Shown in pieces: positions 1 through 64,000 of a stretch of DNA of 64,000 nucleotides. This DNA comes from Lepidodermella squamata (lineage: Eukaryota; Animalia; Gastrotricha), in assembly GCA_047495785.1 (NCBI GenBank), contig JBLDXI010000074.1, forward strand, positions 1,302,001 through 1,366,000, in the 5' to 3' direction. A program made the translations under genes and the position numbers. The notes under the pieces were generated by a model. The model did no database searches. It had not been told where the DNA came from and saw nothing but the letters and a program-made list of their open reading frames with translations. How positions within the stretch are numbered: position 1 is the first letter of the stretch; each line of letters begins with the position of its first letter.

Positions 1-3000
1 TCGCGACGAGGACAAGTACCGCCTGGGGCGGACGAAGGTCTTCTTCCGGGCTGGCCAGTTGGCGTACCTCGAGAAGCAGCGGGCGCAGAAGCAGAACGCG
101 TGTGTGACGCTCATCCAGAAAATGGTGCGCGGTTTTATTGCCAAGAATAAATATCGCAAAATCAAACGGTCGATATCGCTTGTTCAACGATTCGGCCGCA
201 GTTTGCTGGCGAAAAGGTGGGGACATTTTTTTTTAATTTCAAAGGTTTTTATAATACTATGATGAGAATGCCGGGGAAATTATTCTCAAAAAATGGCTTA
301 TTTTGAGAATTTAACTTGATAACGGCCATTTGTTTGCAATTTTCCAAATTTTTCGGTGCAATTATTTTCGAATTTTTTGGAAAGCAGAAATCATAAACAT
401 GGCTACGGCATTGGACTGGTGCTTGGGCTGCTAAGAGTAGTCTCAAACGTACTCCATGTCGTCCACAGTAAATATCGGATAAAATATTTTGAATTTTGTT
501 TTCCACAACCTAATTTTGTTTTGGAGCCTATGGTAAAATCTGAAACTTTCAAGAAATTTATTCTAATATGAAATTTTATGAAATTTCTATGAAATTCAAA
601 ATTCATTCATATTTCAATTCAAATTTTAAAGTTTAAACTTTGCGATGAACAATGAATTCCCAATTTTCGAGCCTTTTTCAATTTTTTCAATCGAAATTTT
701 TTCACTGCATTGTCAGATCGGAAAAATTCCAAATTTTGGCTCCTAAAATTGACCATTTTTATTTTAAGATTTTTGGCTTGCCTAGTTGATTCATGACGCG
801 AGCCTAGTTTTTGACCTTGAAAAAAATCAACTGAGTAAATACTGATTTACCGGGTTTAACCCTTGTTTTCTCTCTCGTTTTTTCCATTCTCGCTCTTGTG
901 CTGCCATGATCTCGGTGTTATATTAACATGTATTTTTCTTTGTTTGTGTTCAGACATGCGGTGCACTTGCGGCGGACGAAAGCGGCGACGCGCATTCAGG
1001 CGCGGTGGCGCGGGTTTGTTCAGCGGCGCAAGTTCCAACGCGTTCGCCGGTGGCTGGTCGGCCTGCAGTGTCTCGCTCGCCAGCACCTCGCTAAACGAAG
1101 GTAAGACGACTAAGATAATACTCATACTCATACACACTTCATAACACTTGATATAATTGACTGCGACAAAAACCCGACGAAAAGTCATTACTAGCTTAGC
1201 TACGCTTGATCGTGTATTTTTCACACCTCATACAGTGTACTAAAGAATATCTTATATAGTTTTGTTTTATAATCCAAAATAATCAGAATTTACATAGAAT
1301 TCTTAAAAAAATTTAAATGCCAAGTATTTAAGCTTAGAAAATTAGCTTTTTGACTGGCTAATATTTTAATCTTGGAATTTCTTTCCCGACTTCCCATATT
1401 TTCCAGGAAATTTCTTTTTATTTAGTGGAACAATGATGTTGAATTTAGTTTTCAAGCACTAAACTCGAGATTCTAGCTTTAGTTTTCAACAAAATATGGG
1501 TTTTCGAGTTTCCAGTCGTCACTAGAAACTCGATTTTTGTTGCCATGTCTAATCAATGGATGTTCATCTTACGTTTGCGCTATGAGCGGTCAGCGGGTCA
1601 TTTATGCTTCAGAGTCTATATCGATTCCACGTATCGATTTAAAAAATCAGTGATTTTCCGATATCAACCGGCTTGGGGCCCAACATCGATAGTTTCATCT
1701 ACTTAGCTTAGGGCACCATGTATCTAAAATAACAAATCCCAGTTTCAGGTAGGGTATTAGGAAAAAGCTGAAAACAGGAGAATTTAGTTCCAGGACGCCT
1801 AATTTTAGTGCCGGAACCTTATTTTTAGCGTTGCTAATATTCGGATCCGATTTTCTTTTCCAAGGTTTGACGAATTTTAAATTCATTTTTTTGTTTGCTC
1901 ATGCTAGACTTCTTGCGATTCGATACGAATCGGCAGCGCTCGTTATCCAGAGCTCAGTTCGGCGATGGCTGGCGCAGAAACGGTACAAAACCATGCGCAA
2001 AGGCTTCATCCTCCTGCAGAGCCACTACCGGCGGAAACAGGCGAAGAAGGAACTGCTCAAGCTGCGCGTGCAACAGCGCGACGTCGAGTACGTGCGGTCG
2101 CTTAACAAGGGTCTCGAGAAGAAGATCATGCAGCTGCAGGAGCGCGTCGACGCGAAGGACGCCGAGCTGAAGACGAGCGGCGAGAAGCACCACCTCGAGG
2201 TCGCCGCTCTGCAGCGAAAAATCAAAGAACTCGAGGCGGAAATCGAGTCGAGCCGGTCGAAATTGGCGAATTACGACACGCAACTGCAGCAACTGAATCA
2301 ACAGCTGGAGAAATCGGCGAAGGAGAAGTCGAAAATCGAAATCGAACTGTCGAGTGCGAAGAAGAAATTCGAGGCTGAGATTTCGCAAATTTCAAAAGAA
2401 AACGATAATTTGAAGAAACAGGGCCCGCTGAGTCCTCGGCAGCAATCGTCATCGCCGACTCAGTTGAATAATTCCTCGGATCTACTCGACCCAGCTGCGA
2501 GTTCGTCCTTCCCCGTTGTTCTGCGGCTGCAAAATCGAGTTCGAGAGCTCGAGTCGCAAAACGAGAAGTTGATCAGCCAGCTGGAGGTGCCAGGCAAGCC
2601 GCGCAATTCGTCGATGAACGACGAGAACGGCCAGGCGAAGAACGGCGCCGCGAAAGAGCAGGATGAAGTTTCGGTGATTCGCGAGCGGTTACGCTTGGCC
2701 GAACTCGAGATGGAGAATGCGCGGTTGCGCGGCGATTTGGACGAACTGCGGAAATCGGTCATTTCCAAGGGCCATCTGCCGAATTCGAGCGGCGGCAGTG
2801 AGGCCGGTCGGTTGTTGCTCGAGCAGCTCGGCTCGCTGTCGGCTGAACTCGACAGGCGACGGGCCGAGTGCATCGATTTGAAATCTGCGGTGCTGGCGGG
2901 CGAAATTCGGCGGCGCGGCTCGGCGTCTGACGGCAAGCCTGAGCCGATCGGCACGGATGAGGACCTGCAGATGGTGTACCGGGCTGTTCAGGATTTGAAT

Positions 3001-6000
3001 CGCGCTCTCGAGAGTCAGTTGCGGGCGACTGAGGGCGAGTTGAAGAAGCGTGAGGCGGAATTCGAACGCGAAAAAGAGCTGCTAGTCGCTGAAATCAAGG
3101 CTTATCGCGACGATATCGCCGGTGTAAGTTGCTTTTTCGAGTTTTATCCAATGAGCTATATTTTCGAACCGTCGATTAACGAATTCGAATCGTTTTACAA
3201 TGAATTATTCGAAATTTAACTCAAATTTTCGAAGTTTTCTCGCAATATTGAAAATTTCCCGATGATGCCGGAATAATTAATATCTTCAATAAATGGTTGA
3301 ATTAAGCAATTTTTAAATAAATTTTTGTTTATTGAGATCAAAATTGCTAAAACCGTTTAAATTAATTTTTTATCAGTTGGTTTTATCGATTTTTGAATAA
3401 AATATTCGAATCTGGCAAAATTCACGAAAATGTTGATTTTCAACCAAATTCGACAAATCATTCGAATAATGAGATTTTATTTTTTTCAATGTTGAATCAA
3501 CATATTTTTTGTCGAAATTGAGATTGCGTAGCTTTTTCGAGCTGCGTTGAAGTGTTTTTTCATTGCTGATAAACGATTTCCGAACATCCATCAATTGTTC
3601 GCAATGTATTTCTATAATATTGTTTCGTTGTTTCGTGGATAGATTCTATCGGAACCACCACAAGCGCGTTACGACAAGACGGTTCATCAGCAGTTGCAGA
3701 AGCTCGCCAGTGAAAACCTGGTAAGTATAAGAAAATAATAATAATAGTAACAGCAATGCACGAGTTTTTTGTCTGTATAATATATAATTATTATTGGCCT
3801 ATTTATTGCGCGCGCTTGTTTATGACGCGCGCACTGATGGCCGGTGGTTGCTTAGACGGGTCGGGTTGTAATAACAGCGGGCGGTTTGTATTCTTGTTAG
3901 CAGCTCGCATTAGCTTCGACGACGGTTAATAGATAGATAAAACTTGAAGACGATGTGGGCTGGGTGGCGAGAGAGCGAACGAGCAAGATGCGGAATAAAT
4001 AATAATAATAATAGCATTAAGTATATATGTAGTAGCAGCAGCGTTGAAGAAATGGTTGCAACCGGCATTTCGCGCCTCTGTGCCGGTTTGCTGAATACAT
4101 CATATATTCGCAATGCTTGCAAGTAAGTAAGCGCTCGCTCGCCGGCTCGTCTCTTGATTAGAGAGCGCGTGCGCCCCCTTTTTTGCCGCCTGCCTCCATT
4201 ATGCAGCAGGCCTTGAAACGCGATTCGTCATACCAGCTGTTGCGTTGAAATTGCGTCTATACTCGCCATTGCGGAATATACACATTTATTATCATATTAT
4301 ACTATACTGGTCCACCACCACCACCACCTGCTTTATAACGGAAATATATTAGCGAATTTCTTATTTTTTCAATTAATTATTTGTGCTAAATTCGGCTTGT
4401 CTCGCGTAGAACTTTCCATCGAGTGCGAATTTGTTTGCGGCTTATAATTTCTATTTATTTAATTGGTTTGATCCACAGGTCCATTCATTTTGAGAATTGG
4501 AAAGAAATTATCATTTCACAATTTTATGATTTGGAATTTGATGCAACTGTTGAACTGGATGTATTACCACATTTTTGATGTTCCATTTCCGAGAAATCTT
4601 TTGCATTTACAGTTTACAGCATTTTTATCTCCTTTTCGAACTTCGGTCAGATGTTGAACGCAATTTTCTAAATTGTCAGAAGTTGAAAAATTGAATATTT
4701 TAATAACTTGTAAAATTAGATGAATTCCTATCATATCCTATCTCTGAAATTCCGACAACTATTAGAATTTTTTCTTGGAAATTATTTGAATTTTTCTGTT
4801 TTCTCTAGGATTTGTATTCTCAGCTGCACCAGGAGCGAGAAGCTGTCCGCCGGCTGAAAAAGCACCTCAAAATCACACTACAGCGAAATCGCGTTCTACA
4901 ACAAGGTAATTTCCTCTTCATTTACGCGTTGTCCACTAAATTCACCCGCAACAATAGTCATACAAGTAGTCATGATGATGAACTCCATCATTTTATTTAC
5001 TTCCCTTGAGTTGGTTACACAAACATACTATAATATCAGTAAAACTGAGATTTTTTCTAATGATAATGACCTAATAATTTTCGGCTGCTCCGTGGCACAG
5101 GTCACCAGTTGTCGTGGAAAGATTTCATTCTAGAATCAGCCACCAGCCTGCTGCAGTGTAAGTTGCGCAACGGCTAAACGACCGTGACGCATGGCCTTTT
5201 TAGTCTTACCTCTATGTTGTTCAATAATGTCCCTTTCGCGTTTTGTGCCCGTTCATTGTCCGTCCAAATGTGCTGTTTACTCCGTTATCCCGTTGTTTTA
5301 TTCACCTAATTTTATTTTTACGGCTTCTGTAATTAGGCCAGTTCTTTCAAGCTAAACTGTTCCCTTTATTTTGTCCCATCTTGAAATTGCACTGAATTTT
5401 GTGCACGATATAGTATTATCCAGCTTTTTTCTCATAAAATTGCTTATTTTCACACTTGCGTGCGAAACGATAAAATGCGGCATTCTGCGCTTCTAAACTC
5501 AAAAATCGTGCGCATTCAGTGCGCCTAATTTTTTCGAGATTTTGCCTTGCTAGAGCGCGTGTCAAGTTGTGCTTTTTTCGCAGCAAAAATATATTTTATG
5601 ATCGCGAAGAATCAGATCTGTTGAAATTTGGATGTACTCTGTCTTTTAATTTTCCAGAGTTTAGTATTCGAGATTCTACATTTTTCTTACGTTTTTCTTC
5701 GATTATTTTGAGCTTCCAATTGAAAGTTGTGAAAGAAAAATTCTTCAAATGAGCTTTTATCGCGTTAGAATTTTGAAAGTTCTCTAAGTCATGGCTATCA
5801 TTATACTCTGCTAGAGCGCTTAAATTTGAGAACTCGCTCTCGAGTAGGGGACGTGAAAATATTTAGACCCACAAGTTGCGCTTCACGTCTCAATTTGTCG
5901 TACACTTGTTTGGCGATAATGCGCGAAAAAAAACTTAATTTAATTCCGACTTTGGCAGACTGCTCTAGGTATAGGTATATCCAATAATTTAACCAACGCG

Positions 6001-9000
6001 CGCTGTAAGTGTTGCACAGTAAACACACACGTCGGCGCGTTATTTTGAGCCCGAGCCAGCTAGACTTCACGGAGCCAGCAGCCAGACAACACGGCATGGC
6101 GACGGCAGACGACGGCAGCAGATAAAAACACCTGAAATTGTGGCGCCGCGGAAACGCGAGCGATGCGCGTCAACAGTAGCAATTTTAACGTCACCAAACC
6201 ATAATATATACAGACTCTACTTGGCTATGAGCGCGCATATCGCCCAGGTCTTCGGTTTTTGAGCGCGTCCAACACTTGCCCCGCGTTTATTTATTTGCGC
6301 GTCTTTTATTGTTGCCGTTCAGCTTGACGATGACGATGATGGCGATGATGAATGTACCTATATGCGTATCTTTTATCATGCGAAAAATGTATCTATATTT
6401 GAGGTGTCGTCCCACACGGCTTTTGCACCGTGATAGCGTCAAGCGCGGTTTTTATAACATACGACTATTTGCGCGCGCATCGCATCGCTCACACATTTCA
6501 TATACATGGATGGCATATGCAGTAGCCTTGTTTTATGTATATTTTACTATCATACAAATGTTGATGTTTTAATTTGATTTGATTAATTGCTATCTCTCAA
6601 TTAAATTTATTTCATAGCTCAATTTTATTTGTGCGAGAATTATTATTCCTTACGTTTACCGCTCATTTGTGTTACGTTCCTGATACATATACCCGGAAGA
6701 AATAATATGGTTTCTTTGTACATGTCCCGGCGCCTTACCGGGTATTTCCGTTCGAGTTAGTTTTACGCCAACAATTTTACAGTTTTACCGTTTCACATTT
6801 AGGTTTTTGAAAACTGCTCTGGGTTCCATCCATATTTTTTCCAAATTTGCAAGAGAGGATTTAAAAATACTCCAACTTAATTGTAGCGAATTGTAAAAAA
6901 TTCAATTTCCAAAACCTGCTCACTATGCTGTCTGAAAAATGCCCCGTTGACACGTTTTTATTCATCTAATGATTATTTATTTATTTTTATTCATTTCCAA
7001 TATTCAGTAATAGTTTGAATATTCGAAATCGCAAATGGAATAATTTCCCAATAATTTTGAGTAATTGGATTTTTTCCATCTGAGATTTTTCACTCAGAAA
7101 TTTAGGCCACATTTTGAAAACCTTCGAAAATATTAAGAAAATTGTCTACAAACTTCCTTATTATGGCTAACCAATTCGGCATTTTGCTGTTTTTTCAGGC
7201 TTATCTTTGATTTGGGGTCTTCATAAGGTTATCAAGTGTTTTGGGGGGTAGTGAAGCCCTGCCTTATCCCCATCTGATCTAGTCGGTTCACTGTTGGATA
7301 TATCAACGAGAACATATTTATTTTTGTGTATTTTTGTTGTACCATGTTCAACCTTTTTTCTTGTTTATTTCGTTGAATTTTCGAATTTTCATTGATTTTC
7401 TCTCAATTTTCAATAATTGCAGATGGCGACAAAGAGCTGTTGGCTGAACTGGACGAGTTGCCGCCGCCAAACAACGGCATCCTGTCGTTCCGGTCCGAGG
7501 ACATCGACATGCTCATCCGCAACATGGTGACGGCCGTGCAGCCGTCGGCCGTGCTCGGCCTGTCGAACCCGACGGTCATCGGCGACGTGATGTTCATGTG
7601 CATCCGGCACACGGACCAGCTGAACGACGACGACAAGCTGGAGCGGCTGTTCACGGCGTTCGTGCGCGGCGTGCGCAAGTCGGTGAAGCAGCACAAGCTC
7701 GACGTCGACGTGCTGCTGATGTGGCTGACGAACCTGCACCGGTTGTCGAACCACATGAAGCAGTACAGCGGCGAGGCCAAGTTCATGGCCGACTCGACGG
7801 AGAAGCAGCGCGCGCACTGCCTCGTCAACTTCGACCTCAGCGAGCTGCGCACGATGGTCAACGACGAGGCGATCAGTGTTTTCGACACCGTGCTGGCGGC
7901 CTACCAAACCATTCTACAGCAGCAAATCGGTATGTCATCTTTTTCTAAGGTCTAAGGGTGTAAATCAGATTTTTGCCATAAATTCGAGTTCTTATCTCGA
8001 AAATCTAATTTCTTGCATTTTTCGAAATTTCATTTTTTCTTGGAAATTGTACGAGCAATTTTAGTTTTGAATTTTTAGCTTTATTTTATTTTACCAAAAT
8101 TAAATTTTTCATATAGTTTACTTCAAGTTTTACAGTTCTCATGTTTCACTTTTAAAAGTCGAAAAATCACTTTTCCCCTCGAAAGTGCAAATCGATTTGT
8201 ACCAATTATCGAATAGAGGACCCTGAAAATGTCGTTGAAACCAATTTCAACTGCGGTTTCTACTCGCTGTTCTACCTAAATATTCAAAAATCCAGAGAAA
8301 TCGAGACATGTTTACATGTTCGTCTCATCAAGATGAGATGCCAAATATGGGGCCGAGTTTGAACATTTCGGTGAATTTTGAAAATTGAGATTTTTTGTTA
8401 ATTCAACATCGTTGAAAAATTGGTTTATTTGAAGAATAAATTAGCACCTGTCCAAGGCTTCACGTTTGCTTATAATTTTCGGATCATGATTCTGGAATTT
8501 AAAATTGAAGGTATACTAGCAGTTTTCCTCGCGTAAGTAGTCAACCCGGATTTAGTCGATTTTATTCAGCTGCTCATGTATCATATTTATCAACGATGAC
8601 ATTCCTCTGTTTCGTTTCCGCCACTTTGATAACTTGCGCCTGGTTTATATCTTCGCCATCTATTTTTTTCATCAAATCGAATTATTGGTAATGCGAATTC
8701 TGATTATTTAGGAATTTTGTAAATTGTATTCCTTTCAAAGTTTAAAGCTGTGTTTTGAATATTCTTGTCATGATTTATCAAATTTTGTATTGAAGGATAA
8801 TAAGACTTTGTGAAAAATATGGGTCAACTATTTTTAAGAACTTCCTTCATTGTGAAAAATGAATTTTCAACGTGTTTCCCCTTTGTGATTTTAGTGCCTT
8901 GCTTGTTGGAGTACGACGGCATTTCGGCGTCGACAGGCGGCCGGCAGCCGAAGCGTACGCCGCAGTCGCCGCAGTCGAACTCGAACGAGGGAATGTCGTC

Positions 9001-9613
9001 GCCGCGCAACGCCCCGCTCACGATGGACGGCCTGCTGGTGCAACTGACGCAGGTGCTGAGCCAGTGCCAGGCGTTCCGCATCGACACGTTCGTCATGCGC
9101 CTGCTCTTCCACGGCCTCATCCACTTCGTCGTGTGCACGGCGCTCAACAATTTGATGCTGCGCCGCGAACTGTGCAACTCGACGAAAGGCCTGTCGATCC
9201 GCTTCAACCTGTCCACCATCGAACAGTGGCTGCGAGATCGCGATTTCTCCGACCTGATCAACCTGCTGGAGCCGCTCGTGCAGGCGTGTCACCTGCTGCA
9301 GTCGAACAAGGCGACCCTCCACACGACCGTGCACGAGATTTGCCCGAAACTGAGCGTGCAACAGGTGGTCAAGATCCTGAATATCTACGACCCGGTCGAC
9401 CAGTGGGACTCGAAGGTGCCCATTTCGCAGATTAAGCAAATCGAAACGGCGCTGCGACGCCGCCGCGGCGACGAGGTGGTCATTCAGGAGCCGCTGTTCT
9501 TGAACACGCGCTGCCACCTGCCCGTCTCGTTTCCGTTTAAAGCGACGCAAATCGAATTCGACACGCTGCCGATTCCGCTCGAGTTGAATCTGGACTTCCT
9601 GAAACGTGTCTAG
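1..9613 (+). CDS. MYO5: Unconventional myosin V, 3' part (end of motor, IQ neck, coiled coil, globular tail/DIL domain); 5' end lies outside the window
   Basis: Exons read with GT-AG and phase continuity: <2-216 ([22 protein letters not shown] motifs), 954-1100 (IQARWRG), 1908-3123 ([15 protein letters not shown] coiled coil), 3643-3720 (QKLASENL), 4809-4905 (VRRLKKHLK), 7423-7929 (FMCIRHTD...WLTN...KQYSGE...[10 protein letters not shown]), 8895-9613 ([12 protein letters not shown]...[14 protein letters not shown] domain), stop TAG at 9611-9613. Confidence 0.96.
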
Positions 9614-11559
9614 TGTTTTTCTTGTTTGTTTTGTCTTGCCAAAAAAATAACTTACAGAAAATCGTGTCAAGATTATACTGAAATATTACTGCAAAAATCT
9701 TTGTGATCGAGTTTTGATCTTTTTTATGTGCAATGCTAAAAAAATGACTGTTTAATCACCTGTGTTTTTTTCGCCTCGCCTCAGCTACTACTACGAGTGC
9801 AATTATAATATTATTTATTTTCAGTTTTTAAAATCTCGCACGTTATTAAACCGGGAATAAGTGTAGCGAATAATCAAAAGCATTCGTTTTTACCGATCTC
9901 TGCGACGAGTTTGATCGTATTACATACGCAAAAACTGCTCTATTTACAAGCGCGTGATGACAAAGCACGAAAAATAACACGAGTTTTCTTTGTTTATAGC
10001 GCGATTATACTAATATTAATAATAATATTAATTTTTTCCTCCTCCAGCCGGCTGCTATTTACCGTGTTGTACGATGACTACGTGTAATACTACTTGTACT
10101 ACTACTACTACTCGTTAAAATTCCTCCACTATGACAAGCGTCTTCTCATTCGGCTAGCAAAAAACCAACTACCCATGATTTTTTGCTAAAATAAATTATA
10201 TACACTTACTTGACGGCTCAGTTGCGACGAAAAAAGTGCTTCTTATTAAAGTCTGATACATGTTGTTTAACAATCCACTAGAAATAAAGTGATTTTTTCC
10301 AAAAAATTCAGTGATATAACATTTGAAAGAATTTGATCTTCTCTTTTCTGCTTGCGTCTCGTGAGACATCGAAATTTCGTATTTTTTCTCCTATTCTCTA
10401 TTATGATGTAGATAGCAATGTTATATAGTTGTTGTGAGAAATTTTGCTGTTTGCTAGGACGATAACATGTGATGTTTACGATTTTTTGTGAGTGTTCACC
10501 TTTGACCTCCATTACTATTCTTGAGATAAGTTAACGCGCCTTTTTATCTCGTTAACAATTAGTCGCGTTATTAAAATTAATGCAAAAAATTATTATTACT
10601 GCAACAAGACACTGCAACCGGGATTGATGACATGATGATAGTATATTATATTACTACTTTATTATTTATTATCACAGCACTGTGTAATAATTATATATCA
10701 CCGAGGCCTTTGATGCGATTCGATGATGAGTGAGATATTGCTATTATATATATTGAGAAAAATGATCTTTTGTCTGTGCAAAAACTCGACAAAAAACGAA
10801 TTGATGATGACATTAAAAAGTTTTCTGAATGATTTCTGACATCTCTTTTTTAACAAAATGATCCTATTAGCTTTAAAAAAAATCCCGTACTAGGACTTCA
10901 ATTTTTTCACTTGTAGTAACTCGAAATTTTAGCTTGCTCACTTCCATGAAATATTCGAGGGTAACCTAACGTCAAAAATAATTTAGAAATCTTGACATAT
11001 CGAAAATTTCAAATCTGACATTTTTTGGAGATTTTTTGGAGATTCTGGAGCTATTTCATAACTAATCTCCTCGTAAAGTATTTTTTCGTTATTAAATGGC
11101 TCAGCTCTATTTCGTTCGACTTGCTTTGGAATTAGTAGGATAATCCTGTTTCCTATACAAATGTGATTACTAATGTTTGTAGGTCTAATTTGAACCTTCG
11201 TGAAATCTTCCTCGATTTATTCAAAATTTTCAGAAGTTATGGTCTAAGAATGGTCTGGGTCATTTTGTTTGTGAAACTTCTAAAAAAATCATAAGAATCC
11301 CTCCCCATGCACATTTCCAAGCCATTGGAATTATTTTCCCCGCTAAATTTGAAACCTTCGGAATTCAATCTGAGGCTCCAAACTTATAATCAAGATAAAA
11401 AAGTAACTTCCCTAGTTTTGCTGGCTTATTTTTTTTTAATTCGAGTTTTTAATTTGAGAATATTTTCTGGTCTGTTTCAGATTTGTTCCATATATTTGTG
11501 CTAAATTTTCTGCCAATTTTAGGTTTTTTTTTGGTTAAATTTGAAGTTGAAACCGTAAA

Positions 11560-13020
11560 ATGGCCGCACAAGCCCAGTTGAAGAAGATTCAAGAGCGCGT
11601 GAACACGATCCTGAAGGACGAGACGACGCCGCTGGGGCGCTTCGCCGCGCAGGCCGAGAAGACGACGACGATCCCGCGCGACCGCCTCGCCGCCGCCGCC
11701 GCCGGCCTCGTGCTCGTGTGGCTCGTGTTCGGCTACGGCGCGCAGCTGCTGTGCAACACGGTCGGCTTCGTGTACCCGGCGTACGCGTCGATCAAGGCGC
11801 TCGAGACGCACCAGGCCGACGACGACAAGAAGTGGCTGACGTACTGGGTCGCCTTCTCCGCCTTCAGCATCGTCGAGTTCTTCGCCGACATCATCCTGTC
11901 GTGGCTGTCCATCTACTGGCTCATCAAGTGCCTCCTGCTCGTGTGGCTCATGGTGCCCGGCCCGTACAACGGCAGCCTCGTCCTCTACGAACGCATTTTG
12001 CGCCCGTTTTTCCTCAAGAACGAGTCCAAGTTCGACAAAGTTGTGAACGCCGCTGAAAATGGTGAGTCATCACCACAAAAATTTTGAAAAAAATTGGATT
12101 TAAGGCGAACTTTCCGAAATAATTTTTTTGAAAAGAGAAAGGAAAAATGGAAAGAAATTGAAATTGAAAAATTTGCTTACCGTAGTTGCCGAAATACTAA
12201 CCCGGGCTTATACAAGAATGACAGCTCGAAAAATGGGGAAAAGTAGGCTACTATTCGAGACTAGGCTTCTATTTGAGATAGGACTATGCATCGAGGAATT
12301 TCAATTTACCTAGGCTTCTAAACGAGACAGGCTTTTAAACGAGTAGGGGCTTATATTTCGGTAACTACGGTAATACGTTGATTTTTCCTATTTTTTCGAG
12401 TTTTCGAATTTTGAAATTTCAGAGACATATCTTGAAATGTTCTGAAATTATTGCACTGCGCCCCATAACTAAATAAATTCTATATTCAATCGGAATAAAT
12501 TGATCCGCAGAAATTCGGTCCAACCGGTTGAAATACCGAAAATTACTGAAACAGTTACCATTCGGAAAATTGGCGATTTGTTCGGCGAAATCGCGGATAA
12601 AGTCTAATTCAAAGTAAAATGGAAGAATTGGAAAATATGAGACACGCTGCAGCAAAATTTGAAAATCTGAAAAATTCAGGAAATCTCGAGAAATTTGAGA
12701 ATTTTCTAGTGGAACGGCAGAGTAATAAATTTCAATTTTCAGTTCGAATTTGGAAATTTATAATGATAAGAAGTGAAAATAAGAAGTGAAAATTAAAAAC
12801 ATGAAGTAGCCTTAACTGTTATTGCTAACCGATAATTTGGGTCAATTGAGTTCAGCGGATAATTTCATTTTCCCAGATTTTGTCAATCAATTTTTCCAAT
12901 GAGTTACTTATTCGAATTTTCCCAATATTCTCGGCTTCAACTAATTTTTTCGATTTTTTTCTAGCTGCCAAGAACGCGGCGAAGGAAGTGCGCGACGTCA
13001 TCAGCGACAAGACGGACTAA
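11560..13020 (+). CDS. REEP5: Receptor expression-enhancing protein 5/6 (TB2/DP1/HVA22, Yop1 family) ER-shaping protein
   Basis: LLCNTVGFVYPAYASIKALE...DDKKWLTYWV...EFFADI..WL..Y..IKC..LVWL motif. Exon 11560-12061 (donor GTGAGT) joins exon 12965-13020 (AAKNAAKEVRDVISDKTD*). Confidence 0.95.
12178..12372. mobile_element. MITE in the REEP intron
   Basis: 19-bp terminal inverted repeats TACCGTAGTTGCCGAAATA / TATTTCGGTAACTACGGTA (1 mismatch), TA at both ends, and internal degenerate ~17-bp repeats (TAGGCTTCTA(TT/AA)CGAGA). Confidence 0.85.
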
Positions 13021-14429
13021 ATGGCCGCGAAAGCGACAATGGTGCGAGAAGTTAATGCCCGATCTAAACAATGCTGCCGTGATGAAAAATTCCCGAATTT
13101 GAGAAAAAATCATGCGCTCGTATCCATATCTAAATATATTCTATTATGATGATGTAACATCTCTAGATTTGAAGCAAGCGGAGGAATAAAAAAATATTGC
13201 TGTAAAAAGACGCCGATATTCGATTATAATAATGTGCTATATAAATATTGCTTGATTTCAACCAATCACAACCAAGTCCTCCCACCTCGTGAAGATTAAA
13301 ACGCCTGGTAAAAAGAATGAAAATATTATTATTGTAAAAAATCACCCGGTGGCTGTCTCACGTGGAGTGCCACAAAAATCAATAACAGACCTGATCACTA
13401 TTGTTATTATCGCAAAGAAAAATGACTGTTTTTTCTCCACACAACCCGTGCTGCTTTTGTTGTTTCGATTTTTCGTCGGAACGAACCATTTTTGAATGTA
13501 AAAAAAGAACTGATGGAAGAGAATAAAAAAACTAGTTTTTTTGCGTTTTTTCTTCGATCTGCATGTTCAATTATAATTTTACTATGATTTTGTTCGTTTC
13601 TCTGGCCGCTGAATTCATCATCCATCCCGGACTTGCTAATCAACCCGTAGAATAGATATATAAATATTTTCTTCTAAAGAATGAATCACGTGCCTTCTGT
13701 GATGGCCCTAGAGCTGCTTTGAACTTTGAACCCGTGCGTGTTCAGAGTTCAAAAATTGTCTCGCACGTTTTCGTTTCTCCCCGTCGTTGTTACTACTATA
13801 TACTATATACATACATTTAACGCATCTTGCCTTTTTAGCTGCTCTTCAATAATGTTTCCAGGTAGTGGCGTTATTTTCTTTGTTCTCAAAGTCTGAAAAC
13901 ATCATTCGTGCTGTGTTGACAAATGTGGATTGTTCGCAAAATCTGGCTATATTTTACTGTCCGTCCGTGTTATATCTATCACATACAAGGTTATCATCAA
14001 GTAAAGGAGACGAAAAGAAAAACAATAAACAATATGCGCTATGATCAGTGGCTTTTCATTCCAACGTTGCGTTGTTGTTGTTCCAGGTAGCAGTAGGGAA
14101 GTAGGGGTCAACGGCTGAATGGGCTAGCAATCTGTCCGCTAGTTTCAGAACCCAACCAGTTCTGAACCAGCGCTTTGCCGAGCATCCAAAAGCTGTGGTG
14201 TTGTAACAAATGCAAATAACGCCCAGAAATGCCAAAAATCCACACATTTTAATCAAACCCAAACCACACGTTAGATAAATACAATAAAACATCTCTGAGC
14301 AGAATCGCATACTATCTTCAAAGCGTTTCACCAGCCTCTAGAGCCTCTTCCGCGATTCAAATGTCATTTCAGAAGATAATTTATACATTTAGATACTATA
14401 TTATGGTATTGAAGCCCATATACTAATGT

Positions 14430-14825
14430 TTAGTAGTCACTAGGCTTTAAGATGAAGGAAAGTTTGACCGCGACGTAGTGCTTGCAATGGGACAGGTCAG
14501 AGACGAAGTCACGCAGCGTGTTCGGCCGCTTAGCTTTCTCAGTGATTAGTTCGGTGACAGCAGCGGCGTTTCCGGAGAAGTACGGCTCAATGTACTTGCG
14601 CAGAGTGTTGTCCTTGATCATGGCTGTGATCTTATCGCGGAATTTAAATTGATCTTTCTGGGCAACAGCGGCAACTTCATTGTAGAAGGCATTCCGCTGA
14701 GCGAAGGTCTGGTGTGGTTTCTTTCCGTCCATGTTAGGCGGGAGCGGGCAAAACAGAGGGTTGCCGGGGGCAAGACCCACAGCGGCATTAGCCAAAGCAA
14801 ACCAAAATGCAACGAATCTACACAT
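14430..14825 (-). CDS. Hypothetical small secreted protein
   Basis: 131-aa ORF with a hydrophobic N-terminus (FVAFWFALANAAVG) and coding-like composition. A possible first exon lies at 14889-14857 (MNKFLVGPVVV, donor GTGAGT), but its phase does not join cleanly. Confidence 0.45.
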   Translation of the reverse strand: MCRFVAFWFALANAAVGLAPGNPLFCPLPPNMDGKKPHQTFAQRNAFYNEVAAVAQKDQFKFRDKITAMIKDNTLRKYIEPYFSGNAAAVTELITEKAKRPNTLRDFVSDLSHCKHYVAVKLSFILKPSDY

Positions 14826-14944
14826 GATTTGAAGATTTAGCAGGATGGGTACTCACCACAACGACGGGGCCAACGAGGAACTTGTTCATTTTCTATTGAG
14901 AGAAAATAAAATGTTGATAAGGGAAAAGTGAACAGTGAAAATTC

Positions 14945-16026
14945 AGATGTTACTAGCATTCGCGGACGATACTGCTTTATTATCGCAAGATTCGGAGAAA
15001 ATGCAATTGATTATAGATATTTTTGTTGAGGCGTGTGGACACTTGGGCTTGAAAATTAATGTTCCAAAAACCAAATTCATGAGAGTTAATAAAAATGACT
15101 GCAATTTACATTTACCTTTTTCCATCTACGGGCAGTACATTGAAGAAGTTGATGAATTCGTATATTTGGGAAGTGTTATCACGTCTGACGGCAGGTGTAA
15201 GGCTGATGTAAGGACTCGTTTAGAAAAAGGCAACAAAGCGTTTGGCGCTATGCGGAAATATATTTTTGGCAATCGATCTGTCCCGACTAAAGAAAAAATG
15301 AAATGTTTAAAGGGCGTTGTGGATGCGACTATCATGCATGGCAGCGAAAGTTGGACGTTAACTTCTGAGGATGCGAGGCGACTCGACGTAGGCTATATGC
15401 GTTATTTGCGTAAGATATGCGGAGTAACACTTAGGGACAGGATTCGCAATGAGGTCATTAGAAATATGTGTGGTTCAGAAAAATTTACATTCCAAATTGC
15501 TAGGCGGCAACTTCGCTGGTACGGGCACGTCGCTCGCATGGACCCCGTAAGGCTGGCAAGCCAGATGCGGTACTGGCAGCCGCCGGATGATACTTGGAGT
15601 AGACCTCGAGGGCGACCAAAATTAAGGTGGATTGATTGTATCAAAAAACATTTGAACAAAATAGGGATTAACAATTTTGAGGAGGCCGACGCCCTGGCCC
15701 AGGATAGAACTACTTGGAGACAAAAAATTCATAGTTATTTTGGTGAAAATGAAATATCAGAGTAAGGATGAGTTTTTGAGGTTGACGATCAGGATAGGTA
15801 GCTTGCTACCGGTCCTCCTCCGACACTCGGTTCGCTTGGCGTGAACAAAATTTACATCACGCCCGGCGAATTGGGTACACCGGAGTGAATTTTATTTTAT
15901 CATTTTTCCTTCTCATTTTTGTTTCTTCGTTTCTGTACTTGAACTCAATTGTTTTTGTTACGTTATTGTTGATCAATTAATGAAGGAAAAGATAAAATAA
16001 AGAAAATGCTATGCTATGCTATGCTA
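14945..16026 (+). mobile_element. 5'-truncated non-LTR retrotransposon, RTE clade (RT C-terminal part, 3' UTR, tandem-repeat tail)
   Basis: ORF 14935-15765 carries LAFADD, LKINVPKTKFM, FVYLGSVI, LRWYGHVARM, RPRGRPKLRW.D and AQDR..WR. The tail is (ATGCT)4 at about 16006-16026. It is flanked by the 9-bp direct repeat TGAAAATTC at 14936-14944 and 16027-16035. Confidence 0.93.
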
Positions 16027-16819
16027 TGAAAATTCCGTCGACTAGCTTGTGCTTTACAATGACGTGGATTTTTCACTTTTTGATAATCGCGTGAGTGAGT
16101 TGGCAGCTTCCAATTGTTGGATCAGTTGCTTCTGGCACTTCGGTGCATGTTGCTTGCTGCGGCTATGACATACAAAAGAAATTTATTATTCGTATGATAC
16201 AGCGAGAGGAAAATTGGGCTATAAGGAATTCTAGCCGTTTTATCATGCAAAAAACAAGCAGCTCGAACGCTGATGAGGAGATTTAGGTAACGATTACGTA
16301 ACAACGGGAATTCAAGATGTTTGAAGCTGCAATCGAGCACTTACCAGCAGCTTCTCGGCTTGTCAGCAGCCATATTCCGCCCATTTTTTCGTGTCCGTCA
16401 ACGATACACCTTTTTCTTCACAATATGTCCTAATTTTATGTGCAATCACTAGAAAATTTTAAAGGACGTCGACGCGCACCATAAACACTGAAGTCAATCT
16501 AAAGATAGGCATTAACTTTGACTTGGAGAAATCGTCCTCGGCTCGGTCCTTCTATGTGGGATCAATATGTGGGTGACCAGGGTGCCGTTAATTTTTACTT
16601 TACTTTTTACTGAGCATAATAGATTTTAGGTTATGCTTCGTTGGTTTATCCAATCGATTTTCTATTTTTGTAGCTGTTGTCTAGGATTTGAGCCGATCGA
16701 TTCGAACCAAATTTGAGTTTGAGGTGAGAGAGACGTGATTTTGAGTGGCATGACGGAAGAAAAACGCAAGGCGAAAGAGAAAACGCGATTGCTGGTGCTC
16801 ACATCTCATTATTAGCACC

Positions 16820-19800
16820 ATGATTTCTTCAATGCGTCGGCTGCATAGTTTTACGACTGCAGCGATGCTTCTTGCATGCTGTCGTATCCGAGCTCAAATG
16901 ATGTCCGGCACCGAGCAGTGGGTGACAAAGGCTGACTTTGCATACATGGTACCATCAACGTTAGCCCCGGTTTTCGAGGGCACTACGAGATCGAAATTGG
17001 AATGCTTTTTCTACTGCTCCAAAAGCGGTTGCGATAGCGTAGCTTATAGTGAGAAGAAACAATCATGCAAGGTGTACAGCCATCCTGATCGAATGACGCC
17101 TCTGCCAGCTCTGAAAGCAGACCTTGAGGGCGGCCATCAGATGTTCTACAAAGTTTGAGAGTTTTCTATTGCCGACTTTTACATGAGTATTGGCTCCATT
17201 TTATGCAGAAGCACTTCTGCCCTCCGGGCTGGATAGCAGATCTGGAAAGTGATCGATGCTACTTGCTGGGGAATCAGACGATCACAAGACCTGAAGCATG
17301 GCAAATCTGCGAACGTCGTCTCAGTTCAGAACTGGTCACGTTTCAAACCGTTAAACAGCGGCAAAACCTTTACAAGGTTTTATGAGGATGATTTTAATCG
17401 CTATTTTCGGCGGAAAAGCTCTAATTCATTGGGTTGGGTAGCTTTTATAGCGGCAGTACAGATGATTCAATTGATTTTTAATCGTCTATTATTTTTCAAG
17501 CTGCTGCTGTCGATGTATCCGAATGTAACCAAGTGGTGGACAGGCTACTCTGCATTCGCTGGCAGTACGTTTATTCGGACGGTTGCAGGTAGTATACGTA
17601 TATCGGTATTAAGAAGTATGTTACTCTGTTAATAATTTCAGAGTTGAAAGGCTACTCGCGGCGAGTGGGCAATTGCGCTTACCAGGATGATCCTTCCTTC
17701 CCGATCATGTATAATGTCGATGACCCAGCTCAGTGTGCAGTCAAGTGTGACCGTTCGTTACGAGACACGTGCATCGGTTTTGTTCACCTCCCACCACAGC
17801 GGTCGTGTTGGTTCAAAACCTCGGCTTGTGACAGCCCCGATTCCGGCATGCAAGGCTTTACTCTCTATGACAAAGTCCACGCCGGGCGACCCATGGCGAC
17901 TTACCAATCAATGGCGCCAACGCCGCCTTTTATTTACCCTTCGCCTATGGGGTGTTTAGCCGGAACAGCCACCGAAAAACTAAGAGGCCTGAAGCAATGC
18001 CGCGATTACTGCTATAAAAACTTTGGCCGCAGAGCAGTTGCAATGCAGTACAGAACTGATGCTCCAAACTTTGCAAACCACGAATGTTGCTGCCGGAGTC
18101 GATCGGTACCTTCTAGGTACGCCATTAACAATGTCAACACGTACGAAATCAGCTCGGACATCAAACCGGGGCCGTGTCCTTTCGGAATTCGACACCGCGA
18201 TGTTTGCCTCGTCGTTATACTCGGTGTAGACTATTCGCAGCCTCAACAATCCGACCGATGTGCTCAAATGGGGGGAATCTTGATGCTCCCAAGTGGCATC
18301 CAAAAGGCGCTGGTGTTTACTGAATGGCTGAGTCTTATCGTTAAAAACGCAGTGCCCTCCGCAAGCTATGGAACGTATATTGATTTAACGTTGCGCAATG
18401 CACCCAGGGATTACATCACGAGATTACGCGGCCTAAACCTGTCCAGCTCTCCAGTCTACGATCCATGGGCATGGGAGCCAAGGTGAGTTTTTAATTATTC
18501 ATTTTAATCTGAGGCCACAGGAAAATTCATCGTTTGACACCAGCCAGCCAGATGCTGCGGATTCGTGTGTTACTGGCTGGCCTCTATACGACATATACTG
18601 CACGTTTCGTACAACTGCTGTTTGCGAAATACGTAAGCTATAACGTATAATGTATTTGAAGTTGAACTGACAACTATCATATTCTTACATCACTTGTTTA
18701 ACGCCTCCAGCGATAAGTCAGTGGTACCCGCAAAATTGCCGCTTCACGCCGCCTGGACTCGAATACGGCGGTATCATGGCAGTTACAGCATCTGGGGCGC
18801 CCTGTAAATCGTGGCTCACTGCCGGGTATCCCCGTGAAAATTTCCCTGGCAACGTCTACGACGTCCCTTATTGCCGCAACCCTGATCCTATCGGAATGCC
18901 GAACGGCCCCTGGTGCTTTCGAGCTGACGACGGCTCGAAAGAATACTGCAAGCAGCCACCAATGTGTCGTATGTTTGACGATGAAAATATAGTTTAATCT
19001 CTGCAGATGCAGCAAAAGCGCCTAAGGTCTTCTTCGGGCAACCCGACAACCGAAATGTGACACGCAATACCCAATATAAGATTTTTCTGAATTCAAACTT
19101 TACTTTGGCATCCCTTCAAGTCAAATTATAGAATTACTGATGAATTTTGACGGCATTTGACGGATACAGGAAGACATTGGGCTTAAGATTCGTCACACTC
19201 GAAAAGCTTTTGAACGCCTCGTTACACACTCGGATTTGAATGAACATTTGCGAGGAATGTTGCGAGGAAGAAACAGTTCAGGCCAAATGTTTCTATTTAT
19301 TTTTCGTATAATTTTTAATGCAGCGGAATCCGATTGGGCAGCTGGTCAGAATTTCTTTGATTTTTCAAAGCCTCACGCTGCAATTTCAGCTAGCGCCGGA
19401 GGATCAGATACTTACAAGTGGACCGTCGAGAGGTTCGACGCCACGGCAAGCCCAATTTGCAGTTTATCTATGAAAGATTGTGAGAATTTCTCATTTCTCT
19501 TTGATTAAATTAACCTAATTAATCGCCGAAGGGTGCCCATACTTCTTTGGCGGAAGCTGCTATGCTATTTACGAACTGGCTCTGCTCCACGACGAGGCAG
19601 CAGTGGCGTGCCGATCAGACGGCTGGCATTTGATCGCTTTTAACAGTGTAGCAGAGCAAGATTTCATCTCGAGTATCACGATGGGATTAGGGAGTTAGCT
19701 AACAGCGCTAATATATCCGTTGTAGTTTTAGCTGTTGCCCTTACAGGATCGCGCGTCTCAATCTATTTCGGATATCACCTCGGCTTGAAACGGCAGAACG

Positions 19801-19982
19801 GGGCGTTCAATGCCTGGGATAATGGCGAGCCGGTTACTTTCACGAACTACCGATCAGGCATTGCCTTAAACCAGACTTGCATTGTGATGAGCGGATATAA
19901 TCCTTACTCTGGCGAATGGGAAGACGCCGACTGCAGCCAGGCCAAGGCTTTCCCTCTGTGTGAAATCGAGCTCGCCAAATGA
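16820..19982 (+). CDS. Secreted multidomain lectin: PAN/apple, C-type lectin (several, some degenerate) and kringle domains
   Basis: Signal peptide; PAN-like (SKLECFFYCSKSGCDSVAYS...C); CTL start CPPGW...CYLL...EAWQIC; second PAN (QCAVKC...CIGFVH...SCWFK); CTL ending AVCEI; kringle (EYGG...TASGAPCKSW...YCRNPD...GPWCF...EYC); terminal CTL (CY...EAAVAC...WEDADC...FPLCE). Many short introns; internal boundaries approximate. Confidence 0.8.
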
Positions 19983-20634
19983 CTACGGCATGGGGAGAAT
20001 TTGGAAACAAAATTTCTTCGATTACTTATCTCAATTGAATCTTGGCAGCCTTGAACTTTGAAGCTGCAGCGAAGCTCCCTGTGGCATTTCCCATTCTTCT
20101 CCTTTTCCTTTGCTTTTCACTTGCTTCGCAATCAAAGATTGAAATCAATTTCGAAATTATTCACTATAACGACTTCACCGCATATATCCATTGGTAATAA
20201 ACTGGACTCAAAATTAGAAAATTTACATTTAAAAAGGTGTTAAAATCCTTGTTCTCACTTATTCATATTTCATCTAGATCTTATACCTTATTAATAAAGT
20301 TTGAGAATAAATCGATTTGTCTGTAGCTTTTTGGGAATCAGCTATTTCTCTTGGGAATGAGTTACACGGCGTCCGTTTTCTTGCTGTTCAAAAGCTAGAT
20401 TGGGTATTATCTAGAATCAATATCAAATGAGACCAATAAATCACCGATTAGGATGAATTGTAATCAAAGTTGCGAAAAACGTGCGTTATCAGCTGAAAAA
20501 TCACAGTTCAAGCCTTCGCAATGTTATCGCTATCGTCACAGTTCACAGTCGACTGAAAAATGCTAATTCATCGACGCAGCATTTGTGCGCATTTTCCCAG
20601 CTGTTTTCACAAAATAGAATCACAGAGAGCAATT

Positions 20635-21948
20635 ATGTACTCACTGTTTCTCGCAGCCTTCCTCTCACATGTAACATGTATAGAGGGGTTTGGCAAGATT
20701 TCTATCTATCGAGCGAATGCAAGCGTTGCAATTCCGTGTAAGAAATACGAAGAGTACAAGAACCATTCTCTATACGCCGTCGAATGGTTCGGCCCAATGG
20801 GTGTTAAAGTTACAGAACACAATGGCATCGACAACGAAACAGGCGCTTTGAACATAACCATCAACTCATCTAGTTATGGTACTTAATTGCTGCTTTCACC
20901 ATCTCCAAATAAACGGTTTCAATTTCAGGTTGGTACACTTGTGTCATCTTCTCACGGGAAAGTTCCGGAGCTACTGCAGTAAGAGCTATTGAAGACACAA
21001 GGGTCGACTACCACGAAATCAGCTTTGAAAGGCTCTATAAAAATGTTTGCATATGGCACAAATAATGAATTGTTCTCACATTCTTCTATTTGTTCTAGAA
21101 TTTGATCGCTGCAATCATTGCCTCGACAAGTTTTGTCCTGTTGATCCTTCTTGCCTGGCTGGTTTGGTCCTACAGATGGCGGCCGTCTTCCGCCAACTTG
21201 GATGGGCAGAACGACTCGGAAAACAAGAGCAAGTCATCCAAGAAGCCTGTTATGGAGCATTTGGTCGGCAAAGCAATTGAAATAACGGTTAGCCTATCAC
21301 AAAACCGGACAGAGAGTTGCTATATCAGGAAAATACTGACTGATTTTAAACATCAGTCGGAAACTCACGGGCGGATAGGTCCTTCCTGATAATATAGAAG
21401 TCCCGTGATTAATCATTTTTGGTTAACCCCCTTTTAAGGATGATTCACGTTTCAGACGCACCCTCCTTGGTTTTTCATCTATTATTTATTATTTTGTTTT
21501 GTAGCGAAACAAAAAGAAGAAACCGGGAGCGAACAACGGCTGTGACGTTACGTGGACACAGCCACTCGGCGGTTATACAAACCAAATTTCTGTCGATAGC
21601 AGTGATAATGAGTCCAACATGGGCCGTCAAGTCGATGTCAACCCGATCGCCTCGACTAATTCAGGCCGCTACATCGCAGCAAGCGTGCGTCCATCTGGCG
21701 CTGAGGATCCGCGAACATCTGTTCAAACAAACGTACTCTACGAGCAATCTATTGTGCGCGAGTCGACCTCCGATGCTCCTATCGTCTTCTCCGCCCATAC
21801 TAAGTTCATGGCTGAGGTTTCCACAACAATGCCGGTCCCGATTGAGGCGATGACCTATACAAAACCAGGCGAAGTTTTGCCTGGACGAAGGGCCGATCAA
21901 ACGGCGTCGAATACTGGCGATGACGGAGAGGAATACACCTATATTTAG
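20635..21948 (+). CDS. Single-pass type I membrane protein with one Ig-like domain and a Tyr-containing cytoplasmic tail
   Basis: Signal peptide MYSLFLAAFLSHVTC; VAIPC...VEWF...GALNIT...(intron)GWYTC Ig pattern; TM LIAAIIASTSFVLLILLAWLVW; tail ends DDGEEYTYI*. Confidence 0.75.
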
Positions 21949-22441
21949 ATTTCGAGTAAAGGCGATAAAACAGCTTATTATTTATTATTTGAATCTACTT
22001 AAGAAAATCAAATTATCACCCAGACACAATAAAATATCAGCTACATCAGACTGGAATATGAAGCATGGGACTGAAGTATTAGCTCGAGTTTAAATATCCT
22101 TCATCACACACAAGTCGAATTTTTTTAAATTAAGTATCAGGGATGCGCGCGATGATGTCCTAAGGCTAGTTTTAATAATAGTTATTTCAGCGGCTTTTAT
22201 ACCATGTACAACTATGACGGTCTACCTGATGACGCATGAAAATAGGCGGGGTCTCATATCGAGCATCACAAACAGCAGTTTTTGTTAATTGTTTTCATCG
22301 AACAGCATGAATGATAATCTGATACAGAAGTTTGAGAGAAGCAGCTTTTCAACTAATCGAATAATGAAAAGGCGACATGGAGGGAGAGTGAGAGTTTCAT
22401 GATAATTTCAGTTTTATGATCAGTAAGGCATTTTTTTGAAC

Positions 22442-23225
22442 TCACGCAGAAACCTCGCGGACGACCCAGACTCGAGTAGTTGTCTTTTTACAAAACTTTG
22501 CGCAAATTGCTATGATTCCGCAGCCTAAGCATACTCCGACGACAATACCGGCAATCTTCTCGACATTGGGCGGGTCTTCACTGGCTATTGGATGAATAAA
22601 TGTATTTATTAATGTATGAATAAACATTCTCATATCGCAGCTTAATTCCGGGCTTACAGGAGCTAACCAGCTGAACATTCAGCGAATTTTGAGAACTTGG
22701 ATACAACTTATCCCAATGTATTTAGAATGGTTTCAAGTAGCCCGGAATTGAGCCGCAACTTTTCAATAACTCACGTTGTGTGCTCTTGAAATACGAGTTG
22801 GTAGCATTGCATTCGCTTCCGCCTGCCGTGCAAACTCCAGGCATGCAACAGAAGCAGTAGCTGCTGGCTGATTCACGGCAGTTACTCGCCATGAAAAGCT
22901 TAGTTGTCACAGGAAAGTTTTCGCCGTTGTTCATGTTCGGCAGCACTGACATCAAAGCGTCTGTGTTTGATCGATTCGTGCACGAAAAGTATTTGCTGCG
23001 CGTGCTGGCGTCGTAAAAACTGCTGCTGGTTCTGTACGTAAGAGCGCAGCACATTGAGGTATCTTGGAGTTTAAGAGGCGGAGAAAGAGCCAACTTTAGG
23101 TCAGATGTGCTGACACTGCATATCGCAAAGTAACCTGATGAAAGAAGTTCAGAATACAATTCAATATAGTCCCCATAAATAAATTCATAACCGTCTATCA
23201 AGTAAACAAAAATACTCCACTTCAT
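22442..23225 (-). CDS. Cys-rich single-pass membrane protein with a short tail
   Basis: 167-aa Cys-rich ORF (23225-22722) plus a terminal exon with TM IAGIVVGVCLGCGIIAICAKFC followed by KK. Splice joins are uncertain. Confidence 0.5.
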
Positions 23226-23552
23226 ACAATGTTTCTGTTTTCGATAGTGAAGCTCCGAAAGATGGAAGCTTTAGAAAACAGGTCTCATCCTTTAAGGTTC
23301 GAAATGATCTAAAGTTAGATTTGGAGTCGATATCCACCGTAATTCCTCGGTCTTTGCTCAGTACATTTGGGATTAAATTGATAGAATCTCCTAGATAATT
23401 CGTCTGGGTCAGAAAATAAAAGAAAATAGGTTTTCCGAAAGGGCAAAGTTATATCCAGCATTTAGTAGAGAGGAGTTGTTACCAACTCTCGTGTCGCCAC
23501 CAGGAACATGCGCGCGAATAAAAATTCACAGTTCACATTAATCTATTATTCT

Positions 23553-24822
23553 TATCTCTCCTTTGAGCATTCGTTGTGCGCCACCCCGACCCGGTGCTCA
23601 ATTTCGTTGAGCATCTTTGAGCGTTCCGTTTAGCACTGTTGAGCACTCCGTCGAACAGCGTTGTGCACATTGAGCACAAAATGAGACATTTCTTTAGGCA
23701 CGTTGAGCTTCTTTGAGCAGCCTTCGAGCACTCGTTGTGCGGCTCTTGAGCATCGCGTTCAGCGCCAGATTAAGCACCAGTCGTCAATGAATTAAAAAAA
23801 ATCAGTCGCGAGCAGGAATTGAACCAGCCCTACGGGAGGAAGATCTTGTGTGTTTCTTGTCGAGCTCACAAGATCTTCGCACGATCCGGTGGGGACGTCT
23901 TGTGAAGATTTCCACAAGATTTTGAGGGGATCTTGTGGCCATCTTGTGTATTCAACTTGAGCTAAACAAAATATTAGCAGTGCATATGCTAATGAGGCTT
24001 CTGGTTATCGTCGGGATGATTATTCAATGCCTCAAAATGTCTATTTTTTCGCGTTTTCACATGTCAGTGACCCAATACCTGACTGATTTGCCACTTTCGG
24101 CAACTTACGGTTGGCAACTTTGGCTGCCTACAAAGTGATAATAACACCTGACTACCTGGTTGAAATGCCAGACACCCTGGTTACGAGTGCCGTTTCGGCT
24201 GCCGATTTTCACAATATTGTCAGAAGATTTCATTAAATTTAATTAATTTCGTTTGCCTTTTGCTCTTAATTTCTTGAAGCAATCTTGTACAAGTCTTGTG
24301 GCCCGTCTTGTCAAGATCATCGCACGATCCTCTCTGGTCAAACCACAAGATTGTACAAGATCTTGTCAAGATCTTGCAAAGATTTTTTCTTCTCGTAGGG
24401 AGTGTGATCACTGCTCTCAAGCCCGCAATCAAATCCATTGCGCCACTGGCTTCTCATAAATGGATCAAAATCGACTCATCAATAATTCCATTTGTTAACA
24501 ATTTTGCAACTTTGGCAGTTTTTTGTAATTGCAACCGAGCCATTTGCAAATGAAAAAATATAATTGGGGAAAAAATATAAAAAAAACAACCAGTCAGGGG
24601 CGGGAATCGAACCAGTGATCACTGCCTTCACACTCAATTTTGTCATCTTTGGAGTGCTCAATGATAACCTGTTATCCTGTTGCGCACAAGTTGAGCACTT
24701 TCGATATGTTCCGGCTGACGTTGAGCATAAATTGCGCACAAATTGCGCTCCCATTGAGCAATCATTGAGCATTTTGAGCACAAGTTGTGAAATTGAGCAA
24801 AAGTGCTCATGAAGGAGAGATA
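23553..24822. mobile_element. Non-autonomous TIR element with many TTGAGCA subterminal repeats; contains a nested element
   Basis: Ends are TATCTCTCCTTTGAGCA ... TGCTCATGAAGGAGAGATA (imperfect inverted repeat). Dense TTGAGCA/TTGTGC motifs occur at 23560-23780 and 24650-24810. Confidence 0.7.
23828..24400. mobile_element. Nested MITE with CCC...GGG termini and an apparent 2-bp TSD
   Basis: Termini CCCTACGGGAGGAAGA / TTTTCTTCTCGTAGGG, AG on both flanks, and repeated CAAGATCTTG-type subterminal motifs. It interrupts a motif whose unbroken copy is at about 24590-24635. Confidence 0.75.
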
Positions 24823-26363
24823 TTATTGTTTGCAAACAGCGAATCCCGGAAGAAAAGTGGCACGAATACCCGATGGAGATGAAAATCTCTCATTGGAAGA
24901 TATTCGCGGCATGTTTTGTTTCCTCAGGTTTGCACGTAGCGAAGATATAAACCTATTGGGAAAACCCTAAAAATTGGGAAATTGAAGAGAGGGTATCTTA
25001 GAATTCGGAAATATAGCAATAGGGTTCCGTTACATCTCGGTATATTGGTTATTTTTCTAGCCCTTTGTTTAATAACTCTTGGCGCTTCTGCTTGTTTACA
25101 TGTCAAATATTTTCAAGGCAGGATTCCTAAAAAACGAGCGAGCGATGCGAACTATACTTGGCGCTTTTCCACAGATTTCTGGGGCGAGAGGCACGGTGCA
25201 GGGCAGTTTTCTGACTCTGGAAAATCTATGGTGGCAAGGAATAACTTTGTGGTTCTTTGTGGTTCCAGCCCTTACTAGTCCAGTTTGTGACCTGGTTTCT
25301 TTAAAGAGAATGATTCAGTTGCATAATAATAGAGGAAATAACTCGAAGACGCGTGGCATCGAGCTTTGCGAAAGAGAACTGACCCTTCATCCCTTCTCCC
25401 TTCCGTTACTTCCCACACTTTATCCTTTCATGAGCGATACTTGATTTATAGCATGTCTCAATCCATAAAAATCCATCGAAGCAGCCCGAAGTATTGAAGG
25501 ATCTTGCGCTCGATAACAATTAGTATCGTGCTATCCCGGAGCAATAGAGATTTTCCTCACGCTGAATCCTCATCCACAGTATAAGTCAAATAAGCGTCCA
25601 ACATATCCGAGAAATGAATTCCTATCCAAGGTGTTTATCCAAGGTCCATATCAAATCCTTATTATATATCCTGAACAATCGTTTCATCTCCTCTATCCTC
25701 CACGCTCGTCTTACCTGCATTGTTGATCGAGTTTCCAACCATTGTCGAGGTATGGCTTGTAGTGCCCTTCGTGGTTCCAATCCCGACTAGTCCAGTTTGT
25801 GACTTGGTTTCCATAACCAGCATGATAACTGAGAGAAAAATTCCACGGCGTCGATTTTCCATGGCTCAGCAAAATTATCTCCCTGCTAAAGCGTTTGTGT
25901 GAGTTGATGTGTCTGTTTGGAAAATATGCCAAGGATGAGGCCGTTACCAAGGCTGAACGTAGAAACGCACCGCGGCTAGTCGATATCTGCGCATCGGATG
26001 CATGCATGTTTTAGACATTAATGCAGCTAATATTTGCGGGTTGCCAAGGCTGCATTTGTGAGGGGATGGTAAGGCTACGGGTAGTGCTTGAATAGCATTT
26101 CAGGCTCAGCAAAGCACAGAATAAGAAGAAGACTTTCAAGTTATCTAGCTGTATTGTTCGATTTAGCCTAGAATTGATAAAAATTCAAAACGTTCGAACT
26201 ATAGCGTTTTTGTTCATCATCATTCCCAAAAGCTAAAAAGGATACACATGAAGATGAAATTGACGTTCGCTACAATTGAAATCGCTTCTGTGGCAGTATT
26301 TCGCTGTATTAATTCTAGTTTCCGACACCAATTTATTATTTATTCATAAGTTTACAATAAGGA

Positions 26364-27489
26364 TTATGAACCAAAAATGGATAGTTTCAATGCATATGTC
26401 ATGATCACCGTAATAATTGAGTACATTAGCCGGTGGGAGGCAGATTTATCCGGCTCGAAAGCGTACCGCTTCACTTTGCAAGCCTTCTCAACACTGACAA
26501 GCCAGTTGGACGAAAATTGCCGGCACATTCCTTCTGAGTACTCATCAACGAGCGAATCCTGAGGGTCTTCCATGCATTGGATGCAAACGTGGCTTTTCGC
26601 GCAGAATCTTGCTGTAGGTAGATGCTGCGTTGCTTCAGGATACAACCCACATTTCCCACTAGTTTGATTATACCGAGCTCCTTTGGCCACACACATCCGT
26701 CGCGTCTCAAATGTATGCCAAACATCGTCGATGATTGTTATCTCAATTTCGTTGGCTTTGAACGAATCACATACGCATCTGTTATTCAAGCAAGTCTGTA
26801 AGTTGGACCATCCACCAGGCAAAAATATGTTCCCACTCGCTGTACATTCACTTGTCCGCCGGCAAAAATCGCCAATTTCACGCTGAACACATCTTCCTAG
26901 ACTCTGGTCGAATTTTTCGAATAAATTGCTACAGACGCATTCATCATCCACGCATTTCATGCCAAAGCCTGGACAGCCGTCCGTAGAACAGTTCGAACTC
27001 AAGCCGCAGCCATTGCCAAACTTTTCGTAAATGCAAGTGACTTTTTTGGTTTGAAGATCACATTTAGCAAGAGGTAGAACTATGACTTCATTTTCGCCAC
27101 CAGTGCAAGGTTCGCCAACAAATGACTTGAAAATTGCTTAAGAAAAAGCGCATTGAGTTTGGGACACCAAGAAAAAGGATTAAAACATACTCATTTTACA
27201 TTTCCCTGAAATTACGGTGGCACAAGGGTGACAGGAGCAAGCTTTAGTTCTGCAGGCTGGTTTCTAACAAACTCTGTTTCAGATTAACGACCGCAAAGAG
27301 TTCGGATTACTTACAAGACCGGATGAAAAATCTTGACATTGCGAGTCTCCGGAGCAAGTGCTATTACTCAGGCAAGCTAATAAAAGGCTTGGGTGCTGAA
27401 AGAGGTTGCATTAGTGACTTACATTCGAAAAATATGCGCTGACCAACACTTAGCTCAACATGGAACAGTAACAACAAAATTAGGAGCAT
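26364..27489 (-). CDS. Cys-rich EB-module-like surface protein, paralogue 1 (signal peptide, hydrophobic C-terminus)
   Basis: Exon 1 MLLILLLLFHVELSVGQ, two small Cys-rich exons, then a main exon (GEPCTG..EVIVLP.A.C...GNGC...GRCVQREIGDFC) ending KSASHRLMYSIITVIMTYALKLSIFGS*. Confidence 0.75.
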
Positions 27490-27584
27490 ACCTTTTTAAT
27501 GAAACACTTTTTCTTGTGGAAAAAGCCACACACCTGAAAATGCATCGTTTTTACTACAGAGTTTTCATGTGCCACGCTACAAGG

Positions 27585-28958
27585 TCAGTATAAATGCTTC
27601 ATATATTCTGTAAAACGTAGAAAAAATGCAAAAAAATTGATGGGATCAAACATAATTGTGGTGTAGTTAGCTGAGCTGCTGATGAAAATACGAACCGCTT
27701 GACTCCACAAGCCTTCTCAACGCTGGGTAGCCAATTCTTCGAAAATTTTCCTAAAATTAAAAGTAAGACAAATAACTGAAAAATGTGGTAGTAAACTTAC
27801 GACATTGGCCATTCCGGAATGTGTTGAAATGAGGTAAGTCGGCATCTTCAGGACAACCGGCGCAAAAATGGGATTTCTCACAAAATCTCGAGTCTGGTAA
27901 ATACTGATGTTGTACCGGATCGCCTAATGTGCATTGCTCCGTGACAGCCAAATCAACGATTGCATCTCGAATGACGCACAACTTTCGCGTTTCAAACGTG
28001 TACCATTCCGGATTGAATACTGTAACCTGCGTCTCGATACTTTTCGTCAAATCACACGCGCATTTGCCAGCTATTTCGTCGCAGATTAGGAAATTAGTCC
28101 AATCATGGGGCAGCAGGAAGCTGCCGTAGCCATTCGCTGCGCACTCTTCGTCCATCGTGCAATTATCACCGATTTGCCGCGGCGCACATCGTCCTTTGTT
28201 GTAGTCGAACTTGTCAAAAACGTTCTTGCAGACACACTTATTGTCGCGACAGGTAAGGCTAGTGCTTTGGCAGCCTTCTTTATCGCAGTTCGACCCCGGA
28301 CCGCATCCATTTCCTTGCCGCTCAACGCAGGTTACCTTGTTGGAGAGTGGGTTGCAGAAAGCAGTTGGAATCGTGATGATTTCATACGGACTCCCAGTAC
28401 ATGGCTCGTCAAGTGAAGTAATGTATGTCACTGAATAAGAGTGGAAACTCAAAAATTCAGGAAACTGCGATATGCGATATTTGATATTTTTTTCTACGTT
28501 AGCTTTCGCTGAGCATGTTCCTGCTCTGTGAGACTTTTGCCGATATTCCAGAAATTCCTTGGCAGTGGGTACTCCCAGTGTTTGAATCGATTTAGTTGAT
28601 ATATTCGATGAAAACCTCACCTTTGTTACAGGATCTACCATCCAAAGATAGCTTGTAGCAAGGTTTACACATGCACGCATTTTTCTTGCATATTGGTTGC
28701 TTTTTAAAACATGAATAGTTAGTCATTTAGCAAAATTCTTATTCCGTGATTACCAATCCGGTGTATGTTTCACAATACGCATTCGCTACGCAACTTGAAT
28801 TTGTTTGGCAGATTCCTATATTGGGAATTTTCGGAATAAATTACAGAAAAAATAAAATGCGACTCACCTCCGACTCGGCTCTGCGATAAGCACGATGATT
28901 GAAAGCAAAGGTAAAGAAAACAAATTATTAATCCAACTAGGTTAAATCGATTATTCAT
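27585..28958 (-). CDS. Cys-rich EB-module-like surface protein, paralogue 2
   Basis: Exon 1 MNNRFNLVGLIICFLYLCFQSSCLS (donor GTGAG). Main exon has EIITIPTAFC...GNGCGPG...GRCAPRQIGDNC. Last exon RKFSKNWLPSVEKACG...; the stop position is approximate. Confidence 0.75.
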
Positions 28959-29213
28959 GGTTTGACATGCCTCAAAAAGCCAGCCGGATGCTATGAATAA
29001 GACAGCGAGCCCGAAAAGCGCGTGACTTTGTTTAGAATTGCGCATGTTTGCTGACTATAACGAGTAATATATATTCTTTGGTTTTGTGTGCACACCTTGG
29101 CGCGCGGTATCAATGGCAAAAAGACTGATCATGGACACGTGGTTTTTACTGTATAAACATGGTGTCGCTTTTCCGGCCGCCACTTTGAGGCGACGCCTCG
29201 GAGGAACAGACAT

Positions 29214-31106
29214 TTACAGCGACAAAGTGACAATGAAAACAACGGTAGTTATGACGTTGGCAAACTGGCGCCATTTAGCCGCCCGAGTGGTTGATGACGC
29301 TCTCGAGTAGATGAAATGCTTGATTCCGCACGCTCGCTCCTCACTAAGCAGCCAATCAGGATCGTACTTTCCTGAAATCAAGAGGCATGCTAAATTTACG
29401 CACAATGTGATGTAACAAGACCAAAGGCTTGTCTCAAAATTCAAAATGCAGTGGTGATGATTCGAAATTTGAAATCTAGTTTCGATTGATGAATAGTTAT
29501 CTTAGTAGCGCATGTAAAGTGAATTAAGCTTGCGCGATTTCAATAACACGGCTTAAAAAATGAGATGAGAAAAATGAGAAAAAGAGTGAAATCTCGAAAA
29601 TTTCCTATAAATTGATGCTGCGATCTGAAATCGTTTGCAGGAGAAATTAGAAGCTCATTCTTGAAAAATGGCTGTAAGAGGATTCTCGCATCATCCTTTT
29701 AGGCGTGAATACAGGTGTGAAGTAAACATTGCCATCTACGCATGCTCATTATTCAAGGACGTTCCAGAAACCAACCGGAAACTCCTATGTTCTAGAAGAC
29801 ATGCACATGTCTGCTGATCAACATGTTTAGGATGGTTAGTGGTTAGAATGCACAATTGGTTGCTGTTATGCCCATGTCATTAGAGCCTAGAGCCAAGAAT
29901 TGCAGTTTTACTTCATCGATGAGACTCCTGTTTTCCCTATCCAATAAAGTGTCCTTCTCAAAATCGGGAATGCGGAAATCTTACGGCATAGTCCATTGCT
30001 GAATCCGTCGAAATCTGTCCGGCTCCATTCGTCAATGCAAGTGAAGCAAATGTAAGCTTTTCCGCAAAAGCGCGAATCAACTAGATGCTGTCGTTCTTCT
30101 GGCTGCAAAAACCGTGTACACACGCCGTTCGTCAAGTCAACCGAAGCCCCCTTAACAACACACATGCGCCTGGTTTCGTAAACTCGCCACTCGGAGTTGA
30201 AAACTGCGATTTGCGTCTCAAAACTCCGCTGCATGTCACAGACACACCGGCCTCGGATGCAGAGTTGAAAATTCTCCCAGTCTCGAGGGAAAGTGTCGTG
30301 ATTTGTCCCATTTCCAGCGCAGTCACGGTGGGAGGAACAGCTATCGCCAACCTGCCGCGAGATGCATTTACCGCGGCTCATGTCGTAGTACTCGAAATCA
30401 TTCTTGCAAACGCATTCATTTTTCACGCATTTCAGATTCAAACCACGGCAGCCGTATTCGCGGCAATTCTGGCCTGGGCTGCAGCCGTTTCCTTGAGATT
30501 GAACACAGACCACCTGTTGCAGTGTCAAGCTGCAGTAGGCATTAGGAATGGTGATGACTTCATCGACATCGCCGGTGCAATAAGCTCCAAGTTTCGTAAC
30601 ATAGCGCACTAGGTTTTAAATAATGAAATAATGGCAGGAGGCGATATTGGTAATAACCTTACATTTTTGACAAGTTCTCGTTGAAATATCCATTCTATGG
30701 CAAGGCTTACAGGTGCAAGCCTTGATTTCGCATTTAGGTTCCTGATGGGTCGAAATTTCCTGATTTCTTTGATTGATTTGAAAACTTGACTTACAAAACC
30801 GCTGAATGTTTCGCAGTAAGAATTTGCAGTGCAGTTGGCGTCGACTTGGCATTCTGAACATGAGATAATTTAGTTATAGCGAAAAATAGCTGAGACATGC
30901 GAAGCTGTGGGAAAATGGTGGGAAAGAGTTTGCAATAGAATAATAGGGAAACAATTCTACAAATAATGATTGAGGTCCTACAATCAATTTTGCATTCATC
31001 GTCAAATAGGAAAGATCTATTGCTACAAAATCTTACCATCCATTATTTCTTGACAAGACGCGAATCCCAGGTGAATAGAAAGTAGAGCAAAAGCTAGCTT
31101 TATCAT
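29214..31106 (-). CDS. Cys-rich EB-module-like surface protein, paralogue 3
   Basis: Exon 1 MIKLAFALLSIHLGFASCQE. Main exon about 30610-29985 (EVITIPNAYC...GNGCSPG...GKCISRQVGDSC). Last exon 29371-29214 RKYDPDWLLSEERACG...VITTVVFIVTLSL*, homologous to the paralogue tails. Confidence 0.75.
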
Positions 31107-31487
31107 AATAATATGAAAAAGAATAAATTATTACTGCTCAAGAAAGAAGAAAGCAATCTTGATGGTATCGTGACCAAATCCAACGGTATTCTCTCATCGA
31201 AAAGGGCCAAAATCAATAATGAATAATCGCTTGGCCCGAGTGAAAAGCACGGTGATGTATCGCTTATTACAGCTGGCAAAAAAATAAGTCCTTAGATCAA
31301 AAGGGAAGTAAAATATACCAATACTTAGCTTGACCAAATCTCAATTATTAATCGGCACGCTCCAATCAATGTTTGCCGCAAAATTAAGGGCACAGCTCTC
31401 ATCGCATGTAATAATGCATCAGATCGATCTAAGCAGATTGGTAGGTGTATCTACGTGGTTTTTTAGAGTACTTTTCATTCCACAAGA

Positions 31488-33875
31488 ATGCGATTGAGTC
31501 TAATTTACGAAAGAGCGAGACGATCGCACAAGTTGTACCCGATTACTGCCTGCCTAGCTATCAGCTTTTTCCTGATTATTCTTGCTAATTACCGGTTAGC
31601 ATCTGAGCCTAATGAGTCGAGATTTTCACCCTTTCCAGACGAATCTATCCTCGCGAAACAGAAACCACTCAAGAACAGTGCAGCAAGCCTGATTGCCGAA
31701 AAGCCAACCCCTCCGAACGTAATTCTGCCACCAAATGTAGTCTTAGTCCCAATCGTCCGGCCAGAATCATCCTACGCCCTTAAAGTTGCAGTTCTTATCG
31801 TGGCGATGAATCTGGGCTCCATGGAGGAGGCGTTTAACGTCATTCTATCAGGCCATGCATTCTTTGAGAGCGAACTAGGCAACGCCTATGCGACTTACTA
31901 CGTTTTCATGAACGAAGATGGCATTTCTCTGAGTATCATGGAGAACCATTTGGGCTCAGATCTCTCGAGGCGCGTTAAATTAGTCTTTATCGGTGACAGA
32001 GACCTTACGCAGGCTTCATACGACGACGCTCCGCTGAGATGTACGATTTACCTTAAATCAGAGCTTCTGCTAAGGTTTAACAGGGTAACTATTGATTACA
32101 AAACACTTTCTCTTCTATTCAAGACTCTAATGAAAGACATAACTTTGAAATTAGTAATGAAGCTTTGTTTGAGCAATTGCCTCTGATAATATATGAAGAA
32201 TTTGCACTTGATTTTTGTATTTCAGACCTACGACATGATATTTTCCGTCGACATTTCCATGCGATTTCGGGCCAAGTTCACTAAGGAATTGGAAGACAAT
32301 AATGCCGGCTTCCTGGCCAGGACGAAAAAGGCGAAAGAGCCTGTTCTGAAGCTAACTCTACCTCAATCAATTTTTGCGTTGGAACACCCTGATTACATAA
32401 CTTCCTCTCACGAGCTCGATGGGGTTGATCAAGAGGAAGCGGACTTGGAGAGGAACAAAGTACGCCTGAAATTCCCATTCGAAACCTCAAATCGTAAATC
32501 ATGTGGCTATGTGCCCAAATCAAGAGCTGAGAGCGTTAAATACTACTACAGCAGCTTGGTTTTTGGCGGGAAACCAAACGACTTCCTATCAATGTGCAGC
32601 AGCCTCGCCGACTGTCGCCAGCACGATTTGAATATCGGAATTTTCTACATTGACAACAATGAGATTTACCTGAATGCATACCTTCACAATATCACGACGT
32701 CTTCACCGCTTTCGAACGGCTTGGACAAGATTATCGGGCCGAAGAGTGCGCAAACTACAGATGATGAGATTAACTATGAAAATTATCGTAAAAGCCTAAA
32801 ACAATTTCGGGTCGCCCTAAGAAGTGTTCCGGAAAGCTTGAATTGCAAAAAGCTCGAACCCCTGACAAGTGATTTCTTGTCGAGTCTTGCAGATGAAAAC
32901 GCGACGGTGGCTGAACTGGAGTTCAAATATTTTGCCCCAATAGCAGAGCTGTTGAAGACTTCAAAAAGCGACTGCCCTGTTAAATTTCTCATCTATTCGT
33001 GCAGCCAAAATTATTGCGGGAATTTGAATGCCCAAATTCGAGGTATGGTTACTGCGGCCTGGCTAGCTATAACATCAGGTCGAATTTTCAACGTCGACGG
33101 GACACAAAACTCGAAGTTATCGGACTTTTTCGAATTAAACAGCCATTTCTATTCTGGGATAGATCATGAGGTTTACTCTCAGCATTTTAACATTGCGGCC
33201 AACAAATCACGAAGGGTCTATCTCAAGAGCAGCCTGGTGAATCTGACGCAAAGATTCAATTCTTTGCAATCGGTGACAGATTTCATCGCCCTTCCGAATC
33301 AAATTGCATCCGCCAATCAATATTTCAGCTCAGCAATTCTGAAGAAGGTCTTTGGACGGCCGAAACAAAGACTCATCGATTTGTTCAACCGCTGTGTGGT
33401 GAATACATCCCCTCTCGACTGGAATTCCTCTTACAAAATTGGAGTCGAGTTAAGTAAATCGGATTCAGTGGACATTAATTGCTACACAAACGAAATTGTT
33501 CGAATTTTTAGCGCAGAGACGATAAATGAGCGGACAATTGTGGTTTTTGTTATCTCTGACCATGAAGAAATACCCCGGGACTTGCAAACTGCAATTTTAA
33601 ATCATTCTTACACTGCAAAATCTGAAAAGCTAGTGGGAGTGTACTCAATCGGCCAAGCGAAAAGTTCAAACATGTTGCCAAATGCGGATCGACATGCGAA
33701 GGATACTCCTGACGATAAGACTGAAGCTCATCAATACCTCAATTGGCTGGCATTTACTCGAATGGATAGACTGATCATCGCAGAACATGGCCTCGGCGAA
33801 ACTGCGGCTCTCTTTTCACTCCGGCCTGCCTTTATACTAGAAAATAGCCGGAAATGTGCAATTTCTTTGTTATGA
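31488..33875 (+). CDS. Type II membrane fusion protein: degenerate GT6 (ABO-type) domain followed by a degenerate fucosyltransferase-like domain
   Basis: Exons 31488-32084 and 32226-33875. N-terminal TM anchor. GT6 part: KVAVLIVAM, YDMIFSVDISMRF, EHPDY, FPFE, YYYSSLVFGG, NEIYLNAYL. FUT part: CPVKFLIYSC..YCGNLNAQIRG..LAITSGRIF, YKIGVEL, VFVISD, MDRLIIAEHGLGETAAL. AATAAA follows the stop. Confidence 0.85.
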
Positions 33876-34072
33876 GTCGTGTTAATAAACGCATGGATGA
33901 AATTTGCTCAGGCTCATCTTTTCTAGTATTTAAATGCTTGAGCTACATTTTAGTTTAGTTTTCTCGCGGTGGAGAGAAAACAATAGCTAACGTTCGTTGC
34001 AGCTACGAAGTACTTAATGAGTTTTTTGGGCTTTTTGGCTATATATGTGAATATTTTAGCATCAGCTGCTCC

Positions 34073-35095
34073 ATGGTTATAATTTCTATATTTTCTCACC
34101 GCTTATCGGCGAAATGGTTGAAGGCTCTGATAGTTTTAATATTTGTCGGCTTAATTTTGCTAATGATCTCTGATAAGCCAATGAATTCAGAAGCTTTGAA
34201 TTTGAAGCTCAAAAAACTCAAAAACCAAAGCTCAATGGATTTCGGCGAAGTAGTGAACATTGGTTTTTTAATCATGGCAACTAGCCAGTACGCTGCTTTG
34301 ACACCACGCATGATTGAATCAGCCCGAAAATACCTCAATTTTACAACACACGAAACTCGTGGTACAAAACATCGGATATTTTACTTTATTTTCACGGATA
34401 AGTTGGACGACATTGCGAATGGTAGCGATGTGCTCGGGATCTATCAGAAGCGGCTCAGTTGGCCTTCAGTCACCTTATTAAGAAACTCAATCTACCTAAA
34501 TTCAGCGAATATTTACGAGGAACTGGTACAGAACTAAATTAGTACTTTATCCGATTTACATATAAATTCTTGGTTTCAGAGCATTGATTATCTGTTTTCA
34601 ATAGACTCAGATATGCTTTTTGAGTCTCACGTTGGTTCGGAGATCCTAGGCGACCTTGTTGGAGCCCTGCATCCTGGCTACTATATGTACCACAACAACC
34701 GAGATTTTCCATTCGAGCGCCACTGGGGCGAATCGTGCGCCGCTATTCCCGAAACTGACACGAGAGCAAATCGCTACTTTTACGGTGCGATTTTCGGTGG
34801 GAAGCGGCTGAATTTTCTGGAGCTATGTTATGCGACTACGAAATGCATAAAAGAGGACATGGACCGAGGCGTTTTAGCCGAATGGCACGATGAGTCTCAT
34901 TTGAATCGATATTTTTTAGACCATCCGCCTACTTTGGTACTCTCACCAGCTTACTGCTACCCCACAATATATTCGCTGCCGTTTGAAAGAAAAATTGTTG
35001 TCCTGGCAAAAGACCATGATGCGATTAGAGGAACGCGGTCTATGAGGAGATTGCTTTCAGATTTGTATTGGTATTTGAGGAGCTTCGTAGTGTAG
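34073..35095 (+). CDS. Glycosyltransferase family 6 (ABO/alpha-1,3-Gal/GalNAc transferase-like), type II membrane
   Basis: Exons 34073-34525 and 34580-35095. Motifs IGFLIMAT.QY, YFIFTD, WP..TLLR, DYLFSIDSDM (DxD), GDLVGALHP, FPFER, YFYGAIFGG, AEWHDESHLNRYF, LSPAYC, KDH..IR. Confidence 0.92.
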
Positions 35096-35287
35096 CCTGG
35101 TGGTGCCGGTCAAATAAAAGCGCTTAATTACGTAAGGGTTCAACATGATAATTTATTGATCTCCATTGAAGCAATAAACAGGCTTTTATAACACGCTCCA
35201 CGAGTTATTCCTTCATGAGTTTTCTAAGAGTTTCATATATCGTCAGTATGCGATTATAGAATTTTCAGATCCACCGCCTGATTTATT

Positions 35288-36826
35288 TTACCGAAAATCA
35301 ATCTCCGACTTAAGCCCACTGTACAACTCGAATAAAGCTGAGCAGTCAAACGTGGGACTGTTATTGCCGAGGTTATTGTCCATTTCTTGCTGCTTCCAAT
35401 GCGCAAATTGCCATGTAGGAGCCTGGGAGTATAAAGAAGCTGTGTGGCCATAACTCGACCGGCTGATGAGCAGCATGTCGGCCTGCGTCAGAATCGTCCA
35501 ATCTACAAAAACCTTAGCGAATTCGAACCAAGCATTGTCAGGTTGTGTAACGTCGGATCTATCCAAGTGCTTCAACGGCAGAATTCGATTGGTGTCGAAA
35601 ACTGTCGCGCTCATGTTGCTGAGATCGCTCTTGAGTTCCTCAAGTGCCTCAACAGAATCACCGGTCAAGAAAATTACTTTTTCCAACTTGGGATCGATCA
35701 TTGAGATCAGACGGCGAATTTTCGAGGTGAAGCAAGAGATCTGTGAATTTTCGACCCTTGACCCACCTTCGCCCCAGGTCGATCGCAGGGTTCGAATCTG
35801 AACCCCGATTTTGACTGCGCTACTCCAAGATTCTCCGTTCAGTCTTGTTTCGTTTTCAATTACTTGCGAAATCAAATTATCAAGTCGTGAAGTTCGCTTT
35901 CCAAGAAGTAGTCTCAGTGCAACGGATGCAATAATCGAATAATCTGTCGATGCATTTGCTGTAGCTGGAAATAATCGCTGAAGATTTGCGAACGACGGAT
36001 TTTGGAAGATCGACTCCAAAGCTTTTAGGCGATTGGTCGTTCCATCCCAAGAATCCCAATTTTCCAGGCGGTTTTTGACAAAATTCGGATCCGCAAGGTC
36101 TCTGATCAACTGATTACCGTCGTCATCAATAAGTCGCCAGTAATTTCGGATTTTCAATGACTTCGTTCGATGTTCTTGATACAGATGTTCAAAAGCGTCT
36201 TTCCTGGTTGTGTAGAAGCCATCGTAGAAACCTTCGTTCACTCGAAAGTATTCAGCAATATTGACAGGCTTCGCCCAGTCGAGGTGGAAAATTCTATTCG
36301 AAGCCACTGCTGTGAAGAATAGGGAGGCGACGCCTTTGAGCCTATCGCCGAAGCCGCCGCAGGATACCCCGTTATCACAAGAATAGGCAACAAACTTGAA
36401 GAAAACACAATATAACAGTCCATTATTTCTGACAGAATATCGACTCACTTTCAGCCGAGATTTGCCTGGATTGCTCTCGAGCGATCTTGTGATATTGCGG
36501 TAATAAGAATTTCTGAGGCTTGAAATAATTTTCTCGATAGATTTACGGCGAATTTCCGCCTCGGAGATTAGATCTCTCAATTCGGAAGGCGTAATTGCGA
36601 TGTGAATCCTAGAACGTTGGTTAGAGCTCAATTCACTTGCCTCAATGATGGGAGAAATTCCGAGTGAGATTCCTCCGATTGTAAAATTCGATTGGAAGAG
36701 ACTCCGGGAGAAAAAGATACGCCCAAACAGAAAGAATCGTAGATCAATAGCTTCCAACCGCAGCAGAACGATGAACGCGAGAATTAAAAATGGCAAAATA
36801 AGCCAATGCTTTGTTGAAAGTTGCAT
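35288..36826 (-). CDS. Fucosyltransferase-like protein (alpha-1,2/alpha-1,6/O-FUT superfamily, GT37-like motifs), type II membrane
   Basis: Likely ATG at 36826 (MQLSTKHWLILPFLILAFIVLL). Motifs CGGFGDRLKG, KIGVQIR (motif I), IFLTGD (II), FVDWTILTQADMLLISRSSYG (III). Probable in-frame 54-nt intron near 36449-36396. Confidence 0.85.
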   Translation of the reverse strand: MQLSTKHWLILPFLILAFIVLLRLEAIDLRFFLFGRIFFSRSLFQSNFTIGGISLGISPIIEASELSSNQRSRIHIAITPSELRDLISEAEIRRKSIEKIISSLRNSYYRNITRSLESNPGKSRLKVSRYSVRNNGLLYCVFFKFVAYSCDNGVSCGGFGDRLKGVASLFFTAVASNRIFHLDWAKPVNIAEYFRVNEGFYDGFYTTRKDAFEHLYQEHRTKSLKIRNYWRLIDDDGNQLIRDLADPNFVKNRLENWDSWDGTTNRLKALESIFQNPSFANLQRLFPATANASTDYSIIASVALRLLLGKRTSRLDNLISQVIENETRLNGESWSSAVKIGVQIRTLRSTWGEGGSRVENSQISCFTSKIRRLISMIDPKLEKVIFLTGDSVEALEELKSDLSNMSATVFDTNRILPLKHLDRSDVTQPDNAWFEFAKVFVDWTILTQADMLLISRSSYGHTASLYSQAPTWQFAHWKQQEMDNNLGNNSPTFDCSALFELYSGLKSEIDFR

Positions 36827-36863
36827 GTAAATAATGTCTAATCGATAAAAATGAATCCCAAAG

Positions 36864-37880
36864 TTAACCAATTTTTTTTGAAATAGTTATTATTCTAGGA
36901 TCAAGAGGTAGTTTCCACTTCTCAGGATAACAATAAGCTGGGCTCAGTGCGGTTGTAGGTTTGTGCTCCACAAAATATCGATTTAAATGTGATTCCTCCA
37001 TCCATAATGCTGTATAGTGGTCTTCAGTCATAAAGTCTTTCCTAGCACACTGTGATATGTGGCTGCATAGGTCTAAGAAATTGCTTCGTTTGCCTCCGTA
37101 AAGTGCGCTGTGGAAGTATCGCGTAGCTCGTCTGTCTGTTTCATTGATTGCAGCGCAGGAATCAAAATTACGCTCGAAGGGAAGCTTAGCGTTTTCATTA
37201 ACCCGATAGTAACTGGGATGCAGAGCGCCTACCAGGTCGCCGATTAATTCTCGGCCAACTTCTGATACGAACAGCAAATTAGCGTCCATAGAGTAGAGGT
37301 AGTCAATGTTCTGTAAAAATATGTGATCACGGCATTGCTGGGATTATATGAATTTTGACCTAACCAATTTCTCGTATAGGTTTGTAGAATTGAGGTAGAT
37401 GCCACATCGCCATAGATTCCCTTTCGGCCAGCCAATGTAAGGCTCAAGCACCCGGACGACATCGTTCACATTATCGATGTCTTCCGGTCGATCAGTGAAT
37501 ATGAAAAAGTAGACCTCAAACGCTCGACCGTCTTTCTCTGATCTCGAATGAAGATTCAAATGGACGCGAGCTGAATCAGCCAAACGATTCGACATTTTAG
37601 CGTACCAGCCGGTTGCCATTATCAGAAAGCCAATTTTAAAAACTGTTACTTCTAGATCCTTTGTAGTTGAGGAGCTCACTGTTTTTGTATTGAGAGCTGA
37701 AGACAATTTCGGCTTCGAAACAAGAGTACGAATGGTAGTGGAGTTGATATCGGTTTTCTGATCCCTTGACAACGAGAAAGCAGCCAAAACAGCCAAAATG
37801 ATCAAAAATATGACAAAAAGCTTGAAGGAAGACAGCCGTCTGTTAATATTAAGTGCCATGACTTCGTCTGTAAGAAGCAT
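36864..37880 (-). CDS. Glycosyltransferase family 6, type II membrane
   Basis: Exons 37880-37365 and 37310-36864. Motifs KIGFLIMATGWY, YFFIFTD, DYLYSMDAN, GDLVGALHP, LPFER, YFHSALYGG, WMEESHLNRYF, LSPAYC. Confidence 0.9.
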
Positions 37881-38186
37881 GCAAGTGACTGTTTGTTACT
37901 ACCTTATGCAGCTGACCGCCCCATCGATTTATGTGGTCACGCATTTATTGTCAAAGGTGATAAGTCGATCAAAGCTGTCGTCAATTTTACAACTACTACT
38001 ACTACTATACAATTTCAGCACCACGAATTCGAAATTTACTTCAGAACTTGTTCTCCAAAAGCATCAAACATTGAAACACGCATTTCACTCAATTCAAACA
38101 TCGAAATCCCACTTTATTTTACGATCTTTCCACTGAATGACATTGAATTTGAAAGCTTCAAAACCGGATTCTATACATATTTTAAA

Positions 38187-38612
38187 TTATGGCGCCTGGT
38201 TCACAATCAAAATATTATTAAATTTGTTAACAACTAGTTCTTGCACCGGCTCGGGTTGCAATCTCGCATTTATCACGACAAATTTCGCCAACCACTCAAA
38301 AACACCCCGCCAGCACCTTTCGAGCTGCTCCATCGGCGTCGAAGGTTGCGGCATAAATAGCCGCATGTGCTGCTCGTCCGAGTACATGCCAGCATTGCCA
38401 CTGGCCAGGAAAATGACAGGCGACACGAGGAAGACGACAGCCAATGAGATCCAGAGGATTCTCGCCAGCAACTGGCAGTACCACTGCCTTCCCATTTGCT
38501 CCCAGTGCTCGATTTCGGTGCACTTTGACGGCGGATGCATTACGCTGATATGAATGGCATCAGGAACATGCTCGATTAGTTTTACAGTTGCTTCTTCGTT
38601 CTTAGTAGCCAT
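38187..38612 (-). CDS. Hypothetical small membrane protein
   Basis: 141-aa ATG-initiated ORF with one hydrophobic segment (ILWISLAVVFLVSPVIFLA); no recognised family. Confidence 0.3.
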   Translation of the reverse strand: MATKNEEATVKLIEHVPDAIHISVMHPPSKCTEIEHWEQMGRQWYCQLLARILWISLAVVFLVSPVIFLASGNAGMYSDEQHMRLFMPQPSTPMEQLERCWRGVFEWLAKFVVINARLQPEPVQELVVNKFNNILIVNQAP

Positions 38613-39184
38613 GTTTAGCTGCTACACATTCAATGCTAATGCATAGGCCTAAATGAACATTGGTAATGCAAGTTGTTTAATCACGTAACAACTGAGTAAA
38701 CCTAAATAGTGAAATTATGATCGCACGTACTCTAATGTTTAATTGAGACTAATAAATTAGGGCTATGGTTGAGACTCATCTGATCATTTCACCTTCTCCG
38801 CAAGTGAATCGGAAGGAAATAAATCGAGCTCTAAGTCTACAGCTAATTAAAGATGTTTTAAGCTACGCCAACTACTCTCAATTTGATTAGGGAAAAACGG
38901 GTTGAAAATAGACTATCAATTTGGAATCCGCTTCCCTCATCAGAATAAGTAGGCCTAAACTAAGAAAGAAGCCTACACCAGCATTAGAAGTAGTCTCATA
39001 ATTTTCCAAGCCGTTAAAATCTATTTTTCAAAGGTGAAGAAACGCTTTGGTAAGAAAATACATAGAAGAAGTCGTTATTGCTTTCCATTTTGCGTATTTC
39101 CTCGCGCATCGATTATTCACTCGCGTTGTAGATAGTAAATAATTAAGTTCACAGGCTCTCTTAAATGTTTAATAACATCGATGA

Positions 39185-40284
39185 CTAGCTTGGAGGCTTG
39201 GCATGCGTCACCATCCGTGCGGCTTCGTGGTCCTTCATCATGGCCATGATCTTCATTTGGTAAGGCAGCTTCATGCCTAAATGTTTGCAAACTTTGTGAT
39301 TAAATCTAAAGAACTCCAATTTTCTTGGTAATTTTGTGGAAATTTTAATGTTTTTTAAGCTTACCTTGGCCGAAGCAATAAGCTGGGCTAAGAATGAGCG
39401 TAGGCGGTCTCACGAGAGCGAAGTAGTGATTTAAATGCGACTCGTCGTGCCAAATCGCCGTGTAAGACCCCTTCAAAGCTAGATCTTTCTCAATGCCAGC
39501 AGTCGTCACGTTGCACAGCTGTAGCACTTCCAAAGTTCGACCACCAAATACGCCGCCTGCAAAGTAGTTGGTGCCCTTGTTAAGAGGAATGTAGGCAGCA
39601 GATTTCGGATCTCGCTCGTAGTGGAACTCGTAGCGGAAATTGTTGACCCAGCCTGGGTGCAAGGTCCCAACGAGATCGCCCAGAATTTCTGGACCAACTG
39701 GTTGGACAATCATGAGATCAGCATCCAGTGAAAATAAGTAGTCCTCTTCCTAGAATTTAAATGTTGCTAGATCCATAATTCAGCCAGAATTGGTAAGATT
39801 TATCGGAAAATTAAGAAATATCGTTATCGAAATTTATACTTGCAGATTTACCTACTTGCTCGAGAATATCCCGCGATTTGATGTAGACCGAGCACCGCCA
39901 AAGGGTATCCGATGGCCAGCCTAGACGTTTTTGGTAGATAACAACAACGTCATCACCGTGGGGGGCTTGCTCTGCTCTATCCGTGAAAACGTAGAAGCTC
40001 AATTGATATAGCTGGCGCTGTTCGGGCGTCGCGAACATGTATCGCCGTGCTGACATGATGAGGAAACTTGAATAGCGAGCATAACGCCCTGTTGCCATGA
40101 TGAGAATACCGATTCGAATCTTTCGGCTTACAACGAAGCAATCAGGCGGGGTAGTAGTAGCATTAGATGCTTCAGCCACTGGTATGAAATTTGGCTCGGA
40201 GATTTTACTAAGGCTGATAAAATTCGCTAACAGAAAACCGATTGCTATTCCGACTAAAAATTTAGCATATTCGAATGAAAACAT
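39185..40284 (-). CDS. Glycosyltransferase family 6, type II membrane (most canonical copy)
   Basis: Exons 40284-39856, 39749-39365 and 39276-39185. Motifs IGILIMATGRY, FYVFTD, DYLFSLDAD, GTLHPGW, YERDPKSAAYIP..KG..YFAGGVFGG, AIWHDESHLN, LSPAYC, MKDHEAAR. Confidence 0.93.
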
Positions 40285-41227
40285 TATGGAAAAGATTATG
40301 TTATTGTTATAGTGCAATGGATCTAGGACTTATGAATGGAGTGCTGTTTGAAATTGGAGAGTAGCACGTGCCGGGTTTACACGATGAAATTTTATATATC
40401 TACATTGTTATTTACTTCAATTCGGATGAAAACCGGAAACATTTTCCTGCTTTATATTAATCGACTAGTTCAACGCTCTGCAAACTCGTTTTTTCCGGTT
40501 TCCGGCTGGGATTTAATGGCGGCCGCTAGGCTTTTCTCGAAGAATTGCTGGAATGCGGCCGGATGCCTCGTTTCGCAGCCAGAATTACTGTGAAATACGG
40601 TTATCTAGAGGTCGCTTCCCTCGCATACTGCATTGATGGGTCCAATGCGATAATCTTGAGCATTTCCCCTCATCGTTGGCTTTAGGAAGGGGAGAACAAT
40701 TAATGCGAATTGAAGTTAAGACCCACGGGAGTATTCGCAATGCCCAGTTCCCAGCCGAAAACACCAAAGGTTCTTGTGGTTTTTGTAGCCTTCCCGTCGT
40801 TGGCATCTTGAAGCTGGGGTACCCAGCAGCACCCCTGTACTTTCTCGTAACCTTAATCTGTGAGTCACGAACGTTGAGGGAAACAGTTCAGATGTATCTT
40901 TTTTGAGGAGTATGGACGGGTGCATGTACCGCATGACCTTGACTGAGTGGCAAGTCTCAGACATGAAAGATCCCACGACAACTTGGTACTTATATCTTAA
41001 ACAGTAGCTTGTGGAACAGACAGAATGAATCAACTGGAAATTGGAAAGAAAAACATGAAATTGCCATCTCGTATATGAGAGTCATTCCTAAATGTTTCTT
41101 TCAAAAGTATGATTCGATTTCTTCACGTTTCTTCACGTTATAACATCAAGTTATTTCTCGTATCGCATACTGCATACCCAGGTAGCCCAAGGTTGAAGTG
41201 AAACCAAATAATATGCCAAATAATATG

Positions 41228-42340
41228 TTAGCATAACAAAAGTATCGACGTTGTCATAATCATCGACGGAATCAACGCGTTTGAAGCTGACTTCTTGGCT
41301 ACAGCGGCCTGCATTCGAGCCATGGTAGTCGTAGTTGGTGCAACAAAAGTGAACTTAATTCGGCCACATTCTTCACTCGATCTCGCCAACGGCTTAGTAT
41401 AAGCCCCTGCGAAAGATTCAATATTTTCACGAATATGATCAAGGCTGAAACCTCCAACTTACGGCATGTTCCACTTAATTCGTCATCAGAGCATCTGTAG
41501 CAAAAGGTGGACTTAGCGCACAGCCTAACGTTTGGTTTGTCAGTATTTTCATCGCCAGCTATAGTGCATTTTTGTCCTTTCGCTAAATTGATCGTGGCGT
41601 TGCTATGGGCGCAAATCTTCCTGGTTACCATAGCCGCATTGTCAGGATCAAATGTCGTTATTTCAGTCTCTGAGCCTCTCGAAGTATCGCAGGCACATTT
41701 CCCACCCGAGCACATCAGAAGACTGTCGGGAACTTTGAATGTCGACGAGCATTCCTCGTCATTCGAGCACTTGTCGCCGATTTGCCGTGCGACGCATCTG
41801 CCAATGTTAGGATCGTAGTAGTCACTGGAATACCTGCACGAGCATGTGCCATCGGAACACCATTGCCAAATTCCTCCGCCGGCGCAATCTTCGATGGAGC
41901 TACATAGTGCTTTGCCAGCGCTGCAACCGTTCCCATCGACGGTGAAACGACACGTGACACGTTTAGCGGCAGGGTCGCATATCGCATTTGGTATTGTGAT
42001 TATTTCATTCGATTGGCCGCTGCACGTGCCGCCCAAATTGCTCACATAGCTCACTTAAGATCGAGAAAAAAGCTCAAATGAGAGAAATTAGGTTTCGATA
42101 TTTCCAAAATTCGGGATTTAAGTCACGTTTAAGGTAATTCAATCGATGTCAGTATGGTAGAAAAACGGTCATCCCGCTATCTATCGAATTCAGTTTATGC
42201 TATATAACAACTAACAACAGTAATTTATGCTTTATCGAAATTGAGAAATCAGAAATCGAGAGATCACGATAATATTTGAAGTAAAATCCCACCTGCATTG
42301 CTGCAAGACTTGCTAGTGCGAAGCCAAATTGAGCAGTCAT
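41228..42340 (-). CDS. Cys-rich EB-module-like surface protein, paralogue 4 (GPI-signal-like C-terminus)
   Basis: Exon 1 MTAQFGFALASLAAMQ. Main exon EIITIPNAIC...GNGC...GRCVARQIGDKC. Last exon ...EECG...TTTT...KKSASNALIPSMIMTTSILLLC*. Confidence 0.75.
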
Positions 42341-42890
42341 TGCAGAAACATCCAGAATACGGGCAAGGTGGATCCTGAATAAAGCGAAAAAAATGCCGTC
42401 ATAGCATTTCGAGGCCAAAAATCCAAACCAGAGCGGGGAAAGTTTCGCAACGCGAATTAGCCGGACAGGTGTCATTACCAGATACACTGCAATCTGCATT
42501 ATTATAATGTGCCATCACAAACCGCATATTTTTCGATGAGAAAAGTCAAACTTCGAAATGAGCTGATTACTTCTCTACCGGCGCCATTTAATTGCGAAAA
42601 AGCAAGCGTGATTACAGAGAACAGAAACTAGAAATTTAATTTGAGTGGCAAAAGTTTCATTGTAGATTTCGTAACATACGCATAAGACAGTCCTGAATTT
42701 CATAGGTAATTTAGCGAGTCTGGGAAAATAATTTGAACTGAGTACCAATGCGATTAGCGACAAAGATAATCGTCTTATTAACGCGAATTCTATTAACAAC
42801 TTTGCTTTCACGCTATATATCCATTGTTCTCGATGCTAAGCCAACAAACTGTTTGTATTTTGACAGCAGCCCACGTGCGCTGTATCACAT

Positions 42891-43554
42891 GCCGGCGTAT
42901 GTTTTTTCGCCGGTGAAATTTTAATACGCCGGGGCGCCCACAATAATAATTATGTTTATAGCTGCAGCTTTGAATAACGGAAATAGTATATTGTAACTGG
43001 TGTAGAGCTACCTAAGAACTAAAACAACCCGAAAATATTTCATTTTATACTTTATTTCAGGCTTTACTTTATCAGCGATATCATTGAAATTCAAATCAAA
43101 TAAAGTTTGACATTTTTCACGATATTCGCATTTTTCGGTCGGTTGTCACCTTCTGAGCTCTCGAAAATTGGCAAGCCGTCGATTTGTCCAGATTTAGTCC
43201 TCAATCGCACTATTTTTCGCTCGCCGGCGTATGTTTTTTCGCCGGTGAAATTTTAATACGCCGGGGCGCCCACAATAATAATTATGTTTATAGCTGCAGC
43301 TTTGAATAACGGAAATAGTATATTGTAACTGGTGTAGAGCTACCTAAGAACTAAAACAACCCGAAAATATTTCATTTTATACTTTATTTCAGGCTTTACT
43401 TTATCAGCGATATCATTGAAATTCAAATCAAATAAAGTTTGACATTTTTCACGATATTCGCATTTTTCGGTCGGTTGTCACCTTCTGAGCTCTCGAAAAT
43501 TGGCAAGCCGTCGATTTGTCCAGATTTAGTCCTCAATCGCACTATTTTTCGCTC
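42891..43554. repeat. Apparently exact 332-bp tandem duplication covering the 3' end and 3' flank of a GT6 gene
   Basis: Units 42891-43222 and 43223-43554 both begin GCCGGCGTATGTTTTTTCGCCGG and end ACTATTTTTCGCTC; no differences seen by eye. Confidence 0.93.
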
Positions 43555-44508
43555 GTACGGCAGAGCAGTGAACGTGGCTTCTTCTGGATAGCAATAGCTG
43601 ACGTTTAAAATCCTACTCGGTCTTGTAGGCCTTTCCAAAATCTGTCGATTGATGTACGCTTCATCCAGAAGAGGTGCTACGTAATTGCCAGCGTCGTAAA
43701 TGTCGTGTTTCACGCATTCGGAAATTTTCTGGCACAATGCCAAGAAGGTTTCCCGCTTTCCGCCGAAAATTGAGCTTGTGACGTAGTGCTTACCTTGAGA
43801 CATGTAATTCTTCAACGACGCACAGCTTCGCCTTGATTTCTCGTAAGGAAACTCGTAACGTTTCTTATTGATATAACCGGGGTGATCTACAGCGAATAAA
43901 TCTTGCAAGAGTTCCGCGTCAACTTGAGCAACAAAACGCATGTCGGCATCTAATGAAATGAGGTAGTCCATTGAATTGAGATAATCGGAATTTCTTGCAA
44001 GTTTAACATAGCTTGAGCAGCGGAGTAGGGAGTCGAAAGGCCATCCAAGGCGATTTTGCCTCACTACGACTATATCTTGGCCTCGAGGCAATAAATGCTT
44101 ACTCTGGCGATCGGTAAAGATGAAAAATGTTATGGATGACTCGTTTGAGACTAGAAAATGTTGTCTCGCCGAGGCGACTAAGGCTTCGGTTTGCCTCGCG
44201 TATTCCTCCTCAACTGCGTAGATCAAGATCCCAATTTTTCGGTTGATTTTTTCAGAGGTATATTTTTGAAAAATCGGAGGTAAAGACCTTCCGTAACGCT
44301 CCAAGTCCATCGCCCGGTCATAGGCCTCCATAATAGCTGCATCATGCTCAGTGAACTGGTCACTTGTGTCAAAACGGGTAACCAGCGAGTTGAACACATA
44401 TTCAGCTACTGACAGGAAAATGATCAGGACGGCTCCGATGATGAGAAGTAAACAGGAAATGAGGCTGAGGACTGGTAAAATCTGGCAAGATCTGCGACGT
44501 AGATTCAT
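43423..44508 (-). CDS. Glycosyltransferase family 6, intronless, type II membrane
   Basis: Single ORF with TM anchor and motifs KIGILIYA, FFIFTD, LGWPFDSLLR, DYLISLDADMRF, HPGY, FPYE, YVTSSIFGG, LLDEAYINR, SYCYPE. Confidence 0.9.
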   Translation of the reverse strand: MNLRRRSCQILPVLSLISCLLLIIGAVLIIFLSVAEYVFNSLVTRFDTSDQFTEHDAAIMEAYDRAMDLERYGRSLPPIFQKYTSEKINRKIGILIYAVEEEYARQTEALVASARQHFLVSNESSITFFIFTDRQSKHLLPRGQDIVVVRQNRLGWPFDSLLRCSSYVKLARNSDYLNSMDYLISLDADMRFVAQVDAELLQDLFAVDHPGYINKKRYEFPYEKSRRSCASLKNYMSQGKHYVTSSIFGGKRETFLALCQKISECVKHDIYDAGNYVAPLLDEAYINRQILERPTRPSRILNVSYCYPEEATFTALPYERKIVRLRTKSGQIDGLPIFESSEGDNRPKNANIVKNVKLYLI

Positions 44509-44943
44509 TTTGAATAATATCAATAATATTCAGCGATGAGAAATGATCTCAGGCTAAATAATATAGTTATTTGGCTCGCGAGTAGCGTTATTACACTGAT
44601 GCGGCTAATTATGGCGCTCCGTTGATCCAAAATCAATTGATATAATATCGCTTATAGCTTTATGACACGCGATAAGGAATCAGCGTATAGCATCGAATCG
44701 GTACATGTGGCTAAAGACTAAAGACTTGATCGACATTGATCTACGTGCAGCAATAGGGATGGGCCTGTACATACCTATATTTAAAAACCGTATTAAAACA
44801 TATCGTTAGCGTCGTTGAATCACTCGGATTTAGGCTTGTTTACGTCCGGTACAAATTCACGGATGACAAGTAAAAATCGGTTTTTTAACGTATGAATGGA
44901 GAGGCAAAAAAATAATGAGTTAAATGGTGAGCGCTGCGTAAAC

Positions 44944-46166
44944 CTGAGTGAGTGTAGCAGAATTAGGAGAAGCGCAACGAGCGCTCAAAATCTGTGCGAG
45001 TGTAGCACCACTCGGTGTTATGTAGCAAATCTGAAGTACCGTAGCAAAAATCTGAGTGAACGTAGCAAGTCGAAAAAGTTATAATTACAGATTATTTAAA
45101 ACATTTAGTAAAATTATTCAAACAAAATTGAATTGGGCAATTCCATGTCAATTGGACCGACTACCCAACCCATGTTTTCAGATCATCGCGAAACATTTTT
45201 TTCGGATAGAGCTCGAAAAACTAAGGTATTTTTAGTAGGTATTTTTAGGTATTTTTATATACTCTTGCGACTTTTGTTAACACTTGATTGTTAACACAAT
45301 TAATGATTATGAATTTCTCTGAAAAAGAAGGATCTTCAACTGAGGGGGTGGGTGATTTCCATCTTTCGCCAGCCTTCGCCCTCTTCAAAACCGTTTATCG
45401 ATACGGACATTGACTATATGAAAATATTACTATTATTATTATTTATATACTCTTGCGACTTTTCATCCCACGCAGTCGCTCACCTGTAAAATTCAAAACG
45501 TGAATCCATGGTATAGACCCTAAAATCGACGGATGGAAACAATTCTCAACATGAAAAAACTAATGTTCTTATAATTTTCAAAAAATTTCCGGATAAGCCA
45601 ATCGCGGCAGAAGAATGGCAAAGTTGCCATAAACCTGCAAAGACAGCTGTTTTCAAAAATGCTAGGAAATTAATTATGAGAGCCTGCAAGATTTAGCTGG
45701 GCTCATTCGATAGACCGCGAAATCTAGTATTTATCCGCCTAAACACAACAAATTTGAGAATGATTATTTAATGAAAATAATTAAATTTATAACGAGCGTT
45801 AGGTGTCATAAAGTGGTCGCGTGCCGCATCTTTGCGAATTCAGCTCGAATAAAGTCACTATAGAAAGATCGTTTGCTTCCTATCTGTTACAGTGCTGTCT
45901 ATGCCAGATACGAAATTTCTGTCGGCTTCGTCCATAATATAACAACTTTTTACAAAATTCAGTTTTGATCAAATTGCTACGTTCACCCTTATTTTTGCGA
46001 CCGTCGCACCGCCTGCCGCGTCAAAGCACGCGTTTACGCAGCGGATTAGATGAATGCGCGACGGATTACGTATAAGTGCTACTAAACACGCGTTGCTGCT
46101 ACACTGTTTTGATTTCTGCTACGTTCACTCTGCAGCGCAACTCACTTTTCTGCTACGCTCGCTCAG
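44944..46166. mobile_element. Probable non-autonomous DNA element with inverted ends and GTAGCA/TGCTAC subterminal repeats
   Basis: CTGAGTGAGTGTAGCAGAA (44944-44962) matches the reverse complement of TTCTGCTACGCTCGCTCAG (46148-46166) at 17/19. Multiple GTAGCA on the left, TGCTAC on the right; no coding ORF. Confidence 0.55.
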
Positions 46167-47233
46167 CCACCCAAAAATAATAGGCTTTTCACTTTTCACC
46201 TAGACCATCTTCTTGAAATGGATATAAACAACACGTAAAGAACAAGGATTTCTAAATCCGAGTTATTCAATGACGCTAGCGATATAGTTGAGAAGTAGTT
46301 GAGTAGTAGTTGAGAAGTACGAAAAACTTCAATTTCTTTGATAGTATCGTTCGAAAGAGAAAGATTGAAGTTTTTCGTACTTCTGATAAAAACTATCATA
46401 GCATTTAATCATAGCCGAAATGAATTTCTGCTTTATCGATCGGTGCTCGTATTGGCTACCATCAAACAATCTGCAAGCTGAATTCTGGTTTTTTAGCTAG
46501 TTAGTGTTGCTTCCGCGTTGGCGTAAATGCAAACTCGGAGGGTTAACGCTCTGATGTGCAAATTTGAAAACTTGTTCTTGACGGACAAAAGCTGTGCAAT
46601 CGGTTTTTGAGACCCTACAGGACACCTGTGACCAACTTGAATACACTAGAACACCTAATTACGCGCTTTTTAACACATTAGTGGATTAATTTCACACCAA
46701 AATCGATGAAATCAGTGATTGATTGGAAATCGCGTATTGATTATTGGCAAGATAATTGTTGCCCAGTGCCAGCGAACAGCTCGATATTCCGTGATTCAAC
46801 CCTTTCCAGCAGCAGATGGAAAAAACCAAGTCTATATTGGTATCACCTCAAGGGTCTCAACAATGTCGAAATGACGAAGCAACGAAGAAGCCACAACCTC
46901 AAAAGCTATAGCTATTTTTCATGTTATCTTGGCAAACGCGCCCCGATCCTGCGAAACCGAAATGTCTGGTTATTTTGGGGGAATCAAATTCTGCAACAGC
47001 TACGATTACAGGCTGAAAGCCTTGCTGAGAGTAACAAATTACTTGTGTTTAGACTAAGATCGATATTTTAATATGCAGCCGACTTGTTCCATCTTATTCC
47101 ACTAGAGCAATCAACTCAGCAGAGGTTATCATTCTTATAAGAATAATGGCTTGAGTGTTCTCGTTTAATAAGACGGGCTTGGTTTCGATGCACAGTTGAT
47201 AATTACAAATGTCGCACCGTAAAACAATGCAAA

Positions 47234-48973
47234 ATGAATTACGTCAAGATAAGCGCCGCTGTCAGTTCGGTCGTACTCCTGATTTTCCACGTCATGGTCA
47301 CGTTTTATAACATGGACACTGGAAAACGCCGAGCAATCTCCGACGCTCTTTCAGGTCAAGCATCATCATCGAATAACTATGGCGGCACGCAGGATTCGTC
47401 ATCATTTTGTCTCGACGGCTCGCAGATGCGAAGCCCTCTAAATAGAATCGATTGGGCTCAGAAAGCAGCGAATGTCTTTGAAAAGAATTCGTTGAATATG
47501 CGGAAACCGCTTGCTGAAGTAGTTAGACATTACAGAGAGCCATACTTCAAGAAAATTCGGCATTCTATATTGGTATGTAATTAATTGCTCATTTTTATTA
47601 TTCTCAGCGATTAGTCGTTGACTGCCTTGCACCTTGCTTATATCCATTTTTATCCCTTATTCGTCGTTTTTTCGGACTGGTGAATCGGTTTGGACATGTT
47701 GAATATATCATGCGAAAAGTGTCTTCTCCTTTTATAGAATATCTGTTCATTATTTTAATAGAGCAAGGAGTGTAAGCCGAAGTATCTTGTTTATGAATGC
47801 ACCAGAGGCAGTCTATGCGGCGGACTAGGCGATCGCCTGCGAGGAATAGTAGGCCTTTTCTACCTCGCAATGGCCACAAATCGCATCCTTCACATCGTAT
47901 GCGACAAACCACCGGCAAAACTCGGAGATTTCTACAAAATTAATGCCGAGCTTTACTTTGACTCTTTCAATTCGAGTGGGCAATATTTGACTACAAAGCA
48001 GGCGATTGACATTTACAGGGTACGGCTGTTCAGAGCTCGGCGCAGAAGTGCTGCTTGGTATGGCTTTTTGAACGCTGACGACGAGCAGGGTTACATTGTT
48101 TTCGCTAAACAAATGATATCTAACCTAGGGAAGAATCACACAGATTACATCGGAGTTATTACTAACAGCTTTTCTGTCCTAAATGCTGCGTTCGAACAAA
48201 GTTCCGGAACCAATTTTGAGAAGGTATATTTGAACTAAACTCGTCGTCACAAGTCCTGATTAAATTGCATAATTTCATAACTATAGGCTACCTATTTTTC
48301 CTTCTTGATTTCAGCTGGTCTAAGAATACTGCTCAGCCATCCTAAAGACGTAATGTTACAAGCTCATGATGATTTGATCAAGTCATCATCCCTTACAAAT
48401 GCCGAATGGAATCGGTTATTTAAAATTGGACTGCAAATTAGGGGTGGCAAGTCGCAGTATGAAGATGTGGGTGGCCGGGTTGGAACTAAGAGAGAGGCAA
48501 GTGGCAGCAGGTTTTAACCTCAACACGTAAAACATACCGAATTTTCACAGCAAAATTGCTTCATTGACCAAATCTTTCAAACAATTTCAAACCATTCGTC
48601 GATTCAATCAGGCGAAAGATCGATTCGCGATTTCCTAGTTTTTGTCACAACGGATAATGAAAACCTGACGAATTACGTTACTACGATTCTAGCGACAAAT
48701 TACTCTATCAAGGCATTGAAATCGCCCGGTAATTCAATTCATTTGGACAAGGCCACGTCGGCAGATAGCGCTTCAAAAATCAAGCCGTTTCTCGACTTTT
48801 ACTTGTTGTCACAAATGGATGCGCTTGTTATTAGCCGAAGTGGTTTCGGAGAGCTGGCGTCGCTGGCAAGTCTCGTGCCAACCATGCGATTCAGAACGAA
48901 AGAAGAGGCCACGGGGCAAGCCCTTTGTTACTTTTATCCGTGGCGTATAAAGAATAACTTTATGGAGCGTTAA
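47234..48973 (+). CDS. Fucosyltransferase-like protein (GT37-like motifs), tandem copy 1
   Basis: Exons about 47234-47572, 47762-48222, 48287-48496, 48551-48973. TM anchor; CKPKYLVYEC...CGGLGDRLRG, FKIGLQIR, VFVTTD, FLDFYLLSQMDALVISRSGFGE. Confidence 0.87.
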
Positions 48974-49258
48974 CAATAAACATCCTTTGCTCAAATACTA
49001 TAATGATGAAGCCTAGTTTCATGGGGCATTAATTGTCAAAGACTTTGTGGTGTGGCGTATAACCGGCAGAATATTAAGTTTTGACTTATTGTAAAGATCT
49101 CTGCTACAACGTGGGACCTAGTAACAACTTGATAGCCAACCGCTCGATACTTAGTCCGTCGCTCTGAGTGCCGATCTCACTTGCATTGCTTAGAAGGATT
49201 GGTCTTCCGGCATGGTAGTCAAAATCAAAGAGTGAAGAAAGAGAACAGTTATAGAGAA

Positions 49259-50947
49259 ATGTTTCCCTTTCAGCCATGCCTCACTCTTGCATTTTCTATG
49301 CTACTACTCAGCCGTATTCTGTCTATTTTCATGAATATGGACTCAGAGACTGTTCTTGCTATGATCAGCTTCTTGACAAAGCATCCAATTCCCTTGAGTT
49401 CACAGAAGGACAGGTCCGGAATGTGCCTTGACGGAACTCCACTCGATCAGTCAATTCTGGAAGCCAATCAACCATCAATCAAAGTAGTTCTCAGCTACAG
49501 CAAACATTCCGAAAATGAAAGTAAAATCGTGGACTCGATGGTCAGGCAGATCGAAAAAAGCTATTTCAGCAAAATCTATTTCTCAATAATGGTTTGCCAG
49601 CTATTTGAGCCGATTTAATTTTAAATAAGTATCAAGTTTTCAGCGCGAATCTTGCCGGCCTAAATTCCTAGTCTATCGCTGTTCCAATGGCGATACTTGC
49701 GGTGGAACAGGTGATCGAATTCGTGGCATTACAGGACTTCTCTACCTTGCCATGGCTACCAATAGCATTCTTCACATTGCCTGGGACAAATACCCAACTA
49801 AACTAAGTGATTTCTTCATCAGTAACGCGAATCTTTACTTCTCAACCTTGCCGAAGCAAATGTTTGATGAAGCGGTGAGAAAATACGAAAAGAGGCGCCT
49901 AGAAGCTAGGCGAGGATACAAGTCGATGTTCAGGTTTTTGGACGACAGGGGTGAGCATACGTTCACCAAGTTTGCTGAAGAATTGATCGCAAACCCAAAT
50001 AAAAGTCCAGTTCGGTATTCCCAGGTCAATGCGAATATCTTGGTATCAATGAGCGCTGTCTTCCGGCCGATCTCCAACGACAACGAACAAGATCTCCAAG
50101 CGACCAAGATGTGGCGAAATCAGATTGTCTTCTTGCGAGAATATTTTCCAGAGATTTTTCCGACCGCAATGCAATGGGTAAATTCTAAAAATGTGTTACA
50201 ACTTCCTTCAACTCTCAATAATAATTTAAATAATTAATTGGATTTTCCGTATTTATGTATTGAATGTTAATTTTTTCAATAGGAAATCAGAGTCCCTCTC
50301 TTTATATCCGCTGCTTTGAGATTACTGTTCCAGCGGCCAACGCCCAGGCTGCAAAACGCTTACAACACTATCATGACCTCGCCCGGAGAGTGGAATCACC
50401 TTTTTAAAATCGGCGTTCAAATACGAGTAGGCATTTCGAAATACGAAAACGTCGCCGTTAAAGTAGGAACTTCCAGAGAAGTATTTTTTCTAAAAATCTG
50501 AATGTTCGCCTACTATAATTTTATCAGCTTTTAGATTGCTTTGTCAAGCAAGTGCTCGAAACCATATCGACTTTGAGTGACAGATCAAAAAACGAATTCC
50601 TAGTGTTTGTAACTAGTGACCTTCAAAATGTGACAGATTACATTACGTCGACTTTGGTAGCTGAGCATTCGATCAAAGCTTTTCAGTCACCTGGCGAGTC
50701 GATTCACGTCGACAAGATAGCAAAAGGTGGAGAGTCGCCAGATGAAGCTTCAGTAACCAAGCTTTTTCTTGACTTTTACTTGCTGTCTCAAATGGATTCG
50801 CTAATCATAAGCCGGAGCGGATTCGGTGAGATGGCATCGCTCAAAAGCCTCGCGCCTACAATGCGTTTTAGAAAGAATGAAGAGTCGAAAGTTCAGTCAA
50901 TGTGTTATTTCTACACATGGCGGTTGAAAAGCTTGGGCATGGAATGA
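49259..50947 (+). CDS. Fucosyltransferase-like protein (GT37-like motifs), tandem copy 2
   Basis: Exons about 49259-49591, 49644-50177, 50283-50480, 50528-50947. Motifs CGGTGDRIRG, FKIGVQIR, VFVTSD, FLDFYLLSQMDSLIISRSGFGE. Confidence 0.87.
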
Positions 50948-51545
50948 ATAAATAATGCTGTAGAAGTTAGAAGTTCTTAGAGACTGTGTTAAACCCAGAT
51001 TTTCAAAGGTGCAAGGTGCAAAGACCAATCTCCTGAGGAATAAGATTTTTGTATCGCAGTGATTAGTGATTTATTTCAACGCTATGTAATAAAACGCAAT
51101 GAATATTCGTGATAAGCAACTTGCATAGCTGTGGGGCTTCCCGCAGCTCACGACGGCTACGCATTTCTTTGCTTTTTCGATAAGTCCTTCAAGTAATGTA
51201 TAATAAGTACTTCGAGAAATCACACGAACGTTATTGCTGGAGTATTCATCAGATGAAATTCATTCAAATTTTAAATAGCGTAGTTGAATAGTTGTTGTTG
51301 AATGAAGGAATAACAAGCTCTATTTTTGTCGAAATGAATACTTGCGCTGAGCTCATTCACGAATGACGTGACCGTCAATATCCATGTAGTATATGCTCAT
51401 TTATTCATCCTAATCAAACATGCGGCTGCGAAGTTGCCGGTCTTCGGTGAGATACCAACCGCTCAGCCGATCGATTAATCATGCCAGCCAACACTACAAC
51501 GTCGAACAAATCAGCACGGACCGCTTCATTGTGCAATGCGACTTG

Positions 51546-53317
51546 ATGCAGCTAGCTAAATTGTCGATAGTCGCTGGATCTTTCCTCCTTATCCTTGGCA
51601 TGAGTCTGATTTTCACGAGCATGGATACGAATACGCGTATGGTCATGTTCAATTCGGTTTTGGGTCGAAAACAGCAAGATGCCTCGCAAATGATTGAGCT
51701 GCCTGATGAAGCTATGAGCCCATCCGCAGTTGAAGTCACTGGGGATAGTTATGTGAGCGGCTCTGAGATGTGTCTTGATGGGACGCTGCCAAAAACAGCA
51801 TCTACTAGCAATTTCTCTTTGGAAATCGACGTTATCTACAAGCAATACGCTAACAATGCTAGCGAGATAGTTAATGCCCTTGTGAAACGATTCAAAGACA
51901 AATATTTCGCTAAAATTCAGTATTCAATAATGGTGAGTTGAGTTTTCCTATGTTTCCAATCGGGGACTATTGTAGAAGCTCCAGCAACTTTTTTACATTC
52001 TCCTTTCAGCGCCGAAACTGCAATCCTAAATTTCTCGTCTATCTATGCTCAAATAACATTGTCTGCGGAGGATTGGGCGACCGACTCCGTGGTGTAATCG
52101 GCCTTTTCTACCTCGCAATGGCAACAAACCGAATCCTGCACATCTCATGGGAAAAATCACCTGCAAAACTGAGAGAATTTTACAAAATCAATGCTGAGCT
52201 GTACTTTGGAGATCTTCTCGGTCAGTCGCTCAACTATAACCGGGCGGTGAAAATGTACGAAATGCGGCTTGATAGAGCTAGGTCACGCTTCAACGCGTTT
52301 CGCTTCACGTTCTTGGACCGGGTCGATGAGTGGCGGTATATCAAATTCGCGGAAGGCCTCGTCGCTGATCCGACAGGCAACACTGCAGAGTACCTCGAGT
52401 TCAACACGAACAGCTTCATAGCAATTTCAGCTGTTTTCCGGCCGAGCTGTTTTGGTAACGAAACTTCAAAAGTTTTCAGACAAAATCAGTTCTTCTTTGC
52501 GGAAGAATATTTTTTCGACTTATTCCAAGCTGGAGACGGGGCGAGAAAACTAGTAAATTTTTATATTGAGCTCTCGCGATAATTCCTCATGAATTCAAAT
52601 TTAGGTTATCAACTTTCCAATTCTGGTTTCAGCAGGATATAGAACTTTGTTCAACCAACCGGAACGAAGGCTTCTTAGATCTTACGAAAGCTTTGTGAAA
52701 GGTTCTGTTGGGGCTTTCGTTGGTTGGAATCGCCTAGTAAAAATTGGTGTTCAAATTCGGGCTGGGAAAACTCAATATGAAGACGTAGACGGTCGAGTTG
52801 GAACGGAAATGAAAGTTAGTTACCTAACCCAGCTTACAGATACAATGTACAAGTTGCATTTCAGCAAAACTGCTTCATCGAACAAGTCTTTCAAACAGTT
52901 TCAAACAGCTCTTCTCCACTGCTGGGATCAGAGGTCGTCAACAAATCGACAAGTGATTTTTTGGTCTTCGTAACTGCGGACAATCAAAGTGTAACTGATT
53001 ATGTGACTTCGATGCTGATCTCGAATTACTCAATACGGGTTGTTCAATTCTCCGGCCATTCGATACACCTTGACAAAGTTGGCTCATCGGCTAGTGAATC
53101 GGAGGATGAAGCAGCTGTTAATAAACCTTATCTCGACTTTTACATATTGACGCAAATGGATGCTCTCTTGATAAGCCGCAGTGGCTACGGGGAGATGGCT
53201 TCTATTGCTGGCCTAATGCCAACTATCCGTTTCAGAAAGGAAGCTGAGGCCTCTAACAGACCGTTTTGCTATTTCTACAAATGGAGTTTACAAACTCATT
53301 TTATGGAGAGGAGGTAG
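51546..53317 (+). CDS. Fucosyltransferase-like protein (GT37-like motifs), tandem copy 3
   Basis: Exons about 51546-51932, 52010-52552, 52605-52814, 52865-53317. Motifs CGGLGDRLRG, VKIGVQIR, VFVTAD, YLDFYILTQMDALLISRSGYGE. Confidence 0.87.
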
Positions 53318-53657
53318 CAAATAAAAATATTATTCAAATTTGAAATAAGATTTGAGGTTAACTACTGTTTTGAGTCTGACTAAAAAGCTTGCATCTGTCG
53401 TTTGCTTGCGTCTGTTTTTTCGAATTTTGTTCAAAATGTCGAATTTTTATCCAAATTACTTGCCTGTAATGGTGCTAAACTTCAATAAGGTGCGCCTAAT
53501 CTGAGTCAAGCAGATGGCTGACGCCGAGATAGACTTTTCCCGACTTCGCTACCGCCACACATTTATTTAGCAAGCAACAGATGGCTTAGCTAATAATCGT
53601 CAACCAGTATGACCAAAAATTGAGTTTATTTTCTTTATTGAAGTTGTTGGTTCGGAA

Positions 53658-54964
53658 ATGAAATCAGGTCAAGTAGTTAGAAATCCCACCGTGATGTATC
53701 TTGCATTTGTCCTTGCAAGTGCAGTCTTTTGCTCAGCTTCTGGGTTCCAGGAACTGCCCACACCCGAACTACTTGCTATGTGCCCGCAGCTTTCGGCAAG
53801 TCGCCTCTTTCTCACGACTGAACCTCCAATCCGTGTTGATATCACGCTAACAGTCGACGTCTTTTTCGGCATTAACACGATAGACGAAAGTGTTGCTTTA
53901 CACGGCCAACTTCAAGCTGCTTGGTCTGTCGACTGCCCGGCAATCAGTAAATGGTCATCTGCAATTGGTCAAAACTTTTCATGGCGGCCCAATGAGTCGT
54001 ACCGAATATGGCAGCCGTCTTTCCTCCACATGTTCTCAAGAGGCGATGCTCTGCTAAGGGATGGGTTCAGCTCAAATTTCGTTCTTTCAAGCTCTCCATC
54101 AAATTCCGAGCTGAATTTCCGGCTGACCTTGAGTGGGACTTTTATATCTCAATGTCGCGTAGACTTGGTGTACTACCCGTTCGACGAGCAAGCTTGCGAC
54201 GTAATCTTCCAATCAAATGTCGCGAATTCGATCGAGTTCGGACAAATCGGACTTCAAGACTACTCGTCTCAGGACGAAATCGGCGGAAAAGTTGACTTGT
54301 CGCGAGTAACTTCTTCAAACTCCGAGTGGATGATCAAAAGCGTGACTACAACAAGCCGGCTTGAAAACTCCGGTGAGACGAATTCATCAATCAGCTACGC
54401 TGTGTTCAGTTTTCGGACCAAGCGCAGGCCACAGTACTTCTTGTACTATTGGCTGATCCCCTGTTTCATCTTATCACTACTGACTCTTTCAACCTTCATG
54501 TTACCAGTTGAAGACAGTCAGCGGCCAATGTTCAGCGTCAGGTAAGTACAGCAAATATTCATTTGATTAAGCTTAAAACGGGTATCACATTCAGCGTGCT
54601 GCTGTCGTTAATGGTTTTGCTATCACAAGTTGTGGAAAAAATTCCGGAAACGCCGCAGAATATCTTCATAACGCGCTACATTTCGATCGACATGACCTTT
54701 TCGCTTCTAGTCACCCTTTACGCCGCAATCGCCTGCCGACTCCGCGTCCACCGCCGCAATCGCTACTGCAACCGAAAATCCGCCCTCGGACTCGACGAAT
54801 CATCGCCGAAATCAAGCATTGACGTCGTTGGGACGCAAAACAAGCGGCTGTATTGCCGCGGCAAGTTTCAGTTGTACCAAATCATTGATTTCACGGCGTG
54901 CATGGCTGCTATCCACATTTGGGTCATTGCCTTGACCGCTGAAGCTTTGATGGAAATCGATTGA
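53658..54964 (+). CDS. Divergent Cys-loop ligand-gated ion channel subunit (nAChR-like, non-alpha)
   Basis: Signal peptide, IWQP, Cys loop CRVDLVYYPFDEQAC, EW, KRRPQYF..Y.LIPC (M1), SVLLSL (M2), M3, short loop, M4. One intron at 54542-54594. Confidence 0.88.
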
Positions 54965-55348
54965 GAACAGTGTAGAACCTCCGGGAAAACATCCATTTTC
55001 ACCATGTGCCTAAAAATCAATGTCTGTTCAGGAATTTAAGAAAACCATTCGAGGAGATAACTTGGAGAAATCAGCAATTAAGATCCATTTTACAGCATTC
55101 CTTATTACCGGTAATCTATTTCACATGTTAGGAAAGTAAAATTTCGATAAATCAAATTTGACGTTTTATTAAAAAATTGTTCGTCAGTTATCTTAAGCAA
55201 TTCATCATTTAATATCAACTAAAATAATCAAAGTAAGAAGAGTGAGCCACAAAATATCAATTTGCTACTGTCTAACGACGAGTAACGCGGAGCAATGACT
55301 TAGTAATACTGAATTCTGACGGCAAGAAACAATTTTCTCCCGTCTTCT

Positions 55349-56341
55349 TTAGTTATTCGAAATTCGAACGTGACGGCGTGCTGTTTGCTGGCTGCCGAAA
55401 CGTGAGTGAATCAACGCGATGCTGACGTCGATCGCAAGTCGGCTGTTGGTCGATTTTCGTTCGATCAAATTGTAAGGACTGCCGAATTCGACTAGTTGGC
55501 GGTATTCGATGGGCCAGTGTAGAACTATCACAGGGTTAGCGGTGTAACGGCCCTCGCTTAAAATTTGAGTCATTTCTAAGAAAAAACCAGATTTCAGAAT
55601 TGTAAAGCCTATAAGAAAACACTTACCAATCCCGAGCGGAAACGTTTCAGACGAGTTTTTCTTGTGAAGGCCGAGCGTGATGTTGAAATCGAAAGTTCTA
55701 TCCTCAATGAGCAACCTTCGCCTGGAAGCAAGACTCGGCTTGAGCACAGTCGTCAGAAACCTCCCGCGCTGCAGCAGTAGTGAGAACTTCAGAATTTCAA
55801 GACCTGAAATTTCCGTCCAAGTCTCTCCCGAAATTTTCGTAGGCTCAATAGCTTCAACGGCGTCCTTACTCTTGCCATGAAACTTGGCCTCGAAGCCGTC
55901 GAAAATGGCGGTGAAATTTAAAGATCGAGCTGACGAATAATCAGCTGTGGAAATAGGAGGAGCCCGGCCGGAAAGGACGCGAGCCCTCGGTGTAGTTGAG
56001 GTGAAAGGCCAATCTTCTCCGGGCTGTCTTGCTGTAGGAAGGATTCCACGCCCGAAATTAGGCGCGGTCGTGTCGTCGTTTGCCGGCGGTTTCGTAACTT
56101 TACTGATCTTGATAAGAGCTACCCCTGCTGAGTTGTTTGGCATTAAAGAATGCAGCTTCGAGCCGTGATGGTTGATGTGGTGTATCTGGCGGAGTTTCCC
56201 AGTTTCTTCAAGGTCATTTCCAACAGGATTGTGATTGATGGCAATAATTTCGTCAGGAGCAGCAACGTCGCAATAGGCAGGTTCATTTAATATTAGAGCC
56301 AGGGTTACTAGTTCGGCCAAGAGAAGTTTGACGGCACACAT
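55349..56341 (-). CDS. Secreted protein of an unrecognised family, paralogue 1
   Basis: Signal peptide, Pro/Thr-rich linker, shared domain (L.S.RR....RTFDFNI.L...F.LG...NP...LHWP...L..DVSI). Probable in-frame 51-nt intron at 55626-55576. Confidence 0.7.
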   Translation of the reverse strand: MCAVKLLLAELVTLALILNEPAYCDVAAPDEIIAINHNPVGNDLEETGKLRQIHHINHHGSKLHSLMPNNSAGVALIKISKVTKPPANDDTTAPNFGRGILPTARQPGEDWPFTSTTPRARVLSGRAPPISTADYSSARSLNFTAIFDGFEAKFHGKSKDAVEAIEPTKISGETWTEISGLEILKFSLLLQRGRFLTTVLKPSLASRRRLLIEDRTFDFNITLGLHKKNSSETFPLGIGKCFLIGFTILKSGFFLEMTQILSEGRYTANPVIVLHWPIEYRQLVEFGSPYNLIERKSTNSRLAIDVSIALIHSRFGSQQTARRHVRISNN

Positions 56342-58418
56342 TTCTCATTTGAATAATATCTTAATAGAAATTCAAAACAGAATTTGCAAAATGATGAAGA
56401 CAATGCATATACTGATCGCAATAAACGAGCCTATCATGTCATAGTTCACGCAACTGCCTCAATTTCTTGAAAATGTTAGAAAGCCAAAGGATGAAAACTG
56501 AAAGCTGAAAGCTGAATGAGTAAAATATTGAATGCTGAGAACATGGAAACAATGAGACCGTTCTTCCAAACAGGTGGAAACAAAATAACATTATTTCTAC
56601 ATGTTTTTAGTCATGAATTGTGAAGCGATTCGTCCTGAGGGCTGATGTGCGTAGCAAAACACAAAAACGCACAAATAAACGAGGGCCGAAAATTTATCAT
56701 TAAAAAATTGACAGCAGCGCAAGAAGCCCCGAGAGACACTTGTGCAGCTAGAGTGCCGAGAAATTAATACGTAATGAAGACCCGGCCACGCAAGCCGCGA
56801 TTTTTGAGCGCGCGCTAGACATCAGGTTGTGTTAATAATAATAATCAAAAATTTACGGGGGGCCCACGGTTGTTGTTGATATAAAAACGTGTGCCGTTTT
56901 ATTGCTATAAATATTCATATATGCTGCGCAATGTGTAGCGCGCAGCAGGGCGACGGCGAGCGTATTTAATGCATAATTCAAGCAACAAGGGATGCGGAAG
57001 GAGGGACGCTCTCGATTATCGGCATCTGCGCAAATAACAGCCGCCCCTTCGCTAACAATGAAAGGAGGCAATCATCGCGTTTGCGCGCTCGCACAGGTGA
57101 GTCTTTGTGAACAAAGAAAAGGTCAATGTGAGCCACTTTTATAGCGCGCGCTTTTTTGGCGCGTGCGCAGCGGGCAATAAACACGCAAAACAAATTTCCG
57201 CTTGATAATAATTGTTTACACGCACACGCGCGCGTCGCTCGCCTTCAAAAACTCCACCTCTTTTATCTCATTAAAGTTTTTTCCCCGCATATCGCTCTGC
57301 TGTTTTGTTTTCCCTGTTTCGAAACAATATGTGCCCATTGATTGAGGTTCACGTGTTTATCAGCCTGGCCACCCATGTGCGAGGGAAATTCGTCATTTGA
57401 ATATCGTTGAATAATAGCAACAGAACACCTCTTAACGGTAATAAAGTTGGCCCAGTGTGGCTATTTGCGATTAAGGCATCGCCCGAGGCATTATACTTCC
57501 ACCATCATGCTCTACATCAGAACGTGAGAATGGACTAATGAAAGGTGCTAACTCCAGCATGTGTTCAACGCAACATGAATCGAAAGTTACGATTTTGGTC
57601 ATACAGTGACAATCAAAAGATCCGCACGGTGGAATTGAGGCGATGCTAGTTGAAATTTTTCGCACGTGCGAAATGAGGCTGTTTATCCCCAGCAAAACGG
57701 ACCAAAATGACGCCTTTTTCACGATCTCCAAAAATAGCTCCAAGGAAAGGGGGATAGTTTCAATAATATGAATATATTCATGAGATGTCATGAAACTAGG
57801 ACATTCTTAGTTAAGTGCCAAAAATTGCAGAAACATTTGAGCAATTAGAGTAAGTTTATAACTATTCAAAAATCATTTTTACATAATTTTTCTGACATAA
57901 TTGTCAACTTTGAGGGCTTCGGAATATTAATTAGAACCTTATGAATATTCATATTTTTAAAACTATTAAAACTTCTTGGTCTGTCCGAGTTACACTTTCT
58001 ATTTTTAGCAGAGTTCAACCCAAGCTTGGAGCTAAAAATACTTCGGGCGCGTGTGAGATATTTTTAGTTTCAACTCAACAAACTGCTGACCGTGCGTAAC
58101 TTTTGATTTTCACTGTACATTTGGTATACAAATTCCTCTCGAACTATTTCAGACGATACAGAACTATTTCAGAACATGAGCCAAATATTGCATTATTGAG
58201 ATCATGAACAGGATTGACCCAACTGGACTTATACTTGATGGTCGCGCCAGGTTCCGAAATCGGTGAAATGCAAGGATTAAACCGAATTATCGGTTAGAGG
58301 TTCAACGTACTTGCGTTTGGGTGACAAATAATGCATCAAACACAGTTTTATTTCCCAAAACAACTTATTGAAGGAGTAGCCACATGAAAACAAGTCAAGA
58401 AGCCAGCTCGACGCTCAC

Positions 58419-59147
58419 TCAGCCGGGTATAGGACGCTGCATGTATGGATTAGGCGTTGTAGTCGGCAAAGCGGGTGGCGCGAAACTTGGATTGCTGACA
58501 ATTACCGATACGTCGATGATCAGTTGGCCACTCTGGGAGGCGTAGAGATTTGAGACCGTGAGCCACGAGAGAGGCCATCGTAAGGTCAAAGTTGGATTAG
58601 GAGTGAAGTAGCCCTGATCCACTTGAAATGCTGCTCCTATACGAAAACAAATGCACTAGGATGAAGCATGGAATGTCTCTACTTGTCTTACTTCCTCCAA
58701 TTTGAATCAGCTGAGCATTTCGGTAGGATCTCAGCTGCAGAGCAACGTCGAAGTCATAAGTACGAGCTGACAAGACGGTTTTCCTACTCGAGCTCAGACC
58801 AAATCGAATGACTGTGATAAAAGCTGGCTGCTTCAAAACTGTTACACTCCTAAACCAAACATAGCATAACCTCTCAAAGAGATTGCGGTGTCTTACACTG
58901 AGGCGTATCCTTCGTCTGGGTCTGTGTCGACACTTGGATCGCCGGTTAGCGCGTATGGTTCAACAGCTAGTTGTGGGGAGCTAAGATTGAAAGCCGCAGC
59001 GTAACGAAGAGTAGCAGTTTTAAACACCCTGGGTATGGTCACATTTATTGGTGAACCTTGAAACGACGAAGACGGTTTTTGCTCAACCCAAGGCTGAGCT
59101 TGGGCGCTATTTGCTAAAATTGAAATGATTACAGCGAGTTTTAGCAT
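58419..59147 (-). CDS. Secreted protein of an unrecognised family, paralogue 2
   Basis: Three exons: MLKLAVIISILANSAQAQ...LRYAAAF...DEG / LSSSRKTVLSARTYDFDV / NPTLTLRWP...LIIDVSV. Confidence 0.75.
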
Positions 59148-59307
59148 TTTCCTACTCTGGAAGTTTCCTTTCAGTTCATTGAAATATTGTTGTTTTTTAT
59201 TGTTTTTATACCCCTTTGGTGTGAAATTGATGCAATTACTACAGGAAAAGGTGCGAAGCGTGAAAACAAACGCGTGGTGTTACATGCTTTGTTTGTCGTA
59301 TAATTTA

Positions 59308-60414
59308 TCAGCCCATATAACGAAAGGGAGCTTGGCGATTCTTTATAGCCGTCGCCACTTCAAAGCAAACGCGGCGCTTAGCATCGGCGTAGGAAGCTAG
59401 CTGGTTCCATGGCAGGTTCCAACGCAGGCTTATCGGTGCGTTGGCTTCATAGCGCGGATCGTCGATCGGAAGTTGGACACCTTTTGATAAAAGGTAATAA
59501 TGATAGTTAAATGTTGAGTTCAGCATCGACTTACCAACGCCCTGGAAAATCGAGGGCCGGTTTTTAGTTCCGATAAGTCGAACGCTGATTTGAAAGTCAA
59601 GAGCTCGAGGCTGTAAAATGACTTGGCGATCCGTATACAAATCAGGGCGCAAAATTGTTGTGAGATACACTGCTCGTTCCAGTTCCAATTTTCTATAAAT
59701 GCACAAAATAGACGAATAGCATTTGAGTCTTCACAAGTCTTTTCTTGAAAGATCTGAACTTAAATTATGAAGCGCAACTTAATATAAAACAGCTTTCCGC
59801 AGTTATTATTATTTGTTCGTGACACTCAATTCGAGCTCCCGGATTTTTTTTAACAATCTAGCCAAGAATGCAGACTTACATTCCGATTTTGCCTTCATTT
59901 GGCGGGACTTCCACAGCTGTGACTTGGTTGTCCTCGATCGGATCTGGCTCGAATTGCCTTCCAAAAGGTCCGTCGTAGTTGGTGAAACACACCCTGTACG
60001 TCACCGTCTGGCCAGCAACTTGATACCTATCCTCAAGACCGCCAAAACCTTGTCGGAAGTCGTTGGCAGATGCTCCGCCGCCCGACGTCGTCGTGCCGTT
60101 TCGAGGGCGCAAGCGAGTCGATCGGCTTCTGGTAGTGCGAGTAGTTTGACCTGAAACTGTAGTCCCAATTGTTGTAGTCGCAGTAGGATCGTCCGTCTCG
60201 TCCACATATTCGAAGTCATGCGGCGTGGTTTCATCGTCTGAAATGCCATAATCTGGCGATGTGGTTCCTGAAAACAAAACAAACGTAATTATGGACATTC
60301 AAGGGGAATGCAGAACGAACTGAGGAAACCCGGTCGTCGATTCGTAAACTGAGCCTGGCCGAGCTCATAGAAAATCGCCAAGCCTAGCAGGACTTTGAAA
60401 ATTATTTGCGGCAT
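59308..60414 (-). CDS. Secreted protein of an unrecognised family, paralogue 3
   Basis: Exon 1 MPQIIFKVLLGLAIFYELGQAQ; Thr-rich linker; VTYRVCF...VPPNEG / LRPDLYTDRQVILQPRALDFQI...NAPISLRWNL...FEVATAI. Confidence 0.75.
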
Positions 60415-60613
60415 TTTTGTCAATTCATAAGCGAGTTTTGGCTACTTAAGCTCAAAGCGAGGGCGTCTCGCCCGGTCTGAGCAAACAACAATCTTATTTT
60501 CGCGTGCCTCCTTGTTTTGCATGACTTTTTCAAAACCTAAACAAATAGAGTGGGTTAATTCCACGGTTTATTTATGTGAACTCAAAGCACATTTGTAAGG
60601 ATAAGTTCAAATT

Positions 60614-61420
60614 TCATTGAAGCGGGACCTGTTCGACAAAGTCAACAGGGCGTTGAATAATCGGCTCGGCAGTTGTTGTTCCGTTCCGTGTTACATTGCC
60701 ACCACGCCCCCACCAATTCGGCCTCTGCCTTGGCGCATATCGCTTAACAGCCACTGAAACGTCGAAAACCAGTTGGCTATTGTCATCCGAGTACTGGTCC
60801 AGTTCGGCAATTTTAACAGGCCAGCGTAGGGTCAAAGTAGGGTTCTGTTCGTCGTAGGCTTGAGAAATAGGAAGATCAACTGTAGCACCCATGAGGACCG
60901 ACTTTCGTTCTGGGTAGTCCTTAGACATTGCCAGTAGAACAACCAAAATTTCGAAATTGAACCGTTGCATAGGCAGAACAACTTTTCGGCTAGCGCTCAA
61001 CATTGGCATCAAAGCTGTCCCCAGATAATCGCTTTGTTTCGTAAGCTCCATAATCCTGGGTTACCATGAATACAAATTCAACAACCTAGGCAGTGTTAGA
61101 TATAAGTCAAAAGCTTGCATTGAAACCTCGCCTTCCTCCGGAGGAACTGGGATGCTATATCGCTTGTCGCTTTCCAGCTTGGCAGCCCCGATCACAGCTC
61201 CTTGGGCCAAGCTGTTGTAGTCACCATAGGCAGCTCTGTAGCGTATGCCTTCATTGGGCAACGCTTCGGTTGTTGCTTCAATCAGGTGAATTTATGTATG
61301 AAAATAGGTTGATAAGCTGTTTCACTCACTTCTTATCGGGATAGGCCGCCTAACTTGGGCCGTAGATAGGTTCAGCAGCACAAAAATCAGAAATTTGTCC
61401 AGCATTTTGGAAAGTGTCAT
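60614..61420 (-). CDS. Secreted protein of an unrecognised family, paralogue 4
   Basis: Exon 1 (MTLSK)MLDKFLIFVLLNLSTAQ; IRYRAAY...VPPEEG / LSASRKVVLPMQRFNFEI...NPTLTLRWP...LVFDVSV. Confidence 0.75.
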
Positions 61421-62388
61421 GATGAAAAAAATCGCAATTGTCGCAGCTCTCTTTGTTTACTCAGGCAATTTATTTACTCAGGTTGAAGTTGAGTAGGTTG
61501 CATGATACGAGTTCTTGCCAACTTTGGTGAGAGAAGAGGGAAAACATGAAGCTCTTCGATGAGAATATTGCTCATTGAAAAGAATGTTGTTCCAGAAAAG
61601 TAAGAAATCGAAAGAAACCGTGCGTCGTCGTGAAATCTTTATCACGGATACAGCCCCTGTTAGGATTTTGAGCTTCACTGAAGATTTACTCCTATTTTGC
61701 TTCTACCTTATCGACGATAATCTATGAAGACCGAATATGAAAACTGTCATTTTATTATCTACTTTATTTATTTATGAGTTGAAATATTGAGTAATGACCA
61801 TCGTTTTACAAAGGGTGGATCTTGAAAAAAATCGGACAATGATTGGAATTTATCTGCGAAATTTCCCGATTCGCGCAGGCAATTTTTCGATCACCTGTAT
61901 CAAAATTCACATCTTTCGCATTTTTCGCAAACTGCCTCGATAAAATTCTCCAACGCTGGCTCCGCCGACAGCTTTCAGCATTTCCAATTTTTTCCGCGAT
62001 GCCAATTTTGAATCACGCACTTTGCACGAGTAGGATATGTAGGACGTTTTCGACCGATTTTATTGACTTCCAACGGCAACGGCATTTTGATTACGAATTT
62101 ATGGAGACCCATATCAATAGGATCCTGCAGGACAGTGCGGAATCAGACGTTGCGTGGGCTTCGCTCCAATTTATCTCCGTGGTTTGAGCACTGCCGTTTT
62201 TCATCAACGAACAGACGATATTCCGTGTTTTTCTTTGAGGAAGTGCGACAATAGAAAAGCTTGTTTGTGTTGAATTGATTTGAATGGGCGTTTTTTACAG
62301 GTGTCAATAATAGCAGGTCTTGTTCGATTCAATTCACATTTTTGCTTGAATACCTAAACTTCAAACTAGAGTTTCTGACTCTTCCTTA

Positions 62389-63693
62389 ATGAAAATCCTT
62401 CTTGATCTTCATTTTTATCGATTCGTAGCCTTTCTCCTATCGATTTGCACCGAGGCCTCTGCGCTGAATACTACGTCCAAGTTGGCTGAATCAACTTCTA
62501 CAACCGAGTCATCGAACAAACAAGTAACCGATTCCATTGAAACTGCTAAAGAGCTCGCAATCGCAGGGTTTTTCGCTCGACAAGACGCTGATACGAATTC
62601 ATCTTACATATTGGAGAAATGTCCGCACGTCTCGGCTGAACGCCTGTTCCCTGCCTTGGACAAGGAAGCGTACACAGTTTTGCTCCCAGTGACACTCCAA
62701 TTTCAGCCCGAGTACTTCTACGGCATAAACGACGTTGATGAGACTCTCTCAATTGCCGCATCACCACGCATTATTTGGGATGTAGAGTGTCCTGATTACG
62801 GCCCGAACGTTCGGTTTTTCCGTGAGATACTACCGCCGTCGCAGTTATATTCAAAGCCAAAGTTCAAACATTTGAATTCTGTGCGCGACCCGGGAATGAA
62901 CCAGAATTTCGATGAAGTGTTCAAGATCGAATCAAACGGATATATCGTCAATGAACCTAATATGGTGTTCAGTTGGCAGAAGTACGGCGTATTTGAGTCA
63001 TTCTGCTTCATCTCCTACCGAGATTTCCCATTCGGAGAAACTGAGTGCGGAATTATTTTTGTGAGTACGCTGTCTCCGGAGATCATCAACATTTCATCGG
63101 CTTACATGGGCAGGTACAGTGACGCTATTCTGCAGCCAAGGCGATCCTGGACTTATAAAGCTAACCGGACTGCTATCGACACATACCGGGATGGCCGAGA
63201 AAGAACTTACCGAAGAGCCACGTTCTACTTGAAATTCAAACGTGTGCCAGACTACTATATTAGCAACCAAATTATACCATGCAGCGTTCTCGCATTGATG
63301 GAGGTATTCGGCCTTCTAATACCTCCTCGTTTCCCCGACCGTCCAGCGTTTGCTATGACAATTCTTCTTGCTCTAACGGTTCTGCAAGGCCAAGTGCTGC
63401 AAATTGTCCCGATAACTTCTGAAAGAATTTATCTCAACGACTTCGTTCTGCTGTGCTGCCTGATCGCCACTCTTTGCAGCGTCTACGCTTGCTTTACCAA
63501 CTGTTTAGCCAACTCGTCCGATAAGTCGCGCCCTGCCTTCATCTACCGAATGTTCAAGTTTCACCTCTGCAAACGGCTGTCGGTTTCGATTACTCTCGTT
63601 CGAATGGTCGACTGCATAATTGGCCTGGTTTCGCTTCTGTTTCTCGGGATGCTCGGTGTTTACACTTACACTCTAGCAGTTAAGTGGGGCTGA
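62389..63693 (+). CDS. Divergent intronless Cys-loop ligand-gated ion channel subunit (nAChR-like, non-alpha)
   Basis: 434-aa single ORF: signal peptide, Cys loop CFISYRDFPFGETEC, KRVPDYYISNQIIPC (M1), DRPAFAMTILLALTV (M2), M3, short loop, M4. Confidence 0.9.
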   Translation: MKILLDLHFYRFVAFLLSICTEASALNTTSKLAESTSTTESSNKQVTDSIETAKELAIAGFFARQDADTNSSYILEKCPHVSAERLFPALDKEAYTVLLPVTLQFQPEYFYGINDVDETLSIAASPRIIWDVECPDYGPNVRFFREILPPSQLYSKPKFKHLNSVRDPGMNQNFDEVFKIESNGYIVNEPNMVFSWQKYGVFESFCFISYRDFPFGETECGIIFVSTLSPEIINISSAYMGRYSDAILQPRRSWTYKANRTAIDTYRDGRERTYRRATFYLKFKRVPDYYISNQIIPCSVLALMEVFGLLIPPRFPDRPAFAMTILLALTVLQGQVLQIVPITSERIYLNDFVLLCCLIATLCSVYACFTNCLANSSDKSRPAFIYRMFKFHLCKRLSVSITLVRMVDCIIGLVSLLFLGMLGVYTYTLAVKWG

Positions 63694-64000
63694 AAACAAC
63701 ATTTATACCTATTGCGTGTTCTGAAGAAATGAGAACGGCAATTTTAACAGAAAACAAACCGCTAAACCAGAAAAGCACTTGTGAGTGAAATAGGAAAACG
63801 CATCCTTATTAGGAATTGTACAAGTTTTTCACCGCTGTTTTGTGCCATAGCTGTTTTGAGAGCCTACCTCATACCGTATTTGCCTGTCCATCTCGGTGCG
63901 CGTTTCTATTGTAACACTGCATTGATATATTAAAATCGTCAAGCGTTGTTGTCTGCAAAAATTTCAATAATACAGGGTATATTCGAGGCTGAAGCGAAAC

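Follow-up and report, generated by a model that had tools for sequence, protein, structure and literature searches.

In mammals, the ABO gene and the FUT1/FUT2 genes lie on separate chromosomes. Glycosyltransferases of family GT6, which includes ABO, have been stated not to be found in invertebrates (PMC3961637). The chlamydial GT6 of Parachlamydia acanthamoebae (PaGT6) needs Mn/Mg, transfers GalNAc only to 2'-fucosylated acceptors, and is inactive on LacNAc (PMC3516806). Fucosyltransferases (FUTs) of family GT37 have been described as plant-specific; among them, AtFUT4/6 are alpha-1,2-fucosyltransferases whose acceptor is arabinose, not galactose (PMC7900004). We analyzed a 64-kb stretch of animal DNA (the window) in which GT6 and FUT-like genes are clustered.

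Results

A tblastn search that took one protein of each family as query located five GT6 and five FUT-like domains in nine intact genes at positions 31488-53317, exactly those that the original prediction had placed in a cluster of ~22 kb, and no GT6 or FUT-like region elsewhere within the 64-kb window. The ten domains span 21.8 kb, and catalytic residues are conserved in 8 of them. An N-terminal membrane anchor was present in all nine products and GT-AG or GC-AG introns in seven of the nine genes, as had been claimed (Golgi-type anchors on all, introns in nearly all). Each product has a single hydrophobic stretch within its first ~40 residues (19-residue Kyte-Doolittle mean 1.98-3.09) and no further stretch of like strength after it, which fits a type II anchor. 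The introns of the spliced gene models measure 47-189 nt, all GT-AG bar one GC-AG, and the nine ORFs stay intact over about 16 introns with proper splice sites. Together with the introns, the animal flanking genes (myosin V IQ/DIL, Cys-loop receptors, and REEP-like TB2/DP1) and the even GC content over the window bear out the view that these are animal genes and not contamination. Cys-rich secreted-type genes were also seen within the cluster and beside it.

Four genes encode stand-alone GT6 proteins, each with a predicted type II anchor: GT6_2 (34073..35095, + strand; exons 34073-34525 and 34580-35095; 322 aa, 1 intron), GT6_3 (36864..37880, - strand; exons 37880-37365 and 37310-36864; 320 aa, 1 intron), GT6_4 (39185..40284, - strand; exons 40284-39856, 39749-39365, and 39276-39185; 301 aa, 2 introns), and GT6_5 (43423..44508, - strand; 361 aa, no intron). 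The earlier GT6_4 ORF was incomplete, its third exon having been missed; this exon brings back the conserved C-terminus with Lys-Asp-His. A duplicate of the GT6_5 3' end (43094..43249, - strand; last ~55 codons plus 3' flank) is not a gene; it is 82% identical to GT6_5 residues 307-361 (tblastn), and the flank is repeated too. The proposed HMM search with Pfam PF03414 (GT6; cut-off 25 bits) put these four genes above the cut-off at 85-112 bits (exon 2 of GT6_2, 109; of GT6_3, 90; of GT6_4, 112; GT6_5, 85) and the fifth GT6 domain, that of the fusion gene, below it. The GT6 genes align over their full length with the solved BoGT6a, ABO, and alpha-3GalT, with PDB scores against BoGT6a and ABO of 105.5 and 97 bits for GT6_2 and 82.5 and 68 bits for GT6_5. 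The catalytic Glu is present in all five GT6 copies and DXD in three. GT6_2 carries DSD, HPG, YGA, and WHDES, and GT6_4 carries DAD, HPG, AGG, and WHDES; GT6_5, the most diverged intact copy with a long branch in the tree, has DAD, HPG, and TSS, with the acceptor-stacking Trp replaced by Leu, and GT6_3 has DAN in place of DXD together with HPS, HSA, and WMEES.

At the acceptor positions, whose roles were assigned from PMC3516806, we found His at A1, Gly or Ser at A2, and Val, Thr, Ala, or Leu at A7, matching GTA/GTB/BoGT6a and not the Gln/Trp/Trp of alpha-3GalT. These residues argue for sites suited to a fucosylated (H-type) acceptor and not for sites of the alpha-3GalT kind. A/B/alpha-Gal-like surface glycans had been predicted; the acceptor residues favor the A/B-like caps but not the alpha-Gal part, which is built on unfucosylated LacNAc (PMC3516806). 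The published donor code (PMC5377540), in which AGG gives A specificity, YGA gives B specificity, and HAA is the GGTA1 motif, derives from a human enzyme backbone that is only about 30-35% identical to the window GT6; against it, GT6_4 has AGG, GT6_2 has YGA, and GT6_3 has HSA.

In the phylogenetic tree, the four Pfam-passing GT6 formed one clade among the DXD-type GT6 of Chlamydiota, which also gave the best matches found (38-47% identity, 138-191 bits; human ABO, 68-97 bits); exon 2 of GT6_2 scored 97 bits with ABO compared to 136-144 bits with chlamydial GT6. A phylogeny with bacterial sequences had been proposed as a check, and this placement makes the suggested horizontal-transfer origin of the GT6 genes plausible, although the tree was built without vertebrate GT6 sequences and therefore does not settle the direction or source of transfer. 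The GT6 genes may descend from a single ancestor with its closest relatives found in Chlamydiota, introns being gained and duplication coming after.

The four stand-alone FUT-like genes, whose products also have predicted type II anchors, are the intronless, GT37-like FUT512 (35288..36826, - strand; 512 aa), FUT_A (47234..48973, + strand; exons 47234-47572, 47762-48223, 48287-48496, and 48551-48973; 477 aa), FUT_B (49259..50947, + strand; exons 49259-49591, 49644-50177, 50283-50480, and 50528-50947; 494 aa), and FUT_C (51546..53317, + strand; exons 51546-51932, 52010-52552, 52605-52814, and 52865-53317; 530 aa). Each exon of FUT_A/B/C was found by profile match, one FUT_A splice site pair is GC-AG, and 49259 and 51546 are the most likely starts of FUT_B and FUT_C. 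The FUT512 start lies 37 nt downstream of the GT6_3 stop on the same strand, with a pyrimidine-AG right before the ATG. The motifs CGGxGDR, KIG(V/L)QIR, and SRS(G/S)(F/Y)G are present in FUT512 (as CGGFGDR, KIGVQIR, and SRSSYG) and intact in FUT_A, FUT_B, and FUT_C; the GxGDR, KIGVQIR, and SRSGFG quoted earlier recur here in their family forms.

No FUT-like protein reached the threshold of any Pfam family, the family scored 10.6 bits with Pfam GT37 (PF03254) against a threshold of 23.4, and no member matched Pfam GT11, whereas the family profile searched against the PDB matched fucosyltransferases only (AtFUT4, 9.3e-15; AtFUT1, 4.5e-9; FUT8, 9e-5; NodZ, 4e-4). The AtFUT1 R284K mutant scored 6.4 bits below the wild type in the same search; therefore, R284 of AtFUT1 is aligned to the invariant Arg of the FUT-like family. 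The AlphaFold model of FUT512 (pLDDT 92.2, pTM 0.92) had AtFUT1 as its best Foldseek match (1.6e-14), and VIA-align ranked AtFUT1 (Z 21.7) above FUT8 (Z 19.1), NodZ (Z 18.5), and POFUT1 (Z 16.0), with POFUT1/2 among the further fold matches and the best non-fucosyltransferase GT-B at Z 10.5. These results agree with the claim that the FUTs are nearer to plant GT37 than to FUT1/2-type GT11. The AtFUT1 PDB entry is named 'galactoside 2-alpha-L-fucosyltransferase', and the characterized GT37 enzymes considered here (AtFUT1, AtFUT4/6) are all alpha-1,2-fucosyltransferases. Because the family falls below the Pfam GT37 threshold and is ~18% identical to AtFUT1, the linkage and acceptor of AtFUT1 are not confidently transferable to it.

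FUT_A/B/C form one clade (SH-aLRT 97) with intron positions common to all three, a local triplication. Orthologues of every FUT lineage occur on other animal contigs (30-42% identity), and the FUT copies of the window belong to three old lineages, not to one local array. The family also occurs in protist/algal contigs and in a marine protist transcriptome.

The remaining gene is the GT6~FUT-like fusion (31488..33875, + strand; exons 31488-32153 and 32226-33875; 771 aa), an intact ORF with one 72-nt GT-AG intron that encodes a TM anchor, a diverged GT6 domain, and a FUT-like domain in this order. Its GT6 domain scored 15.6 bits with PF03414 and 46 bits (E 3.7e-14) with a GT6 profile built here, and keeps the catalytic Glu with DXD changed to DIS; in its FUT domain CGGxGDR has become CGNLNAQ, KIGVQIR has become KIGVEL, and the invariant Arg is gone. 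The fusion gene is probably catalytically dead, and since catalytic residues are lost in both halves, a bifunctional enzyme is a less likely reading than a paralogue that is non-catalytic or regulatory.

Proteins of 600-800 aa from related animals (P0001, P0003, P0005, P0009, P0012, and others) consist of a decayed GT6-like N-domain followed by an intact FUT. These N-domains keep the FFGG...C donor-site motif; DXD and the greater part of the acceptor loop are gone. Pfam recognizes none of them, and structure prediction gave a pLDDT of 52. On contig L054, also from a related animal, a decayed GT6 gene comes after a FUT-like gene. Examining synteny in relatives had been proposed earlier, and the fusions and adjacency found there back the functional coupling of the two families. 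About 30 of the 49 fetched bacterial GT6 loci contain a GT11 alpha-1,2-FUT within 8 kb, often adjacent, and the FUT-like profile scored only ~12-23 bits on these GT11 proteins. None of 16 protist/algal FUT-like loci, many of them short, had a GT6 nearby, and among the sequences examined, fusion of GT6 and FUT-like domains was confined to the animal lineage. The cluster had been called independently assembled, which holds in the sense that bacteria use GT6-GT11 and the animal GT6-GT37-like.

Discussion

We favor, with a probability of about 0.5, a predicted pathway in which the FUT-like enzymes would make Fuc-alpha-1,2-Gal and the GT6 enzymes would cap it with alpha-1,3-GalNAc/Gal. We infer that the two enzyme families encoded by these nine Golgi-type (type II membrane) genes are co-expressed and most likely act consecutively on one glycan. 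FUT512 and FUT_A/B/C would first transfer fucose from GDP-fucose, with inversion, onto a terminal galactose, most likely in alpha-1,2 linkage, giving an H-antigen-like Fuc-alpha-1,2-Gal. The metal-dependent DXD-type GT6_2 to GT6_5 would then add alpha-1,3-GalNAc or alpha-1,3-Gal to that galactose, and, to judge from how they differ at the ABO 266-268 positions, both A-like and B-like caps may be made. An H-type acceptor is also supported by the chlamydial DXD-type GT6, the group of PaGT6, which are the nearest relatives found. Counting against this pathway are the DAN of GT6_3, the missing acceptor-stacking Trp of GT6_5, the arabinose acceptor of AtFUT4/6, and the protist FUT-like loci without GT6. 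Overall, the original prediction is partly supported: it stands in its enzyme families, animal origin, and gene clustering, but not in its alpha-Gal part, and its fusion is probably not bifunctional.

Somewhat over half as probable is that both families are active on different glycans, their clustering reflecting shared regulation or tandem-duplication history. The FUT-like acceptor could then be a pentose or other sugar, as for AtFUT4/6, or a protein domain, and GT6 could cap glycans that carry no fucose or that received it from a different enzyme. Between the FUT-like family and GT37, whose acceptors already range over Gal and Araf, the relationship is only distant, and the local triplication of FUT_A/B/C, the Cys-rich genes inside and beside the cluster, and the protist members lacking a GT6 neighbor would also suit separate substrates. 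However, without a functional link it would be difficult to account for the repeated fusion or adjacency of GT6-derived and FUT-like domains in related animals. In addition, the residues at the GT6 acceptor positions are of a type that accommodates fucose, GT6 and an alpha-1,2-FUT come as a pair almost routinely in bacteria, and the type II anchors and stems speak against a POFUT-like soluble ER enzyme.

As the GT6 domain is decayed in the relatives' fusions, the conserved partnership may not consist of two consecutive catalytic steps. An active FUT could instead work with a non-catalytic GT6-derived module that binds nucleotide or glycan or scaffolds a complex, the intact GT6 being a side branch and the output fucosylated without an A/B-type cap. 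We consider this unlikely: although the related proteins and L054 have lost DXD in a GT6 that keeps FFGG...C and is no longer recognized by Pfam in the N-domains, with all FUT motifs retained, the four stand-alone GT6 of the window have intact ORFs and keep the catalytic Glu (three also DXD), the window fusion lacks the FUT catalytic Arg as well, and a pLDDT of 52 supports neither a fold nor a binding role for the N-domain. A largely decaying transferred remnant without present function, or an assembly or contamination artefact, is very improbable, since the eroded fusion motifs, the duplicate 3' fragment, the DAN of GT6_3, and the long branch of GT6_5 stand against nine intact spliced ORFs, catalytic residues kept in 8/10 domains, orthologues of the FUT lineages in other animals, even GC content, and animal flanking genes.

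A pathway of this kind for blood-group-like surface sugars has not been described in invertebrates; if the proposed pathway is true, it would have been built independently, from ABO-type GT6 and plant-like FUTs, in a small invertebrate genome.

Comparison with known systems

The DXD-type GT6 of Chlamydiota, such as the blood-group-A-synthase-like, metal-dependent PaGT6, are the closest sequences found for the window GT6 and have in common with them the DXD, the His-Pro-Gly acceptor loop, WHDES, and the C-terminal A7-x-x-Lys; the AGG donor motif of the PaGT6 type also occurs in GT6_4. In contrast to these ~245-aa, intron-free proteins, usually encoded near a GT11 gene, the window genes have membrane anchors, stems, spliceosomal introns, five copies, and diversified donor motifs (YGA, HSA, TSS). 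Vertebrate GT6 (ABO GTA/GTB, GGTA1 alpha-3GalT, iGb3S, and Forssman synthase) are less similar to the window genes than chlamydial GT6, but share with them the Pfam family, type II Golgi topology, DXD, catalytic Glu, GTA/GTB-like acceptor residues, and a multi-copy expansion in birth-and-death style. Unlike the unlinked ABO and FUT1/FUT2 of mammals, GT6 and FUT-like genes are interleaved in the window.

Plant GT37 (AtFUT1 xyloglucan alpha-1,2-FUT; AtFUT4/6 AGP alpha-1,2-FUT) are the best profile and structural match of the FUT-like proteins, with which they share a GT-B variant fold, type II Golgi topology, a GLG(N/D)R-type N-terminal motif, and IG(I/V)Q(I/V)R with the GDP-Fuc-binding Arg. Although GT37 is described as plant-specific, members of the FUT-like family occur here in an animal, on contigs of related animals, and on protist/algal contigs, and neither xyloglucan nor AGP can be the acceptor in the animal. 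Bacterial blood-group-mimic modules (E. coli O86 wbnI/wbnK type, Bacteroides, Akkermansia, and Chlamydiota loci) resemble the window in that GT6 is physically linked to a FUT of the alpha-2/alpha-6/O-FUT superfamily; their partner is GT11, whereas that of the window is GT37-like, and the window genes are eukaryotic, with introns and Golgi anchors.

A cluster of GT6 and fucosyltransferase-like genes

A tblastn search of the whole window with one GT6 and one FUT-like query returned five GT6 and five FUT-like regions, all between positions 31488 and 53317 and none elsewhere, the same number and place as in the original prediction; the two families are physically linked, with 5 + 5 domains interleaved over 21.8 kb. 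We built spliced models from conserved-frame junctions and splice sites chosen with profile guidance, and all nine were free of internal stops. The plus strand carries the GT6~FUT fusion (31488-33875; 771 aa), GT6_2 (322 aa) and, last in map order, FUT_A, FUT_B and FUT_C, with four exons each; the minus strand carries FUT512 (512 aa, intronless), GT6_3 (320 aa), GT6_4 (301 aa, three exons) and GT6_5 (361 aa, intronless). The introns and type II Golgi-type anchors that had been claimed for the cluster were both recovered. Short introns of 47-189 nt occur in seven of the nine genes, with GT-AG borders except for one GC-AG in FUT_A. One phase-0 intron lies at the same position, directly before the DXD block, in the fusion, GT6_2, GT6_3 and GT6_4, and all three intron positions are common to FUT_A, FUT_B and FUT_C. 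Each of the nine products has a single strongly hydrophobic segment close to the N-terminus and none further on, as in type II Golgi glycosyltransferases. Bacterial contamination, already discounted in the original prediction, is ruled out by the introns in intact ORFs, by a GC content that is even across the window (0.36-0.47) and by the animal genes flanking the cluster (myosin-V-like with IQ and DIL domains, TB2/DP1, and Cys-loop receptor genes). No Rfam family matched over the whole window.

The stop codon of GT6_3 is separated from the ATG of FUT512, on the same strand, by 37 nt (36827-36863). The ATG is preceded, at a distance of 11 nt, by a pyrimidine tract plus AG, and the spacer is a putative operon-like junction. 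Several other elements lie in the window. A short GT6 3′ fragment at 43094-43249 (minus strand) is a near-copy, 82% at the protein level, of the final ~55 codons of GT6_5; the 3′ flank of GT6_5 is repeated after it, indicating a tandem duplication of the 3′ end of the gene of ~330 bp. Two paralogous Cys-rich ORFs without Pfam match are found on the minus strand, one just upstream of the cluster (29908-30609) and the other between GT6_4 and GT6_5 (41299-42054), and a third ORF nearby (26364-27002, minus strand) has a weak match to the EB module (E 7e-4); that these ORFs encode secreted proteins and possible glycan carriers is pure speculation. The 2.7 kb between the divergent GT6_5 and FUT_A (44509-47233), with no ORF longer than 121 codons and no Pfam match, could be a regulatory region common to both genes. 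An ORF with a reverse-transcriptase (RVT_1) fragment at 14935-15765 (plus strand) is probably a retroelement remnant.

The stand-alone GT6 copies carry acceptor-site residues of the A/B type

The HMM search suggested in the original prediction, with the Pfam model Glyco_transf_6 (PF03414), gave 109, 90, 112 and 85 bits for GT6_2, GT6_3, GT6_4 and GT6_5, respectively, against a gathering cut-off of 25, and these four genes align with solved GT6 structures across the whole catalytic domain. The GT6 half of the fusion scored 15.6 bits, under that cut-off, but a profile made from the window copies and their relatives clearly recognizes it as GT6, with 46 bits (E 3.7e-14). By every sequence test applied, the GT6 genes of the window belong to this family.

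The Glu that is conserved and catalytic in all known GT6 (PMC3516806), E303 of ABO and E192 of the solved Bacteroides enzyme BoGT6a, is kept in all five copies within an aligned W-H-D-E-S block. The DXD motif is kept as DSD in GT6_2 and as DAD in GT6_4 and GT6_5, and is lost in GT6_3 (DAN) and in the fusion (DIS). With their Asp-X-Asp, GT6_2, GT6_4 and GT6_5 are predicted members of the metal-dependent subtype of GT6, that of vertebrates, phages and Chlamydiae. Three positions separate enzymes acting on 2′-fucosylated galactose acceptors from alpha-3GalT, as described by Thiyagarajan et al. (PMC3516806). GT6_2 to GT6_5 have His at A1, Gly or Ser at A2 (HPG or HPS) and Val, Thr, Ala or Leu at A7, as is typical of GTA, GTB and BoGT6a, whereas alpha-3GalT has Gln, Trp and Trp. 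These residues would fit enzymes of the histo-blood-group A/B type with a fucosylated acceptor. The equivalents of ABO residues 266-268 vary among the window copies, which have YGA, HSA, AGG and TSS. Yamamoto et al. (PMC5377540) tabulated a donor code on the backbone of the human enzyme: AGG there specifies A (GalNAc) and YGA specifies B (Gal), and the alpha-1,3-galactosyltransferases GGTA1 and A3GALT2 have HAA as their conserved motif. Carried over to the window enzymes, which are only ~30-35% identical, this code would point to candidate donors.

The window GT6 genes are closest to chlamydial GT6

With GT6_5 as the only query, a word-indexed search of proteins gave no relatives, and a metagenome scan with exon 2 of GT6_2 gave no match. 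An alignment query against a large protein collection found only six proteins, the closest being GT6 proteins of 245-281 aa with 38-39% identity, one of which is encoded on a Simkaniaceae contig of 1 Mb. Scanning one genome per bacterial species yielded 49 GT6 loci, most of them from Parachlamydiaceae, Simkaniaceae, Rhabdochlamydiaceae and other Chlamydiota, and all of these chlamydial loci have the DXD motif. Compared to Bacteroides or vertebrate GT6, chlamydial GT6 matched the window genes with much higher phmmer scores: 136-144 bits for exon 2 of GT6_2 (BoGT6a, 105.5; human ABO, 97) and 131-138 bits for GT6_5 (BoGT6a, 82.5; human ABO, 68).

In a maximum-likelihood tree without vertebrate GT6, for which bit scores to PDB chains stood in, the four stand-alone window genes formed one clade (SH-aLRT 97). 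An unresolved fork joins this clade to two groups from Chlamydiota and a single unlabelled sequence, and the fork is nested in a group of 40 rows that is otherwise almost entirely chlamydial. The clade and its position in the tree indicate that the four genes descend from one ancestor, closest to chlamydial GT6, and would fit a horizontal transfer, in either direction, followed by intron gain and duplication. For the GT6 genes, the earlier proposal of a cluster possibly seeded by horizontal transfer is plausible. The characterised chlamydial enzyme, PaGT6 of Parachlamydia acanthamoebae, is metal-dependent, transfers GalNAc onto H trisaccharide or 2′-fucosyllactose and is inactive on LacNAc (PMC3516806).

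The FUT-like proteins form a family next to plant GT37

No Pfam family scored above threshold for any FUT-like protein of the window. The best score was that of FUT_C exon 2 against XG_FTase (PF03254), with 10.6 bits and E 0.2 against a cut-off of 23.4, and FUT512 had no match to this model. Only four relatives were found by word-indexed search; when 1.84 billion representatives were scanned in full by HMMER with a FUT-like profile of six sequences, 2231 of them matched at E <= 0.001, of which 708 reached E <= 1e-10. Weak Pfam matches among 58 aligned family members were to XG_FTase (4), O-FucT (1) and NodZ (1), with PF03254 reaching E <= 0.01 in only 4 of the 58. The original prediction had placed these proteins nearer to plant GT37 than to animal FUT1/2, and the profile searches agree: GT11 (PF01531, the FUT1/FUT2 type) had no match in the window proteins or the 58 members, the FUT-like profile scored only ~12-23 bits against the bacterial GT11 proteins that lie beside GT6, and the 58-sequence profile hit solely fucosyltransferases in PDB, led by the plant GT37 enzymes AtFUT4 (9.3e-15) and AtFUT1 (4.5e-9) and followed by FUT8 (9e-5) and NodZ (4e-4).

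The sole invariant column in the 58-sequence alignment is an Arg. In the profile search the R284K mutant chain of AtFUT1 scored 6.4 bits under the wild type, and the invariant residue therefore corresponds to R284 of AtFUT1, in the IGIQVR motif; it matches the Arg of the GDP-fucose-binding motif of the alpha-2/alpha-6/protein-O-fucosyltransferase superfamily (GT11, GT23, GT37, GT65 and GT68). This Arg is kept in FUT512, FUT_A, FUT_B and FUT_C, as are CGGxGDR, KIG(V/L)QIR and SRS(G/S)(F/Y)G, the motifs quoted in the prediction. The FUT half of the fusion has CGNLNAQ and KIGVEL in place of the first two, and with KIGVEL the catalytic-motif Arg is lost.

AlphaFold modelled the catalytic domain of FUT512 with high confidence (pLDDT 92.2, pTM 0.92), and in Foldseek this model retrieved AtFUT1 first (1.6e-14), followed by FUT8, NodZ, POFUT2 and POFUT1. 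Alignment with VIA-align gave Z scores of 21.7 for AtFUT1 (rmsd 3.6 Å over 297 residues), 19.1 for FUT8, 18.5 for NodZ, 16.0 for POFUT1 and 15.5 for POFUT2, compared to 10.5 for the best GT-B enzyme that is not a fucosyltransferase. The profile, Arg and fold matches therefore predict that the family consists of GDP-fucose-dependent inverting GT-B fucosyltransferases. It shares significant profile homology and the GT-B variant fold with AtFUT1 and AtFUT4 of CAZy GT37, with scores under the curated PF03254 cut-off. By profiles and model, the family is nearest plant GT37 and outside its curated model, as an unannotated sister family whose members would work like GT37 enzymes and share their fold. 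Many relatives (P0007, P0023, P0024, P0029-P0036 and others) are 750-1220 aa long with 3-6 separate profile matches each. Such proteins may carry at least two FUT-like domains, or they may be artefacts of gene calling in genes with introns.

GT6 and fucosyltransferase genes are associated in bacteria and in animal relatives

A GT11 alpha-1,2-fucosyltransferase lies within the fetched 8 kb in ~30 of the 49 bacterial GT6 loci, often directly adjacent, so the pairing of GT6 with an alpha-1,2-fucosyltransferase is a general rule. A fused FUT domain is absent from the large bacterial GT6 proteins of Akkermansia (787 aa), Helicobacter (641 aa, a GT9+GT6 protein) and Opitutaceae (655 aa). On a Simkaniaceae MAG contig (CAWBSQ010000001.1; L004/L005) the chlamydial GT6 belongs to a glycan locus that also holds GT2, GT92 and pyruvyl-transferase genes; ~3.3 kb upstream of it is a 652-aa protein with GT11 in its C-terminal half and an extra N-terminal domain, which in other chlamydial loci is a separate gene. 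In three further loci (L044, L047 and L043; Akkermansia and a bin labelled Clostridiales) a protein of 765 aa, matching GT11 in its C-terminal part, directly precedes the 787-aa protein with C-terminal GT6, the two being large multidomain enzymes of a mucin-degrading gut bacterium.

The nearest FUT-like relatives lie on compact animal contigs from ENA metagenome assemblies, with a GC content of 0.36-0.40 and metazoan genes. Window copies fall in three old lineages of the FUT tree, each with orthologues on other animal contigs: FUT512 with P0001, P0002 and P0005, the fusion with P0006, P0008 and P0013, and FUT_A, FUT_B and FUT_C with P0015. The cluster therefore brings together paralogues that parted long ago, as opposed to a single array of recent origin. 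GT6 was found near none of the FUT-like members in 16 protist or algal loci (GC 0.56-0.71, with introns), many of them on short contigs, and the GT6-FUT association thus seems specific to the animal lineage. Two contigs (L057/L058) have a FUT-like gene followed by a Cys-loop receptor gene, as in the window; we rejected synteny because their FUT-like proteins (P0013/P0163) are not of the FUT_C lineage and the receptors are only ~20% identical. On another related animal contig (L003, 11282-12304, plus strand) a gene lying at most 64 nt after the FUT-like gene has a weak match to Gly_transf_sug (DXD sugar-binding, GT32-like) and would be a different glycosyltransferase partner.

Many FUT-like relatives are 600-800 aa long with the FUT domain at the C-terminus. 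Pfam GT6 had no match in the N-terminal halves of the long relatives; these retain the GT6 'FFGG...C' block, and several are weakly matched by the local GT6 profile, at the same profile positions. The window fusion aligns with one relative, P0003, by BLASTP (E 4e-6), which likewise ties these halves to GT6. An hhalign comparison of the relatives' N-terminal halves with GT6 was weak (P 0.0016 over 41 columns, probability 16%), and the AlphaFold model of the P0003 N-terminal domain had pLDDT 52 and pTM 0.28. L054/L055 carry a FUT-like gene and, 133 nt after it, a GT6 gene that has decayed but still matches GT6_4 by BLASTP (E 6e-8). The window fusion itself is probably a pseudo-enzyme, because key residues are gone from both halves despite a kept ORF of 771 codons.

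A proposed fucosylate-then-cap pathway from non-orthologous parts

Starting from the families, fold, catalytic residues, topology and physical linkage observed in the cluster, the best-supported reading is a two-step pathway, for which we infer donor, linkage, order of action and co-expression. Golgi GT37-like enzymes would make a Fuc-alpha-1,2-Gal (H-like) epitope, to which DXD-type GT6 enzymes would add alpha-1,3-GalNAc or Gal, with a donor preference that varies by copy. Against this reading stand the distance of the FUT-like family from GT37, the fact that GT37 acceptors are not always galactose (PMC7900004), and the fact that in relatives the GT6 member of the conserved fusion or pair has decayed catalytically. 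The same decay opens an alternative, in which the conserved partnership is that of a fucosyltransferase with a non-catalytic module derived from GT6. A joint reading, to which we tentatively assign a probability of roughly 0.3, is that an invertebrate lineage acquired a metal-dependent GT6 from bacteria resembling Chlamydiae and paired it with a GT37-related fucosyltransferase, not with the GT11 of bacteria and vertebrates, giving a third independent histo-blood-group-like system; the two domains would then have fused repeatedly, and in most fusions the GT6 half would have decayed into a conserved module that is no longer catalytic and that guides or regulates its fucosyltransferase partner. 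If true, this would be a previously undescribed pseudo-glycosyltransferase/fucosyltransferase architecture.

According to published work, GT6 occurs only in vertebrates, two protists, and certain bacteria and phages, and is 'not found in invertebrates' (PMC3961637), and GT37 has been termed 'plant-specific' (PMC7900004); the cluster challenges both statements. Our searches for GT6 or xyloglucan-type fucosyltransferases in rotifers and other invertebrates returned nothing relevant, and newer database entries may exist. The FUT-like proteins, with 2231 representatives, amount to a large, unannotated fucosyltransferase family without a Pfam model. If the glycans are confirmed, the cluster would bear on how ABO-type genes originated through bacterial-eukaryotic transfer, on glycan mimicry between intracellular Chlamydiae and their hosts, and on the ways in which animals come to have clustered and fused genes for making glycans.

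The known logic, in bacteria as in vertebrates, is to fucosylate and then cap with GT6. The window shares its physical linkage with the bacterial module of GT6 and an alpha-1,2-fucosyltransferase but differs in the partner, which is GT11 in bacteria and GT37-like here. What is new is that an animal seems to have rebuilt the same logic around a non-orthologous fucosyltransferase, and with domain fusions. The cluster offers a natural experiment: the A/B-antigen scheme was seemingly reassembled from other parts, and fusions tie both steps together.

Follow-up and report, generated by a model that had tools for sequence, protein, structure and literature searches.

The window (the whole 64,000-nt stretch of Lepidodermella squamata DNA that was analysed) contains a local cluster in which GT6 and fucosyltransferase-like copies number five each, and at positions 31488-33875 on its forward strand domains of both kinds occur in one gene. 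Exon 1 (31488-32084, 199 codons, placed from the open reading frame list, hhalign and motif coordinates) and exon 2 (32226-33875) are predicted to be spliced in phase into a reading frame of 748 codons with no internal stops and an N-terminal membrane anchor; the listed open reading frames 31488-32186 and 32193-33875 share a common frame. The predicted intron between them (32085-32225, 141 nt, phase 0, GTAACT...TTTCAG) was placed from the sequence and the spliced reading frame, with a GT donor at 32085 and an acceptor (tttgtatttcag followed by ACC) at 32225/32226, and since it contains in-frame stops it must be removed. Its position and phase are those of the intron of GT6 gene 34073-35095, just before the xDYLFSxDxD block, and this shorter intron (54-55 nt) was seen spliced in run X1 (guessed to be RNA; run X2 is DNA).

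The protein begins with a short cytosolic tail, a signal anchor (ITACLAISFFLIILANY, 31542-31592) and a Pro-rich stem, after which the end of exon 1 encodes the N-subdomain of the GT6 fold (LKVAVLIVAMN, YYVFMNE, PLRCTIYLKS). Type II topology was assigned by eye from the basic N-terminus and the 17-residue hydrophobic anchor that follows it. The first part of exon 2 (32226-32684) encodes a remnant of the GT6 C-subdomain, identified by hhalign and by NCBIfam Gltr_6; a linker of about 100 residues (32685-32981) leads from there to a GT37-like fucosyltransferase domain that runs to the stop codon (32982-33875). By translation, the linker holds neither a membrane segment nor a start codon fit for a separate second protein, and its end (ADENATVAELEF, 32889-32924) was modelled as a long stem helix before the fucosyltransferase domain (model residues 10-31). 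The domain order is thus anchor, stem, truncated GT6 (GT-A fold), linker and GT37-like fucosyltransferase, and the best explanation of the locus is a single two-exon gene for a 748-residue type II (Golgi-type) membrane protein. These findings bear out the original prediction of an exon 2 that runs unbroken from GT6 into the fucosyltransferase-like domain, in a gene of about 750 codons without stop or frameshift.

Both halves also occur side by side as separate genes on the reverse strand of the same window (35288-37880), where an intact two-exon GT6 gene (37880-36864) is followed, after a 37-nt gap, by a stand-alone single-exon fucosyltransferase paralogue that has a membrane anchor itself (36826-35288). 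The two genes stand in the order of the fusion domains but are not joined. Depth of X1 was 0 in the bin that holds the gap (36813-37011) as against 13-32 on the fucosyltransferase gene. Other observations in the cluster were an apparent Tyr130 stop that the stand-alone paralogue carries in the other haplotype, and a GT6 fragment at 43094-43249.

The existence of this unfused pair, together with the fact that no X1 contig bridged either the fusion intron or the inter-domain stretch, could be taken to mean that the fusion is only apparent and results from a join made in assembly or from two separate transcripts or proteins. This is very improbable given that exon 2 is one reading frame through both domains, that a membrane segment is absent from the linker and that the second half has its first Met only past motif I, so that a separate product would have neither targeting nor motif I. 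Moreover, X2 covered the whole region evenly, including a mismatch-free contig at 32379-32933, an X1 contig spanned 32625-32797, and the long homologues described below are themselves single open reading frames of 616-802 aa.

Homology of the N half to the GT6 genes of the window was secure at the sequence level. Residues 98-353 matched an alignment of the four nearby GT6 genes with an hhalign probability of 98.8% (E 1.2e-16) over 196 columns that spanned both exons, whereas scores against the family models fell below cut-off (Pfam PF03414, 14.8 bits, E 0.012, cut-off 25; NCBIfam Gltr_6, 35 bits, E 1e-8, cut-off 250). The neighbouring genes themselves are clearly GT6 (Pfam E 2.5e-31; BoGT6a E 3e-29; ABO E 1e-26), and through them the N half is related to human ABO GTA/GTB, bovine alpha3GalT and BoGT6a. 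Among PDB sequences, the best match of exon 2 was BoGT6a, at a marginal and non-significant E of 0.37.

Relative to these enzymes, the GT6 half has lost several features in addition to falling below family thresholds. The DxD motif, which reads DSD, DAD, DAD and DAN in the four neighbours, is DIS at residues 208-210 (VDISM block, 32247-32261; SVDISM as opposed to SIDSDM or SLDADM), so that its second Asp is gone and neither DxD nor NxN is present. WHDESHLN is replaced by DNNEIYLN (32652-32675) with loss of W-H-D, the residues of this loop having a role in GT6 catalysis (PMC3961637), while the catalytic Glu, HPDY (32385-32396) and VFGGK (32559-32573) persist. The remnant also carries insertions of 23 and 18 residues. 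The domain stops after ...NNEIYLNAYLHN, and the alignment to paralogues runs out at residue 353, with the SPAYCYP block and the C-terminal tail missing; the whole diphosphate-binding, substrate-covering segment is therefore absent. This cationic segment closes over the UDP diphosphate in GT6, even in the metal-independent enzyme (PMC3961637). The truncation and the retained Glu are both additional to the original prediction. In all, 23 of the 48 positions invariant in the four neighbouring genes are kept, and leave-one-out comparison gave 40-46% for the fusion versus 64-84% for each true paralogue.

The C half matched the stand-alone paralogue at 36826-35288 by BLASTP (E 2e-19), and an AF2 model of residues of about 415-748 had a fucosyltransferase fold (pLDDT 79.6, pTM 0.81), although it is the family alignment that drives this model, which is no proof that the fusion copy itself folds; confidence was lowered by deletions at model residues 111-150 and 264-277. 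The top Foldseek PDB matches of the model were AtFUT1 (5kwk, E 5e-11), then FUT8, NodZ and POFUT1, all of the top 50 matches listed being fucosyltransferases, and in the ESM Atlas plant XG_FTase and cnidarian FUT8-like clusters matched it at a TM of 0.71. The model agrees with the earlier expectation that this half would have a fucosyltransferase GT-B fold, and the contrary outcome named in the original prediction did not arise. By structure and profile, the closest known enzymes appear to be Arabidopsis FUT1 and FUT4 (GT37; Pfam XG_FTase), with the fold of the superfamily (GT37/GT23/GT11/GT65) also predicted to be common to GT23 FUT8/NodZ and GT65 POFUT1. The family profile matched AtFUT4 at E 8e-19, AtFUT1 at 2e-15, FUT8 at 2e-10 and NodZ at 5e-7, FUT8, NodZ and POFUT1 matching the family more weakly than GT37. 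In profile alignments over the whole domain, family motifs I-III were in register with those of AtFUT1 and AtFUT4 (GGlGDR with GLGNR, kiGvQiR with KIGIQVR, SrSGFG with WSTFG). The plant enzymes have the type II Golgi topology of the fusion. They differ in that the family of the fusion comes from animals and environmental eukaryotes, that neither the fusion C half nor family members as single sequences gave a match above the Pfam threshold, and that the fusion copy, joined behind a GT6 domain as no plant enzyme is, has lost the motif residues.

These losses affected motifs I-III. Motif I is CGNLNAQIRG (33015-33044) instead of CGGLGDRLRG, motif II is KIGVELS (33435-33455) instead of KIGVQIR, NADRH (33681-33695) replaces HxDR, and motif III (IAEHGLGETAAL, 33777-33812) reads IAEHGLG instead of ISRSGFG. 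Among 84 family members the fusion copy was the sole outlier at G52N, G54N, D55A, R196S and S307H, four of these positions lying in the GNLNAQ and AEHGLG stretches of motifs I and III; it further carries R56Q and H272N, and deletions have removed one near-invariant Asn and one conserved Asp. Thus, 5 of 14 near-invariant residues are kept as compared with a family median of 13 and a next lowest count of 10 (84 sequences), and 18 of 42 conserved columns as compared with a median of 36. All four conserved cysteines are retained. All statements of the original prediction on motif changes in the two halves hold.

The motif-II Arg, present in 83 of 84 relatives and presumably common to FUT8, NodZ and POFUT1, is Ser in the fusion; in the alignment, its AtFUT1 counterpart is the KIGIQVR Arg. 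Given the matching IGVQIR-type block, this position (R196) presumably corresponds to Arg365 of FUT8, an enzyme from which the fusion also differs in having no SH3 domain. In FUT8, Arg365 stabilises the leaving GDP diphosphate (PMC12717137).

Such a protein might still be an active enzyme of changed chemistry, for example a metal-independent GT6, or a fucosyltransferase that relies on different basic residues or on a different donor. DxD is not indispensable in GT6, since the metal-independent BoGT6a of Bacteroides ovatus is active with NXN in its place (PMC3961637), and this same enzyme was the best, if non-significant, PDB sequence match of the GT6 half; the Glu of WHDE and the HPxY and FGG blocks are kept, and an Arg is still present in AQIRG. 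Nevertheless, the cationic diphosphate-binding segment of the one half and the presumed equivalent of the diphosphate-stabilising Arg of the other are both gone, and the substitutions are common to no relative, so that no newly conserved active site is evident. New chemistry, the alternative offered in the original prediction, thus gained nothing in its support, and we regard it as unlikely.

Homologues outside the window were found on environmental eukaryote contigs, where single-ORF proteins of 616-802 aa carry the same C-terminal domain behind an N-terminal extension. In four of the long homologues this extension has a GT6-like FFGG..C block, and residues 295-388 of the fusion matched residues 175-265 of one of them, P0003, locally (E 4e-5). 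HMM matches of the extensions to the FGG block were weak but consistent; profile-profile comparison matched the FGG..C block only (14.6%), a Pfam search of the extensions gave no matches, AF2 gave no confident fold from a 10-sequence alignment (pLDDT 44.5), and the ESM Atlas returned generic GT-A neighbours only (TM 0.3-0.45). A GT6 origin of the extensions is thus probable from their sequence. The original prediction knew of no described animal protein with this architecture, and likewise no paper describing a GT6-fucosyltransferase architecture was found in the literature searched, but the long environmental homologues mean that the architecture is not unique to this gene. In protein searches, no orthologue exceeded about 28% identity. 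No match was obtained from word-indexed protein searches with exon 2 or with a 366-aa GT6 gene (strict E 1e-25), or from a PDB sequence search with the stand-alone paralogue.

In a tree of the family, the fucosyltransferase domain of the fusion grouped with environmental sequences P0004, P0006, P0009, P0010 and P0021 (support 95), apart from the stand-alone copies of the window, although its long branch makes this placement unsure (terminal branch 1.86 versus a median of 1.05, the longest among near relatives). On this grouping, joining of the two stand-alone genes that lie nearest was rejected as a demonstrated origin. The fusion may plausibly have arisen from an adjacent gene pair of the kind seen at 35288-37880, once the GT6 gene had lost its C-terminus and stop codon and the second gene its anchor; this origin is suggested by gene order and not by the tree.

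Evidence on expression and constraint came from X1, from the two haplotypes and from simulation. Patchy X1 contigs occurred across both exons and both domains at a depth of 2-5 versus 0.3 in an intergenic bin, roughly 5-10 times below the depth on neighbouring genes. The listed subset of haplotype differences (14 SNPs) comprised 7 synonymous and 7 non-synonymous sites, for a marginal allelic pN/pS of about 0.31-0.40 (P 0.03-0.07). Three indels separated the haplotypes, all in the intergenic stretch 33958-34006 of the 200-nt spacer and none in coding sequence. When neutral evolution was simulated with substitutions only, the probability that the reading frame stayed open at 2%, 5% and 10% divergence was 0.18, 0.012 and 0.0005, respectively, whereas neutral replacement of 9 of the 14 near-invariant residues was estimated to need about 0.5 substitutions per site. 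Since an unselected frame would close within about 5% divergence, most of the erosion probably arose under coding constraint.

The main rival to a retained protein is a dying paralogue that drifts in a fast birth-and-death cluster, with its open frame and thin transcription as leftovers. The low and patchy X1 depth, the protein-changing half of the listed allelic differences, the truncated GT6 half and the deletions in the fucosyltransferase domain are all in keeping with this, as is a cluster that seems damage-tolerant (the apparent Tyr130 stop and the fragment at 43094-43249); the long terminal branch and the low-confidence model stretches caused by the deletions fit relaxed constraint. However, drift deep enough to replace 9 of the 14 near-invariant residues, spread over at least four regions, would have shut a 748-codon reading frame many times, many core residues and the full set of four conserved cysteines are still present, and both the restriction of haplotype indels to the spacer and the pN/pS of about 0.3 speak for constraint. 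Decay is thus possible but doubtful.

By sequence, both halves lack residues that their families need for catalysis. The GT6 half would be disabled by loss of the second Asp of DxD, of W-H-D and of the C-terminal segment that binds the UDP diphosphate, and the fucosyltransferase half by loss of the motif-I Gly-Gly-x-Gly-Asp-Arg, the motif-II Arg, the conserved His and the motif-III Ser, although the retained Glu of WHDE counts against loss of activity in the former. The cysteines, the confident fold model and the intact reading frame together are the ground on which the gene was read as a surviving non-catalytic paralogue, and a double pseudo-enzyme of this kind, as proposed in the original prediction, is on balance probable. 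For that proposal, loss of the signatures in both halves is now confirmed and measured, and retention is indirectly indicated by the intact frame compared with simulation, the kept cysteines, the pN/pS and thin coverage by probable RNA. The analysis establishes the gene structure, the homology of both halves, the motif losses with their uniqueness and the modelled fold, whereas loss of activity, selection for retention and a non-catalytic role are inferred. A folded protein might survive by still serving something in the secretory pathway, most plausibly by binding a glycan or acceptor, or by partnering or regulating the adjoining active GT6 and fucosyltransferase enzymes.

Non-catalytic folds are known to hold or fold a partner enzyme in EXT1-EXT2, which has a dead domain, and in Cosmc, a pseudo-transferase chaperone. 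These proteins belong to different families (GT47/GT64 and GT31, respectively), and at least one partner domain is active in them, whereas both domains of the fusion look dead. By analogy, the dead folds could dock or hold the active enzymes of the cluster, or their glycan product, as a dedicated partner of the Cosmc or EXT2 type, which we consider rather improbable; if it were true, an invertebrate blood-group-like Fuc/Gal(NAc) epitope would be made by a writer complex that includes a double pseudo-enzyme. Inactive paralogues are also known within GT6 itself, a birth-and-death family in which human alpha3GT, iGb3S and Forssman synthase are inactive while an active paralogue persists (PMC3961637). 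In contrast with the fusion, these are single-domain, are usually regarded as pseudogenes or null alleles, and in no case are fused to a transferase.

To the best of our knowledge, GT37 is described as plant-specific. GT6 was reported in 2014 to be absent from invertebrates (PMC3961637). This cluster pairs GT6 with GT37-like genes, fuses them and keeps a copy with both active sites eroded, a series from gene pair through fusion to probable pseudo-enzyme. Should the eroded copy prove functional, it would count among the rare proteins made of two inactivated transferase folds and give a handle on the organisation and regulation of Golgi glycosylation enzymes; if it is simply decaying, it would document fast turnover of a lineage-specific glycan toolkit. 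An Rfam search of the window gave no matches. Downstream of the fusion gene, a putative polyadenylation signal (AATAAA, 33884-33889, forward strand) begins 9 nt past the stop codon.

Two ORFs in one common frame on the forward strand, 31488-32186 and 32193-33875, made up the fusion gene (31488-33875, +), in which a truncated GT6 domain and a linker precede a fucosyltransferase domain. The predicted intron of 141 nt contained in-frame stops and extended from a donor GT at 32085 (AGG|GTAACT) to an acceptor at 32225/32226 (TTTGTATTTCAG|ACC); the predicted spliced product had 748 codons and no internal stop, in agreement with the unbroken frame of about 750 codons originally proposed. This model was supported by hhalign comparison of fusion residues 98-353 with four neighbouring GT6 proteins (probability 98.8%, E 1.2e-16, 196 columns), which crossed the exon junction gap-free, and by an intron place and phase identical to those of two-exon GT6 neighbours. 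The N-terminus, a basic tail followed by a 17-residue hydrophobic anchor, was like that of type II Golgi transferases, and AATAAA was present 9 nt downstream of the stop codon.

The GT6 half fell under Pfam and NCBIfam cut-offs. D-I-S was found where DxD was expected and DNNEIYLN replaced WHDESHLN, with Glu the sole survivor of the WHDE residues; insertions lengthened the half at two places, by 23 and 18 residues. The fusion retained 23 of the 48 positions invariant across the four neighbouring GT6 genes and, in leave-one-out comparisons, 40-46% of invariant positions as opposed to 64-84% for each true paralogue. In BoGT6a, the key residues are W189-H190-D191-E192, DxD is replaceable by NXN and diphosphate is bound by Lys231 and Arg243 close to the C-terminus, the truncated bacterial GT6 being about the smallest functional one (PMC3961637). 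The alignment of the fusion stopped at ...AYLHN, without the SPAYCYP block and C-terminal tail; thus, the whole region that holds the diphosphate-binding residues of BoGT6a was missing, which, judged from sequence, makes loss of donor binding likely.

As single sequences, the fucosyltransferase half and its stand-alone paralogue (an unfused single-exon gene at 36826-35288, -) were recognised by none of Pfam, NCBIfam and PDB sequence search. An exhaustive HMMER search identified 260 relatives of the stand-alone paralogue, and a profile of 84 of these (alignment A1) matched Arabidopsis FUT4 (E 8e-19) and FUT1 (2e-15) as well as FUT8 (2e-10) and NodZ (5e-7); in the alignments printed for FUT4 and FUT1, motifs I-III were in register. 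An AF2 model of fusion residues 415-748 (pLDDT 79.6, pTM 0.81) matched only fucosyltransferases among the best 50 PDB entries listed by Foldseek, in the order AtFUT1 (E 5e-11), FUT8, NodZ and POFUT1, and ESM Atlas gave a TM of 0.71 to both plant XG_FTase and a cnidarian FUT8-like cluster. Failure of this half to model as a FUT fold, which the original prediction had named as a refuting outcome, thus did not occur. The family is best described as GT37-like.

Erosion of this half was evident from A1, in which the fusion was the lone outlier of 84 sequences at near-invariant columns (G52N, G54N, D55A, R196S, S307H) and also carried R56Q (6/84) and H272N (2/83), while deletions removed one near-invariant Asn and one conserved Asp. 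Of the 14 columns conserved at 90% or more it kept 5, where the family median is 13 and the second-lowest sequence keeps 10; of the 42 conserved at 70% or more it kept 18 (median 36). All 4 conserved cysteines were nevertheless retained. The R196 position aligned with Arg of KIGIQVR in AtFUT1, and we infer its equivalence to motif-II Arg365 of FUT8, which stabilises the leaving diphosphate (PMC12717137). The nearest relatives of the domain in the tree kept their motifs, and motif loss is therefore specific to the fusion lineage, the terminal branch of which was 1.86 compared with a median of 1.05. The original observation of a GT6-fucosyltransferase fusion with both signatures eroded was confirmed. 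That this protein is an active enzyme with altered chemistry, as had also been suggested, was considered improbable.

When neutral substitution was simulated on the fusion CDS, with indels ignored, the probability that the frame stayed open fell from 0.41 at 1% divergence to 0.18 at 2%, 0.012 at 5% and 0.0005 at 10%. Neutral replacement of 9 of the 14 invariant residues would, by our rough estimate, need about 0.5 substitutions per site. Most of the erosion must therefore have occurred while selection still removed nonsense mutations. The 14 listed haplotype differences in the CDS, a sample of those that exist, comprised 7 synonymous and 7 non-synonymous changes (pN/pS 0.31-0.40, P 0.03-0.07 depending on transition weight), compared with 9 and 4, respectively, in a neighbouring GT6 exon; 3/3 listed indels between haplotypes were in the 200-nt spacer downstream of the fusion. 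Run X1 is only guessed to be RNA, though its depth was very uneven and it showed the next gene spliced at a GT..AG joint. Its contigs covered 31815-31987, 32625-32797, 33169-33331, 33412-33519 and 33575-33727 of the fusion at depth 2-5, compared with 9-32 for neighbours and 0.3 for an intergenic bin. The main rival reading, a decaying paralogue, appeared rather unlikely. No X1 contig was seen to bridge the intron or 32833-33031, so that a single transcript is putative. In the DNA run X2, depth was even over the whole region and a contig across 32379-32933 had no mismatches. An assembly artefact or two separate products was thought very improbable. The best reading, judged slightly more likely than not, is one of the two in the original prediction, a retained double pseudo-enzyme.

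No GT6-GT37 fusion was mentioned in the literature searched, but the architecture was not unique. Proteins of 616-802 aa among the relatives (P0002, P0003, P0006, P0007, P0008, P0020 and others), all from environmental assemblies with contigs that look eukaryotic, carried a C-terminal fucosyltransferase domain with intact motifs. Several of their N-terminal extensions had a collinear FFGG...C block in common with GT6, and one matched fusion residues 295-388 locally (E 4e-5); a GT6 fold in these extensions was not established by Pfam, profile comparison, AF2 or ESM Atlas. Special to the fusion are a GT6 half that is still clearly recognisable and a fucosyltransferase half that appears dead as well, as opposed to intact in the other fusions seen. 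In kind, it belongs with two-domain transferases and pseudo-transferases. Cluster data suggest that P0007 and P0020 share contigs, and therefore that tandem arrays of such genes occur in other organisms too. L002, an environmental contig of 5761 nt, encodes a 645-aa long homologue; less than 300 nt beyond it, another large ORF begins on the same strand and is cut by the contig end.

A tblastn search with a single protein of each family as query placed five GT6 and five fucosyltransferase-like copies in the cluster, which extends from 31.5 to 53.3 kb. GT6 copies were at 31488-32680 (fusion), 34073-35095 (+), 37880-36864 (-), 40317-39372 (-) and 44523-43423 (-), and fucosyltransferase-like copies at 32982-33875 (fusion), 36826-35288 (-), about 47780-48892 (+), 49181-50947 (+) and 51420-53281 (+). 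By sequence, the stand-alone GT6 genes clearly belong to GT6 (Pfam E 5e-24 and 2.5e-31, BoGT6a E 3e-29, human ABO E 1e-26). One minus-strand GT6 gene ended 37 nt ahead of the ATG of the single-exon fucosyltransferase-like gene, which had its own anchor; this pair has the order of the fusion yet is unfused. The otherwise good GT6 gene at 36864-37880 (-) had D-A-N in place of DxD and WMEES in place of WHDES, and that at 43423-44523 (-) had LLDEAYIN in place of WHDESHLN. Directly downstream of the latter, a fragment at 43094-43249 (-) was 82% identical to its final 55 residues and looks like a partial duplicate.

Haplotypes in the window were clearly diverged (105 differences in 5961 nt of X2). 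In X2, the second haplotype, at about half depth, had six clustered differences at 36416-36437 within gene 36826-35288 (-). One of them, 36437 A>T, would change Tyr130 to a stop, a reading that nearby differences beyond those listed could alter. The GT6 gene at 34073-35095 had a GT..AG intron of 54-55 nt at 34525-34580 that was spliced in X1, and several other genes had in-frame introns of about 50-60 nt (e.g., 47420-48990); very short introns seem typical of the window. Four cysteine-rich, probably secreted paralogues (26364-27002, 27757-28680, 29908-30609 and 41299-42054, all -), with common blocks ITIPNAxC, RQIGDxC and FETRxxCV, both flanked and interrupted the transferase cluster. In the ORFs at 53658-54964 (+) and 62389-63693 (+), the latter a single ORF of 434 codons, several hydrophobic stretches came after a long N-terminal domain. 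A 276-codon ORF at 14935-15765 (+) looks like the reverse transcriptase tail of a non-LTR retroelement, and several exons at 1831-9613 (+) encode a long coiled coil together with what may be a cargo-binding tail, perhaps those of a class V myosin. A REEP5-like gene was complete at 11560-12087, and its closest named relative (Daphnia) was only 57% identical, which indicates that the animal lineage is sparsely sampled.
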